Part shown: positions 1 to 64,000 of the stretch, one piece after another
Layout of the letters: each line of letters starts with the position of its first letter
How positions within the stretch are numbered: position 1 is the first letter of the stretch
DNA from: Nemertoderma westbladi
Lineage: Eukaryota; Animalia; Xenacoelomorpha
Direction of reading: 5' to 3'
Assembly: GCA_032718475.1 (NCBI GenBank)
Contig: JAUCBJ010002979.1
Span: 1 to 64,000, forward strand
Length of the DNA stretch: 64,000 nucleotides
Program-made: the position numbers and the translations under genes
Notes under the pieces: model-generated
Database searches by the model: none
What the model saw: only the letters and a program-made list of their open reading frames with translations
Told to the model about the DNA's origin: nothing

Positions 1-727
1 CTTCCACAGTAAACCCTTCCACTCTGTTTCCTAAAGGAATGCCTGTTCACCACCATGGGTGATCTTCCACAGTAAACCCTTCGACTCTGTTTCCTAAAGG
101 AATGCCTGTTCACCACCATGGTTGATCTTCCACAGTAAACTCTTCCACTATGTTTCCTAAAGGAATGCCTGTTCACCACCATGGGTGATCTTCCACAGTA
201 AACCCTTCCACTCTGTTTCCTAAAGGAATGCCTGTTCACCACCATGGGTGATCTTCCACAGTAAACCCTTCGACTCTGTTTCCTAAAGGAATGCCTGTTC
301 ACCACCATGGGTGATCTTCCACAGTAAACCCTTCGACTCTGTTTCCTAAAGGAATGCCTGTTCACCACCATGGGTGATCTTCCACAGTAAACCCTTCCAC
401 TCTGTTTCCTAAAGGAATGCCTGTTCACCACCATGGGTGATCTTCCACAGTAAACCCTTCCACTCTGTTTCCTAAAGGAATGCCTGTTCACCACCATGGG
501 TGATCTTCCACAGTAAACCCTTCGACTCTGTTTCCTAAAGGAATGCCTGTTCACCACCATGGGTGATCTTCCACAGTAAACCCTTCGACTCTGTTTCCCA
601 AAGGAATGCCTGTTCACCACCATGGGTGATCTTCCATAGTAAACTCTTCCACTCTGTTTCCTAAAGGAATGCCTGTTCATCACCATGGGTGATCTTCCAC
701 AGTAAACCCTTCCACACTGTTTCCCAA
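1..727. repeat. 63-bp minisatellite, about 11.5 copies, truncated by window start
   Basis: Unit CTTCCACAGTAAACCCTTCCACTCTGTTTCCTAAAGGAATGCCTGTTCACCACCATGGGTGAT repeated head to tail with few substitutions. Confidence 0.97.
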
Positions 728-3200
728 GTTGCTTTGTTTCGTATTTATAAACCAGTCAAGGATGAAAGCCAGGGTTGGGCTAGGCGAGGCTAATAACTAA
801 AAATAGTGAATAACTACAAATACTAACTGCGGAGGTTGCACACTACCAACGAATAACTTGAAACAAACTGAGTAGCTGATTAACTGACCAATTATATATA
901 TAATAATAATAAATAATAATTATAAAATAATATAATAAATTGTAATTCTAATTAAATCATAATTCATGTTAAAACGAAGCTAAAATATATCGCAGAAAGT
1001 AAATGAATTGTCTAATTAACCTGATCATTTCTGAAACGTATTTATATTATTATAAATTTATGGCTAGGGTTGAAATTATTTTGGTTACTTATCTAGATAC
1101 CCATTGATTATTATATCCTAGGCTTATTATTGTTAAATCAGTGGTGTATTATGTATCTGCCCGTCTACTGTACTTGTACCGTACTGTACTGTAGATAAGG
1201 GTGCTTTACCCTTTTTGCAGACTTAGGACTGTTGTTTTGAGGTCTGGTTTCGCACCGGATTGACAATGCTTTATAGCTTTTAATGAACACTTTATAAAAC
1301 TGCATCGCGTGTTGTTATATCTTATTGTAAAGTACGTTTCGATATCATGGGGAATAAAAACCTAATCGCCAGTAGTTGTTACTACTACTGCGGGAGCGGA
1401 AACCTGATGAAGCATTTGGAGGCGATGCGGTAGATCTTCCAGAGGATCTCGTGTAGGATGTACTCCTCACTGTATCACCAGGATTGCTTTCTAACTCAGA
1501 AACCTCTTGTCCTTCTGCTTCCTCCATTGTACTTCATTCGCATACCTGACAACTCATGGATATATGAGACTGCGACGCGTCGTGTAGAATGCCTTTGCGT
1601 TGTTATTATGAATATATGGATATTTACTTGTATTTAAAGAAGCACTTTTCTGTGACCTGAACCGAATAGTTTTGTTACGAGTGAATGCGAAGTAAGTGAA
1701 CCGAGTGTTTTGTTTTGTAAAGGTAGGAGGGGGGGGGGGGGGGGGGACTCAGAAAGCTATAAACTAATTTTAGAAATAAACGGTTTATAGTTATTCCAGA
1801 ATATATTATATTATTCCAGAGTTTAAACATTATGAAACGACTGCATATGAACAAGTGGTAACAACCCTTGGGGTAATTAGGCCTGTATTCCATTCTTACA
1901 GCGATTTGTAACCAATCATACCTTGATGTAATCTCCCGCTATTTTTCGAACCGTTCACAATTGTGTTATAACTACTCGATATCAGAATAATGACGAAGTT
2001 AATTAATGTTAAAAATACAGGTTGTGGGGGGGGGGGGCTTTTGACGCTATCAGAATGGGTTACTCTCCAGGCGAAAATCAACATAAATAACCTATTATTA
2101 CTTAATAATTCATATATATTTTTGATTTTATATTTGTCACATGTTTATTATCAACCAAGGTACCTTTCCGTTTGTTTTGGTAAAATATAATGAGATTTAA
2201 ATTAAGTTTCTGTTCCAGGTTGGTGCTCAAGTTATTTTTCGAATTTCTTTTTTAGTTCCCAAGTAATGAAAATAAATGTATATATTCTGGTCGTTTTTTT
2301 ATATACATCGAGCCCACTGGATGGCGATGCCTATAATTTTATTCTAACATTTATTGTAAATTGACTTTATTTACTCAACGTTGCTTTTCTCCGAGGAGAA
2401 AATCGCAGAGAACCGTAATGATTCCGCTTCAACGACCCCGAAAAAAGGTTGCGGAATGTGGTCTGACCGTGCGTCGACCAGCAGATGCACGTAGCGATTA
2501 GGTAGAAGCGTCGGTTGATCGGTAGATAACGTTAGGACTTTAGCGAACGCATTCCCGACGTTAGGACGGCCGACACACCTGCAACTCTTGTACCGCTTCT
2601 TATCGCCGTAGTAAATTATACTTTACTTAGTAGTGAGGCAGGTACCGGAATCACAAGTAGCCCTACTTGATGTAGGGTTATCTAAGGTTTCTGTTGCACA
2701 TCCATCGACATAGCTTCATTAACCTCAGAACGACCGCTACAACTTATCCCTCTTCTTTGTGCTCCACTCTACCCCAACTAATGGACTCTGAGAGCCCCCT
2801 CCCTTATCAGTCCCTTCTGCTTTTGTTTCAAACTCATTGATGTTCCTTATCAACAAAAACACCGCGGTTTGCCATGTAACGTCTCATTTTATTAGTTAAA
2901 AAATTCCCTCATATACTAGTCAGAATTGATGTAACTCTACATTGGGGTGTGAATTTTTTTATATTTTATTTAACCTCCACCTAAACAAATTTTATTATAA
3001 AAACGCAAACAAAAACCGCACTAAAGCAACTCTGATGGCGAAAACATGAGTAGAATTTGTAAAACATGAGTGATTATTTATCAAGAGAACATGGAGTTTG
3101 GAAATCTGGCCCAAAAGAGAGGGGGGGGGGGGGGGGGGGGGCTGAACGCAAATACCATCTCCGCGAATTAATATCTCGTCTCTATAAAATTCACGATTTA

Positions 3201-3445
3201 GGAAAGGGATCAGGTTACAGTGGCGCGTTATTTTAACTTAAACAATAAATTAAAATCCATAAAAACTATACGCCTGTGATCAATGATTCATCTGACAAAT
3301 CAGATTGATAAATCAGTTATGCGCTAATAAATAACCCAATTGACGCAAATAACAGATGATTACTCCCAAAAATAAAACTGTAACCTGTTGATTCTAGTAT
3401 ATAGTTTTGGTTATAATAACGTGCCACTGTAACCAGCTCCTTTCC
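3201..3445. mobile_element. Small MITE-like element, about 245 bp
   Basis: Imperfect terminal inverted repeats: GGAAAGGGATCAGGTTACAGTGGCGCGTTATT versus reverse complement GGAAAGGAGCTGGTTACAGTGGCACGTTATT. TSD unclear. Confidence 0.55.
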
Positions 3446-3655
3446 ATTAATAATTGATAATCTAACATTGAGACAGGATATAAATTCGCAGCTAATAAAT
3501 TGGTTTAATAGATTAGATAGACTTATATTTTTTCATCTAGGGTAGGAAGCTCTATTCCTTACGATTACCATCAACAATAGTTCATACTATTCCTCTATCT
3601 CTGTCTTTACAATTATTTACAATCGTAGTTTTTGGATTAATATTTTCGCCTTTAG

Positions 3656-3824
3656 AACGAACGTCTCCAGGACGAACAGAATTACCATATAGGGGAGCTG
3701 TTGAAGCAAGCCAAGGCTAACGAGAAGAAGCTGGAAGATCTCGAGATATGCGACAAGGATAAAGTAAACGAAGCCCTCCTAGACAAATGGAATGCAGAAA
3801 GACAAGAGCGACGGGAACTGGACG
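3656..3824 (+). CDS. CCDC83: CCDC83-like coiled-coil protein, exon a (first exon found in window)
   Basis: tttag|AAC...GAC G|gtaagt; encodes NERLQDEQNYHIGELLKQAK...VNEALLDKWNAERQERRELD, resembling recalled CCDC83 NSRLKEEQIWHIRHLLK...EEAMKEKWKFER. No upstream start exon identified. Confidence 0.85.
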
Positions 3825-4445
3825 GTAAGTTTGTACTGTATATATGTAGTGGATTAGTGATAATGATATTTTAGTATACGCGTTCTGTTAAATTTAACCT
3901 TTTCTATTAAGATCAAACTGAAACATTAAATTACTTCCTTGGTTTTTCTAATTTCTAAAATTATTCTGCTTTCTAATCTGTTTGCTGTTCTAACTTTTTA
4001 CCGTGAAATACTCTGAGACTAGTGTTACAGTTACTTGTCAAATTAAATCGAGATTGTTTCCACAGTTGACTTACTGAGATATTGTTCATGACCCTGGCCT
4101 GACTTATTACTAGGCGTTAATCAATTTTAATGAGAGTATGAGTACTTTCAACAAGGATTACTTCGTTTAATTATCGCTCGAAGTTCCAATTCAAAAGCGT
4201 TCAATCCAGCTAATAACATATTGTGCCACACGACGGCATTATAGAACATTTTAGAAGACTGCATTACTCGTCTCTATTACAACCCTCGCTACTACTCTCA
4301 GATTATAAAACGATTTGTACTGTTATCTTATAAAGATTATATTTGCGGCGACCTTTCATCCCAATTCAGACTCTCGTGGTTCGGATTAACTCATCCGATC
4401 AGATTATTGTTTTCTCCGATCGAACTTTGCTGATTTACGTTGCAG

Positions 4446-4613
4446 ATTTAAAGTTAACAATCGAGAGATGCGATTATACGATATCGGAGAACCGGAAAAT
4501 CGTGTCTCATTGGGAAGAGTTCCGGGAAATCGGACAACATCAGCACAACAATCAGATCAAGCTACTGGAGAAAGAATTGGAAGATATGAAGGAAACATTT
4601 GATGAGATGACAC
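4446..4613 (+). CDS. CCDC83: CCDC83-like, exon b
   Basis: ttgcag|AT TTA...ACA C|gttagt; 168 bp, phase 1-1; HWEEFREIGQHQHNNQIKLLEKELEDMKETFDEMT resembles CCDC83 YWEEYKNVGSERHAKLI. Confidence 0.88.
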
Positions 4614-7600
4614 GTTAGTAGGACATCATGCTTATAATGATGACACGTTAGTAGGACATCATGCTTATAATAATACATCATGCTTATAATACTGGCACGT
4701 TAGTAGGACATCATGCTTATAATACTGGCACGTTAGTAGGACATCATGCTTATAATACTGGCACGTTAGTAGGACATCATGCTTATAATAATGGCACGTT
4801 AGTAGGATATCATGCTTATAATAATGGCACGTTAGTAGGATATCATGCTTATAATAATGGCACGTTAGTAGGACATCATGCTTATAATAATGGCACGTTA
4901 GTAGGACATCATGCTTATAATAATGGCACGTTAGTAGGACATCATGCTTATAATAATGGCACGTTAGTAGGACATCATGCTTATAATACTGGCACGTTAG
5001 TAGGACATCATGCTTATAATACTGGCACGTTAGTAGGACATCATGCTTATAATAATGGCACGTTAGTAGGACATCATGCTTATAATACTGGCACGTTAGT
5101 AGGACATCATGCTTATAATACTGGCACGTTAGTAGGACATCATGCTTATAATAATGGCACGTTAGTAGGATATCATGCTTATAATAATGGCACGTTAGTA
5201 GGATATCATGCTTATAATAATGGCACGTTAGTAGGACATCATGCTTATAATAATGGCACGTTAGTAGGACATCATGCTTATAATAATGGCACGTTAGTAG
5301 GACATCATGCTTATAATGATGACACGTTAGTAGGACATCATGCTTATAATACTGGCACGTTAGTAGGACATCATGCTTATAATAATGGCACGTTAGTAGG
5401 ACATCATGCTTATAATAATGGCACGTTAGTAGGATATCATGCTTATAATAATGGCACGTTAGTAGGACATCATGCTTATAATAATGGCACGTTAGTAGGA
5501 TATCATGCTTATAATAATGGCACGTTAGTAGGACATCATGCTTATAATAATGGCACGTTAGTAGGATATCATGCTTATAATAATGGCACGTTAGTAGGAC
5601 ATCATGCTTATAATAATGGCACGTTAGTAGGACATCATGCTTATAATAATGGCACGTTAGTAGGACATCATGCTTATAATAATGGCACGTTAGTAGGACA
5701 TCATGCTTATAATAATGGCACGTTAGTAGGACATCATGCTTATAATAATGGCACGTTAGTAGGATATCATGCTTATAATAATGGCACGTTAGTAGGACAT
5801 CATGCTTATAATAATGGCACGTTAGTAGGACATCATGCTTATAATAATGGCACGTTAGTAGGACATCATGCTTATAATAATGGCACGTTAGTAGGACATC
5901 ATGCTTATAATACTGGCACGTTAGTAGGACATCATGCTTATAATACTGGCACGTTAGTAGGACATCATGCTTATAATAATGGCACGTTAGTAGGACATCA
6001 TGCTTATAATAATGGCACGTTAGTAGGATATCATGCTTATAATAATGGCACGTTAGTAGGACATCATGCTTATAATAATGGCACGTTAGTAGGACATCAT
6101 GCTTATAATAATGGCACGTTAGTAGAACATCATGCTTATAATAATGGCACGTTAGTAGGAGGGACATGCTTATAATAATGGCACGTTAGTAGGACATCAT
6201 GCTTATAATAATGGCACGTTAGTAGGACATCATGCTTATAATAATGGCACGTTAGTAGGACATCATGCTTATAATACTGGCACGTTAGTAGGACATCATG
6301 CTTATAATACTGGCACGTTAGTAGGACATCATGCTTATAATAATGGCACGTTAGTAGGACATCATGCTTATAATAATGGCACGTTAGTAGGATATCATGC
6401 TTATAATAATGGCACGTTAGTAGGACATCATGCTTATAATAATGGCACGTTAGTAGGACATCATGCTTATAATAATGGCACGTTAGTAGGACATCATGCT
6501 TATAATAATGGCACGTTAGTAGGACATCATGCTTATAATAATGGCACGTTAGTAGGACATCATGCTTATAATAATGGCACGTTAGTAGGACATCATGCTT
6601 ATAATAATGGCACGTTAGTAGGACATCATGCTTATAATAATGGCACGTTAGTAGGACATCATGCTTATAATAATGGCACGTTAGTAGGACATCATGCTTA
6701 TAATGATGACACGTTAGTAGGACATCATGCTTATAATACTGGCACGTTAGTAGGACATCATGCTTATAATAATGGCACGTTAGTAGGACATCATGCTTAT
6801 AATAATGGCACGTTAGTAGGATATCATGCTTATAATAATGGCACGTTAGTAGGACATCATGCTTATAATAATGGCACGTTAGTAGGATATCATGCTTATA
6901 ATAATGGCACGTTAGTAGGACATCATGCTTATAATAATGGCACGTTAGTAGGATATCATGCTTATAATAATGGCACGTTAGTAGGACATCATGCTTATAA
7001 TAATGGCACGTTAGTAGGACATCATGCTTATAATAATGGCACGTTAGTAGGACATCATGCTTATAATAATGGCACGTTAGTAGGACATCATGCTTATAAT
7101 AATGGCACGTTAGTAGGACATCATGCTTATAATAATGGCACGTTAGTAGGATATCATGCTTATAATAATGGCACGTTAGTAGGACATCATGCTTATAATA
7201 ATGGCACGTTAGTAGGACATCATGCTTATAATAATGGCACGTTAGTAGGACATCATGCTTATAATAATGGCACGTTAGTAGGACATCATGCTTATAATAC
7301 TGGCACGTTAGTAGGACATCATGCTTATAATACTGGCACGTTAGTAGGACATCATGCTTATAATAATGGCACGTTAGTAGGACATCATGCTTATAATAAT
7401 GGCACGTTAGTAGGATATCATGCTTATAATAATGGCACGTTAGTAGGACATCATGCTTATAATAATGGCACGTTAGTAGGACATCATGCTTATAATAATG
7501 GCACGTTAGTAGAACATCATGCTTATAATAATGGCACGTTAGTAGGAGGGACATGCTTATAATAATGGCACGTTAGTAGGACATCATGCTTATAATAATG

Positions 7601-8231
7601 GCACGTTAGTAGGACATCATGCTTATAATAATGGCACGTTAGTAGGACATCATGCTTATAATACTGGCACGTTAGTAGGACATCATGCTTATAATACTGG
7701 CACGTTAGTAGGACATCATGCTTATAATAATGGCACGTTAGTAGGACATCATGCTTATAATAATGGCACGTTAGTAGGATATCATGCTTATAATAATGGC
7801 ACGTTAGTAGGACATCATGCTTATAATAATGGCACGTTAGTAGGACATCATGCTTATAATAATGGCACGTTAGTAGGACATCATGCTTATAATAATGGCA
7901 CGTTAGTAGGACATCATGCTTATAATAATGGCACGTTAGTAGGACATCATGCTTATAATAATGGCACGTTAGTAGGACATCATGCTTATAATAATGGCAC
8001 GTTAGTAGGACATCATGCTTATAATAATGGCACGTTAGTAGGACATCATGCTTATAATAATGGCACGTTAGTAGGACATAATGCTTATAATAATGGCACG
8101 TTAGTAGGACATCATGCTTATAATAATGGCACGTTAGTAGGACATCATGCTTATAATAATGGCACGTTAGTAGGACATCATGCTTATAATAATGGCACGT
8201 TAGTAGGAAGGACATGCTTATAATAATTACA
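4606..8231 (+). repeat. 33-bp minisatellite, about 109 copies, starting at the exon b splice donor
   Basis: Unit GTTAGTAGGACATCATGCTTATAATAATGGCAC. A variant marker (GTAGAAC...GGAGGGACATG) recurs near 6125 and 7512, indicating an approximately 1387-bp higher-order duplication. Confidence 0.97.
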
Positions 8232-8295
8232 CAATATTATCTAAGATTAATCAATTTTGCTAATGGATGCAATTTCACAATCATCCGTCTATGTA

Positions 8296-9077
8296 CCGGG
8301 TGTTCCATAATGATTGCCCCCCCCCCCCCCCTGGCCAGCCAAAACTGCCAGACATGCACCTTAGTGTAATATATCAAAAGATAATTTAATTCTGAGCTTG
8401 CATGCAAAAATTTAGGGTCCATTACAAAAGTATAAAAATGTTATATGCTATTCTTTAAACCTATCTTAATAAACCTATCTTACTTTTCAATATTTGTGAT
8501 TTAATCACAATTAAAAAAAATATAATTTATCCAGCGTTAGTCATCAGATTTGCAACCCTGTTTAAACAGTTATTACTGCTTGAATTTTGCTGTATTGCAA
8601 TATATTACAGTATTCAGTTACCGGTATTAGTGTTTCTTTGGTAATTTTACTGAATTAGGCTAACTTCGATGACTCTGAAGAAAAACGTATGGTTGACAGG
8701 ATCAGAGATGTTACTTTTAGAGAGGGTCGTGATTCTGTGGCATAATCAAAACTGAACTCAAACCAAAACGGCCCTTTTAAGGGCCAACACCCATTGCCAC
8801 TATCGAGGAGCTCCCCGTGCTGCAAAGGGGAAACATGGCTGTAAAGCTGATGACTAACGCTGGATAAATTATATTTTTTTAATTGTGATTAAATTAAAAT
8901 AGGTTTATTAAGATAGGTTTAAAGAATAGCCTATAAAATTGTTATACTTTTGTAATGGACCCTAAATTTTTGCATGCAAGCTCAGAATTAAATTATCTTT
9001 CGAATTGTATATTACACTAAGGTGCATGTCTGGGCTGGCCAGGGGGGGGGGGGGGGCAATCATTATGGAACACCCGG
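8296..9077. mobile_element. Tc1/mariner-type MITE with long TIRs
   Basis: TA|CCGGGTGTTCCATAATGATTGCCCC ... GGGGCAATCATTATGGAACACCCGG|TA; about 250-bp imperfect inverted arms, TA target duplication, no ORF. Confidence 0.88.
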
Positions 9078-9116
9078 TATATAATATAAGATTCTGTTCT
9101 TTTTACTGTCCATTAG

Positions 9117-9208
9117 GTTTCATGGAGAAGTTATTGGCATCAAGCAAAGAAGAAATTCTGGAGAGAACAAAGCAGCTTCTTGATAACATCAAGGATAATG
9201 CCGCAGTG
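9117..9208 (+). CDS. CCDC83: CCDC83-like, exon c
   Basis: cattag|GT TTC ATG...GCA GTG|gtgggt; phase 1 matches exon b (C|GT = Arg); FMEKLLASSKEEILERTKQLLDNIKDNAAV. Confidence 0.87.
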
Positions 9209-9477
9209 GTGGGTTTATTTATTGTAATAGTTTGGGTACTAATGTAAGTAGGCGAACCAAGAATTCAAGCAAAGCTTCAGGGTACTGTCACAATTATAGC
9301 CGCTGCTTTGTGTTGGTCCAACATTAACATGGACAACCGCTTCCTCTCTGTTAATTTGAAGGATAACAAGAAATTTTACTTTCTATAAAATGCATTAATT
9401 TGTCTGCAAATTCCGTCAAAAAATTGACTTACAATATAAATAATAACAAAAATGTCACTTTCCGCTTTTCCTCCTAG

Positions 9478-9668
9478 AAAGCATCTGGTACCCTCGACCT
9501 CAGGGACAAAGAAGAAATGGTTGACTTTGATTGGTTGAAAAAGGAAGCCAAAGTTCACGTCGAATCATACGGAGATAAACTTTGTGAGGTGGAGGAATTG
9601 GAGCGAGGAAACCTACAACTTATGAGCGAGCTGTTTGACTGTCGCATCGAAGATTTAAAAATATCAAA
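9478..9668 (+). CDS. CCDC83: CCDC83-like, exon d
   Basis: cctag|AAA...TCA AA|gtaaga; DWLKKEAKVH...LERGNLQLMSELFDCRIEDLKIS resembles CCDC83 NDWLKKEIAIH...[23 protein letters not shown]. Confidence 0.9.
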
Positions 9669-10492
9669 GTAAGACTACGATTAGTAAGATGGAAGGACGG
9701 TAGAGTGTAGCGACAATTTGTTTCCATTGGTGTTTTATATAGGACTGTCACTGTCACTGTGTGTTCCCTTTACTTGTATTTTATCGAATAATCGTTTTTT
9801 TTATTTATTTTTTGTGTTTTCTGATTTGAATCATATCGCTCGTAGATTATTAGGAAGAGGGACACTGTGGGAAAATTTCCCTAAATTCGGGAGAAAAGAG
9901 GGTATATACATTTTCCTTGGGGTAAAAAGTAACCCATAGGATTGCAGAGAATTAAATTTTTTACCAGAAAGTAAAATAAAATATTTTTGTGGAATTTCTT
10001 AAATTTTATTACATGTGTTGAAAGAGCATCGAAGTAGAAAAGGTTTACCCGTAATTTGAGCAAAATCCATTTACACACTGAAAAGTTATTGCAACTTTAG
10101 TGTCTGTAAGGCGAACTCCAAAACGGAACTCAATATCCAATATTGTTTTATGTTGTTAAGCGGCTCTCTAGTTACGTAATAAATATTCGAGAACACTAAA
10201 TTATTTAAACATTGAGTAAAGCAGCATCAGGAGTTGAAGAGTAAAGTAATTTGAATCGCAGTAACTATGGAAGCAATAATACTGCAGTTCAATTTATTTT
10301 GTAACACTACATCGCTGTACGTTTTATTAAAGAATTGAGCTACAAAAAAGTACCAATTTGAGAATAAATTGACGTATTACATGGAAAAAAAACACGTATA
10401 ACTTTTTTCCCTATTCTCTCTACCCTTTACTTTTTTCCAATGTAATTATGTTGTGGTGAAATATTTTTGCAACCCAAATTCTTAACTTTCAG

Positions 10493-10625
10493 GAACTTTC
10501 TACTCACACAAATGGACGATGCATTCACCGAAGATCCAGGGTTGTTAGAGAAAGATTTATCTGCTATTGATTTTGACGTAACCAGAAAGGATACGGCCTA
10601 CAGGGGGGCTGTGGGAGGCATCGAG
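10493..10625 (+). CDS. CCDC83: CCDC83-like, exon e
   Basis: tttcag|G AAC TTT CTA CTC ACA CAA...ATC GAG|gtaggt; phase 2 in, phase 0 out; NFLLTQ resembles CCDC83 RLYLTQ. The last 40 nt belong to the first minisatellite unit. Confidence 0.82.
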
Positions 10626-13600
10626 GTAGGTCGGGGAAGGATACGGCCTACAGGGGGCTGTGGGAGGCATCGAGGTAGGTCGGGAAAGGATACGGCCTAC
10701 AGGAGGCTGTGGGAGGCATCGAGGTAGGCTGGGAAAGGATACGGCCTACAGGGGGGCTGTGGGGGGCATCGAGGTAGGTCGGGAAATGATACGGCCTACA
10801 GGGGGGCTGTGGGAGGCATCGAGGTAGGTCGGGAAAAGATACGGCCTACAGTAGGGCTGTGGGAGGCATCGATGTAGGTGGGGAGAGGATACGGCCTACA
10901 GTGGGGATGTGTGAGGCATCGAGGTAGGTCGGGAAAGGATACGGACTACAGGGGGGCTGTGGGAGGTATCGAGGTAGGTCGAGAAATGATACGGCCTACA
11001 GGGGGGCTGTGGGAGGCATCGAGGTAGGTCGGGAAAAGATACGGCCTACAGTAGGGCTGTGGGAGGCATCGATGTAGGTGGGGAGAGGATACGGCCTACA
11101 GTGGGGATGTGGGAGGCATCGAGGTAGGTCGGGAAAGGATACGGCCTACAGGGGGCTGTCGGAGGCATTGATGTAGGTGGGGAAAGGATACGGCCTACAG
11201 GGGGGCTGTGGGGGGCATCGAGGTAGGTCGGGAAAGTATACGGCCTACAGGGGGGCTGTGGGAGGCATCGATGTAGGTCGGGAAAGGATACGGCCTACAG
11301 GGGGCTCTGGGAAGCATCGAGGTAGGTGGGGAAAGGATACGGACTACAGGGGGGCTGTGGGAGGTATCGAGGTAGGTCGGGATAGGATACGGCCTACAGG
11401 GGGCTGTGGGAGGCATCGAGGTAGGTCGGGAAAGGATACGGACTACAGGGGGGCTGTGGGAGGTATCGAGGTAGGTGGGGAAATGATACGGCCTCAGGGG
11501 GCTGTGGGAGGCATCGAGGTAGGCTGGGAAAGGATACGGCCTACAGGGGGGCTGTGGGGGGCATCGATGTAGGTGGGGAGAGGATACGGCCTACAGTGGG
11601 GATGTGGGAGGCATCGAGGTAGGTCGGGAAAGGATACGGCCTACAGGGGGGTTGTGGGAGGCATTGATGTAGGTGGGGAAAGGATACGGCCTACAGGGGG
11701 GCTGTGGGGGGCATCGAGGTAGGTCGGGAAAGTATACGGCCTACAGGGGGGCTGTGGGAGGCATCGATGTAGGTCGGGAAAGGATACGGCCTACAGGGGT
11801 CTCTGGGAAGCATCGAGGTAGGTGGGGAAAGGATACGGACTACAGGGGGGCTGTGGGAGGTATCGAGGTAGGTCGGGAAAGGATACGGCCTACAGGGGGC
11901 TGTGGGAGGCATCGAGGTAGGTCGGGAAAGGATACGGACTACAGGGGGGCTGTGGGAGGTATCGAGGTACGTGGGGAAAGGATACGGCCTCAGGGGGCTG
12001 TGGGAGGCATCGAGGTAGGTCGGGAAAGGATACGGCCTACAGGGGGCTGTGGGAGGCATCGAAAGGATACGGACTACAGGGGGGCTGTGGGAGGTATCGA
12101 GGTAGGTGGGGAAAGGATACGGCCTACAGGGGGCTGTGGGAGGCACCGAGGTAGGTCGTGAAAGGATACGGACTACAGGGGGGCTGTGGGAGGTATCGAG
12201 GTAGGTAGGGAAAGGATACGGCCTACAGGGGGCTGTGGGAGGCATCGAGGTAGGTCGGGAAAGGATACGGCCTACAGGGGGCTGTGGGAGGCATCGAAAG
12301 GATACGGACTACAGGGGGGCTGTGGGAGGTATCGAGGTAGGTCGGGAAATGATACGGCCTACAGGGGGGCTGTGGGAGGCATCGAGGTAGGTCGGGAAAA
12401 GATACGGCCTACAGTGGGGCTGTGGGAGGTATCGAGGTAGGTCGGGAAAGGATACGGCCTACAGGGGGGCTGTGGGAGGTATCGAGGTAGGTGGGGAAAG
12501 GATACGGCCTACAGGGGGGTTGTGGGAGGCATTGATGTAGGTGGGGAAAGGATACGGCCTACAGGGGGGCTGTGGGGGCATCGAGGTAGGTCGGGAAAGG
12601 ATACGGCCTACAGGGGGGTTGTGGGAGGCATTGATGTAGGTGGGGAAAGGATACGGCCTACAGGGGGGCTGTGGGGGCATCGAGGTAGGTCGGGAAAGTA
12701 TACGGCCTACAGGGGGGCTGTGGGAGGCATCGATGTAGGTCGGGAAAGGATACGGCCTACAGGGGGCTGTCGGAGGCATTGATGTAGGTGGGGAAAGGAT
12801 ACGGCCTACAGGGGGGCTGTGGGGGGCATCGAGGTAGGTCGGGAAAGTATACGGCCTACAGGGGGGCTGTGGGAGGCATCGATGTAGGTCGGGAAAGGAT
12901 ACGGCCTACAGGGGGCTCTGGGAAGCATCGAGGTAGGTGGGGAAAGGATACGGACTACAGGGGGGCTGTGGGAGGTATCGAGGTAGGTCGGGATAGGATA
13001 CGGCCTACAGGGGGCTGTGGGAGGCATCGAGGTAGGTCGGGAAAGGATACGGACTACAGGGGGGCTGTGGGAGGTATCGAGGTAGGTGGGGAAAGGATAC
13101 GGCCTCAGGGGGCTGTGGGAGGCATCGAGGTAGGCTGGGAAAGGATACGGCCTACAGGGGGGCTGTGGGGGGCATCGATGTAGGTGGGGAGAGGATACGG
13201 CCTACAGTGGGGATGTGGGAGGCATCGAGGTAGGTCGGGAAAGGATACGGCCTACAGGGGGGTTGTGGGAGGCATTGATGTAGGTGGGGAAAGGATACGG
13301 CCTACAGGGGGGCTGTGGGGGGCATCGAGGTAGGTCGGGAAAGTATACGGCCTACAGGGGGGCTGTGGGAGGCATCGATGTAGGTCGGGAAAGGATACGG
13401 CCTACAGGGGTCTCTGGGAAGCATCGAGGTAGGTGGGGAAAGGATACGGACTACAGGGGGGCTGTGGGAGGTATCGAGGTAGGTCGGGAAAGGATACGGC
13501 CTACAGGGGGCTGTGGGAGGCATCGAGGTAGGTCGGGAAAGGATACGGACTACAGGGGGGCTGTGGGAGGTATCGAGGTACGTGGGGAAAGGATACGGCC

Positions 13601-16600
13601 TCAGGGGGCTGTGGGAGGCATCGAGGTAGGTCGGGAAAGGATACGGCCTACAGGGGGCTGTGGGAGGCATCGAAAGGATACGGACTACAGGGGGGCTGTG
13701 GGAGGTATCGAGGTAGGTGGGGAAAGGATACGGCCTACAGGGGGCTGTGGGAGGCACCGAGGTAGGTCGTGAAAGGATACGGACTACAGGGGGGCTGTGG
13801 GAGGTATCGAGGTAGGTAGGGAAAGGATACGGCCTACAGGGGGCTGTGGGAGGCATCGAGGTAGGTCGGGAAAGGATACGGCCTACAGGGGGCTGTGGGA
13901 GGCATCAAAAGGATACGGACTACAGGGGGGCTGTGGGAGGTATCGAGGTAGGTCGGGAAATGATACGGCCTACAGGGGGGCTGTGGGAGGCATCGAGGTA
14001 GGTCGGGAAAAGATACGGCCTACAGTGGGGCTGTGGGAGGTATCGAGGTAGGTCGGGAAAGGATACGGCCTACAGGGGGGCTGTGGGAGGTATCGAGGTA
14101 GGTGGGGAAAGGATACGGCCTACAGGGGGGTTGTGGGAGGCATTGATGTAGGTGGGGAAAGGATACGGCCTACAGGGGGGCTGTGGGGGCATCGAGGTAG
14201 GTCGGGAAAGGATACGGCCTACAGGGGGGTTGTGGGAGGCATTGATGTAGGTGGGGAAAGGATACGGCCTACAGGGGGGCTGTGGGGGCATCGAGGTAGG
14301 TCGGGAAAGTATACGGCCTACAGGGGGGCTGTGGGAGGCATCGATGTAGGTCGGGAAAGGATACGGCCTACAGGGGGCTGTCGGAGGCATTGATGTAGGT
14401 GGGGAAAGGATACGGCCTACAGGGGGGCTGTGGGGGGCATCGAGGTAGGTCGGGAAAGTATACGGCCTACAGGGGGGCTGTGGGAGGCATCGATGTAGGT
14501 CGGGAAAGGATACGGCCTACAGGGGGCTCTGGGAAGCATCGAGGTAGGTGGGGAAAGGATACGGACTACAGGGGGGCTGTGGGAGGTATCGAGGTAGGTC
14601 GGGATAGGATACGGCCTACAGGGGGCTGTGGGAGGCATCGAGGTAGGTCGGGAAAGGATACGGACTACAGGGGGGCTGTGGGAGGTATCGAGGTAGGTGG
14701 GGAAAGGATACGGCCTCAGGGGGCTGTGGGAGGCATCGAGGTAGGCTGGGAAAGGATACGGCCTACAGGGGGGCTGTGGGGGGCATCGATGTAGGTGGGG
14801 AGAGGATACGGCCTACAGTGGGGATGTGGGAGGCATCGAGGTAGGTCGGGAAAGGATACGGCCTACAGGGGGGTTGTGGGAGGCATTGATGTAGGTGGGG
14901 AAAGGATACGGCCTACAGGGGGGCTGTGGGGGGCATCGAGGTAGGTCGGGAAAGTATACGGCCTACAGGGGGGCTGTGGGAGGCATCGATGTAGGTCGGG
15001 AAAGGATACGGCCTACAGGGGTCTCTGGGAAGCATCGAGGTAGGTGGGGAAAGGATACGGACTACAGGGGGGCTGTGGGAGGTATCGAGGTAGGTCGGGA
15101 AAGGATACGGCCTACAGGGGGCTGTGGGAGGCATCGAGGTAGGTCGGGAAAGGATACGGACTACAGGGGGGCTGTGGGAGGTATCGAGGTACGTGGGGAA
15201 AGGATACGGCCTCAGGGGGCTGTGGGAGGCATCGAGGTAGGTCGGGAAAGGATACGGCCTACAGGGGGCTGTGGGAGGCATCGAAAGGATACGGACTACA
15301 GGGGGGCTGTGGGAGGTATCGAGGTAGGTGGGGAAAGGATACGGCCTACAGGGGGCTGTGGGAGGCACCGAGGTAGGTCGTGAAAGGATACGGACTACAG
15401 GGGGGCTGTGGGAGGTATCGAGGTAGGTAGGGAAAGGATACGGCCTACAGGGGGCTGTGGGAGGCATCGAGGTAGGTCGGGAAAGGATACGGCCTACAGG
15501 GGGCTGTGGGAGGCATCAAAAGGATACGGACTACAGGGGGGCTGTGGGAGGTATCGAGGTAGGTCGGGAAATGATACGGCCTACAGGGGGGCTGTGGGAG
15601 GCATCGAGGTAGGTCGGGAAAAGATACGGCCTACAGTGGGGCTGTGGGAGGTATCGAGGTAGGTCGGGAAAGGATACGGCCTACAGGGGGGCTGTGGGAG
15701 GTATCGAGGTAGGTGGGGAAAGGATACGGCCTACAGGGGGGTTGTGGGAGGCATCGAGGTAGGTCGGGAAAGGATGCGGCCTACAGGGGGCTGTGGGAGG
15801 CATCGAGGTAGGTCGTGAAAGGATACGGCCTACAGGGGGCTGTGGGAAGCATCGAGGTAGGTGGGGAAAGGATACGGCCTACAGGGGGGCTGTGGGAGGC
15901 ATCGAGGTAGGTCGGGAAAGGATACGACCTACAGGGGGCCTGTGGGAGGCATCGAGGTAGGTCGGGAAAGGATGCGGCCTACAGGGGGCTGTGGAAGGCA
16001 TCGAGGTAGGTCGGGAAAGGATACGGCCTACAGGGGGGCTGTGGGAGGCATCGAGGTAGGTCGGGAAAGGATACGGCCTACAGGGGGCTGTGGGAGGCAT
16101 CGAGGTAGGTGGGGAAAGGATACGGCCTACAGGGGGGCTGTGGGAGGCATCGAGGTAGGTCGGGAAAGGATACGGCCTACAGGGGGCCTGTGGGAGGCAT
16201 CGAGGTAGGTGGGGAAAGGATACGGCCTACAGGGGGGCTGTGGAAGGCATCGAGGTAGGTCGGGAAAGGATACGGCCTACAGGGGCTGTGGGAGGCATCG
16301 AGGTAGGTGGGGAAAGGATACGGCCTACAGGGGGCTGTGGGAGGCATCGAGGTAGGTCGGGAAAGGATACGGCCTACAGAGGGCTGTGGGAGGCATCGAG
16401 GTATGCCGGGAAAGGATACGGTCTACAGGGGGCTGTGGGAGGCATCGAGGTAGGTCGCGAAAGGATACGGACTACAGGGGGGCTGTGGGAGGTATCGAGG
16501 TAGGTGGGGAAAGGATACGGCCTACAGGGGGCTGTGGGAGGCATCGAGGTAGGTCGGGAAAGGATACGGCCTACAGGGGGCTGTGGGAGGCATCGAGGTA

Positions 16601-17501
16601 GGCTGGGAAAGGATACGGCCTACAGGGGGCTGTGGGAGGCATCGAGGTAGGTCGAGAAAGGATACGGACTACAGGGGGGCTGTGGGAGGTATCGAGGTAG
16701 GTGGGGAAAGGATACGGCCTACAGGGGGCTGTGGGAGGCACCGAGGTAGGTCGTGAAAGGATACGGACTACAGGGGGGCTGTGGGAGGCATCGAGGTAGG
16801 TGGAGAAAGGATACGGCCTACAGGGGGCTGTGGGAGGCATCGAGGTAGGTCGGGAAAGGATGCGGCCTACAGGGGGCTGTGGAAGGCATCGAGGTAGGTC
16901 GTGAAAGGATACGGCCTACAGGGGGCTGTGGGAAGCATCGAGGTAGGTGGGGAAAGGATACGGCCTACAGGGGGGCTGTGGGAGGCATCGAGGTAGGTCG
17001 GGAAAGGATACGACCTACAGGGGGCCTGTGGGAGGCATCGAGGTAGGTCGGGAAAGGATGCGGCCTACAGGGGGCTGTGGAAGGCATCGAGGTAGGTCGG
17101 GAAAGGATACGGCCTACAGGGGCTGTGGGAGGCATCGAGGTAGGTGGGGAAAGGATACGGCCTACAGGGGGCTGTGGGAGGCATCGAGGTAGGCCGGGAA
17201 AGGATACGGCCTACAGGGGGCTGTGGGAGGCATCGAGGTAGGCCGGGAAAGGATACGGCCTACAGGGGGCTGTGGGAGGCATCGAGGTAGGTGGGGAAAG
17301 GATACGGCCTACAGGGGGGCTGTGGGAGGCATCGAGGTAGGCCGGGAAACGATACGGCCTACAGGGGGCTGTGGGAGGCATCGAGGTAGGTCGGGAAAGG
17401 ATGCGGCCTACAGGGGGCTGTGGGAGGCATCGAGGTAGGTGGGGAAAGGATACGGTCTACAGAGGGCTGTGGGAGGCATCGAGGTAGGTCGGGAAAGGAT
17501 A
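10586..17501 (+). repeat. G-rich 49/50-bp minisatellite, about 140 copies, with 1611-bp higher-order repeat
   Basis: Unit AAAGGATACGGCCTACAGGGGGGCTGTGGGAGGCATCGAGGTAGGTCGGG. Near-identical spurious ORFs recur at 11177, 12788 and 14399 (period 1611). Confidence 0.97.
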
Positions 17502-17800
17502 GTAAGTCACACAGTCAGGGTTAACAAACTAGGAGTATTCTTTGTAAATCGATCCGTAATACAGTCCGCATTTCTGGGCTCGGGTTAATAGGTATTGTAG
17601 TGGCGTTATTGTAATATTATTTCCTTCATTACTTCGTAAATGTTAATATGATAGTTAAAATATTTTAACTTTAAAAATATTTATTGTACTGCCAATAAAC
17701 TAGGTTGCCGAATAATAAAAAAAACACATTTCATTCAAATTAAAATCTTAGAATATCCGTCTTTACGGCCTAAATTAATTAAGTATCCGTCCCCTAGGTA

Positions 17801-20366
17801 TTATATTAAATACCATTAATTAATTAATACAATTTATATTAAATACCATTAATTAATTAATACAATTTATATTAAATACCATTAATTAATTAATACAATT
17901 TATATTAAATACCATTAATTAATTAATTCAATTTATATTAAATACCATTAATTAATTAATACAATTTATATTAAATACCATTAATTAATTAATACAATTT
18001 ATATTAAATACCATTAATTAATTAATACAATTTATATTAAATAGCATTAATTAATTAATACAATTTATATTAAATAGCATTAATTAATTAATTCAATTTA
18101 TATTAAATACCATTAATTAATTAATACAATTTATATTAAATACCATTAATTAATTAATACAATTTATATTAAATACCATTAATTAATTAATACAATTTAT
18201 ATTAAATACCATTAATTAATTAATACAATTTATATTAAATACCATTAATTAATTAATACAATTTATATTAAATAGCATTAATTAATTAATTCAATTTATA
18301 TTAAATACCATTAATTAATTAATACAATTTATATTAAATACCATTAATTAATTAATACAATTTATATTAAATACCATTAATTAATTAATTCAATTTATAT
18401 TAAATACCATTAATTAATTAATACAATTTATATTAAATACCATTAATTAATTAATACAATTTATATTAAATACCATTAATTAATTAATACAATTTATATT
18501 AAATAGCATTAATTAATTAATTCAATTTATATTAAATACCATTAATTAATTAATACAATTTATATTAAATACCATTAATTAATTAATACAATTTATATTA
18601 AATACCATTAATTAATTAATTCAATTTATATTAAATACCATTAATTAATTAATACAATTTATATTAAATACCATTAATTAATTAATACAATTTATATTAA
18701 ATACCATTAATTAATTAATACAATTTATATTAAATAGCATTAATTAATTAATTCAATTTATATTAAATACCATTAATTAATTAATACAATTTATATTAAA
18801 TACCATTAATTAATTAATACAATTTATATTAAATAGCATTAATTAATTAATACAATTTATATTAAATAGCATTAATTAATTAATACAATTTATATTAAAT
18901 ACCATTAATTAATTAATACAATTTATATTAAATAGCATTAATTAATTAATTCGATTTATATTAAATACCATTAATTAATTAATACAATTTATATTAAATA
19001 CCATTAATTAATTAATTCAATTTATATTAAATACCATTAATTAATTAATACAATTTATATTAAATACCATTAATTAATTAATACAATTTATATTAAATAG
19101 CATTAATTAATTAATACAATTTATATTAAATAGCATTAATTAATTAATTCAATTTATATTAAATACCATTAATTAATTAATACAATTTATATTAAATACC
19201 ATTAATTAATTAATACAATTTATATTAAATACCATTAATTAATTAATACAATTTATATTAAATAGCATTAATTAATTAATACAATTTATATTAAATACCA
19301 TTAATTAATTAATACAATTTATATTAAATACCATTAATTAATTAATACAATTTATATTAAATAGCATTAATTAATTAATACAATTTATATTAAATACCAT
19401 TAATTAATTAATACAATTTATATTAAATACCATTAATTAATTAATACAATTTATATTAAATACCATTAATTAATTAATACAATTTATATTAAATACCATT
19501 AATTAATTAATACAATTTATATTAAATACCATTAATTAATTAATACAATTTATATTAAATACCATTAATTAATTAATACAATTTATATTAAATAGCATTA
19601 ATTAATTAATACAATTTATATTAAATACCATTAATTAATTAATACAATTTATATTAAATACCATTAATTAATTAATACAATTTATATTAAATAGCATTAA
19701 TTAATTAATACAATTTATATTAAATACCATTAATTAATTAATACAATTTATATTAAATACCATTAATTAATTAATACAATTTATATTAAATACCATTAAT
19801 TAATTAATACAATTTATATTAAATACCATTAATTAATTAATACAATTTATATTAAATAGCATTAATTAATTAATACAATTTATATTAAATACCATTAATT
19901 AATTAATACAATTTATATTAAATAGCATTAATTAATTAATACAATTTATATTAAATACCATTAATTAATTAATACAATTTATATTAAATACCATTAATTA
20001 ATTAATACAATTTATATTAAATACCATTAATTAATTAATACAATTTATATTAAATAGCATTAATTAATTAATACAATTTATATTAAATAGCATTAATTAA
20101 TTAATTCAATTTATATTAAATACCATTAATTAATTAATACAATTTATATTAAATACCATTAATTAATTAATACAATTTATATTAAATACCATTAATTAAT
20201 TAATACAATTTATATTAAATAGCATTAATTAATTAATACAATTTATATTAAATACCATTAATTAATTAATACAATTTATATTAAATACCATTAATTAATT
20301 AATACAATTTATATTAAATACCATTAATTAATTAATACAATTTATATTAAATACCATTAATTAATT
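17801..20366. repeat. Very AT-rich 33-bp minisatellite, about 78 copies
   Basis: Unit TTATATTAAATACCATTAATTAATTAATACAAT, containing the palindrome ATTAATTAATTAAT; variants TAGC/TACC and TTCA/TACA. Confidence 0.97.
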
Positions 20367-20589
20367 GAATAATTTAGTCATGGATTTCCATGATTACAAG
20401 CCATATCAGCAAATATTCCAGAACATTTTTAAACAAACTGGTGGGTAGGCCATGCTGGTACCACCGGCCACATATCGGCCACATGTATCATTTACAACGC
20501 CTTTGTTTTTACCTTGCGTAGGCCTGCTGCCGTTATGTATTTATTCGTGTTTAATTTCCCATATATTATTCTACTTATTCCTCGCCATG

Positions 20590-21060
20590 AATTCATCTTT
20601 GGGCACAAGTAAAGCAAAATGGTCCCTACTTCGCCCTGTCTACACCACCTGCCATTTTTTTCACCAATCCTTTTTTAGTGTTTTTTTTTATGCTTTTTTG
20701 GTAGTGGTCAATGTTCTAGAAAATTAGTATATATGTTTTTTTTATGGTAGCTAGTGTTTTTTTACTAGCTAGTATTTATTGAAATTATAAAAAATGCGAC
20801 GTTGCTATTTTAGGTTTAAACTACAACAGGTTAACCAACAGTTTACAGTTTATATTCGTTTTTTTTAATTTTCAAAAAAATACAAGCTACCATTAAAAAA
20901 ATATCTACGAATTTTCTAGAACATTCACCAATACCAAAAAAAACCTTAAAAAACACTAATAAATTTATTTGTAATATTAATATATTATTATATTATAATA
21001 TATTGTAATAAATTAAACTAATTTTGGGACTCTTTTATTTGACAAGTGCCCATCTTTGGC
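20590..21060. mobile_element. Degenerate palindromic (MITE-like) element
   Basis: Inverted arms: GGGCAC...GGTCCC / GGGAC...GTGCCC, and TTGGTAGTGGTCAATGTTCTAGAAAATT / AATTTTCTAGAACATTCACCAATACCAA. Ends approximate. Confidence 0.5.
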
Positions 21061-21200
21061 TTATAACATATCAGGCAAATGACATCCCTGCCATTTATAA
21101 AACTCGTTATGTTATTGATTAACGTTCAACACTGTTAATTATCTAATTAATTAATTACCATAATACTAGCTAGTTAAACGATTCTTGGGCAAAGTTGCTA

Positions 21201-21476
21201 TTGGGCGGGCAACACACTCCAGCACCTATGCGACATGGGTACCTTATTGGGCGGGCAACACACTCCAGCACCTATGCGACATGGGTACCTTATTAGGCGG
21301 GCAACACACTCCAGCACCTATGCGACATGGGTACCTTATTGGGCGGGCAACACACTCCAGCACCTAGGCGACATGGGTACCTTATTGGGCGGACAACACA
21401 CTCCAGCACCTATGCGACATGGGTACCTTATTGGGCGGACAACACACTCCAGCACCTATGCGACATGGGTACCTTA
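21201..21476. repeat. 46-bp tandem repeat, 6 copies
   Basis: Unit TTGGGCGGGCAACACACTCCAGCACCTATGCGACATGGGTACCTTA. Confidence 0.95.
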
Positions 21477-22128
21477 ATTTACCTACATTTTCATTTTTTT
21501 TTTAAACCTGTGTATTTTATGTAAAACGGTATGCATGTACATTTATTAATCATATATGTTACATTTGCATAAATATACCACAATATACTGTTTATTAATT
21601 CTACACATTAATTGTTATCTTTGTAATCAGTTGGGTATGTTTTCTTTATGAGCTCGAGTAGTTCTTTAAATGGTGTTTGTTTATGCATCAACCGCCAGCG
21701 AATTCAGCTAGGTTTTGCTTCAACGTGTTCTAGAACGTAAATGTACAATAAAGGTTCTAAAACAAATGTAACTGATATAGCAACAATCTGAATAAGGCAA
21801 AAAAAAATCAAATTGAGGTATCCATGTCGTAGAAGTGCCCCCCCCCCCCCCCCCCCCCCACCCACTGTCACTAAACAATAACTGGAATTGAAAAGAGTAA
21901 AAGAAAAGACGGAAGTAATTCATTCATGGACATAATAAAAGAAATAAAAACAACCTACCCTGTTGATTAAATCAAATACTGTTTAGTAAAAACAACCTAC
22001 CGTGTTGATTAAATCAAATACTGTTTAAATACTGAAATATGTATGAAAATGTTGAATGTAATATCATTTAATTAATATAAAATATAAAAATAAATAAAAA
22101 TATTTTCCACTTTTAAAAAATGGGCTAG

Positions 22129-22720
22129 AGTTCCGTATAGAACTGCCATGAATGTCATTGTTACTATGGCAACGTTGAATAGTTCTATAACAATAGAACA
22201 AGTAATATATACTATTCTAGAACATAAATAAATTAAAAAATATTATGTTCTAGAACATATAGCTAGTAAATAAAATATATTTTTTTTTTAGATTTTAAAA
22301 TAGCAATTTTCCCTTACGTATCTGACGTCTCCACAAGTATTCGGTAAGTTCTTCAGATAATTTCTCTTGATAGGCTTTACACTCCTTGCACCATGCTCTT
22401 GCGTCATAAATTTTTCTAATTTTTAGCCTTTACATTTCTTTTAATCGCTGTGAGTTGACCTGTGTGTATTTCGCAACCCCTTTGATATTCTGGACTCTTT
22501 CATATTGCCTGCTGTTTATTTACCGACTGCTGTTATACTGGTACATTAAAAAAAATATGTTAAATGTAAAAAATTACTAGATACTATCTAGAACAATAAT
22601 TTTTTTATTTTATTTTTGTTCTAGAATAGTGTATATTATATATTTTTTGTTCTAGAACTCTTCACTGTGGCCATGGTAACAATGATTTATGTTATAAAAA
22701 ATGCAGTTCCATACGGAACT
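22129..22720. mobile_element. Inverted-repeat element with X-box-like and TTCTAGAA motifs in its arms
   Basis: AGTTCCGTATAGAACTGC ... GCAGTTCCATACGGAACT termini; about 160-bp imperfect inverted arms. Confidence 0.6.
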
Positions 22721-23932
22721 GTTACCAAAAAATGTTCTAGAACAAAATAAAACTTGTTCTAGATCATTACACAAACACTGAAAGGTAACAGCTTGATACT
22801 GAAAGGTATCATCAATAGATTGAAAGGTAACAAGTTTTTACATTTTGGTATAAAATTAAAATTGGGGACGGGCTGATCTCTATCCTAATTTTTATGGTGT
22901 ATCGGTAGCCAATATTTTATTTTTAGCTAGTTGTAAAAAAAATTTAATATATAATACATCAGAATTTATAAAATTAAAAATAATTTTGTAAATGTTTTAG
23001 AGTTATAGTTATAGAACAAAATTTAATTATTAAATATATATAAAAAATCTAAAATGTCGTAAAACATTTTAAAATAATAACTAACAGAAACTATATTTTA
23101 AAATATAGTTTTTATTGTTCGAGAACAACATTTATTTCTTCTATGAATAGATATTATGTTCTAGAACATTTTCAAAGAACCTAGTAACAAAAACAAGCAA
23201 CTACATTAGTATACAAATTTGGAGAGGTGTGTACAAAAAATCACAGTAGTGCCTTCATAGCAAAGCAATAATTACATTAAAAACACTCATAAAAATAGAC
23301 AAATACCTACCAAAATTAAATTTTTTTGTTCTTCAAAAACACTAGGAAGCTACCGGCACCAATTAAAAATTACCAGATGCATAATAGTTGATGTCCTAAT
23401 ATACATACAGTAGTATCAAAAGTATACAAAAAGGTCTGGGTAATTAATATTTTGAGTAATACTGAAAACTATTCCCAAAAGTAATTATTCCAATAATTAT
23501 TTTTATAATAAAGATAAATATCGACCATATTCTAGAACATTTTAAAATAAGTATCAAAATATAGTAAGCATAAAATATTATTAGGATTATTGTTCAGAGA
23601 TTTGTCAATGCCTACAGTATTTCAGTGTAAGCCTACGCGTACTGAGAGTGTAAGCTTATGTGTGTACTGACTGAGAGTGAACCTTTTTTATTACGTTACT
23701 AAATCTTCAATTATTGGGTGATTATAGTGCCTGTTAAACAACATTACAACGCGTTTATAGTATTTGTGGGTCATCTACTGGTACTGGAAGAATATTATAA
23801 ATATTAATAATAATAGAGACGCATTTTTTAAAACTTTCAATTAACTTCACGTCGCAAAAGCGACCGTAACGAGAGCAACAATAACTAAAGACCGAACGGG
23901 TTTGAATAGAACGTATCTATTGTAGTAGAAAC

Positions 23933-25285
23933 ATGGAGAAAAATGAGAATCGTAATAAACATACGAGACGAAGGAAAAAACCTCAACGCGACAAACGGAA
24001 GGAATACCACTTCGAAGACGTAGTGAAACTCATCGTACCGATAACCATATCAATGACATTGTCTATCTTAATTTCTAAGATAGTCAACACAGCTGCCGAT
24101 AGTACATTGTTCGGCGGCAATAAATCCCGTCCTACCAAAGTCACTGGTACAGATTCTGATCCGACCGAACCCAACGACCTCCCCATGTGGGTCTCGATCG
24201 CAGCTTGTGTCGGCGTAATTGTCATTGTGAGTCTAGTGACATTCTTTATTGTCTGTCTATATGCATGGGGTTGCTTGAAAACTCTAAAGGGAATTATAGG
24301 TTTAGAAGTGGCATTATTGCTCACATACCTTCTCATGTTCACTGCTCGCGAAGTTCTGTACAATTTGGGTTTGCCATTTGATTACATCACCTACGCGATA
24401 ATTAGTTGGAATTTCACTGTCGTTGGATTAACTTCGATGTACTATGTAAGTCCGCTACTGCTCCAACAATTCTACCTTATTTGTATCAGCGCGTTCCTCA
24501 GCAATTCTCTCGTATTCATTCTACTGTTGTGGTTTGGGTATCTCCTAATTATTTTCATTTTCCTTGGGGCTTTCTGTGTCTACGATATGGCATCAGTATT
24601 AATTCCGATGGGTCCGCTGAATCTTTTAGTTCGGGTGATGGAAGGCAACGTTCTGCGAGACGCCCCCTTCCGGCCGCTTATATACTCGACCGTTGCGACT
24701 GTTTATCTTCCATCCAAAACGGAACCGTGTCAGATTCCCGTTGCCAATAAACTCACGTCGCCCAGGACATCCAAGGCGGACCTACTCCGAGTAAGAAGCG
24801 TTCCACTAGTCAATAATAAAAGAAAATCCAAAACGGAATTGGGAAGTCAAGTTCAGTTTGTTGTAGGAATAAAATCTAATGAGAGTAAAGTGACGATTGG
24901 AAATAAAGTCGTTGAGAAGGAAGAAAACACCATTGGTGTGTTGGACAGAGAATTGCCTTTTACGAATTTAACAGAATCGGAAAAGTTTAGGTCAAGTTTA
25001 ACAGAAGGAGGAGATGGTCCGAGGTTGGGACTCGGCGACTTTATATTTTACAACATTCTTATGATTTTGGCTGCCGCGAACGAGTCTGCTATTACTACAG
25101 TGTTTGCCTGCTATCTCTCTATCATTGTTGGATTGCTCGGCACTCTTTTCTTACTTCTGCTCACAAAGAAGGCCCTACCAGCTCTTCCGCTCTCCTTGGC
25201 TATTGGCATGTTCATATACTTTCTATCTGTTTACTGTGTCGCTCCATTTATTTCTACACTCTCTTACAACTTCATTTTTATATAA
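23933..25285 (+). CDS. PSEN: Presenilin-family intramembrane aspartyl protease, single exon, divergent (probable retrogene), nested in a CCDC83 intron
   Basis: 450-aa uninterrupted ORF with multiple hydrophobic segments, TM6 YD motif (CVYDMASVLIPMGPL), PLIYS, TM7 GxGD (RLGLGDFIFY), PAL motif (KKALPALPLSL) and hydrophobic C-terminus FIFI. AATAAA at 25326. Confidence 0.93.
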   Translation: MEKNENRNKHTRRRKKPQRDKRKEYHFEDVVKLIVPITISMTLSILISKIVNTAADSTLFGGNKSRPTKVTGTDSDPTEPNDLPMWVSIAACVGVIVIVSLVTFFIVCLYAWGCLKTLKGIIGLEVALLLTYLLMFTAREVLYNLGLPFDYITYAIISWNFTVVGLTSMYYVSPLLLQQFYLICISAFLSNSLVFILLLWFGYLLIIFIFLGAFCVYDMASVLIPMGPLNLLVRVMEGNVLRDAPFRPLIYSTVATVYLPSKTEPCQIPVANKLTSPRTSKADLLRVRSVPLVNNKRKSKTELGSQVQFVVGIKSNESKVTIGNKVVEKEENTIGVLDRELPFTNLTESEKFRSSLTEGGDGPRLGLGDFIFYNILMILAAANESAITTVFACYLSIIVGLLGTLFLLLLTKKALPALPLSLAIGMFIYFLSVYCVAPFISTLSYNFIFI

Positions 25286-25409
25286 ATTAACTAAATAACT
25301 TAAATATAAATGTTTGTAATGAATTAATAAAACCTCTGCTACTATGGCAACTTTTAATTAGAATCAATCAAGGATTAGGCCTACTCGTCACTGTGTTCGA
25401 GTAAACATA

Positions 25410-26092
25410 CATCGTCCATTCCACTAGGATGCATTGTCCACACCACTATAATGCATCGTCCACACCACTATGATGCATCGTCCATATCACTATGCTATGA
25501 TCCTTCGTCTACACCACTATGATCCATCGTCCATACCACTATGATGCATCGTCCATACCACTATGCTATGATCCATCGTCCACACCACTAGGATACATCG
25601 TCCACACAACTAGGATGCATCGTCTACACCACTATGATGCATAGTCCATATTACTATGCTATGATCCTTCGTCTACACCACTATGATCCATCGTCCATAC
25701 CACTATGATGCATCGTCCACACCACTAGGATACATCGTCCACACCACTAGGATACATCGTCCACACAACTAGGATGCATCGTCTACACCACTATGATCCA
25801 TCGTCCATACCACTATGATGCATCGTCCATACCACTATGCTATGATCCATCGTCCACACCACTAGGATACATCGTCCACACCACTCACTATGATGCATCG
25901 TCCACACCACTATGATGCATCGTCCATATTACTATGCTATGATCCTTCGTCTACACCACTATGATCCATCGTCCATACCACTATGATGCATCGTCCACAC
26001 CACTAGGATACATCGTCCACACCACTATGTTGCATCGTCCAGTCCATTAGGATGCATCGTTCACACCACTATGATGCATCGTCCACACCACT
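25410..26092. repeat. Degenerate approximately 22/27-bp tandem repeat
   Basis: Units such as CACTATGATGCATCGTCCACAC, with CTATG insertions, just downstream of the presenilin poly(A) signal. Confidence 0.9.
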
Positions 26093-26433
26093 GCACTCGC
26101 CGGTCAGCCCGCAACGCAACAGTTCGCGACCAGCCATCTAACTCCCCAATTAATCTGCATTATCTACTCTGTTGTCTTTTAGCAGAAGTTTCACGAATGT
26201 TAATTATAGGAAGGGGGGGGGGGGGATATAGGGGTCTTAACCTCGAATGGTAAGTTTATTTTACCGAAAATAACTTATCTTTTATTGGCGCAATTGTAGG
26301 ACTAATCCCATCACATGCGTACTTTTTAACCGGGTAGTGTACAAATTTAGGAATTGCATAATTTTTCTTAAAATTAATATCTCATATCTCTCCAAACCAC
26401 GTACGCGTTTCAACCTTACTGGGTCTCATCAGC

Positions 26434-26501
26434 GTGGTGTCGGATTCGAACCTGGGACCTCGAGGTGGAAGCCGAGACTCCAACCACTAGGCCACAGGTT
26501 C
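26434..26501 (-). mobile_element. tRNA-derived (SINE-head-like) sequence
   Basis: Minus strand has A-box TGGCCTAGTGG and B-box GGTTCGAATCC; stems imperfect. Confidence 0.6.
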
Positions 26502-27042
26502 TTGAGATATGGAGTATTAATTTCAAAGCCAGTTGCCATTTTATTAGCCCCTGATTTTTATTATTGATAGTAACAAGGTCATGCCAAGACCTTGTTATCA
26601 GTGAATGTTAATGGCTGACCACAACGTTTCCTCTCGTCTGCCGACTACCATAAAACTGATCACTCATAGACTGATCGATTCTACAATCGCAGCAACCGAC
26701 AAATCGTATCCATAGTTCCTGCAAGGTGTTACTAGGTTTTGCATTTCTCGGTAACTGTCGACATTTTACAAAGCCTCGTTTATTAAGTTAGCTTTGTATT
26801 TTATGTCATGAACAACGTGCCGCATCCTGGTGTATGTGTACCATCAATGGGTCTGGTGACTTCTTCCCTAAATTGATAATTTAACATTGAGACGAGATAT
26901 GGGATGGGGCCCCCCACCCATTCCCGTCTCAAATATACATATGCTCTACTGAACGTACCTGGAATGTTACAGATTGGTCTTATCCGGATGACACACAATA
27001 TCTGGTCTAATACTCTGTAACTGATGAAATTTTTCTGTACAG

Positions 27043-27193
27043 GTTCAACAGACTAGTGATTATGGTACTTCCGGTTATTCAACCATCGATATTGAGTCGC
27101 AAGATCTGGTGCAAGTGAGGCCGAAGAGCAGAACTCTTAGAATGGTTGAAGACAAACTTTTGGAATATAACGAGGACAGTTTACTAGATGGAG
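27043..27193 (+). CDS. CCDC83: CCDC83-like, exon f
   Basis: tgtacag|GTT CAA CAG...GAT GGA G|gtaaaa; open frame, phase 0 in (matches exon e), phase 1 out. Confidence 0.78.
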
Positions 27194-27348
27194 GTAAAAT
27201 ATTTGTTGATTATTTACATCTATTGATTGATTGATTGATAAATTTAAACTACTGTACAATAACATCCACGGTTGTGATTTAATTGTTTTGAATATTTTGA
27301 ATATTTTTTACTGCGGCCGCCATCAACAGGAATTTTTGTGTGTTTCAG

Positions 27349-27611
27349 ATGATTTCAGCAGCAGGGATGAGGACCTTTCTCGGGTTGCTATAGGAACTAA
27401 AGGAGATGGTGTATCTGAAGAGAGTCTATCTCTCAGACAACCTGACTCAGCTATCACTTACCATCCAGGCCATCCGAAACTTAGTTCCCGTTCACAAGGA
27501 ATACTGAGTACTTTGGCGTCGGACGACCCCCTATATAAACGGGCCGTAGAAATATTCGAACGCGGGTCTCTCTTAGACAATTATTTCGTATTCGAGGACG
27601 ATGATTTCGAT
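27349..27611 (+). CDS. CCDC83: CCDC83-like, exon g
   Basis: tttcag|AT GAT TTC...TTC GAT|gtaagt; phase 1 in, phase 0 out; open frame DDFSSRDEDLSR...FEDDDFD. Confidence 0.8.
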
Positions 27612-27637
27612 GTAAGTATAAGTATTGTATATGTGGA

Positions 27638-30160
27638 GTAAGTAAGACTATGTCTTTGGTGTAAGTAAGACTATATCTTTGGTGTAAGTAAGACTAAATC
27701 TTTGGTGTAAGTAAGACTATATCTTTGGTGTAAGTAAGACTATATCTTTGGTGTAAGTAAGACTATATCTTTGGTGTAAGTAAGACCATCTTTGGTGTAA
27801 GTAAGACTAAATCTTTGGTGTAAGTAAGACTAAATCTTTGGTGTAAGTAAGACTATATCTTTGGTGTAAGTAAGACTATATCTTTGGTGTAAGTAAGACT
27901 ATATCTTTGGTGTAAGTAAGACCATCTTTGGTGTAAGTAAGACTAAATCTTTGGTGTAAGTAAGACTAAATCTTTGGTGTAAGTAAGACTATATCTTTGG
28001 TGTAAGTAAGACCATCTTTGGTGTAAGTAAGACTAAATCTTTGGTGTAAGTAAGACTAAATCTTTGGTGTAAGTAAGACTATATCTTTGGTGTAAGTAAG
28101 ACTATATCTTTGGTGTAAGTAAGACTATATCTTTGGTATAAGTAAGACCATATTTGGTATAAGTAAGACCATCTTTGGTGTAAGTAAAACTATATCTTTG
28201 GTATAAGTAAGACCATCTTTGGTATAAGTAAGACCATCTTTGGTGTAAGTAAGACTATATCTTTGGTGTAAGTAATACCATCTTTGGTGTAAGTAAGACT
28301 ATATCTTTGGTATAAGTAAGACCATCTTTGGTATAAGTAAGACCATCTTTGGTGTAAGTAAGACTATATCTTTGGTATAAGTAAGACCATCTTTGGTATA
28401 AGTAAGACCATCTTTGGTGTAAGTAAGACTATATCTTTGGTGTAAGTAAGACTATATCTTTGGTGTAAGTAAGACTATATCTTTGGTATAAGTAAGACCA
28501 TATTTGGTATAAGTAAGACCATCTTTGGTGTAAGTAAGACTATATCTTTGGTATAAGTAAGACTATATCTTTGGTGTAAGTAAGACTAAATCTTTGGTGT
28601 AAGTAAGACTAAATCTTTGGTGTAAGTAAGACTATATCTTTGGTATAAGTAAGACCATCTTTGGTGTAAGTAAGACTATATCTTTGGTATAAGTAAGACC
28701 ATCTTTGGTATAAGTAAGACCATCTTTGGTGTAAGTAAGACTATATCTTTGGTGTAAGTAAGACTAAATCTTTGGTGTAAGTAAGACTAAATCTTTGGTG
28801 TAAGTAAGACTAAATCTTTGGTGTAAGTAAGACCATCTTTGGTGTAAGTAAGACTAAATCTTTGGTGTAAGTAAGACTATGTCTTTGGTGTAAGTAAGAC
28901 TAAATCTTTGGTGTAAGTAAGACTAAATCTTTGGTGTAAGTAAGACTAAATCTTTGGTGTAAGTAAGACTATGTCTTTGGTGTAAGTAAGACTAAATCTT
29001 TGGTGTAAGTAAGACTAAATCTTTGGTGTAAGTAAGACTAAATCTTTGGTGTAAGTAAGACTAAATCTTTGGTGTAAGTAAGACCATCTTTGGTGTAAGT
29101 AAGACTAAATCTTTGGTGTAAGTAAGACTATGTCTTTGATGTAAGTAAGACTAAATCTTTGGTGTAAGTAAGACTAAATCTTTGGTGTAAGTAAGACTAT
29201 GTCTTTGGTGTAAGTAAGACTAAATCTTTGGTGTAAGTAAGACTAAATCTTTGGTGTAAGTAAGACTAAATCTTTGGTGTAAGTAAGACCATCTTTGGTA
29301 TAAGTAAGACCATCTTTGGTGTAAGTAAGACTAAATCTTTGGTGTAAGTAAGACTATATCTTTGGTGTAAGTAAGACCATCTTTGGTGTAAGTAAGACTA
29401 AATCTTTGGTGTAAGTAAGACTAAATCTTTGGTGTAAGTAAGACTATATCTTTGGTGTAAGTAAGACTATATCTTTGGTGTAAGTAAGACTATATCTTTG
29501 GTATAAGTAAGACCATATTTGGTATAAGTAAGACCATCTTTGGTGTAAGTAAAACTATATCTTTGGTATAAGTAAGACCATCTTTGGTATAAGTAAGACC
29601 ATCTTTGGTGTAAGTAAGACTATATCTTTGGTGTAAGTAATACCATCTTTGGTGTAAGTAAGACTATATCTTTGGTATAAGTAAGACCATCTTTGGTATA
29701 AGTAAGACCATCTTTGGTGTAAGTAAGACTATATCTTTGGTATAAGTAAGACCATCTTTGGTATAAGTAAGACTATATCTTTGGTGTAAGTAAGACTATA
29801 TCTTTGGTGTAAGTAAGACTATATCTTTGGTATAAGTAAGACCATATTTGGTATAAGTAAGACCATCTTTGGTATAAGTAAGACCATCTTTGGTATAAGT
29901 AAGACTATATCTTTGGTGTAAGTAAGACTAAATCTTTGGTGTAAGTAAGACTAAATCTTTGGTGTAAGTAAGACTATATCTTTGGTATAAGTAAGACCAT
30001 CTTTGGTGTAAGTAAGACTAAATCTTTGGTGTAAGTAAGACTAAATCTTTGGTGTAAGTAAGACTAAATCTTTGGTGTAAGTAAGACTAAATCTTTGGTG
30101 TAAGTAAGACTATATCTTTGGTGTAAGTAAGACTATATCTTTGGTGTAAGTAAGACTATA
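27638..30160 (+). repeat. 23/21-bp minisatellite, about 112 copies, filling nearly all of the last CCDC83 intron
   Basis: Unit GTAAGTAAGACTATATCTTTGGT (variants GACTAAAT, GACCAT, and ATAAGT for GTAAGT). Rare variants recur about 1365 bp apart. Confidence 0.97.
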
Positions 30161-30232
30161 ATCTATGCTGTCTATGATATCTATGAATAGTACCAAGTTG
30201 TGTTTTTAACTAACTCAAATTTAATATCACAG

Positions 30233-30406
30233 GAATACCTAAAACTCGCACCGGTGGAACTCAAATTGCTCAGCGTTGAGGGAACGACAATGCCAATCCA
30301 CGGCCGACCTAGATTGACCTCACTCGAGTTCGATGCTCAAAAACACAACCCTCCCACCTACCCCGTTACCCAACCTATGCTACATAACCTTATGAACTCG
30401 TGCTGA
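30233..30406 (+). CDS. CCDC83: CCDC83-like, terminal exon h
   Basis: cacag|GAA TAC...TGC TGA; EYLKLAPVELKLLSVEGTTMPIH resembles the CCDC83 C-terminal motif [23 protein letters not shown]. Confidence 0.88.
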   Translation, partial: EYLKLAPVELKLLSVEGTTMPIHGRPRLTSLEFDAQKHNPPTYPVTQPMLHNLMNSC

Positions 30407-30669
30407 CAACCTGCATTTTTAACAGTATTTTTGTTGCTTATACCACAATATTTCGTTTCCTCATCAACCAACATTTAATTATAATTTGCAATGTATATGA
30501 TTATATAATAATTGTAACTTTGATTCGAAATTTTGATACGAAAATACAATATGAAACACAAACATTAATTATTTGTATTAGGCCTCTACAATACGAAAAG
30601 GTCAACTACTATATACTCTGATTGGCTACTACTAACTGTCGGCCTACCTACCAGCATTGCAACTGATTT

Positions 30670-30905
30670 ATATGTGTCTTTTAAGAGTCGTCTCAAGAAA
30701 CTATGGTCTGTCCACGTTGCTTATTATCTCCATGGGGTTGTCAATACTCAAGATTGTGCACAGGCTGGTCCTCGCGTCCAAAGCAATGTCCCCCGAAGCG
30801 GAGGCGGCTCTGTTTAAGTCACAAGAAGCTTGTGGGAAATAATGAGACACATACACTGCTATACAGGGTCTGTTCGGAGGGTGTGTGGTGGAGTTATATT
30901 TAACC
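30670..30905 (-). mobile_element. Decayed RTE-clade LINE fragment
   Basis: Minus-strand translation ...QSRLRFGGHCFGREDQPVHNLEY*QPHG matches the element at 53181-54075 (RLRFAGHCFRREDQPVHNLVLWQPHG), with stops and frameshifts. Confidence 0.8.
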
Positions 30906-31783
30906 AAATGAACGCGAAAATAGAAATCCTACGAAATGCAAATATTTAATGAATATTTAAAATAAAAAAAATTAATATTTAATATTTAATTTAATTTCGT
31001 ATCGCATCCTGCCAGAGGTCCCTTTGCATATGGGTACTGGACGTATGGATCCTGCGATTCCTGAACTAAGGCTCAACGAACGTATTGAACTTGTCCAACA
31101 GAGAAGCGCAAACTACGGTATTATTGTCGGAGAAGAAGTCAAGTTTTCTTAATTTATAATCTAAATAGGTAAAAAACAATGATGTATCAAGTTAATATTT
31201 CAATCATTGAATGTGAAATAGTAAATAATAACACTTATTTAATTTATTTGTTTATTCCCACACCGTGTTAGCGGATTATAACGAACCTGCCTATTAATAG
31301 GCCAGCGTAGTTCTTGTCAAGAGTTGAGCCGTTCAAAAACACGATGTGGTTATGTGTGTGTGTATATGTGTATAACCATCCAATATCTCAAAAACTCAAG
31401 CAGGTACGCAAAAATTTTAATAACAAACTCTCCATAAATTTTGGTTGCGCACAAGACTGTATATTTTTTGTGGCGTTTCGATCACGGGGTCACTGAAAAA
31501 TAGCGGTTTTGAAAATTTAAAGTTGAATTTCACCGATTTCAACTCGTCGAGTAGGCACCAACTCTTTTATTTGAGATATTCAGTCATCTGAGCAACATAT
31601 TTGAGCCTCAGAATCTTTTCAAATATCGCCAATCTCGCACAGAACGTCGCCAAAATTTGTTAGTAGGGGAAAAAAACCCACAAATTCGTCTAAAAGAGTA
31701 AATTATTTAGTTGCGCAATAATATGATTCAACTAGAAAAGCCAGCCAGCTGGCTGTAAGGAGACCGTCCATATAGACAAACGT

Positions 31784-33956
31784 TATGGCATACTTTTAGT
31801 ATTTTTATTCGACATTTTATTTCCCCTTGATATTCTTCTGAATTTAGTCGCGAGATAAATGATTAAACTCGCGAGAAAATTATCAAACTCGCGAGAAAAT
31901 TATTATTCTCACGAGAAAATCATTAAACTCGCGAGAAAAATGATTAAACTCGCGAACAAATAATTAATCTCGCGAGGTAAATGATTAAACTCGCGAGAAA
32001 ATAATTAAACTCGCGAGAAAATAATTAATCTCGCGAGATAAATGATTAAACTCGCGAGAAAATGATTAAACTCGCGAGATAAATGATTAAACTCGCGAGA
32101 AAATAATTAATCTCGCGAGATAAATGATTAAACTCGCGAGAAAATAATTAAACTCTCGAGAATATAATTAATCTCGCGAGATAAATGATTAAACTCGCGA
32201 GATAAATGATTAAACTCGCGAGAAAATTATCAAACTCGCGAGAAAATTATTATTCTCACGAGAAAATCATTAAACTCGCGAGGAGAAAATGATTAAACTC
32301 GCGAACAAATAATTAATCTCGCGAGGTAAATGATTAAACTCGCGAGAAAAATACACATCTCACGAAAAAAGTCGCGATTGGCTGTTAATTGGGACAGTAG
32401 GAAACGGCCATCCAATAGCAGCAGAGGAAATACCCTTACACGTGCAATAGGGATATATATAATAGATATTAAATAGGCCTTCTTTCTATATCATTCATTT
32501 CAGCATACCGTAACATTATCTCTGCCTCCTGTCTGTATTAAGGGGCATCGTGTCGAGTTTAGGGAAGCATGTTTGTTTATACAAGCCAGAGTTGCAATAT
32601 TGTATTTGTACTTTGGTACAATAGCCATTTGGGCTGCCTGGCGCGCGGCGCTGCGCGGTGCGGCGGTCCCTATTCTGGACTGAATTTTTGTTTAGCAGTA
32701 GTCAGATGCATGATTTCTACTTAATGTGATTCTTTTAAATTCAATAAAAATTAATAATTCAACAAACCATTAAATTGATGCACTATATTAAGTGGTGATA
32801 CAGTTTATTATTAGCGCCCATGGGCCCATGTGAAGAATACCAGGATTTCACTTTTCGGACGACCTTTTATTGGAATTTTATATAAAGATTGTTATTTTTT
32901 TTTATTTATCTTTATTAAATGTTTTATAGCGTTTATTTCTGTCTTATAACCTGTACATACATATACTATTTCGTTTATTGTTTTGGTTAAATTCAGCCCT
33001 TCTGTAACCTGTGTTTTTGGTTAAAACCTGGTATTCTTCACATGGGGGTAACTGCAAAGTGAAATATAGCGGCAGAAAGTCTGGTATTCTTCATATGGGC
33101 CATTATTAGTATTATGCTGTTGATACGTTGGCTGAATTGGGCCAAATAAAAGTCGCCTCTAAAAGTCGCGTTACGGCTAATTGTCGCGTTACAGCTAAAT
33201 TTTTGAGAGATTAGCCATAACGCGACTTTCAAAGTCGCGGTACGGCTACTCAAAATGTTGCGTTATGGCTAATCTATTGTCTTGGTTTTATAAAGGGAAT
33301 CATTATCAATATTATTCTATGGTGTTTACGTACATATGAGGTCCGAAAAATGTAATGTAATAATGTTTTACAGCGTGGGAGTATCTGGGGGGGGGGGGGG
33401 GGATTAATCATTTATCTCGCGAGATTATTTAATTTCTCGCGAGTTTAATCATTTATCTCGCGAGATTAATTAATTTCTCGCGAGTTTAATCATTTATCTC
33501 ACGAGATTCTTTAATTTCTCGCGAGTTTAATCATTTATCTCGCGAGATTAATTAATTTCTCGCGAGTTTAATAATTTATCTCGCGAGATTAATTATTTTC
33601 TCGCGAGTTTAATCATTTATCTCGCGAGTTTAATCTTTTATCTTGCGAGATTAATTATTTTCTCGCGAGTTTAATTATTTTCTCGCGAGATTAATTATTT
33701 TCTCGCGAGTTTAATCATTTATCTCGCGAAATTAATTATTTTTTCACGAGTTTAATCATTTATCTCGCGAGATTTATAATTGTCTCGCGAGTTTAATCAT
33801 TTTTCTCGCGATTTTAATGATTTTCTCGTGAGAATAATAATTTTCTCGCGAGTTTGATAATTTTCTCGCGAGTTTAATCATTTATCTCGCGACTAAATTC
33901 AGAAGAATATCAAGGGGAATTAAAATGTTGAATGAAAATACTAAAAGTATGCCATA
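31784..33956. mobile_element. Foldback-type non-autonomous DNA transposon
   Basis: TIR TATGGCATACTTTTAGTATTTT...GAATTTAGTCGCGAG followed by about 500 bp of approximately 20-bp CTCGCGAG subrepeats, mirrored at 33403-33956. 6-bp TSD AAACGT at 31778-31783 and 33957-33962. Confidence 0.9.
32822..33101. mobile_element. MITE-like element nested inside the foldback element
   Basis: GGCCCATGTGAAGAATACCAGG, inverted at 33028-33048 and 33081-33101; the same motif occurs at 56201-56222. Confidence 0.55.
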
Positions 33957-34348
33957 AAACGTAGTGTTAGTTGGGACCCTCCTCATTCATTATCATCAAC
34001 TCCCTCCCACCTAACATAGCAGTGAGTAACCTTATTGATTGTTGTCATAGGATTCACTGGGAAGAGCTATTCATCTGGTGGGGTAATACATTATACAGTA
34101 CACGTTCGTGGGGCCTTCGCGCAGCACGAGGCCCAGTTATGAGATACAAATTAAAATTGAGCGACTGTATCACAAAATCAGGTTTTGAGAAATTTACCCA
34201 CACCACCAATCAATCAAAGAAAGGGGGACAGTACGTGTTCACCCCTTTTAATCCCCCCCCCCCCCCCCCACCCTTCCCAACCACCAATACATAACCGCGA
34301 CATCTACCACCCACGGAAGGGTAGCACGAACTTATTTCCAATCGCACG

Positions 34349-34642
34349 TTCAATATGCAAAGCCAGGTGGTTTATAGGAATATAATAAACGCAGTACTCG
34401 TATTCATTATAAGCCTCGTTGCGTTCGTCCTGTTTTGTATTTAAATATATTTCTTAAACGCAGGCTAGGACGTTCTTTATAATAATAATAACTAGGGATG
34501 CGATCAATATGTGAAGCCAGGTGGTTTATATAATAATTTAGTCAACGCAGTACTCGTCTTCATTATATGCCTCGTTGCGCTCGTCGCTTGTCCTGTTTTG
34601 TTATAAAATATTTTTCCTAAACGCAGACTGACGATCTTTATA
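34349..34642. repeat. Diverged tandem duplication of about 155 bp, 2 copies
   Basis: TCAATATG..AAGCCAGGTGGTTTATA...AACGCAGTACTCGT...GCCTCGTTGCG...TAAACGCAG occurs near 34349 and 34504. Confidence 0.8.
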
Positions 34643-35519
34643 CAGTTATAACTATGCGAAGTTTCGAAACTGTGCGAGTAACTGTTGATACATCTATGTG
34701 GATATGTGTGATATGTGGAGATGTGTGATACAACGCCAACGCATCTTATGCCGATGTAGTAATATGGGTATTGAAATAATATTAAATTAATGTACACTCT
34801 TAAAGCTGCAGCGAAAAAATGTAGCTAATTTCCTAGGTTACATATAAAATAATAATATTATTTTTAAGAACATTAATTTTACTACTTTGCAAAAATTCAA
34901 TTAAAAAATAACCAGACATATACATTGTGGAATAAACTATTTCAGAAGCCTACACAACAGCCATGCCATGGATAGTATTTATGTTATGATATCTGTCATT
35001 CACCTGAGATAGCAATACAACATTTATAGTGAATTTAAAGAATGCTGTCTGGGCTGGAATAGCAATGCTGGTTGTCTATTACTATTCCTCTCTGGTTAGT
35101 CTTAGCAACAACTCCCAGCCAGCAGCAGAGACTTGACCAATAATCATTCCCAGCAACTGGGAATGACACACACATCCCATCTATGTACCAGCATGTTGGC
35201 CAATAAATGAGCAGTATTTAATGAGAATAAGTTTTTTTTGCCGTTTTAATTACTTTAGATCAATTAAAGACACAATTATTAAAGCAAATCACTTGAACTA
35301 ATTAAAAACTATAATAGAATGGCGTATGGGGATTACATCTGTATAATTTTTAATTATAATTATTTAAATCTTATACTGTAAAACAATTAATTTCCTTTAA
35401 AAGGCAGGTTGAAAATGGTGTTTTTACCGTAATAACTTAATTAACTAATTAACTGCTATTATCTTAGCTTCTCGAAGGCCACACTGAAATTCTACTTGGA
35501 AAATTTCTAAACTTTTGCC

Positions 35520-35690
35520 AAACAACATGTGTACCAAGTTTGGATAGATTTCATCAAAGATTGGCCGAGTTATTAACGTTTAAAATTGAACACGACAGAA
35601 CGACAGAACGACAGAACGACAGAACGACAGGTTGATTAATGGTACCACTACGCTAAGGCTCACTCACTTCGTGGCTCGCCCCACAAACTT
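35520..35690 (+). mobile_element. Possible HINE/DINE-like (Helentron-associated) element end
   Basis: Short (ACGACAGA)n microsatellite at about 35592-35630 followed by a GC-rich imperfect hairpin-like segment. Architecture only. Confidence 0.3.
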
Positions 35691-36629
35691 ACAGTTGATG
35701 TTTGATTACTGTCTGGGTTAGAGTGAGATAGTAATAAATTTGGCAAGTAATAGGAGTACCAGCAGCTGGTGTTTATATCGTTGAGTTGATGGCAATTATC
35801 GTGTTTTCATTTTCGCTCACTCATGGTACTGGTTTGAGGGGCAGGTTCGTTTAAAGCCAGCTTGCTGGCTTTCTAGTTATCCTTAGTAAATGCGATTCTG
35901 CTACTAATTTTCCCGATCCACCCACCCACAATATATAAAGTGACCTAATTGCCCCAAGTTAACTTTTAAATCTTCCCGCCGAATACTGTCTGCATGTGAT
36001 CTGATTGGTTAATAATAATAATGTCTGACACGAAGGATTTGAAATCCTCATTACATTCTGCTCAAGAAGAAACATAACAAATTTCTTAAATTTTGACCCG
36101 TGGGTATCCCCCCCCCCCCCCCCAAAAAAAAAAAAATATATATATTCAGGCCATTAAGTTAATTTAGTTAAATATTATTCGTTAGTCAGTTAGTAGTAAT
36201 GTTTTTAAGATACTCATAATATTAATAAATATAATTAATTAAGTAACAGAAATGAATATAAACAATACATTTAAGGTTGTTATAAAATAATTTATAAAGA
36301 TAGTAAATCTAGTCCATGAGCTTCAATTTATAAAAATTACATACATTTTTTCACTTTAACTATCAATTAAACATCAGTTACTTGCTTTACTGTACATGTA
36401 AATATATGGGTATTTTAAATCCATAATATAGTTTATCTAATAAATATTCGAATCTACTATACCGTTTACTATAACTATAACATTACATAAAAAAATATAT
36501 TGCATTAAGGATAGGGTATTGGGAGACAGTGGAAATAATATATTTTAAGATTATTTATCACTCTTTTAGATTAAATTAATTATGTTTCTGTAGTTTCTGT
36601 AGTTTAGTTTCAGTACCGGTTCATGATAT

Positions 36630-36815
36630 TCAATCTTTTACCGCTTTACTTTTACCAGATCCGATAAATTGGTTGAGTAGTTTCATTGCTATAGTCGGTT
36701 TCTCCGCTCGCGAGGAATTAAAGACCATGTGTCTCTGGGCGGTTGTCGTGGTAACGGATGGGTGCGGGGTAGAAGGTCGAGACTTCAACGGGTCGCGGAA
36801 TGTTCGATTTTTCGT
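36630..36815 (-). CDS. Uncharacterised WH2-like-repeat protein, probable terminal exon 7
   Basis: tttatag|ACG AAA AAT...GAT TGA; phase 0 matches exon 6. Another frame is also open for a stretch, so this exon is less certain. Confidence 0.55.
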   Translation of the reverse strand, partial: TKNRTFRDPLKSRPSTPHPSVTTTTAQRHMVFNSSRAEKPTIAMKLLNQFIGSGKSKAVKD

Positions 36816-37567
36816 CTATAAATAAATTAAATTGTAAAGTTAATTAGCTAAGGGAATAAAAGTATGCCGACACATATGCCGACTGTTTTACAGTATACTT
36901 AGAAACCATTCCTACTTGAAATAGAGCTACCAAATACAACACTAATAACAGTAGTCCTATTCCTTTTATAAGGAGGAAGGAGGTTGTTATTATGTCGAAA
37001 TTAAATACCGGGACATTTTTCCGCTGACGCCATGATGTAAATTTTCCGAGCGGATTTAATTATACATTAAAGGGGTTATATAGGCCTACAGTATAAGGGA
37101 AATAAAAGGTTTTCCGTCTCCGTTTGTTGCATTTTCACTTCCCCTAACACTCTGTAAACTATAGCACCGGTAGGCATATTACCTATTGCGGTTTCAGCCT
37201 ATTTTAACATATTAACTTAACTTCGCGAATATTTAATTTTGATATTCATCATTTAAGGTACCTTTTAAAGGAAGGTAGCAGGTTATAATGGCAGGCTTTT
37301 CTAACCAAAACAATAAACTAAATTTAGGAACACAGTTTACCGTAACATTTTTACTTCTAGGCACTAATTTTTCAATATTAATTTAACATTAACCCTATGA
37401 AAAGGCTGAAACGACACCCCAATTTGCTTTTTGCCACTGGTGGTGGTAGAGGATAGCCAAAGGCATACAACTGCAAATAGTATTTGAACAATACAATTTG
37501 TGCATATTAATACAAAATGCATGCCATAATTATGAATAATTTATTATTGGTGTTTTGGGTGAATGAG

Positions 37568-37826
37568 TGGTTTCATATTATTATAACTTTATGTTGGGCA
37601 CAGCTTTTGCAAAGTCGGCAATGACGTCCAGGTGGGATCAACCTGGTGACCTCCGGGTTGGAAGTCTGACGCTCTAACCATTCAGCTACCGGCTCAGGTA
37701 AAAGATAGACCTGAAAATACTATCTGATACCTTGTATGTCCGCAATTTACTGGATTTGTTTCTGGACGTCATTGCTGTCTTTGCAAAAGCTGTGCCCAAC
37801 ATAAAGTTCTAATAATTATGAAAGCA
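37568..37826 (-). mobile_element. tRNA-like head enclosed by about 60-bp inverted repeats
   Basis: IR CTTTATGTTGGGCACAGCTTTTGCAAAG..GCAATGACGTCCAG / CTGGACGTCATTGC..CTTTGCAAAAGCTGTGCCCAACATAAAG. Minus-strand GTAGCTGAATGG (A-box) and GGTTGATCC (degenerate B-box) lie within 37627-37695. Confidence 0.65.
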
Positions 37827-38726
37827 TATATGTTTTTTTATTTATTCAAATTCCAATATAATAAGGAGTTGGGGTGTGAGGGTTACGGGTAGATTACATT
37901 AGCATATAATCAGCATTTGTAACGCGAAATTAAATACCCACAGCTACACTTTGTCAGCTGAACAACATTTCACTACTTATTGTCAATTGGAGTTACACAT
38001 TAGTTATATCGTTAATTATTGTTCTATCTCTATTCAGTCAGTTAGTGTAACAAACAGTACATCATTTATATATCGTATGTATCTACAGTATAGGGCCTAT
38101 TGTCATCGTTATAAGACTGTCATCAACTCAGGCTCTAAGCTCAATTATAATGTAAATGCTTAGTAGGTTTTGTATATCTGGGACGTTTACAACAGCTGTC
38201 GATTAAACTAACAAAACCAGAAAACTGAACCAGGGTGCCAACCGGGTACCAACAGTTGTTATAGGTAGACTTAATGGAACATTTCACAAACTTTCATAGG
38301 AGGCTTCACCCTTGTACGTACATGTACATTATATTGGTTGCTCCGATGTTTTTATTAGGCTAACTGATAATGTATTAGGTATAAATAATTCGTGTCCTTT
38401 ATTTTATTTATCTAATACAGAAAGACCCCTCCGCAGAACAATCTGCTCTTTTGGGCCGTTTTTCCCAGATTGCGGATATTTCATACATCGCAATAATTGT
38501 GATTATTTTTTGTTTGCCTAGGCAAGTCATTCTTGGTTTGCATCTTCCAATCCCATCTGTTTGTTGGAGTCTGTGTAAGACAGGTTCGTTTCAAGCCATC
38601 TTGATGGCGTTTTAGTCAAATATTAAAAATATAATAACGAGTTAGAACAAATTTATAGTACAACATAACTGGAGTTGGAAACTAAACCTATTATAATTAA
38701 GATCAATGATAATACTCTTTACTTAC

Positions 38727-40213
38727 ATTCTGAAACTTTTGTAACAACTCAGAATTGCGATGTGGCATAGACATTGTCCTGGAGAGACGGCAACTCTCAA
38801 TATCATCGTCTGGGTTCTCTGCGGTATCAACGTAACTAGACAGTTTACTGGAATATTTGGAGGATTCTAAAGAAGCTATAGCTCGTATTCGTTGCAATCT
38901 CAATTCTTTACTTTCTGTCGATGTCGATGTTGTTAATTCCATTGCTGTCTTCCTAGGAGTTCTCTTTAATGTAAGGTTTTGCCATTCGGATGGTTTTCTT
39001 TCCACCGGCGGTTGTTCTATCTGTCGTTTGTCCGATACTGTCCGTTTTAGTTTCATATTCTTAAATTCGGGTTCAAACTTTGTTATCGAAGGCGAGGTGA
39101 TTGTCGTTCGATCCAGTGATTCGCGCCTTTTTAATGGTAAATCAACAAACTCTGGTTTATCACTGATTGCTGTAGAATGTGTTTCGTTTGTTTCCTTGGG
39201 GACAGGTTTGAGTTCACTCAATCCGGGAATGACTACGGTGGGATTCTCTTCAATAATGGAGAGAGGTCGAGGCGGAATCGCTCGGGTTTCGCGTAAATGC
39301 ACCTGAAATATTTCGCTCGCGTTCGTAACTTCTTCTGGATCACCCGAACCGACTAGTTTCGTTGGTTTCAACGCGGTTACATCAAACGGCAACTTTACAT
39401 CGGTTAGGTCGCAGGTCTTTGGCCTTTCCCTTCGCGGTTTCAACCTCATGGTCCGGAATGTCGGTTCCTCTTTAGTTGAAATTTGAGTTTTACTTTCGAG
39501 TTTTCGAATAGTCCCCATAAGTGCAACTGCGTTGTTTTCCTCAATGTTATCCCCTGTGTGTTCATCATGGATAACATCGTCCTCATTTGCTTCCGTTAAT
39601 GTTGTTCTCAATTTGACCTTTGTAACAGCAATCTGAGGGTGAATCTTGTTTTGTTTTCGTTGTCGTTCTAATTTCATTAACGCGTCGTATCTGCGAAACG
39701 AAATATCCTGTTCATTGTTGACCACCCGAGGTGCGTTATCTGAGATATTCGGCTTCTGTGGAGTTTTCTTTAGATTAACATTACATAGTTCTGAGTCAGA
39801 TTCCTCGGTAATGCTTCCTCTAGGGGAAGTAATTCGTGCTTCCCTTAACCTTAATTCCGAGAATGCCGGGACATTCCTTTGAGAGGACGATAGTTTTTGG
39901 TTCGATTTCTCGAGTTGGGAAATGGCTTCCATGTATTGGGTGCTGTAATCCGTCTTACCGATGACACCCGATCTACCGGAGGTCTGCCGTTTTTCTTTCT
40001 CCGATAATTGGTAGGTTTTGGCGGCTTTTAGGAACTGCTGGGTGTGTTCTGTTTCGCGTTCGATACCGGATCGTGTTTCCCGAGAATGTGTTCCCATTTC
40101 ATGTTCGCGTTCTTTCTCTAATCGGGTTATAGCTTCCATGAAGGTCGTCGAATATGGTGTGGCGTTAATAACTGTAGATTCATCAGCCGTTGATAATTTA
40201 TTTGCTGTTGCAC
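38727..40213 (-). CDS. Uncharacterised WH2-like-repeat protein, exon 6 (1487 bp)
   Basis: ttttag|GT GCA ACA...CAG AAT|gtaagt; in frame with the 478-aa ORF; non-repetitive, charged, disordered-looking sequence. Confidence 0.88.
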
Positions 40214-40806
40214 CTAAAATTATAATTTAGAAATTTCACGCAAAGAAACTAGTCTAGAAACTTCCATAGTCTAGTTAATGGCGCAAAATGACCGTAAATA
40301 CTAACTTTTTTTTTGTTTGGAGGATTTAACGTTAATTTATTTTAATTTAAAACATCAAAGCAAAAGAGCAGTATAGAATGGCGGTATCTCGCCAATACAA
40401 TAAATTTTATATCACTTGCGATAAATTGTCAATTTGCCCTGTAGATAACTTTTGCACCACTATTAGCCCTAGACTAAGCTTGTTGTGATATATTACCATG
40501 CGATGAAGCAAATATTTTCATGTTGTACAGTTTGTACTATAAGCATGGAGCTACCGTTACCGTATAATAACTTGCTAATAAATTGGTAGTCAATTTAATA
40601 ATACAATTAATTATAATAGCAGATGTGGAGCCCTCTTGGAGGAGAATAAGTAGGCCAACAACGTTCAGCTAACCGGAGCCTCATTCCAGTGCCGGAAGTA
40701 AGGATTTCATAGGCTTCTATACATTATTCCTACGCTTCTGGCCCACACGTCATGACACACCAATTTGGAAAACGACCATAGTGTAATAATTATTATGATC
40801 TAACAC

Positions 40807-41045
40807 TAACTTAAATCTTTTACTCATTTGAATCTTACACCCCACTATATTACAACTATCTTACACCCCCACTATATTACAACTATCTTACACCCCCACT
40901 ATATTACAACTATCTTACACCCCCACTATATTACAACTATCTTACACCCCCACTATATTACAAAATGTTTTGGGCTTGATGTCCTGATTCAATGTTTTTT
41001 GTAATTTGTGGGGTGTAAAACTCAACAGAGTAAAACCTTAGTTAG
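40807..41045. mobile_element. MITE-like element with an internal 27-bp tandem repeat (about 5 copies)
   Basis: TTTTACTC..TTGA..TTACACCCCAC is mirrored by GTGGGGTGTAAAACTCAACAGAGTAAAA; internal unit CTTACACCCCCACTATATTACAACTAT. Confidence 0.55.
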
Positions 41046-41298
41046 ATTACATTAACAGCCCCCAAATTCATTTCTAGTTATAACTTAGATAGAATAATTA
41101 TAAACGTTCGATAATGGCTCACAGTTCTGTCTCTGTTCAACATTCATTAAACGATAAAGTTAACTAATAATATTATTTAGAAATTCCGTCGTGAGAAAAT
41201 TTGGGAGGGAATTCTAGGTACGGAGTAAGTGACCGAGACCACTGTTTGTAATTATATAAGGACAACAATTTATGTGTTCAATTTGAACGACAACCAAC

Positions 41299-41492
41299 CA
41301 TATTCATCACTGGAAGCTTCGCTACTAAGACCACTGTCACTAGATGGCAGCATCTTCTGGAGTTTCATCAATCTCTTCGATTTCTCATTCGGTTTATCGC
41401 CATCTCCGTAACCCCCCGATGGATCGTAAGGCTCTATGTATTCCAGATTATCTTGGCTAACATCCAACTGCTTTTTAAGCATTTGCATTGAT
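41299..41492 (-). CDS. Uncharacterised WH2-like-repeat protein, exon 5
   Basis: ttttag|A TCA ATG CAA...GAA TAT G|gttggt; phase 2 in, phase 1 out, consistent with neighbouring exons. Confidence 0.8.
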
Positions 41493-41694
41493 CTAAAAAT
41501 AAATGCAGTTCTTACGGTTTAGGTGATGTAACTTTTTTAATACATTTTCGAAGATTAAATATGTATTAACGGAATCTCTGGAATTTTGGCTGAGTTAGGA
41601 TACAGTATAGATCGCCCTATATTTACATACCCTTAGCACAATGGACTAACTTTACAAAATTTCCCCTTGATTTTGCGATCTTTCGAAAAAACTA

Positions 41695-41791
41695 TTAATA
41701 GACCTATGTTGTTTGTTAATAGACCTATGTTAATATTAATAGACCTATGTTAATATTAATAGACCTATGTTAATATTAATAGACCTATGTT
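41695..41791. repeat. Approximately 20-bp tandem repeat, about 5 copies
   Basis: TTAATAGACCTATGTTAATA-like units. Confidence 0.85.
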
Positions 41792-41856
41792 GCTATGTAT
41801 GTTTATTTACATATAATTTACCTTTATTATTGTTATATATTGTGCTATTATAATAC

Positions 41857-41992
41857 CTGGTTGTTAAGGCCGGATCAACAAAATCATCGCCTCTTATTGA
41901 CATCACTATAGTATCGTCAGCATCATCCTCGTAAGTTTCGGTAGATTCGTCATTTACAAATGTATCATCGTCGTCTTCTGGCCCAATCATTC
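41857..41992 (-). CDS. Uncharacterised WH2-like-repeat protein, exon 4
   Basis: aaacag|GA ATG ATT GGG...ACC AG|gtatta; acidic MIGPEDDDDTFVNDES; phase 1 in matches exon 3 (C|GA = Arg). Confidence 0.8.
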
Positions 41993-42326
41993 CTGTTTAT
42001 TATTATAATAATGAAATTCGAGAGTTCAGGATATTAATATTATAACAGTTACTAAGTACTTGTCGGGCCTACCATATATTAACTACTACTAACTGTTCTG
42101 GTTCTATTTTATATGTTAAACTGTTTTCGATCAACGGGTCTCTGTTTCCAAGCTACAGTACCATTAATAATAGCAGCGTTGCGGTAGGAATGTTGCTTAC
42201 AGTTAACATCATCAGTTTTGTTGCTACAGTAGTTAATTACACTTACGCACAGGGAAGGCTTATGAAATGCTTTGACAAGTTCATTACACTTAATTAAGTA
42301 GATCATATTAAATGCTTTATACAGTT

Positions 42327-45300
42327 AGAGTCTATTAAATACTTTTGTCTTTAGTAATTCAACTGACTTACGGGAGAGTCTATTAAATACTTTTGTCTTT
42401 AGTAATTCAACTGACTTTGGGAGATTCTATGAAACACTTTGTTGTTGGTCAATTCCGTTAGTAATTCAACTGACTTACGGGAGAGTCTATTAAATACTTT
42501 TGTCTTTAGTAATTCAACTGACTTACGGGAGAGTCTATGAAACACTTTGTTGTTGGTCAATTCCGTTAGTAATTCAACTGACTTACGGGAGAGTCTATTA
42601 AATACTTTTGTCTTTAGTAATTCAACTGACTTACGGGAGAGTCTATGAAACGCTTTGTTGTTGGTCAATTCCGTTAGTAATTCAACTGACTTACGGGAGA
42701 GTCTATGAAACGCTTTGTTGTTGGTCAATTCCGTTAGTAATTCAACTGACTTACGGGGGAGTCTATTAAATACTTTTGTCTTTAGTAATTCAACTGACTT
42801 ACGGGAGAGTCTATGAAACGCTTTGTTGTTGGTCAATTCCGTTAGTAATTCAACTGACTTACGGGGGAGTCTATTAAATACTTTTGTCTTTAGTAATTCA
42901 ACTGACTTACGGGAGAGTCTATTAAACGCTTTGTTGTTGGTGAATTCCGTTAGTAATTCAACTGACTTACAGGAGAGTCTATTAAATACTTTTGTCTTTA
43001 GTAATTCAACTGACTTACGGGAGAGTCTATTAAACGCTTCGTTGTTGGTCAATTACGTTAGTAATTCAACTGACTTACGGGAGAGTCTATGAAACGCTTT
43101 GTTGTTGGTCAATTCCGTTAGTAATTCAACTGACTTACGGGGGAGTCTATTAAATACTTTTGTCTTTAGTAATTCAACTGACTTACGGGAGAGTCTATGA
43201 AACGCTTTGTTGTTGGTCAATTCCGTTAGTAATTCAACTGACTTACGGGGGAGTCTATTAAATACTTTTGTCTTTAGTAATTCAACTGACTTACGGGAGA
43301 GTCTATGAAACGCTTTGTTGTTGGTCAATTCCGTTAGTAATTCAACTGACTTACGGGGGAGTCTATTAAATACTTTTGTCTTTAGTAATTCAACTGACTT
43401 ACGGGAGAGTCTATGAAACGCTTTGCTGTTGGTCAATTCCGTTAGTAATTCAACTGACTTACGGGGGAGTCTATTAAATACTTTTGTCTTTAGTAATTCA
43501 ACTGACTTACGGGAGAGTCTATGAAACGCTTTGTTGTTGGTCAATTCCGTTAGTAATTCAACTGATTTACGGGAGAGTCTATTAAATACTTTTGTCTTTA
43601 GTAATTCAACTGACTTTGGGAGAGTCTATGAAACGCTTTGTTGTTGGTCAATTCCGTTAGTAATTCAACTGACTTACGGGGGAGTCTATTAAATACTTTT
43701 GTCTTTAGTAATTCAACTGACTTACGGGAGAGTCTATGAAACGCTTTGTTGTTGGTCAATTCCGTTAGTAATTCAACTGACTTACGGGGGAGTCTATTAA
43801 ATACTTTTGTCTTTAGTAATTCAACTGACTTACGGGAGAGTCTATGAAACGCTTTGTTGTTGGTCAATTCCGTTAGTAATTCAACTGACTTACGGGAGAG
43901 TCTATTAAATACTTTTGTCTTTACTAATTCAACTGACTTCGGGAGAGTCTATGAAACGCTTTGTTGTTGGTCAATTCCGTTAGTAATTCAACTGACTTAC
44001 GGGAGAGTCTATGAAACGCTTCGTTGTTGGTCAATTCCATTAGTAATTCAACTGACTTACGGGAGAGTCTATTAAATACTTTCGTCTTTAGTAATTTAAC
44101 TGACTTACGGGAGAGTCTATTAAATACTTTTGTCTTTAGTAATTTAACTGACTTACGGGAGAGTCTATGAAACGCTTTGTTGTTGGTCAATTCCGTTAGT
44201 AATTCAACTGACTTACGGGAGAGTCTATTAAATACTTTCGTCTTTAGTAATTCAACTGACTTACGGGAGAGTCTATTAAATACTTTTGTCTTTAGTAATT
44301 CAACTGATTTACGGGAGAGTCTATTAAATACTTTTGTCTTTAGTAATTCAACTGATTTACGGGAGAGTCTATTAAATACTTTTGTCTTTAGTAATTCAAC
44401 TGACTTACGGGAGAGTCTATTAAACGCTTTGTTGTTGGTCAATTCCGTTAGTAATTCAACTGACTTACGGGGGAATCTATTAAATACTTTTGTCTTTAGT
44501 AATTCAACTGACTTACGGGAGAGTCTATGAAACGCTTTGTTGTTGGTCAATTCCGTTAGTAATTCAACTGACTTACGGGAGAGTCTATTAAATACTTTCG
44601 TCTTTAGTAATTCAACTGACTTACGGGAGAGTCTATTAAATACTTTCGTCTTTAGTAATTCAACTGACTTACGGGAGAGTCTATTAAATACTTTTGTCTT
44701 TAGTAATTCAACTGACTTACGGGAGAGTCTATTAAACGCTTTGTTGTTGGTCAATTCCGTTAGTAATTCAACTGACTTACGGGGGAATCTATTAAATACT
44801 TTTGTCTTTAGTAATTCAACTGACTTACGGGAGAGTCTATTAAACGCTTTGTTGTTGGTCAATTCCGTTAGTAATTCAACTGACTTACGGGGGAATCTAT
44901 TAAATACTTTTGTCTTTAGTAATTCAACTGACTTACGGGAGAGTCTATTAAACGCTTTGTTGTTGGTCAATTCCGTTAGTAATTCAACTGACTTACGGGG
45001 GAATCTATTAAATACTTTTGTCTTTAGTAATTCAACTGACTTACGGGAGAGTCTATTAAACGCTTTGTTGTTGGTCAATTCCGTTAGTAATTCAACTGAT
45101 TTACGGGAGAGTCTATTAAATACTTTTGTCTTTAGTAATTCAACTGACTTACGGGAGAGTCTATTAAACGCTTTGTTGTTGGTCAATTCCGTTAGTAATT
45201 CAACTGACTTACGGGGGAATCTATTAAATACTTTTGTCTTTAGTAATTCAACTGACTTACGGGGATTCTATTAAACGCTTTGTTGTTGGTCAATTCCGTT

Positions 45301-45824
45301 AGTAATTCAACTGACTTACGGGGGAATCTATTAAATACTTTTGTCTTTAGTAATTCAACTGACTTACGGGAGAGTCTATTAAACGCTTTGTTGTTGGTCA
45401 ATTCCGTTAGTAATTCAACTGACTTACAGGAGAGTCTATTAAATACTTTTGTCTTTAGTAATTCAACTGACTTACGGGAGAGTCTATGAAACGCTTTGTT
45501 GTTGGTCAATTCCGTTAGTAATTCAACTGACTTACGGGAGAGTCTATTAAATACTTTCGTCTTTAGTAATTCAACTGACTTACGGGAGAGTCTATTAAAT
45601 ACTTTTGTCTTTAGTAATTCAACTGACTTACGGGAGAGTCTATTAAACGCTTTGTTGTTGGTCAATTCCGTTAGTAATTCAACTGACTTACGGGGGAATC
45701 TATTAAATACTTTTGTCTTTAGTAATTCAACTGACTTACGGGAGAGTCTATGAAACGCTTTGTTGTTGGTCAATTCCGTTAGTAATTCAACTGACTTACG
45801 GGGGAGTCTATGAAACGCTTTGTT

Positions 45825-45863
<39 letters not shown>

Positions 45864-48394
45864 ATAGCCGTATATTTATTATTAAAGCTTGTAAAAACAG
45901 CTGATGCACATCAGATCGCATAGCAACCACCACCAACTACCAGACAAATATACACTGTTAAATTAATACTACAGTTAGTATATGATACTGTCTGACTGTC
46001 CTCCAAACTTGGAGGGTTGTTATCCACAGTCGCCTACGCCGGGTTGCAGTCGGCATTGCTGTGGATGATCGACTCCACGTCGCACCGAACCGGACGCCGC
46101 TTAGCTGATCGACAGCCGCGAAGGCACAGGAGGGCTGACCGCAAAAGGGCGAAACTCAACCTCCTGCGAACCCACACAACACACTCTGAATAGCGGACCT
46201 CGCGTTTGTCAGCCAGTTTCAACGCGAGACGCTTGATAAACTGTGTGGCTGACGGTGAAGCTCCACCAAACGCAGAGAATATAAGGGGAGTGAAGCTGGC
46301 GTGCTCCACCTCCCTCAACCGCTCTTCGTATTTGAGCCTCTTGCGAGACTTATGGTGTAGGTGGGATGCCGGAAGGGACATCGCGGCGTTGGTGTCCGCC
46401 AGCGGGTTGAAGACAGACACGTCGATGAACGTTTTCCGGAAACGGTTTCCCCAGAATCCGCTCACCGACACATCCAGCCTCGCCTGCTGGTCCGTCGATG
46501 TCGACCGATGGCTGAACGTCTCGCCCGATAGTGGCTGCAGAAGCGGTTCCACCCCGACATTGTTTGAAACGCTTTGTTGTTGGTCAATTCCGTTAGTAAT
46601 TCAACTGACTTACGGGAGAGTCTATTAAATACTTTTGTCTTTAGTAATTCAACTGACTTACGGGAGAGTCCATAAAACGCTTCGTTGTTGGTCAATTCCG
46701 TTAGTAATTCAACTGACTTACGGGAGAGTCTATTAAATACTTTTGTCTTTAGTAATTCAACTGACTTACGGGAGAGTCTATGAAACGCTTTGTTGTTGGT
46801 CAATTCCGTTAGTAATTCAACTGACTTACGGGAGAGTCTATGAAACGCTTTGTTGTTGGTCAATTCCGTTAGTAATTCAACTGACTTACGGGAGAGTCTA
46901 TGAAACGCTTTGTTGTTGGTCAATTCCGTTAGTAATTCAACTGACTTACGGGAGAGTCTATTAAATACTTTTGTCTTTAGTAATTCAACTGACTTACGGG
47001 AGAGTCTATGAAACGCTTTGTTGTTGGTCAATTCCGTTAGTAATTCAACTGACTTACGGGAGAGTCTATTAAATACTTTTGTCTTTAGTAATTCAACTGA
47101 CTTACGGGAGAGTCCATAAAACGCTTCGTTGTTGGTCAATTCCGTTAGTAATTCAACTGACTTACGGGAGAGTCTATGAAACGCTTTGTTGTTGGTCAAT
47201 TCCATTAGTAATTCAACTGACTTACGGGAGAGTCTATTAAATACTTTTGTCTTTAGTAATTCAACTGACTTACGGGAGAGTCCATGAAACGCTTCGTTGT
47301 TGGTCAATTCCGTTAGTAATTCAACTGATTTACGGGAGAGTCTATTAAATACTTTTGTCTTTAGTAATTCAACTGACTTACGGGGAGTCCATGAAACGCT
47401 TCGTTGTTGGTCAATTCCGTTAGTAATTCAACTGACTTACGGGAGAGTCTATGAAACGCTTCGTTGTTGGTCAATTCCGTTAGTAATTCAACTGATTTAC
47501 GGGAGAGTCTATTAAATACTTTTGTCTTTAGTAATTCAACTGACTTACGGGAGAGTCTATGAAACGCTTCGTTGTTGGTCAATTCCGTTAGTAATTCAAC
47601 TGATTTACGGGAGAGTCTATTAAATACTTTTGTCTTTAGTAATTCAACTGACTTACGGGAGAGTCTATGAAACGCTTTGTTGTTGGTCAATTCCGTTAGT
47701 AATTCAACTGACTTACGGGATAGTCTATTAAATACTTTTGTCTTTAGTAATTCAACTGACTTACGGGAGAGTCTATGAAACGCTTTGTTGTTGGTCAATT
47801 CCGTTAGTAATTCAACTGACTTACGGGATAGTCTATTAAATACTTTTGTCTTTAGTAATTCAACTGACTTACGGGAGAGTCTATGAAACGCTTTGTTGTT
47901 GGTCAATTTCGTTAGTAATTCAACTGACTTACGGGATAGTCTATTAAATACTTTCGTCTTTAGTAATTCAACTGACTTACGGGAGAGTCTATGAAACGCT
48001 TTGTTGTTGGTCAATTCCGTTAGTAATTCAACTGACTTACGGGATAGTCTATTAAATACTTTTGTCTTTAGTAATTCAACTGACTTACGGGAGAGTCTAT
48101 GAAACGCTTTGTTGTTGGTCAATTTCGTTAGTAATTCAACTGACTTACGGGATAGTCTATTAAATACTTTCGTCTTTAGTAATTCAACTGACTTACGGGA
48201 GAGTCTATGAAACGCTTTGTTGTTGGTCAATTCCGTTAGTAATTCAACTGATTTACGGGAGAGTCTATTAAATACTTTTGTCTTTAGTAATTCAACTGAC
48301 TTACGGGAGAGTCTATTAAATACTTTTGTCTTTAGTAATTCAACTGACTTACGGGAGAGTCTATGAAACGCTTTGTTGTTGGTCAATTCCGTTA
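42327..48394 (-). repeat. Composite 48-bp/60-bp minisatellite, about 98 units, starting at the exon 3 donor and interrupted by a LINE insertion
   Basis: Minus-strand units TAAAGACAAAAGTATTTAATAGACTCTCCCGTAAGTCAGTTGAATTAC (48 bp) and TAACGGAATTGACCAACAACAAAGCGTTTCATAGACTCTCCCGTAAGTCAGTTGAATTAC (60 bp), interleaved. Confidence 0.97.
45828..46564 (-). mobile_element. 5'-truncated CRE-like non-LTR retrotransposon (restriction-like endonuclease domain, 3' UTR, poly(A))
   Basis: ORF ARLDVSVSGFWG..TFIDVSVFNP..KYEERLREVEHASFTPLIFSAFGG..RRLSFALLRS..CLRG; about 31-nt poly(A) tail (poly-T on + to 45858); TSD TGAAACGCTTTGTTGTT at 45811 and 46565; GC-rich relative to host. Confidence 0.88.
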
Positions 48395-48454
48395 CATTTT
48401 CTTCTTCACTTAGACGTCGTAACTCCATTTTCTTCTGTGTTTTACGAATTTCCG
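48353..48454 (-). CDS. Uncharacterised WH2-like-repeat protein, exon 3
   Basis: caacag|CG GAA ATT...CTC TCC C|gtaagt; 102 bp, phase 1-1. The last approximately 42 nt belong to the first minisatellite unit. Confidence 0.82.
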
Positions 48455-48520
48455 CTGTTGAAATATTTTCGGAATTTATAATAAAATTGTTGGTATTGGA
48501 AATATAGTAATGTGGAAGCA

Positions 48521-48717
48521 GGACAATTCGGTCCCGGACAATTCGGTCCTAGGACAATTCGGTCCTAGGACAATTCGGTCCCGGACAATTCGGTCCCGGA
48601 CAATTCGGTCCCATTTATTTAGTGTTTTGGGACCGAATTGTCCGGGACCGAATTGTCCGGGACCGAATTGTCCGGACCGAATTGTCCGGGACCGAATTGT
48701 CCGGGACCGAATTGTCC
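48521..48717. mobile_element. Small palindromic element made of inverted 15/16-bp tandem arrays
   Basis: (GGACAATTCGGTCCC) x6, short AT-rich spacer, (GGGACCGAATTGTCC) x6. Confidence 0.85.
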
Positions 48718-48865
48718 TACATCCTAGTAATGTACCTAAATCCAATTCTATATCGAATGACCATAACCCCAGCTACCCAACCCACACCACGGTCCAACAT
48801 TAACTACTGTACTGGGTGTTGTTCCCTCATACAGTAGTAAATTTACTTTGGTAGTCTATACTAAC

Positions 48866-49029
48866 CTAGATTCACCATTGGTTGTTTAGATGTGTCTTTA
48901 ACTATCCTGTGTATCAATCTCAACCTCTTCATTGACTCACTAACATGATGTTCGTCCTCTTTCATTCTATCGTCGTCGTTATCACCATCACTCTTGTCGT
49001 TAACGGATTGACGATATCGAAGACTATCA
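48866..49029 (-). CDS. Uncharacterised WH2-like-repeat protein, exon 2
   Basis: ctgcag|T GAT AGT CTT...AAT CTA G|gttagt; open frame, phase 2 in, phase 1 out. Confidence 0.8.
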
Positions 49030-49682
49030 CTGCAGAATTCAAGTAAATAAATTAATTTGTATTATCTCTATTTATTGTAATATTAACAGATAGGCTTACC
49101 CAAAGAAAGGTTACCTGTTAAACATTTCATATGAAGAACCGTGGTATATTGAATTGCATTCTTATTATAACCACTTAATTTCTTTGATTTGTTTACGAGA
49201 TTGGGGGATATTAAAAAAGCTGTTCATAATCCTATTTAAATAATTATTAAAAGTTAGTGTGAGTGATAGTTGTGTGAGTGGTACTTTTGTGTGTTGTAGC
49301 ATGACCTACTATAACACCTGTTATAGTAGGTCATGGTTGTAGTTTTGTGAGAGGTAGTTACTGTATTGTGAGTGGTAGTTATTAGGAATGGTAGATATTA
49401 GGAATTGTGGTATGGAATGGTAGCTATTGTGAATGGTAGGGTAGAGGAGACGCAATCAAAATGGAACAAGGGGAAATCGAAGCAATAACAATTACTGATT
49501 ATGAGAAATATTATTATTTATTATATATATTTGTTGCTTTAATTCAGGCTCTAAAGGAGCAGCTCCTTTAAAAACCGGTAATGGAAACAGCACAAAGGTA
49601 AAACAGAGAAACCTGTAAAAAAACAAAGTAAAGCAAACAGTCAGCCGAGGCCGGAGGCGATGCGAAGACGCCGGAGTAGTTG

Positions 49683-49752
49683 ACCCTGGCGGGGCTGAAC
49701 CTACAACCATTAGATCGCAGGCCCGGCGCTCAACCAACTGAGCTACCTCGCC
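49683..49752 (-). mobile_element. tRNA-derived SINE head
   Basis: Minus strand GGTAGCTCAGTTGGTTGAGCG (A-box) ... GGTTCAGCCCC (degenerate B-box), followed by a GC-rich body and a T-rich tract. Confidence 0.6.
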
Positions 49753-49896
49753 ATTAACCTGAAAAATATGATATGGTAAATAAAAATTTCCCTGTCTCAG
49801 GAATTAGACTATCCTTCTATACTTCACTTTGTATAGTACTTACTGGGTATAGTGGTCCCGGTCCGGTACTACGTAGGCCTACAGTACTACACAGAC

Positions 49897-50084
49897 CTGC
49901 TATCTCCATTCTGTAACATAGAGAAACTACTGGCTAGTAGAGACCCGGGATCCATTCCCTTCTCCCAGGCGTGCTCGGGCATAAGTGACGGCGTTTGTGA
50001 TCGACCTTGTGAGCCGTTTAGGTGTCTGTGTGAACAAGTTTCATCCGAACTATTTGATTTATCGTCTTCTGCAATATCTCCCAT
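49897..50084 (-). CDS. Uncharacterised WH2-like-repeat protein, putative first coding exon
   Basis: aaaaccATGG start context; MGDIAEDDKSNSSDET...GDS AG|gtctgt, phase 2 matching exon 2. The true 5' end may lie further upstream (candidate exon 52299-52433). Confidence 0.65.
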
Positions 50085-50357
50085 GGTTTTTTTTTATAGA
50101 TGCGAAGTAATTAGAACCAAATTATATCGACAATGGGGTTTATTATTACATAATTCGTAGTATTTTTTGTTATAAATAGTTTATTTATATAAATCGCTTC
50201 ATTTCTATTACAACTTGGCGAGAATTTAGTACAAATTTAACTAACAACATAACGATTGTATTAACTTTACGTAGAAGATTAGTTAATCGATTTTAGTACT
50301 TCAAATCGATATAAAACAAACTTAGCGGTCTTTACTAAATTTTGTATTCTGGTGAAA

Positions 50358-50521
50358 TAATGGGGCAAAATGACCGCAACATAAACTATGTGATTTGGGA
50401 TTTACAATTTTTATTGAATTAATATAAACATCAAGGGAAAGAAGCAGGATTCAATTACGGTGTTTTCTAACCAAAATAATAAAATAAACTTTATTTCACT
50501 CGCGGTCAGTTTGCGCCACTA
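50358..50521. mobile_element. Short MITE; second copy at about 40277-40445
   Basis: TAATGGGGCAAAATGACCGC ... GCGGTCAGTTTGCGCCACTA inverted termini; internal sequence similar to 40277-40445. Confidence 0.6.
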
Positions 50522-51304
50522 TCTGTTGTAGGCCTAGGTATTAATTCCTGCTAAGATCTATAAACTTAATTAAGTAGAAAACATTTAGATAAGTATATTT
50601 GTGCCAAACGTTTTGCTATTTTGCAGTTTGTCTTAAGTTGTGGCAGAACCATGTATAATATTAATAGTTGGACGTTGACAGGTATATATATATCTACAAC
50701 AAAAACAATTCAAAATTAAATCCCTCTATATTACGTATAAGCAGTGTAGTTGAATATAACAGGTATTTGTTGATTAGAGTATTGCATGTTAGGAGCCAAG
50801 ATTTTTTTAAGACATTCCTCATTCTTATGTCCCGCTGTGCAACATATATGTGTTGATATTATCTATATATTATTTGAACTTGGCAACCGCATCCATCTGA
50901 GGGATATAAAATTGAGCGGGTGATACTTTCATGTAACTCTTATCGATTACTGGAATGTTATATTTACAAAGGTGAATGTGCTGTGCTGCCCAATAGGAAT
51001 GTATACAAAGATATTACAAACTACATAACGAGTAAATTAGTGTAAGATGGAAATTATGACCGATCAATTTATAATGGGTGCCTTAATTAATGGTATGATA
51101 AACTTGCAAACAATAACTTCTTATATAAGTTACTTCCTTCCGAAAAGGCAAGTTAATTACTGGAAAACCAACGAACCATATTAGTTGATACTCAATCAGG
51201 GACGCCATCTAACATAACTAACAGAAATGTGCCAGTTCTATATTTATATTATGTATTTATTACACAGTCGTGATTTCTACTAATTCAAAAAATTACTTTT
51301 TTAG

Positions 51305-52300
51305 CATTCTACCAACCTACAGTACCAACCAACCGACCTACCAAGATACCGACCTAACAACATGCCAACCTACCGACTTACCAACCTACCAACAGGCCGA
51401 CATCCAACCTTCCATCCTACCAACCTACAGTACCAACCAACCGACCTTCCATCCTACCAACCTACAGTACCAACCTACCGACCGAGCTACCAATCTTACA
51501 ACATACCGACCTACCAACATACCGACCTACCAATATACCGACCTGCCAACCTACCGATCTACCAACATACCGTCCTACCAACAAAGTGACCTAACAACAT
51601 ACCGACCTACCAATATACCGACCTGCCAACCTACCGATCTACCAACATAGCGAACTACCAACATAGTGACCTACCAACATACCGATCTACCAACCAAGCA
51701 ACATACCGACCTATAAACCGGCCAACCTGCCGACCTACCAACCTACCGACTTACCAACCCACCGACCTACCCACTTACCAACCTACCGACCTATAAACCT
51801 GCCAGCCTACCGACTTACCAACCTACCGACAGACCAACCTACCGACGTACCAACCTACAGACCTACCAACCAATCAACCTACCGACCTATAAACCTACTA
51901 ACCTTCCGACTTACCAACCTACCGACTTACCAACCAATTAACCTACCGACCTATCAACCTTCCAACCCACCGACTTACCAACCTACCGACCTATAAACCT
52001 GCCAGCCTACCGACTTACCAACCTACCGACTTACCAACCCACAGACCTAACAACCAATCAACCTACCGACCTATAAACCTGCCAACCTACCGACTTGCCA
52101 ACCTACCGATCTGCCCACTTACCAACCTACCAACCTATAAACCTGCCAACCTACCGACTTACCAACCTACCGACCTATCGACTCACCAACCTACAGACCT
52201 ACCAACCAATCAACCTACCGACCTATAAACCTGCCAACCTACCGACTTACCAACCTACCGAAATATCAACCTATCGACTTGCCATCCTACCGACCTACCA
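51305..52300 (-). repeat. Degenerate tetranucleotide-based repeat (ACCT/ACCA/ACCG/ACTT)n
   Basis: About 1 kb of CCTACCGACTTACCAA-like units; the minus strand reads GGTAGGTTGGTAAGTCGGTAGG. Confidence 0.9.
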
Positions 52301-52868
52301 ATCGAACGTGAGTGGGTCTAATAATTGGATGGCTTGGTTGGTCGCTTATAACTCTTCTGCTACTGAGGGTCTTGGATTCGGAGATCTGTCGACCAACTTC
52401 GAATACTAAAGCGGAAGGCGGTTGCATTATGGCCTGTATTGAATAAACTACCAAGGGTATAAAATTAGCTGGAATCACTCGTTTTCACTGAACGTAAAAT
52501 TAACGGTCAGCAGTGGATCATACTCTCTGCTATATGGTAACCCATGCTTGGCTCAAGCTGAAATGACACCAGATATCTTGTTGGTAGATACAGACTAGGA
52601 TACTGCAGGGTTTGTGGCATACAGTAGAGTGCAATGCCACGTAACAAACGAGGCGCAGTACACTCTCGGGAGAGAATCGACAAAACGCAGCAAAACCCGG
52701 AAGGATCTACGGAAGCGACTTGACGGTCACTGCCATTGCAAATACCTACCGGTATAAACAGTAGGTGATGATCTCGTTCTAAAATAAACGGTTGGCGAGA
52801 GGAGGGAAGGTGGTGGTCGGCCATTGACATTCATAAAATAAAAAGAAAAAGAAAAGAAAATAAAATAA

Positions 52869-52940
52869 AAAGAAACTGATCTTGGTAATGCAGATGAATT
52901 GGGGATTTACATGGCGGATCGCGACGTGTGGAGTTGTTGA
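52869..52940 (+). mobile_element. Tiny RTE-LINE C-terminal fragment, opposite orientation to its neighbour
   Basis: KETDLGNADELGIYMADRDVWSC* resembles KDTGLENADDLANVMGDRELWR of the adjacent element. Confidence 0.55.
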
Positions 52941-53180
52941 GATGCGGGGCCAACCCGTATATTATATGCTTATGTAATTATTTTGCAGTTTTGCATAAGT
53001 GGTACGGCTGGTGCCTAGTATGGATGAGTTGAGTCCAGCCAATGCATTTATCAGAAGTGGATGAAAAGATGTAGCATCTGTAAGAACTGTTTGTGGTTTT
53101 GGATGGAGAGATGTAACCCCAACCACTGATTGTACCAACTACTACTACTACGATCGGCATGCTGCATTGCAGCTGCATTT

Positions 53181-54075
53181 TTAAGAATGCTGTGCCGGCT
53201 TATCGACAAAATTGCGCCGCCACAACTCCCTATCACCCATGACATTTGCTAGATCATCCGCATTTTCAAGGCCAGTGTCCTTTAAGATGCGTCTTAAGAA
53301 AGTCATGGGCTGTCCACCATGCTTATTCACTCCATGAGGCTGCCAAAGTACAAGATTATGCACTGGCTGGTCCTCACGGCGAAAGCAATGTCCTGCAAAG
53401 CGGAGGCGATTTTGTTCTAGTGTCAAGCTTGGGAGAACCAATGAAACACCTCCAATGTTATATAGTGTCTGGTTGGAGATGAGTGCATTGTACTTGACAC
53501 AATGAACCCGGCGTAGCATTCTTGTGAATGTGCCATCCAGAGATTTGGTGTCCTCAGCAGTTAGAGCCCAGCATGGAATCCCATAGAGGAGTACTGGAAC
53601 TACTGCTGCTCTAAATAATCGGACCTTAAGTTTCCGATTAATTCTCGGTGACTTCCAAATCCTGGAAAGCCTATTCAAGGCTGCCCATGCCTTTCCCTTA
53701 CGTATTCGAAGGTCCCTCACCTGACATCCGGATCCATGATCCCAGGTAACAGAAGTCATCCACATGCTCAAGCATACCATCTTTTGAGCTTATGCTCATC
53801 CGATCAGAGACTTGCTGAGGACTTTCAAAGTTAACTGTCAAAATTTTGGTCTTTCTGGAGTTAATAAAAAGACCAACGCTAGAAGCAGCATGTTCTAATG
53901 TGCTGAGGAGCCGTTGGGCTCCCTCTAGTGATTCTGAGAGTACTCCTAAGTCATCAGCAAAGTCTAGATCAGTTAGGTACTTGGCAGGATTTCCTCGACT
54001 TCTGGAGCCAGTAGGTGGAGTTATCATCACCCCATCATCATTATGATGATCTAAGGACATGCGTAGAACAGATTG
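53181..54075 (-). mobile_element. 5'-truncated RTE-clade LINE reverse transcriptase fragment with one frameshift
   Basis: LTDLDFADDL (RT motif), GLFINSRKTK, FCYLGSWI; after a frameshift near 53720, DLRIRKGKAW..LFRAAVVPVLLYG..W..RLRFAGH. Confidence 0.92.
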
Positions 54076-54781
54076 TACCAAAACATAAATGAAACACAAA
54101 AATTTATCAACCAACTTAGGGACTTTTATCCAACGTTTATCCCAACTCGTGTTGTCTCCTGCACACGTACAGTACGTGGTGGAATTTGTCCTCTGATTAA
54201 AGAGCATCCATAAAATCCTTTTTTTCACATACCGAACGCTGATAAGTTGACATAATGTAACAAAATTACATACATCTTTGAGTGCAAAGGTTAATTACTT
54301 TTCAGATTTATAAAAAACCTTGTTTACTTATGTAAACCTCGCACGCTGCTCTCGCTCGGTACATAAATACACTCCGGTCACAAGCACAACGCTGTAAAGT
54401 GCTACTTTGCACACAATGATGTAAATTGTTATTCGCCACTAATTGAATGCCACCCCAAATTAGGTGATTTAACACCAAAATAAATTATTTTCCACCAAAT
54501 ATATAATTTTTGTAGCATCAATTCACATCCCCCAATATTGAATATCCCTCTCACCAAAAACAATTATCATCCCCCAATAACAATTATTCGCCCCCCAAAA
54601 ACAATTATTGATTCCCCAAAAAACAATTATTCATCCCCCCAAAACAATTATTATTCCCCAAAAAACAATTATTATACCCCCAAAAACAATTATTGATTCC
54701 CCAAAAACAATTATTCATCACCGAAAAATAATTACTTGTCAACCAAAAAAAATTATTCCAGCACCAAATATTTTATATTAA

Positions 54782-55913
54782 CCCTATTACCACTGGGGGG
54801 GGGGGGGGGGGGGGGGGGCGAATCGGCCCCTTCCTAGTTTTTAATTTAATTTTTAATTTAATTGGTACCAGCCCAATTTTTTACGAGAATTTTTCAAATT
54901 TAATGGCGCATCTTTTGCAAAAAACGGCGTTGCAATTAGATTTCAACTTTTCGATGTTGGTGCCACCTCAAAATTTGGTCCCCAGCAGAAATTTTTTTGA
55001 AATTTTCGAATTTTACAAGGTCATTTGTGAGTTAGAAATTTTTTATATAGGGGCTTTTTTTTATTGATTCTGATTTGTATGGAGCACTCTACTACTCTAT
55101 ATAAGTATGTAAGGGACGTGGTACGTAATTTTTGGTGCACTATAATTAGGGCGTGGCACTTCAAACTTTCAAAATTGCAATATTCGTTAAATACTCCGAA
55201 GTTTTGATTTCAACGCATTTTTATGGTTTTCTGGCCCGCTTAATCGATTGAAAGTAATATAGAAGTCTCAATTCTCAATGGTACATCATTTTTGGTGCAC
55301 CAAAATTAGGGCATGGCAAGTCTTGCTCAAAATCAACTTTGCTTTATTTTCGGAATCTCGTATTTTTCCATATTTGAAGTGCCATGCACCCTAATTTTGG
55401 TGCTCCAAAAAGGACGATCCACTAAGTCTTCAGGCTTCGATAATATTTGCAATCGATTCAGCGGTCCAGACAACCTATAAAAACGCGTTGAAATCAAAAT
55501 ATGGGGAAATTTTCCGAATATCGTATTTTTCAAAATTTGAAGTGCCACGCCCACTTCTTAGGTGCACGAAAAATAGCATCCAGTTCAATTTTTGGAAATG
55601 GAATATAATCACATTCGATTCAGCGTAGTGAAAAACCTACTAATGCTAGCCAACAATGGCACACTATCAGTTTTTAGAATATCAAAAAAATGTATATTTT
55701 GTCCTGGGACTACTTATATTTTTCATGAAAATTATAATACCCACCTTATGAAGTTTTCATTTTTTTGGATTTGAAAATGTTCTTCGATAATTTTTTCACC
55801 TTCAACCCAAATTTCGTAGGATTTTATTGGATGATTACAAAAATACAGCGAGGGGGCCGAATCGACCCCCCGCCTGTGCTGCTAATGGTCTAAACATCCC
55901 AGTGGTAATAGGG
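54782..55913. mobile_element. piggyBac-type non-autonomous element
   Basis: TTAA|CCCTATTACCACTGGG ... CCCAGTGGTAATAGGG|TTAA: perfect 16-bp TIR and TTAA TSD, with internal inverted repeats at about 55130-55575. Confidence 0.9.
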
Positions 55914-56116
55914 TTAAAGTAAAAAGTAAATTTTCTTCGGCCGCTAGGCCAGGGATTACGCACAAAGTCTTACGACTTATTTCCAGTGCGGTCCCCCCAG
56001 AACTTTACTCCCCAGAGGAAACTCCAGTACTCATTTAGCTACCACTTAAGGATGCAAGGCAGAGATGCGCCCTGGCTGGTCCCTTTAAAGCATTCGTGCC
56101 GAAACGAAAACTGCCC

Positions 56117-56222
56117 TGGCCCATGTGAGGATCGAACCCACGACCTACAGGAGATGTGAATTCAATGCAACCACTACACCAAGGTGGAACCCAGGTTAAA
56201 TCCTGGTATTCTTCACATGGGC
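56117..56222 (-). mobile_element. tRNA-like head flanked by GCCCATGTGA inverted repeats
   Basis: Minus strand: GCCCATGTGAAGAATACCAGG...TGGTGTAGTGG (A-box)...GGTTCGATCC (B-box) TCACATGGGCC. Confidence 0.55.
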
Positions 56223-57425
56223 GTATGCTTCAGTCTTCAGTTACAGTATTCCTGCCGATAGGCTGTATTGGGCTTCCGTAGTTATTACGTTTCGTACCGA
56301 TGCAGCGATGTACGTACAGTATTACTGTATTAGCAGATTAGGCCTACTTCAGTTTCAGTATTCGTACCTATAGGCCTATTGCAGTATTGCATATCTATTA
56401 TTGTCTATGGCCTATTACTTTTTCTGTTATTAGGTTTCAGTATTACGGCAGTACTGAAGTTTTTGTCTAACTTCCAGGAAGTGCAAGGCCTATTGCTCTG
56501 TTGCTGCAGTAGTACTGTAGTACTGTAGTATAGCCTAGTCTGTAGTATTTATTTTGGGTGATTAGGCCTACAGGATTATGTATTTATTTTGGGCAAAAAT
56601 GTGTTTGTTTTGGGGGAATATGTATTTATTTTGGGCGAAAATGTACTGGTATTTGTTTTGGGGGAAAATGTATTTGAAAAGGTATTTCTGTATTTTATGC
56701 TGAAGTGTATTTGTTTTGGGGGAAAATGTATTTATTTTGGGCTAAATGAAATGTAGGTATTTCAGTACGGTATTTGTTTCTTGGCAGTTTGGGGGAAAAT
56801 GTATTTGTTTTGGGAAAATTTGTAATTATTTTGGGGGTTTTGGCATTTATTTTGGTGCTAATAATTGGTTTTGGGAAGCATTTATTTATTTTGGTAGGCC
56901 CCTATTGAATAATTGGTTTTGGCAGTTTGGTGTTGAATAATTTTTTTTGGTTTTGAAAAATTTATTTTGGCTGTTTGGTGTTTGAATAATTTTATTTGGG
57001 GTGACTTTATTTAATTTGGTATAAAATAATTTTTTTTGGTGAAATTTTCATCAATTTTGGGATGACTTTAATTGGTACCGGTAGCCATTCCATTGCTGCA
57101 TTGTTATTATTGCCATTGTGTTTTTATTGTTCTTTTCCCGTTTTATGAAACAAAACTTATCAGATGTTATTCTGTTATTGTACCATACTGCCAGACTGAA
57201 CTGCTGCAGTACCGGTCAGCCGGTAGTTGTAGTAGTAGCAGTAGGCCTACTACTAGCTGTAGCTGACTAGAAGTACGGTACAGATTTAGGCCTTGTATAA
57301 CTGCTGAACTGTGAACTGTAGAAGTTAGTTCTCTAGCTAGTTCTGTTTCTGAACGACTGAACCCAATTTTACCGACTTACTGCTTTACCGTACTGTCGTA
57401 CGCGTGCGTAAAGACAGACAGGGTT

Positions 57426-57650
57426 ATGGGGAGGAAGAATAGAGTTGCTCAGCAGACAAACTCCCGCCGTCGACCTGTGCTAGATCTGGGAGGAGCGACA
57501 ACTGGCACCGGTACTATTGGGAGATCGAATAATCTGTCAGCTCCATTTGGAATCGTTGACGATTACGGTACGGGCAGTGATTCCGACTCGGAAAAACGTA
57601 TTAATGTCAATGTTGATGAAATTGACTCAAAATTGTCTGAATTCTTGGCT
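57426..57650 (+). CDS. FNBP4: Formin-binding protein 4, exon 1
   Basis: MGRK...RRPVLDL...EIDSKLSEFLA|gtaagt resembles recalled FNBP4 MGKK...RRPILQL...DIDSTLANFLAEI. Confidence 0.85.
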
Positions 57651-58771
57651 GTAAGTATGAAGTACCGGTGCGGTGCTGTCAGCGTGTCAGGCAGTTACGA
57701 GTTATAGTATCATTATTATTATATAGCTGTATAGAGTTATCGTATAGGCCTACCCAGATACCGGCAACCGGTCTGCCGGTAGCAAAAAATAGGACTATAA
57801 TTGTAATAAGTAACCCAGTAAACTATGTTATTGAGTTAGGCCTATCGTTTATTGTTTTGGTTTGAAAACATCGTCACTGTAACCTGCTCCAGGCTCTTTT
57901 TACCACAGGTACGCATATGAACGATAACCACAATCACAATTAGTGCGATGTGTGAAATGTTATCCCTATCCGCAACCTGGGAAACGGCCCAAAGAGCAGT
58001 TTATTTTGCTGATGATGGTTATAATAAATATAATATCTATAATACTGTAATATAATATAAATAATAGATATAATATATAACATTAAATAGTCGTAACTAC
58101 AGTATCTTAAACGGTAGGGTATCGATTTTTCTTTTTAGGCTTTGAATTATTTTTAATTATATTTTATTTCTGTGTTTAATAGTATATGAATTGGAGTTGA
58201 GCTGTTAATGCAACAAACTCTATTAAAGGTGTAATATTATGGTTTTGTTCAGAAATGGAAAAAAATTAGAAAGCGCTTCACCGGGGGTTGAACCAGGGCT
58301 ATACGTACGTTTCAACCTATCAGGCCTCATCAGTACCGCTAACTAGTTAAGCCACTTGTCCCTGACATTCACTCTCCCACCTAATCCACTTCTATTGAAC
58401 GGGCAATCTTAAGTTTCAATCCTGATTTGTTCTTCCTGATTGTATTTTAATTTAATTAAAGTTGCATTAACACTAACAGTTCCACTCGAATTAATTTAAA
58501 TAGGCCTAATTTTATGTTATTTTTAATTCGATTGTCTATTAAAAACCAATCCACAGTTGGTTTTGGCGTTCCGTTAATGCATCATCTTTTAATAGTTCAT
58601 TTAACCCTAAATACTGACTAGTTGTATATATTAATTTCTACCTAATGACAGTGCTTTATCTTGTACCGGTACTCTAACGGGCCGTGTTAAACTTTTGTTT
58701 ATTGTTTTGGTTCCTTCCACCCGTATCTGTTTCCTGCTCCTGTATTAACCAATTGACTGTGTTAATTTTAG

Positions 58772-58923
58772 GAGATTGAAAATATAGATGAAAATGATCC
58801 CACCAGTGCCGGTACTTTAGCTGAAAATCCTAAATCGCAAACAGCGTCGGATAAACTGCGAGCAGAGTCAGATATCGCCAAACCTAAAGGGAATTCTATT
58901 GAGGAATTTGAATGGCAAGAATG
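58772..58923 (+). CDS. FNBP4: FNBP4, exon 2
   Basis: ttttag|GAG ATT...TGG CAA GAA TG|gtgagt; continues FLA-EI and begins the WW domain (WQE). Confidence 0.87.
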
Positions 58924-58940
58924 GTGAGTTAACTTTAACA

Positions 58941-61497
58941 TTATCTATCGCCTTGGTGGGATAAATATTTCTCCATTTGACGCAACACCGCCGCGGCCGC
59001 TATGAGGGAGGTGAATACCGCGGCCGCTCCTAAAGCCGCAGGCCATCGCTAACTATATAGGTTAACTTGGGATTCTGGGGGACTTTTCGATGAAGGAACA
59101 GACCAATTTTTTTTATTTTCTCACCAGAGGAGCGGCTCGGAATTCTAAGATATTAGCAACTCTAACATTATTAAATCTAACCCTTCGACGGACACGGCGG
59201 ACAAAAAACCGTCATTTTTTCGACAATTTTAAAATTTTTTTGAAAGGCGCTCTACAGTGGCTCGAAAAAACCCTAGGTTATTGCTTAGCCGACGCCGGGA
59301 TACGATAGAAGTGATTAATTAGTGAATTCGTTTTTTTTTTCAAAAAAGATTACCACGCCTTTTTTCCGAAAATGTCCGTCAAAGTTGAAAAAACTGACAA
59401 AATGACTTTGCGGGATCCGCTATAACTCGGCTAATATTAATCGTACGGGGACGAAAGTAACGCGGTTGGAAAGGGGAAGAGTGGTACTACCTTCGTATCG
59501 AATGGGGGTAAGATATTTATTACAATTTCGGGTGGAAAAAGGGGCTGTAAATTTGTACGTTTTTGTCAGTCTTTTTTGGAAAACTTATTTCCGAAATGTT
59601 TAATTCGACAACGCGGGTAGGAATCCACTAATTCTTTTATGAAACTCGTAGAAGACCATTGGGGCTACGTTCCTATCGAATGGGGGTAGAAAAAATATGT
59701 CGGCAATTGGGGCCAAAAAGGGCCAGAATTTGTAAAGTAGTTTTTATCGAATAATTTTTTATTTTTAACTTTAGTTGGTTAAGGTACATTCTATACAGTC
59801 AATATCCATACGGGGAATTCAAATATGCTATCGGTTTTGCTCCAAGGATGATATTAAAAAAATGAGGCCCAAAATTATAATTTCGCGCTTCAAACTTGCT
59901 TCGCGGGAAATCGTCTAGCTCGAAAACTACTTAGCTTACGGGAGATTTGTTTACACAGACTTATAGTGCGTTAAATTATCTATCTAACAGCGTTAATCAC
60001 AGCGCCGGAGGTATTATAAAACTGGAGCGGCAGGCGATCGTGTGAAATATAATATTTATAAAAAGGGACGAAACATTTTTTTTTTAACAAATCGCTATTC
60101 CATTATAATTTAGCGTATTGCGCCAAAAGTACCTGTAAAAAGTATCAAATTAACTCCGCTATCTTTTATCTTAACATATATAATTAAAATTACGAATTTT
60201 AAGGGTCGAAAAATATCGCGTTATTTTGGCCCTTTTTTTTAATTTTTTTGGGGCCAAAAATAACCCCTTCTCAAAAGATTAAGAAAAAAATTACGGCAAA
60301 GAATATACCAATTTTATGGAATTTGGACCACCAGAACCGAAGTTAGAGCGATTTTAGTGAAAAAATAAAAATAATTTTTTTGCAAAAAAATTAAGAATGG
60401 TCAGGTCAATATTGGATTTCGAACCCGCGAACTTAGGTTTCATTAACGTGATTGATAACCACTAGACTATGTGACCAAGTGAATTTGAAATTTTCGAGTG
60501 ACTAATTTTAAACATCAATAACTTCGGTTCTACTGGGCCGTTTAATCTGAAACTTTTTTCATTGGATAGAGGATAGATTGTAGTGTGTGAAATAGGATAA
60601 AACTTGGGAAAAGACTTATGTGCACTTAGTGCAAAATGCACTTAAATAGTGAACATTTTTTCTATATTTCAAACACTGTTATTTCCAGTTCTATTCATCG
60701 TAGAATGTTATTTTTTGGATTAAAATGTAGTTTGGAATGATTTCTAACTATAATCGTAACATTTGTTTAACTTTTTATGTATATAAAGTGACTTAAAAAT
60801 GTCCATGAATATGGTCCAAAATCGCAAATCCAGATTTATTAAATTGGATTTTTGACACTTTTAGCGACTGTCACTTGATCATACACCATCGTAGATCGGT
60901 AGAGGATAAACATAAGTTTGTTAAATAAGATCCACCATTACGATCTGCTAAAGTGCATTTGTACAAATAAGTGTGCAAAAGTGCAAATTTTTTAATAAGG
61001 TCAAATTATATAGTATTGGGTTCTTTTCTTTGCAGATACTTTATTTTCATATTAATATGTTGTTTGAACCTTACTGAGCGCATTAGGGGATATGCGTACA
61101 AATAACCGGCCCTTATGAGGCGTCGATTGGGTAAATTAATAAAACATAAGGTTGTATAGTATACTATTCTAAAAACCAGTGTGATATTAAATGCACTTTA
61201 AATAATAAATAGAAATCAAATAACAATTGGACCACACAATTAAAAACTCGTACAATTTTGTACTTATTATATCGCTTCAAATTATTTCAACAGTGGATAT
61301 TTGTGGGAAGGGGGAAGTTACAGTGTGCATTCGGGGGAAGTTTGGTGAACTGCATTTATGCAGTGAATCCAAACTTCCCCCTTTGATATATCATATACTT
61401 AAGACATGCTAGGGTGACGGGGAAATATTTGTTACTGTCACACTTTGCTTCCATTTATCCTATCCTTTATTATTACCCCAGTCAGATAAGAGATAAT
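58941..61497. mobile_element. Probable non-autonomous transposon-derived block filling most of FNBP4 intron 2
   Basis: Internal dispersed repeats (for example TATCGAATGGGGGTA twice), a tRNA-like segment at 60405-60477 (-), weak TTATCT/AGATAA termini, no coding capacity. Class unresolved. Confidence 0.3.
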
Positions 61498-62048
61498 AAA
61501 TCAGTAAAAACTAAACTAAACTGTCTTTCATGCAAACAAATTTCTAACTAAAGACGGGTGAATGACCATGACCATGGAAATAATTTTAAATATAATTGTA
61601 TATCAACTACTTGGGGAGGCTTCCAAGTTAAACCCGAAAACAATTATTTTGTTACATATATAGTAAATAACGTTGTATGTTCTTCTTCCTCTCATAAGAA
61701 AATATAAATGAAATATCTCAGATAGCTATGCCCTGTAACATTTCACAACCAAAATATTTAAGTGTGAAAAGTGTAGGCCTACCACACTCCGCCCAAACAA
61801 CCGCAAACGCATAGCCAACAAATTTAACAAAAGGTTACATACATGTTGGGTTCATGACGAGATGAGTGAAAATTGATCGCGTAATATAAAGTAAAAAATT
61901 AAGAGACGGGCTGGCTCTCCTCCACTTTCTTACCCAATGGATATGTTGTTGTAATAATCTAATATTGGGGCGGCTTTCTCTCGGTGCTTTACAGTAGTTT
62001 CTTTAAATGTTCTAGAATATTATATTATCCCTACGTTTTTGTTTGCAG

Positions 62049-62170
62049 TTACGACGATTCAGTTGGACACGTTTACTATTGGAACACTGTCACTAACACT
62101 GTGCAATGGGGAACACCCTCAACCTACCGACCAATAGATTCTACTAATAATTACCATTTATCACTACAAG
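62049..62170 (+). CDS. FNBP4: FNBP4, exon 3 (WW domain)
   Basis: ttgcag|T TAC GAC...CAA G|gtatgt; the spliced product WQECYDDSVGHVYYWNTVTNTVQWGTP is a canonical WW domain. Confidence 0.9.
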
Positions 62171-63496
62171 GTATGTCTTCGGTAGAAAAACTCTTGTTTA
62201 TTTTAATATTAATACCTACGTTGTTCCTAGAACCTCTTTCATTAGCGGTTCCGGTACCACAGTAACTCAGTTACCTAAATATTGTTCATATATTTGATAA
62301 ATTAGCTACTTATTTATATTATACCGATACTTAATAACATTTTTTTACATTTTCTACAAATTCGTTCTAAATAAAATATACCACGGTAGATAATTTATCT
62401 TTATTAATGATTATTTTCATAATTCAGTGTTTTTGTTTAATTTTCTTACTAATTATCGGATTGGGGCAGATCGTATTATATTAAAACTTATTAATTCCAT
62501 TATGTTTTTGATCTGATTTCACAAACGCAGGTAATATTCGGGTGAGGCGGTGGTTTATTCAGTAAGTGTAAGTAAATAAATAGCATAATTCCGTTACAGA
62601 CGTGTACAACTCAATATTCTAGAATTCTGCTATGGGACTTCCCAGGGTCAAGTCTGGCTTATATATTTTATCTAATTTCTAATTTTTTTTCATTTTATCC
62701 TAAATCTATTTTTCACACATTTTAATAAATTTCTCACTAAATTTTCAATGTCGACAATTACGACTCATCAGACTAAACTTAATCACGGCAATACTATTTG
62801 ATATTTGGCGCGTTTAGAACCAACAAATCGCAACCAGTGAACTGCAATTCAATGCAACTGGAATCAGCTCAGTGCGACACTGGGTGTGTATCCCACTGGC
62901 AGCACATCCGTACCTGTAGTTGTAGTTGAACTTATGTAACCCAACCTTTTCCTTCTATTGGTTAATTGCAACTGATAGCTAACTGTTATTTTAACAAATT
63001 CTGCACAATCGGAAAGTGCTGGCAGTAATCGGTCGGCAGTTCTCCAGTCTGCCGCTAGATTATCTTCCCCTTGTCCTTCATCTTAATTTGGTTAATCGAA
63101 ATCTTTGAATATAATATGTACTAACTATACCACATTGATGTGTCTTTGTGAAGGTGATCGGTCCCAATGCTAAATGATAATAATACTAAACGAATTACTA
63201 TTAAAAAAATAAATCACCGGGCCGCACGCAGTCCGTGATATTTCTCTAAATATTTATTTGGGTGAATTTTTCGAGAAAATGTAGTGAAAAATTGTTAATA
63301 TATAATATTATTAAGGCGAAAAATATTTCCCTTTTTGTAAGAGACTAAGATATTTTCCTCAGTGAAGTAAAGGAAATCCAACCAACATAGAGTTGGCGCT
63401 TTATTTATAGACAACAGTTTGAAACTAATATGCCTTACTTTGACAGACTTGAAAGTAGTGTGTTGCGTGTGATAGTGGCAATATAGTAACCCGTAG

Positions 63497-63547
63497 ATGG
63501 GAGTGTCGACTCGACATACATGGTAGATCATATCGGTGACATCGAAG
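63497..63547 (+). CDS. FNBP4: FNBP4, candidate exon 4
   Basis: ccgtag|AT GGG AGT...ATC GAA G|gtagtt; 51 bp, phase 1-1, compatible with exon 3; weak pyrimidine tract. Confidence 0.45.
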
Positions 63548-63569
63548 GTAGTTTGTGTTAACGGACAGC

Positions 63570-64000
63570 GGCATTGACAATCGTTGGGGGTGGGGGGCAT
63601 TGACAATCGTTGGAGGTGGGATGGGGGGCATTGACAATCGTTGGGGGGCGTGGCATTGACAATCGTTGGAGGTGGGGGGCATTGACAATCGTTGGGGGTG
63701 GGGGGCATTGACAATCGTTGGGGGGCGTGGGATTGACAATCGTTGGAGGTGGGATGGGGGGCATTGACAATCGTTGGGGGGCGTGGCATTGACAATCGTT
63801 GGAGGTGGGGGGCATTGACAATCGTTGGGGGTGGGGGGCATTGACAATCGTTGGGGGGCGTGGCATTGACAATCGTTGGAGGTGGGATGGGGGGCATTGA
63901 CAATCGTTGGGGGGCGTGGCATTGACAATCGTAGGAGGTGGGATGGGGGGCATTGACAATCGTTGGGGGGCGGGGAGTGGGGCATTGACAATCGTTGGGG
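63570..64000 (+). repeat. G-rich approximately 26-31-bp minisatellite, truncated by window end
   Basis: GGCATTGACAATCGTTGG core with variable G-rich tails (GGGTGGGG, AGGTGGGATGGG, GGGGCGT). Confidence 0.95.

Follow-up and report, generated by a model that had tools for sequence, protein, structure and literature searches.

In lancelets, 'mirage' minisatellites, which are tandem repeats spanning exon-intron boundaries, have been described in several genes (Adh3, troponin C, the globins BflGb6 and BflGb9, and PGBD5) with splicing reportedly undisturbed, and were suggested to characterise the lineage as a whole; the available text of these papers gives no genome-wide test (PMC3087553, PMC3902484). 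The first unit of a 37-bp VNTR in intron 7 of human F7 spans the junction, and minigenes showed that splicing takes the most upstream donor alone, out of 5-9 identical ones (PMC1557585). In human ABCA7, a 25-bp VNTR of intron 18 starts at the donor GT and comprises 12 to ~427 units, reaching 10.7 kb; partial use of the second-unit donor yields out-of-frame RNA, and VNTR length is associated with reduced expression, skipping of the following exon and disease (PMC5954066), so such arrays are not always neutral. The 31-bp VNTR of human CBS, c.1444_1467+7(16_21), carries 24 exon and 7 intron nucleotides per unit in 16-21 copies (PMC2630376). Internal tandem repeats at exon-intron boundaries were also catalogued in human segmental duplications (162 alignments, 27 curated intron modifications); these concern intron gain in primate paralogues, and the main text never says donor or acceptor (PMC2812944). 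A literature search of mainly open-access articles found no genome-wide donor-versus-acceptor test in the passages covered.

The window, the whole 64,000-nucleotide stretch of Nemertoderma westbladi DNA analysed here, contains twelve arrays, and ~18 kb of it consists of four arrays with unrelated units, 2.5-7 kb each, at intron starts and with a donor motif in their repeats. We consider these arrays likely to be neutral passengers of the lancelet 'mirage'/human F7 kind (probability about 0.7). Two of them, A1 and A4 (described below), share with the mirages an overlap of exon-intron boundaries in more than one gene of a single invertebrate, and all four have the head-to-tail arrangement, with units inside the mirage range of 10-160 bp. 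The mirages, however, have 2-7 copies, compared with ~100-140 here, and include acceptor-side repeats, whereas only donors are involved here (4:0, not significant). As in F7, the first unit of A1 and A4 lies on the junction and is followed by identical pseudo-donors, but F7 has 5-9 copies in one gene with donor use established by minigenes, while this locus has four arrays in two genes with predicted donor use. The ABCA7 array belongs to the same size class, the length-linked effects being those described for ABCA7, and the CBS unit has the anatomy of one of the units described below, the 60-bp unit of array A4. The earlier note knew of no described system of this form; the lancelet, F7, CBS and ABCA7 cases are such systems. 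The arrays are thus a further, dense case of an established class, and each alone is ordinary.

Host genes and array anatomy

The plus-strand host, gene A, is identified by homology of its predicted protein as the CCDC83 gene. Its reading frame of 446 aa is stop-free over eight exons and similar along its full length to named CCDC83 proteins (BLASTP E=6e-65 for Lingula and 8e-56 for Branchiostoma, both named CCDC83-like). An exhaustive protein search with one CCDC83 exon returned 34 hits; a word-indexed protein search with a single CCDC83 exon found nothing, and an Atlas search with a gene A exon gave no usable match. Earlier CCDC83 exons were looked for in 1-3650 and not found. Pfam provided no name for the exons of gene A or of the minus-strand host, gene B, beyond a single weak DUF7801 match under the cut-off. 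For gene B, the homologue search found none and the Atlas search scored <0.9 throughout. The features of the plus strand are as follows.

3656..3824, plus strand: CCDC83 exon, first within the window
4446..4613, plus strand: CCDC83 exon ending at donor CAC/GTTAGT (A1); homology and frame
4606-8227, plus strand: array A1, 33-bp unit, ~108 copies
9117..9208, plus strand: CCDC83 exon; homology and frame
9478..9668, plus strand: CCDC83 exon, query of the homology search
10493..10625, plus strand: CCDC83 exon with 3' end at 10577 or 10625 (A2), both in frame
10585-17501, plus strand: array A2, 48-50-bp G-rich unit (~50 bp), ~141 copies
17801-20371, plus strand: fifth multi-kb array, 33 bp, AT-rich (9% GC), ~78 copies, away from donors
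27043..27193, plus strand: CCDC83 exon with phase-0 acceptor; frame
27349..27611, plus strand: CCDC83 exon ending at donor GAT/GTAAGT (A3); homology and frame
27634-30160, plus strand: array A3, 23/21-bp unit, ~113 copies
30233..30406, plus strand: last coding exon of CCDC83; homology and frame

Gene B and its array are read on the opposite strand.

50084-49897, 49029-48866 and 41492-41299, minus strand: further modelled exons of gene B; frame
48353..48454, minus strand: gene B exon ending at donor CCC/GTAAGT; frame evidence alone
42327-48394, minus strand: array A4, with 48- and 60-bp units interleaved and an inserted element interrupting them
45826-46564, minus strand: poly(A)-tailed 3' fragment of a likely non-LTR retrotransposon within A4, flanked by a target-site duplication of up to 17 nt; 53 hits, 11 with PF00078
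41857..41992, minus strand: gene B exon 3' of A4 with phase-1 acceptor; frame
38727..40213, minus strand: gene B exon of 1487 nt; frame

The claim of the earlier note that four of the five multi-kb arrays, with unrelated units, begin at exon ends was borne out: their 5' edges lie -8 (A1), -41 (A2), +22 (A3) and -42 nt (A4) from a modelled donor, a range of -42 to +22 nt. The narrower limit of ~26 nt that it had set fits A1 and A3; A2 and A4 start 41-42 nt inside the exon. Units bear a GT donor on the host's sense strand, as had also been proposed, with 85-135 GT-intact look-alikes per array. The GT is intact in 109/109 copies of A1 (CAC/GTTAGT), 85/113 of A3 (lost in 28), 95/98 of A4 (lost in 3) and 135/135 anchored copies of A2, the weight of the A1 and A2 figures being limited as the anchors included the donor and few sites are variable at all; six shortened A2 units are devoid of the donor part. 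Compared with the donor consensus, the look-alikes agree at 6-7 of 9 positions (P 0.03-0.14 when each unit is shuffled).

The exon ends had been described as backed by homology or phase, which applies unevenly. The A1 and A3 junctions are ungapped in 14/14 and 11/14 CCDC83 homologues, respectively, the A4 junction is supported by frame, and homology is indecisive between two in-frame donors at A2. Similarly, of the three arrays whose unit was said to combine exon tail, donor and intron start, A1 and A4 certainly do so across the boundary with their first unit, as in the mirage, F7 and CBS systems, and A2 does so conditionally. The A1 unit consists of 8 nt of exon tail, identical with the last 8 nt of exon 4446..4613, plus 25 nt of intron, and read-through into the array meets an immediate stop. 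In A4, the exon tail of 48353..48454 is copied over 42 nt in the 60-bp unit and 12 nt in the 48-bp unit, both of which cross the same donor in frame. When modelled with splicing at the first donor of the array, gene B is open over 757 aa; an alternative donor at 48396 leaves 39 stops and was rejected.

The A2 exon offers GAC/GTAACC at 10577 (5/9 consensus) and GAG/GTAGGT at 10625 (7/9). The shorter model scores higher in 9 of 14 homologues, equal in three and lower in two, which does not decide. Only if the later donor is used does the A2 unit represent exon tail, donor and intron head; if splicing instead takes the weak site at 10577, the stronger in-frame donor 48 nt downstream would have to be passed over, which would speak against the neutral reading. 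At the 3' end of A2, ATA/GTAAGT at 17501 was rejected as a donor, being phase 1 against the phase-0 acceptor, and no phase-bridging exon in 17502-27043 passed a simple filter.

A3 starts 22 nt inside an intron that measures 94 nt without its array, so its first unit does not span the boundary. Its unit has GTAAGTA, 7 nt, in common with the real donor GAT/GTAAGT, and to judge by this motif the array may be a diverged junction copy; it resembles the mirage class without being a strict member. Without their arrays, the A1 and A4 introns measure 889 and 334 nt.

Departure from chance

The array-collapsed window comprises 39,382 nt and 16 donors, and 4 of the 11 arrays with a visible 5' edge lie at donors (P=2.4e-4 for a 75-nt target; P=1.6e-3 with 20 donors and a 100-nt target). 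Removed ahead of the count were an array truncated at the start of the window (1-724), three sets of inverted-pair repeats and microsatellites, and a 16-bp array (51323-52301) with minus-strand donor-like words was scored as unanchored for want of a supported exon. Anchoring of 4/5 multi-kb arrays has P=4e-6, and large arrays differ from small ones (4/5 versus 0/6; Fisher P=0.015). No array overlaps an acceptor, which agrees with the earlier statement that none is built from one (donor versus acceptor 4:0, one-sided P=0.06). Every P value given here is post hoc, as the window was picked for looking odd. The earlier judgement that chance overlap is unlikely thus stands within the window, at P of about 2e-4 to 2e-3, with the reservations of post hoc choice and P=0.06 against acceptors. 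Four hits in two adjacent genes exceed the uniform neutral expectation.

Coincidence would mean a minisatellite-rich genome with short introns and no genome-wide bias, noticed here for arrays that landed on donors. It would account for the twelve arrays in 64 kb and for the introns of 94 and 334 nt, which are so short that any array in them lies near a splice site; moreover, the window-level P values are weak against ~250,000 windows scanned, and the 4:0 ratio is compatible with it. We nevertheless regard it as unlikely, given that A1 and A4 units replicate exon sequence exactly, A4 twice, and that four of the five large arrays are anchored.

Origin and fate of the arrays

Established for these arrays are their position, their unit content and the identity of the A1 and A4 units as junction copies. 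Minisatellites may, in one model, originate from flanking repeats. Here, the first step would have been slippage between short direct repeats that doubled 20-60 nt lying across the donor or immediately downstream of it; at A4 this would have happened twice. The microhomology slippage suggested earlier agrees with the direct repeats at array ends (9 nt exact in A2, which they bound, and in A4; 6/8 in A1; in A3, the 7 nt common to unit and real donor), although these may be later partial units, not seeds. The proposed R-loop link found no consistent support: sense-strand GC skew varies in sign (+0.17, +0.52, +0.36 and about -0.12), and a scan for strict G4 motifs gave none.

Ordinary minisatellite turnover, with exchanges of 1.4-1.6 kb among its steps, would then have enlarged the unit pair to kilobase size; higher-order repeats, such as one of 1611 nt within A2, suggest recent exchange (one haplotype). 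The most upstream good donor is probably still used, which would leave all added DNA intronic and the arrays likely harmless; occasional splicing at later donors of A1-A3 would produce RNA that contains stops. Tolerance through the first donor, as the earlier note envisaged, matches the F7 experiments and the statements on lancelet mirages, and by analogy may apply here. The neutral-passenger reading is favoured by the open frames and CCDC83 homology through first donors, by the unexceptional donor conservation and the GT losses described below and by the tolerated retroelement in A4; the fully intact GTs of A1 and A2 count against it, within the limits named above. Tolerance by itself cannot lift arrays above the intronic background, so the local excess likely needs a bias of birth or survival, in addition to the selection of this window. 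A candidate bias is that the exon pins one end of the array and so prevents whole-array deletion.

Retention of the arrays as an alternative-donor reservoir would be feasible for A4 only, as later donors in A1-A3 add a stop or frameshift, none of them yielding an open frame. Later A4 donors would add repeats of 16 or 20 residues to the gene B protein, and the units are indeed stop-free multiples of three, with donors 1-18 in frame and 363 aa open into the array. Such a ladder is improbable, however, since distinct substitutions are neutral (synonymous:nonsynonymous:stop 6:15:1 observed, 77:228:19 possible), and five 59-nt frameshifting units and the retroelement interrupt the array; purifying selection on the repeat frame was not detected.

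U1 binding protects long introns from premature cleavage and polyadenylation (telescripting), and the arrays could have been kept as U1 snRNP sites of this type or to recruit splicing factors. The multi-kb size of the four donor arrays, the absence of sense-strand AATAAA and ATTAAA from all of them and the intact donors of A1 and A2 would be consistent with this function. We consider it very unlikely because conservation at donor positions does not exceed that elsewhere in the unit (share of other 9-nt windows with as few or fewer alleles than the donor 9-mer: 0.18, 0.14, 0.35, 0.81 and 0.83) and 28 of 113 A3 copies are without GT. Furthermore, the arrays themselves make up most of the length of the A1, A3 and A4 introns, and the fifth array, 2.6 kb in the same gene, has no GT on the host strand and 78 sense ATTAAA. 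Inflation or creation of the arrays by assembly, to which internal repeats identical over 1488 nt (A1) and 1847 nt (A2) might point, is likewise highly improbable in view of the four unrelated units, the interspersed variation (8, 48, 10 and 11+17 distinct units) and the poly(A)-tailed insertion with target-site duplication within A4.

Implications for intron growth

The striking point is density: of the 13 donors modelled in these two neighbouring genes, four carry an array. A possibility that we hold tentatively and rather doubt is that, throughout this genome, 5' splice sites are favoured places for large minisatellites to form or survive, with a sizeable proportion of introns owing most of their length to multiplied donors. 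If true, introns and the genome would be growing by a route linked to splice sites, so far represented by single-gene anecdotes, and the spliceosome's choice of one donor among a hundred could be studied in thousands of natural experiments. Were the density to hold genome-wide, the lancelet 'mirage' anecdote would become a measurable mutational or survival bias, and the genome a natural system for upstream-first donor choice outside mammals.

Host genes and repeats

The arrays at splice donors are real, of a kind already known, and of unusual density. The window, with approximately 36% GC, is animal DNA with spliceosomal introns, in which Tandem Repeats Finder detected, besides several smaller arrays, five of multi-kb length.

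Features of the window
1-724: array of 63-bp units, truncated by the window start and lying ahead of the first visible CCDC83 exon
4606-8227 (+): A1, donor array, gene A (CCDC83)
10585-17501 (+): A2, donor array, gene A
17801-20371 (+): fifth large array, 33-bp AT-rich unit (9% GC, 78 sense ATTAAA), in the same intron as A2, 300 nt past it
23933-25285 (+): divergent presenilin ORF without introns, 450 aa (Pfam E=1.6e-74)
27634-30160 (+): A3, donor array, gene A
31848-32350 / 33404-33892: inverted tandem-array pair (by eye)
36686-36656 and 31160-31070 (-): candidate small gene of two exons and ~41 codons, lying between genes A and B
41693-41791 (-): short array of 20-bp units that begins 65 nt past a gene B donor; scored as unanchored
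42327-48394 (-): A4, donor array, gene B
45826-46564 (-): 3' fragment of a poly(A)-tailed retroelement inside A4, target-site duplication up to 17 nt
48521-48612 / 48629-48717: inverted tandem-array pair (by eye)
51323-52301 (-): degenerate 16-bp array, 13 GTRAGT words on the gene B strand
54554-54758 / 56573-57019: inverted tandem-array pair (by eye)
57426-62170 (+): third gene, modelled with three exons and 166 open aa, WW-like exon under the Pfam cut-off

Eight exons of gene A (+) lie in the window and together read 446 aa stop-free; the model aligned at full length to relatives. One exon as query retrieved 34 relatives, of which 10 were looked up by name: four were CCDC83 or CCDC83-like (brachiopod, lancelet, lungfish and Ciona), and the other six comprised a CCDC164, an uncharacterised acoel protein, a hypothetical protein and three nameless ones. 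The minus-strand gene B reads 757 aa over six modelled exons, and its likely last exon starts at 38570. A homologue search identified none, and its junctions are therefore supported by reading frame and splice signals only. The third gene, presumably FNBP4-like, contributes three donors and is followed by an array (63570-64000) with no supported exon end nearby. The presenilin ORF is nested on the same strand inside a large CCDC83 intron and is likely a retrocopy; its translation shows the presenilin motifs YD, GLGD and PALP, and its broad-coverage matches reach only ~26-31% identity. By eye, the three inverted pairs look like termini of foldback or MITE-type elements.

Array anatomy at donors

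The earlier note described, for three arrays, units of exon tail, donor and intron start, which held with certainty for A1 and A4. The A1 unit combines the last 8 exon bases with 25 intron bases; copy 2 matches the exon exactly, later copies have two bases changed, and the junction is gap-free in 14/14 homologues. In A4, two unit types with 42 and 12 exon bases are interleaved over one shared donor, and the first donor copy preserves the gene B frame. A3 starts 22 nt downstream of a donor supported in 11/14 homologues, and its units repeat seven intron bases identical to those at the real donor. The A2 start, 10585, falls downstream of a weak donor at 10577 (5/9 consensus) and upstream of the first array donor at 10625 (7/9). 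Both donors are in frame; homologue scores lean to the shorter exon (higher in nine cases, equal in three and lower in two), but within a variable linker. A1 and A4 show the defining anatomy of the class, A2 would show it if the donor at 10625 is the one used, and A3 resembles it without spanning the junction.

GT was intact in 109/109 donor copies of A1, 135/135 of A2 (plus six donor-less units), 85/113 of A3 and 95/98 of A4; the fifth large array has zero GT on the sense strand. Without the arrays, the introns measure 889 (A1), ~6000 (A2), 94 (A3) and 334 nt (A4).

Authenticity and donor association

The arrays are argued to be real because unit variants are interspersed through them and A4 carries the poly(A)-tailed insertion with its target-site duplication. 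The insertion has a frame open for at least 157 aa that matches 53 proteins, 11 of them with PF00078 (reverse transcriptase). Stretches of 1.5 kb in A1 and 1.8 kb in A2 recur exactly within the array; the copy numbers are therefore provisional, as assembled.

With arrays collapsed, and with the truncated array at 1-724, the microsatellites and the inverted-pair repeats set aside, 4/11 begin at one of 16 donors (expected 0.3-0.6; P=2.4e-4 to 1.6e-3, post hoc), which within the window bears out the proposed excess over chance. Large arrays lie at donors in 4/5 cases vs 0/6 for small ones (P=0.015, post hoc). The claim that none is built from an acceptor agrees with the lack of any array covering an acceptor in the window, although the 4:0 ratio gives just P=0.06 (post hoc). 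The 51323-52301 array begins 2.2 kb upstream of the modelled gene B ATG, directly where a ~100-nt segment running from AG to GT (~52300-52405) ends. It may be a fifth donor array, preceded by a putative, unsupported 5' exon.

Function, precedents and origin

Retention as an alternative-donor reservoir is partly compatible with A4, whose donors 1-18 are in frame, but A4 substitutions are neutral (6:15:1 synonymous, nonsynonymous and stop vs 77:228:19 possible) and five of its units are frameshifting. Read-through past the first donor meets a stop at once in A1 and nine codons on in A3; in A2, none of the subsequent donors is both in-frame and stop-free. Retention as U1-binding arrays found no backing, the donor 9-mer showing no excess conservation over other unit windows in 5/5 unit types. 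A link to R-loops is not consistently supported: strand skew differs among the donor arrays, and these contain no strict G4 motifs. The donor arrays also lack AATAAA and ATTAAA, the latter abundant in the fifth array, also in gene A.

The interferon-inducible 6-16 minisatellite belongs among known systems. The earlier note named no described system of this form, yet the sections consulted of several papers already report it: lancelet 'mirages', tandem repeats of exon-intron boundaries in several genes with no aberrant mRNA (PMC3087553, PMC3902484), and donor-form arrays, as in the window, in human F7, where the most upstream donor was shown to be used (PMC1557585), CBS (PMC2630376) and ABCA7, with up to ~427 units (PMC5954066). 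A catalogue of repeat-splicing associations does not treat the donor-array form in the sections consulted (PMC10078293).

Most likely, a short junction stretch was duplicated between short direct repeats and would then have been enlarged by ordinary turnover. Minisatellite birth by duplication between short direct repeats provides the seeding model. Direct repeats lie at the array ends (exact over 9 nt at A2 and A4, 6 of 8 at A1), and can instead be later partial units. By analogy with human F7, splicing would use the most upstream donor, which is the likely reason that the arrays are tolerated. A multiplied acceptor would more often draw repeats into the exon, although acceptor-side cases do occur in lancelets (PMC3087553, PMC3902484). 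Tolerance only removes arrays and cannot enrich them, so the local excess calls for biased birth, biased survival (for example, an array pinned by the exon) or ascertainment. A donor bias, if it held genome-wide, would add to the interest of the arrays.
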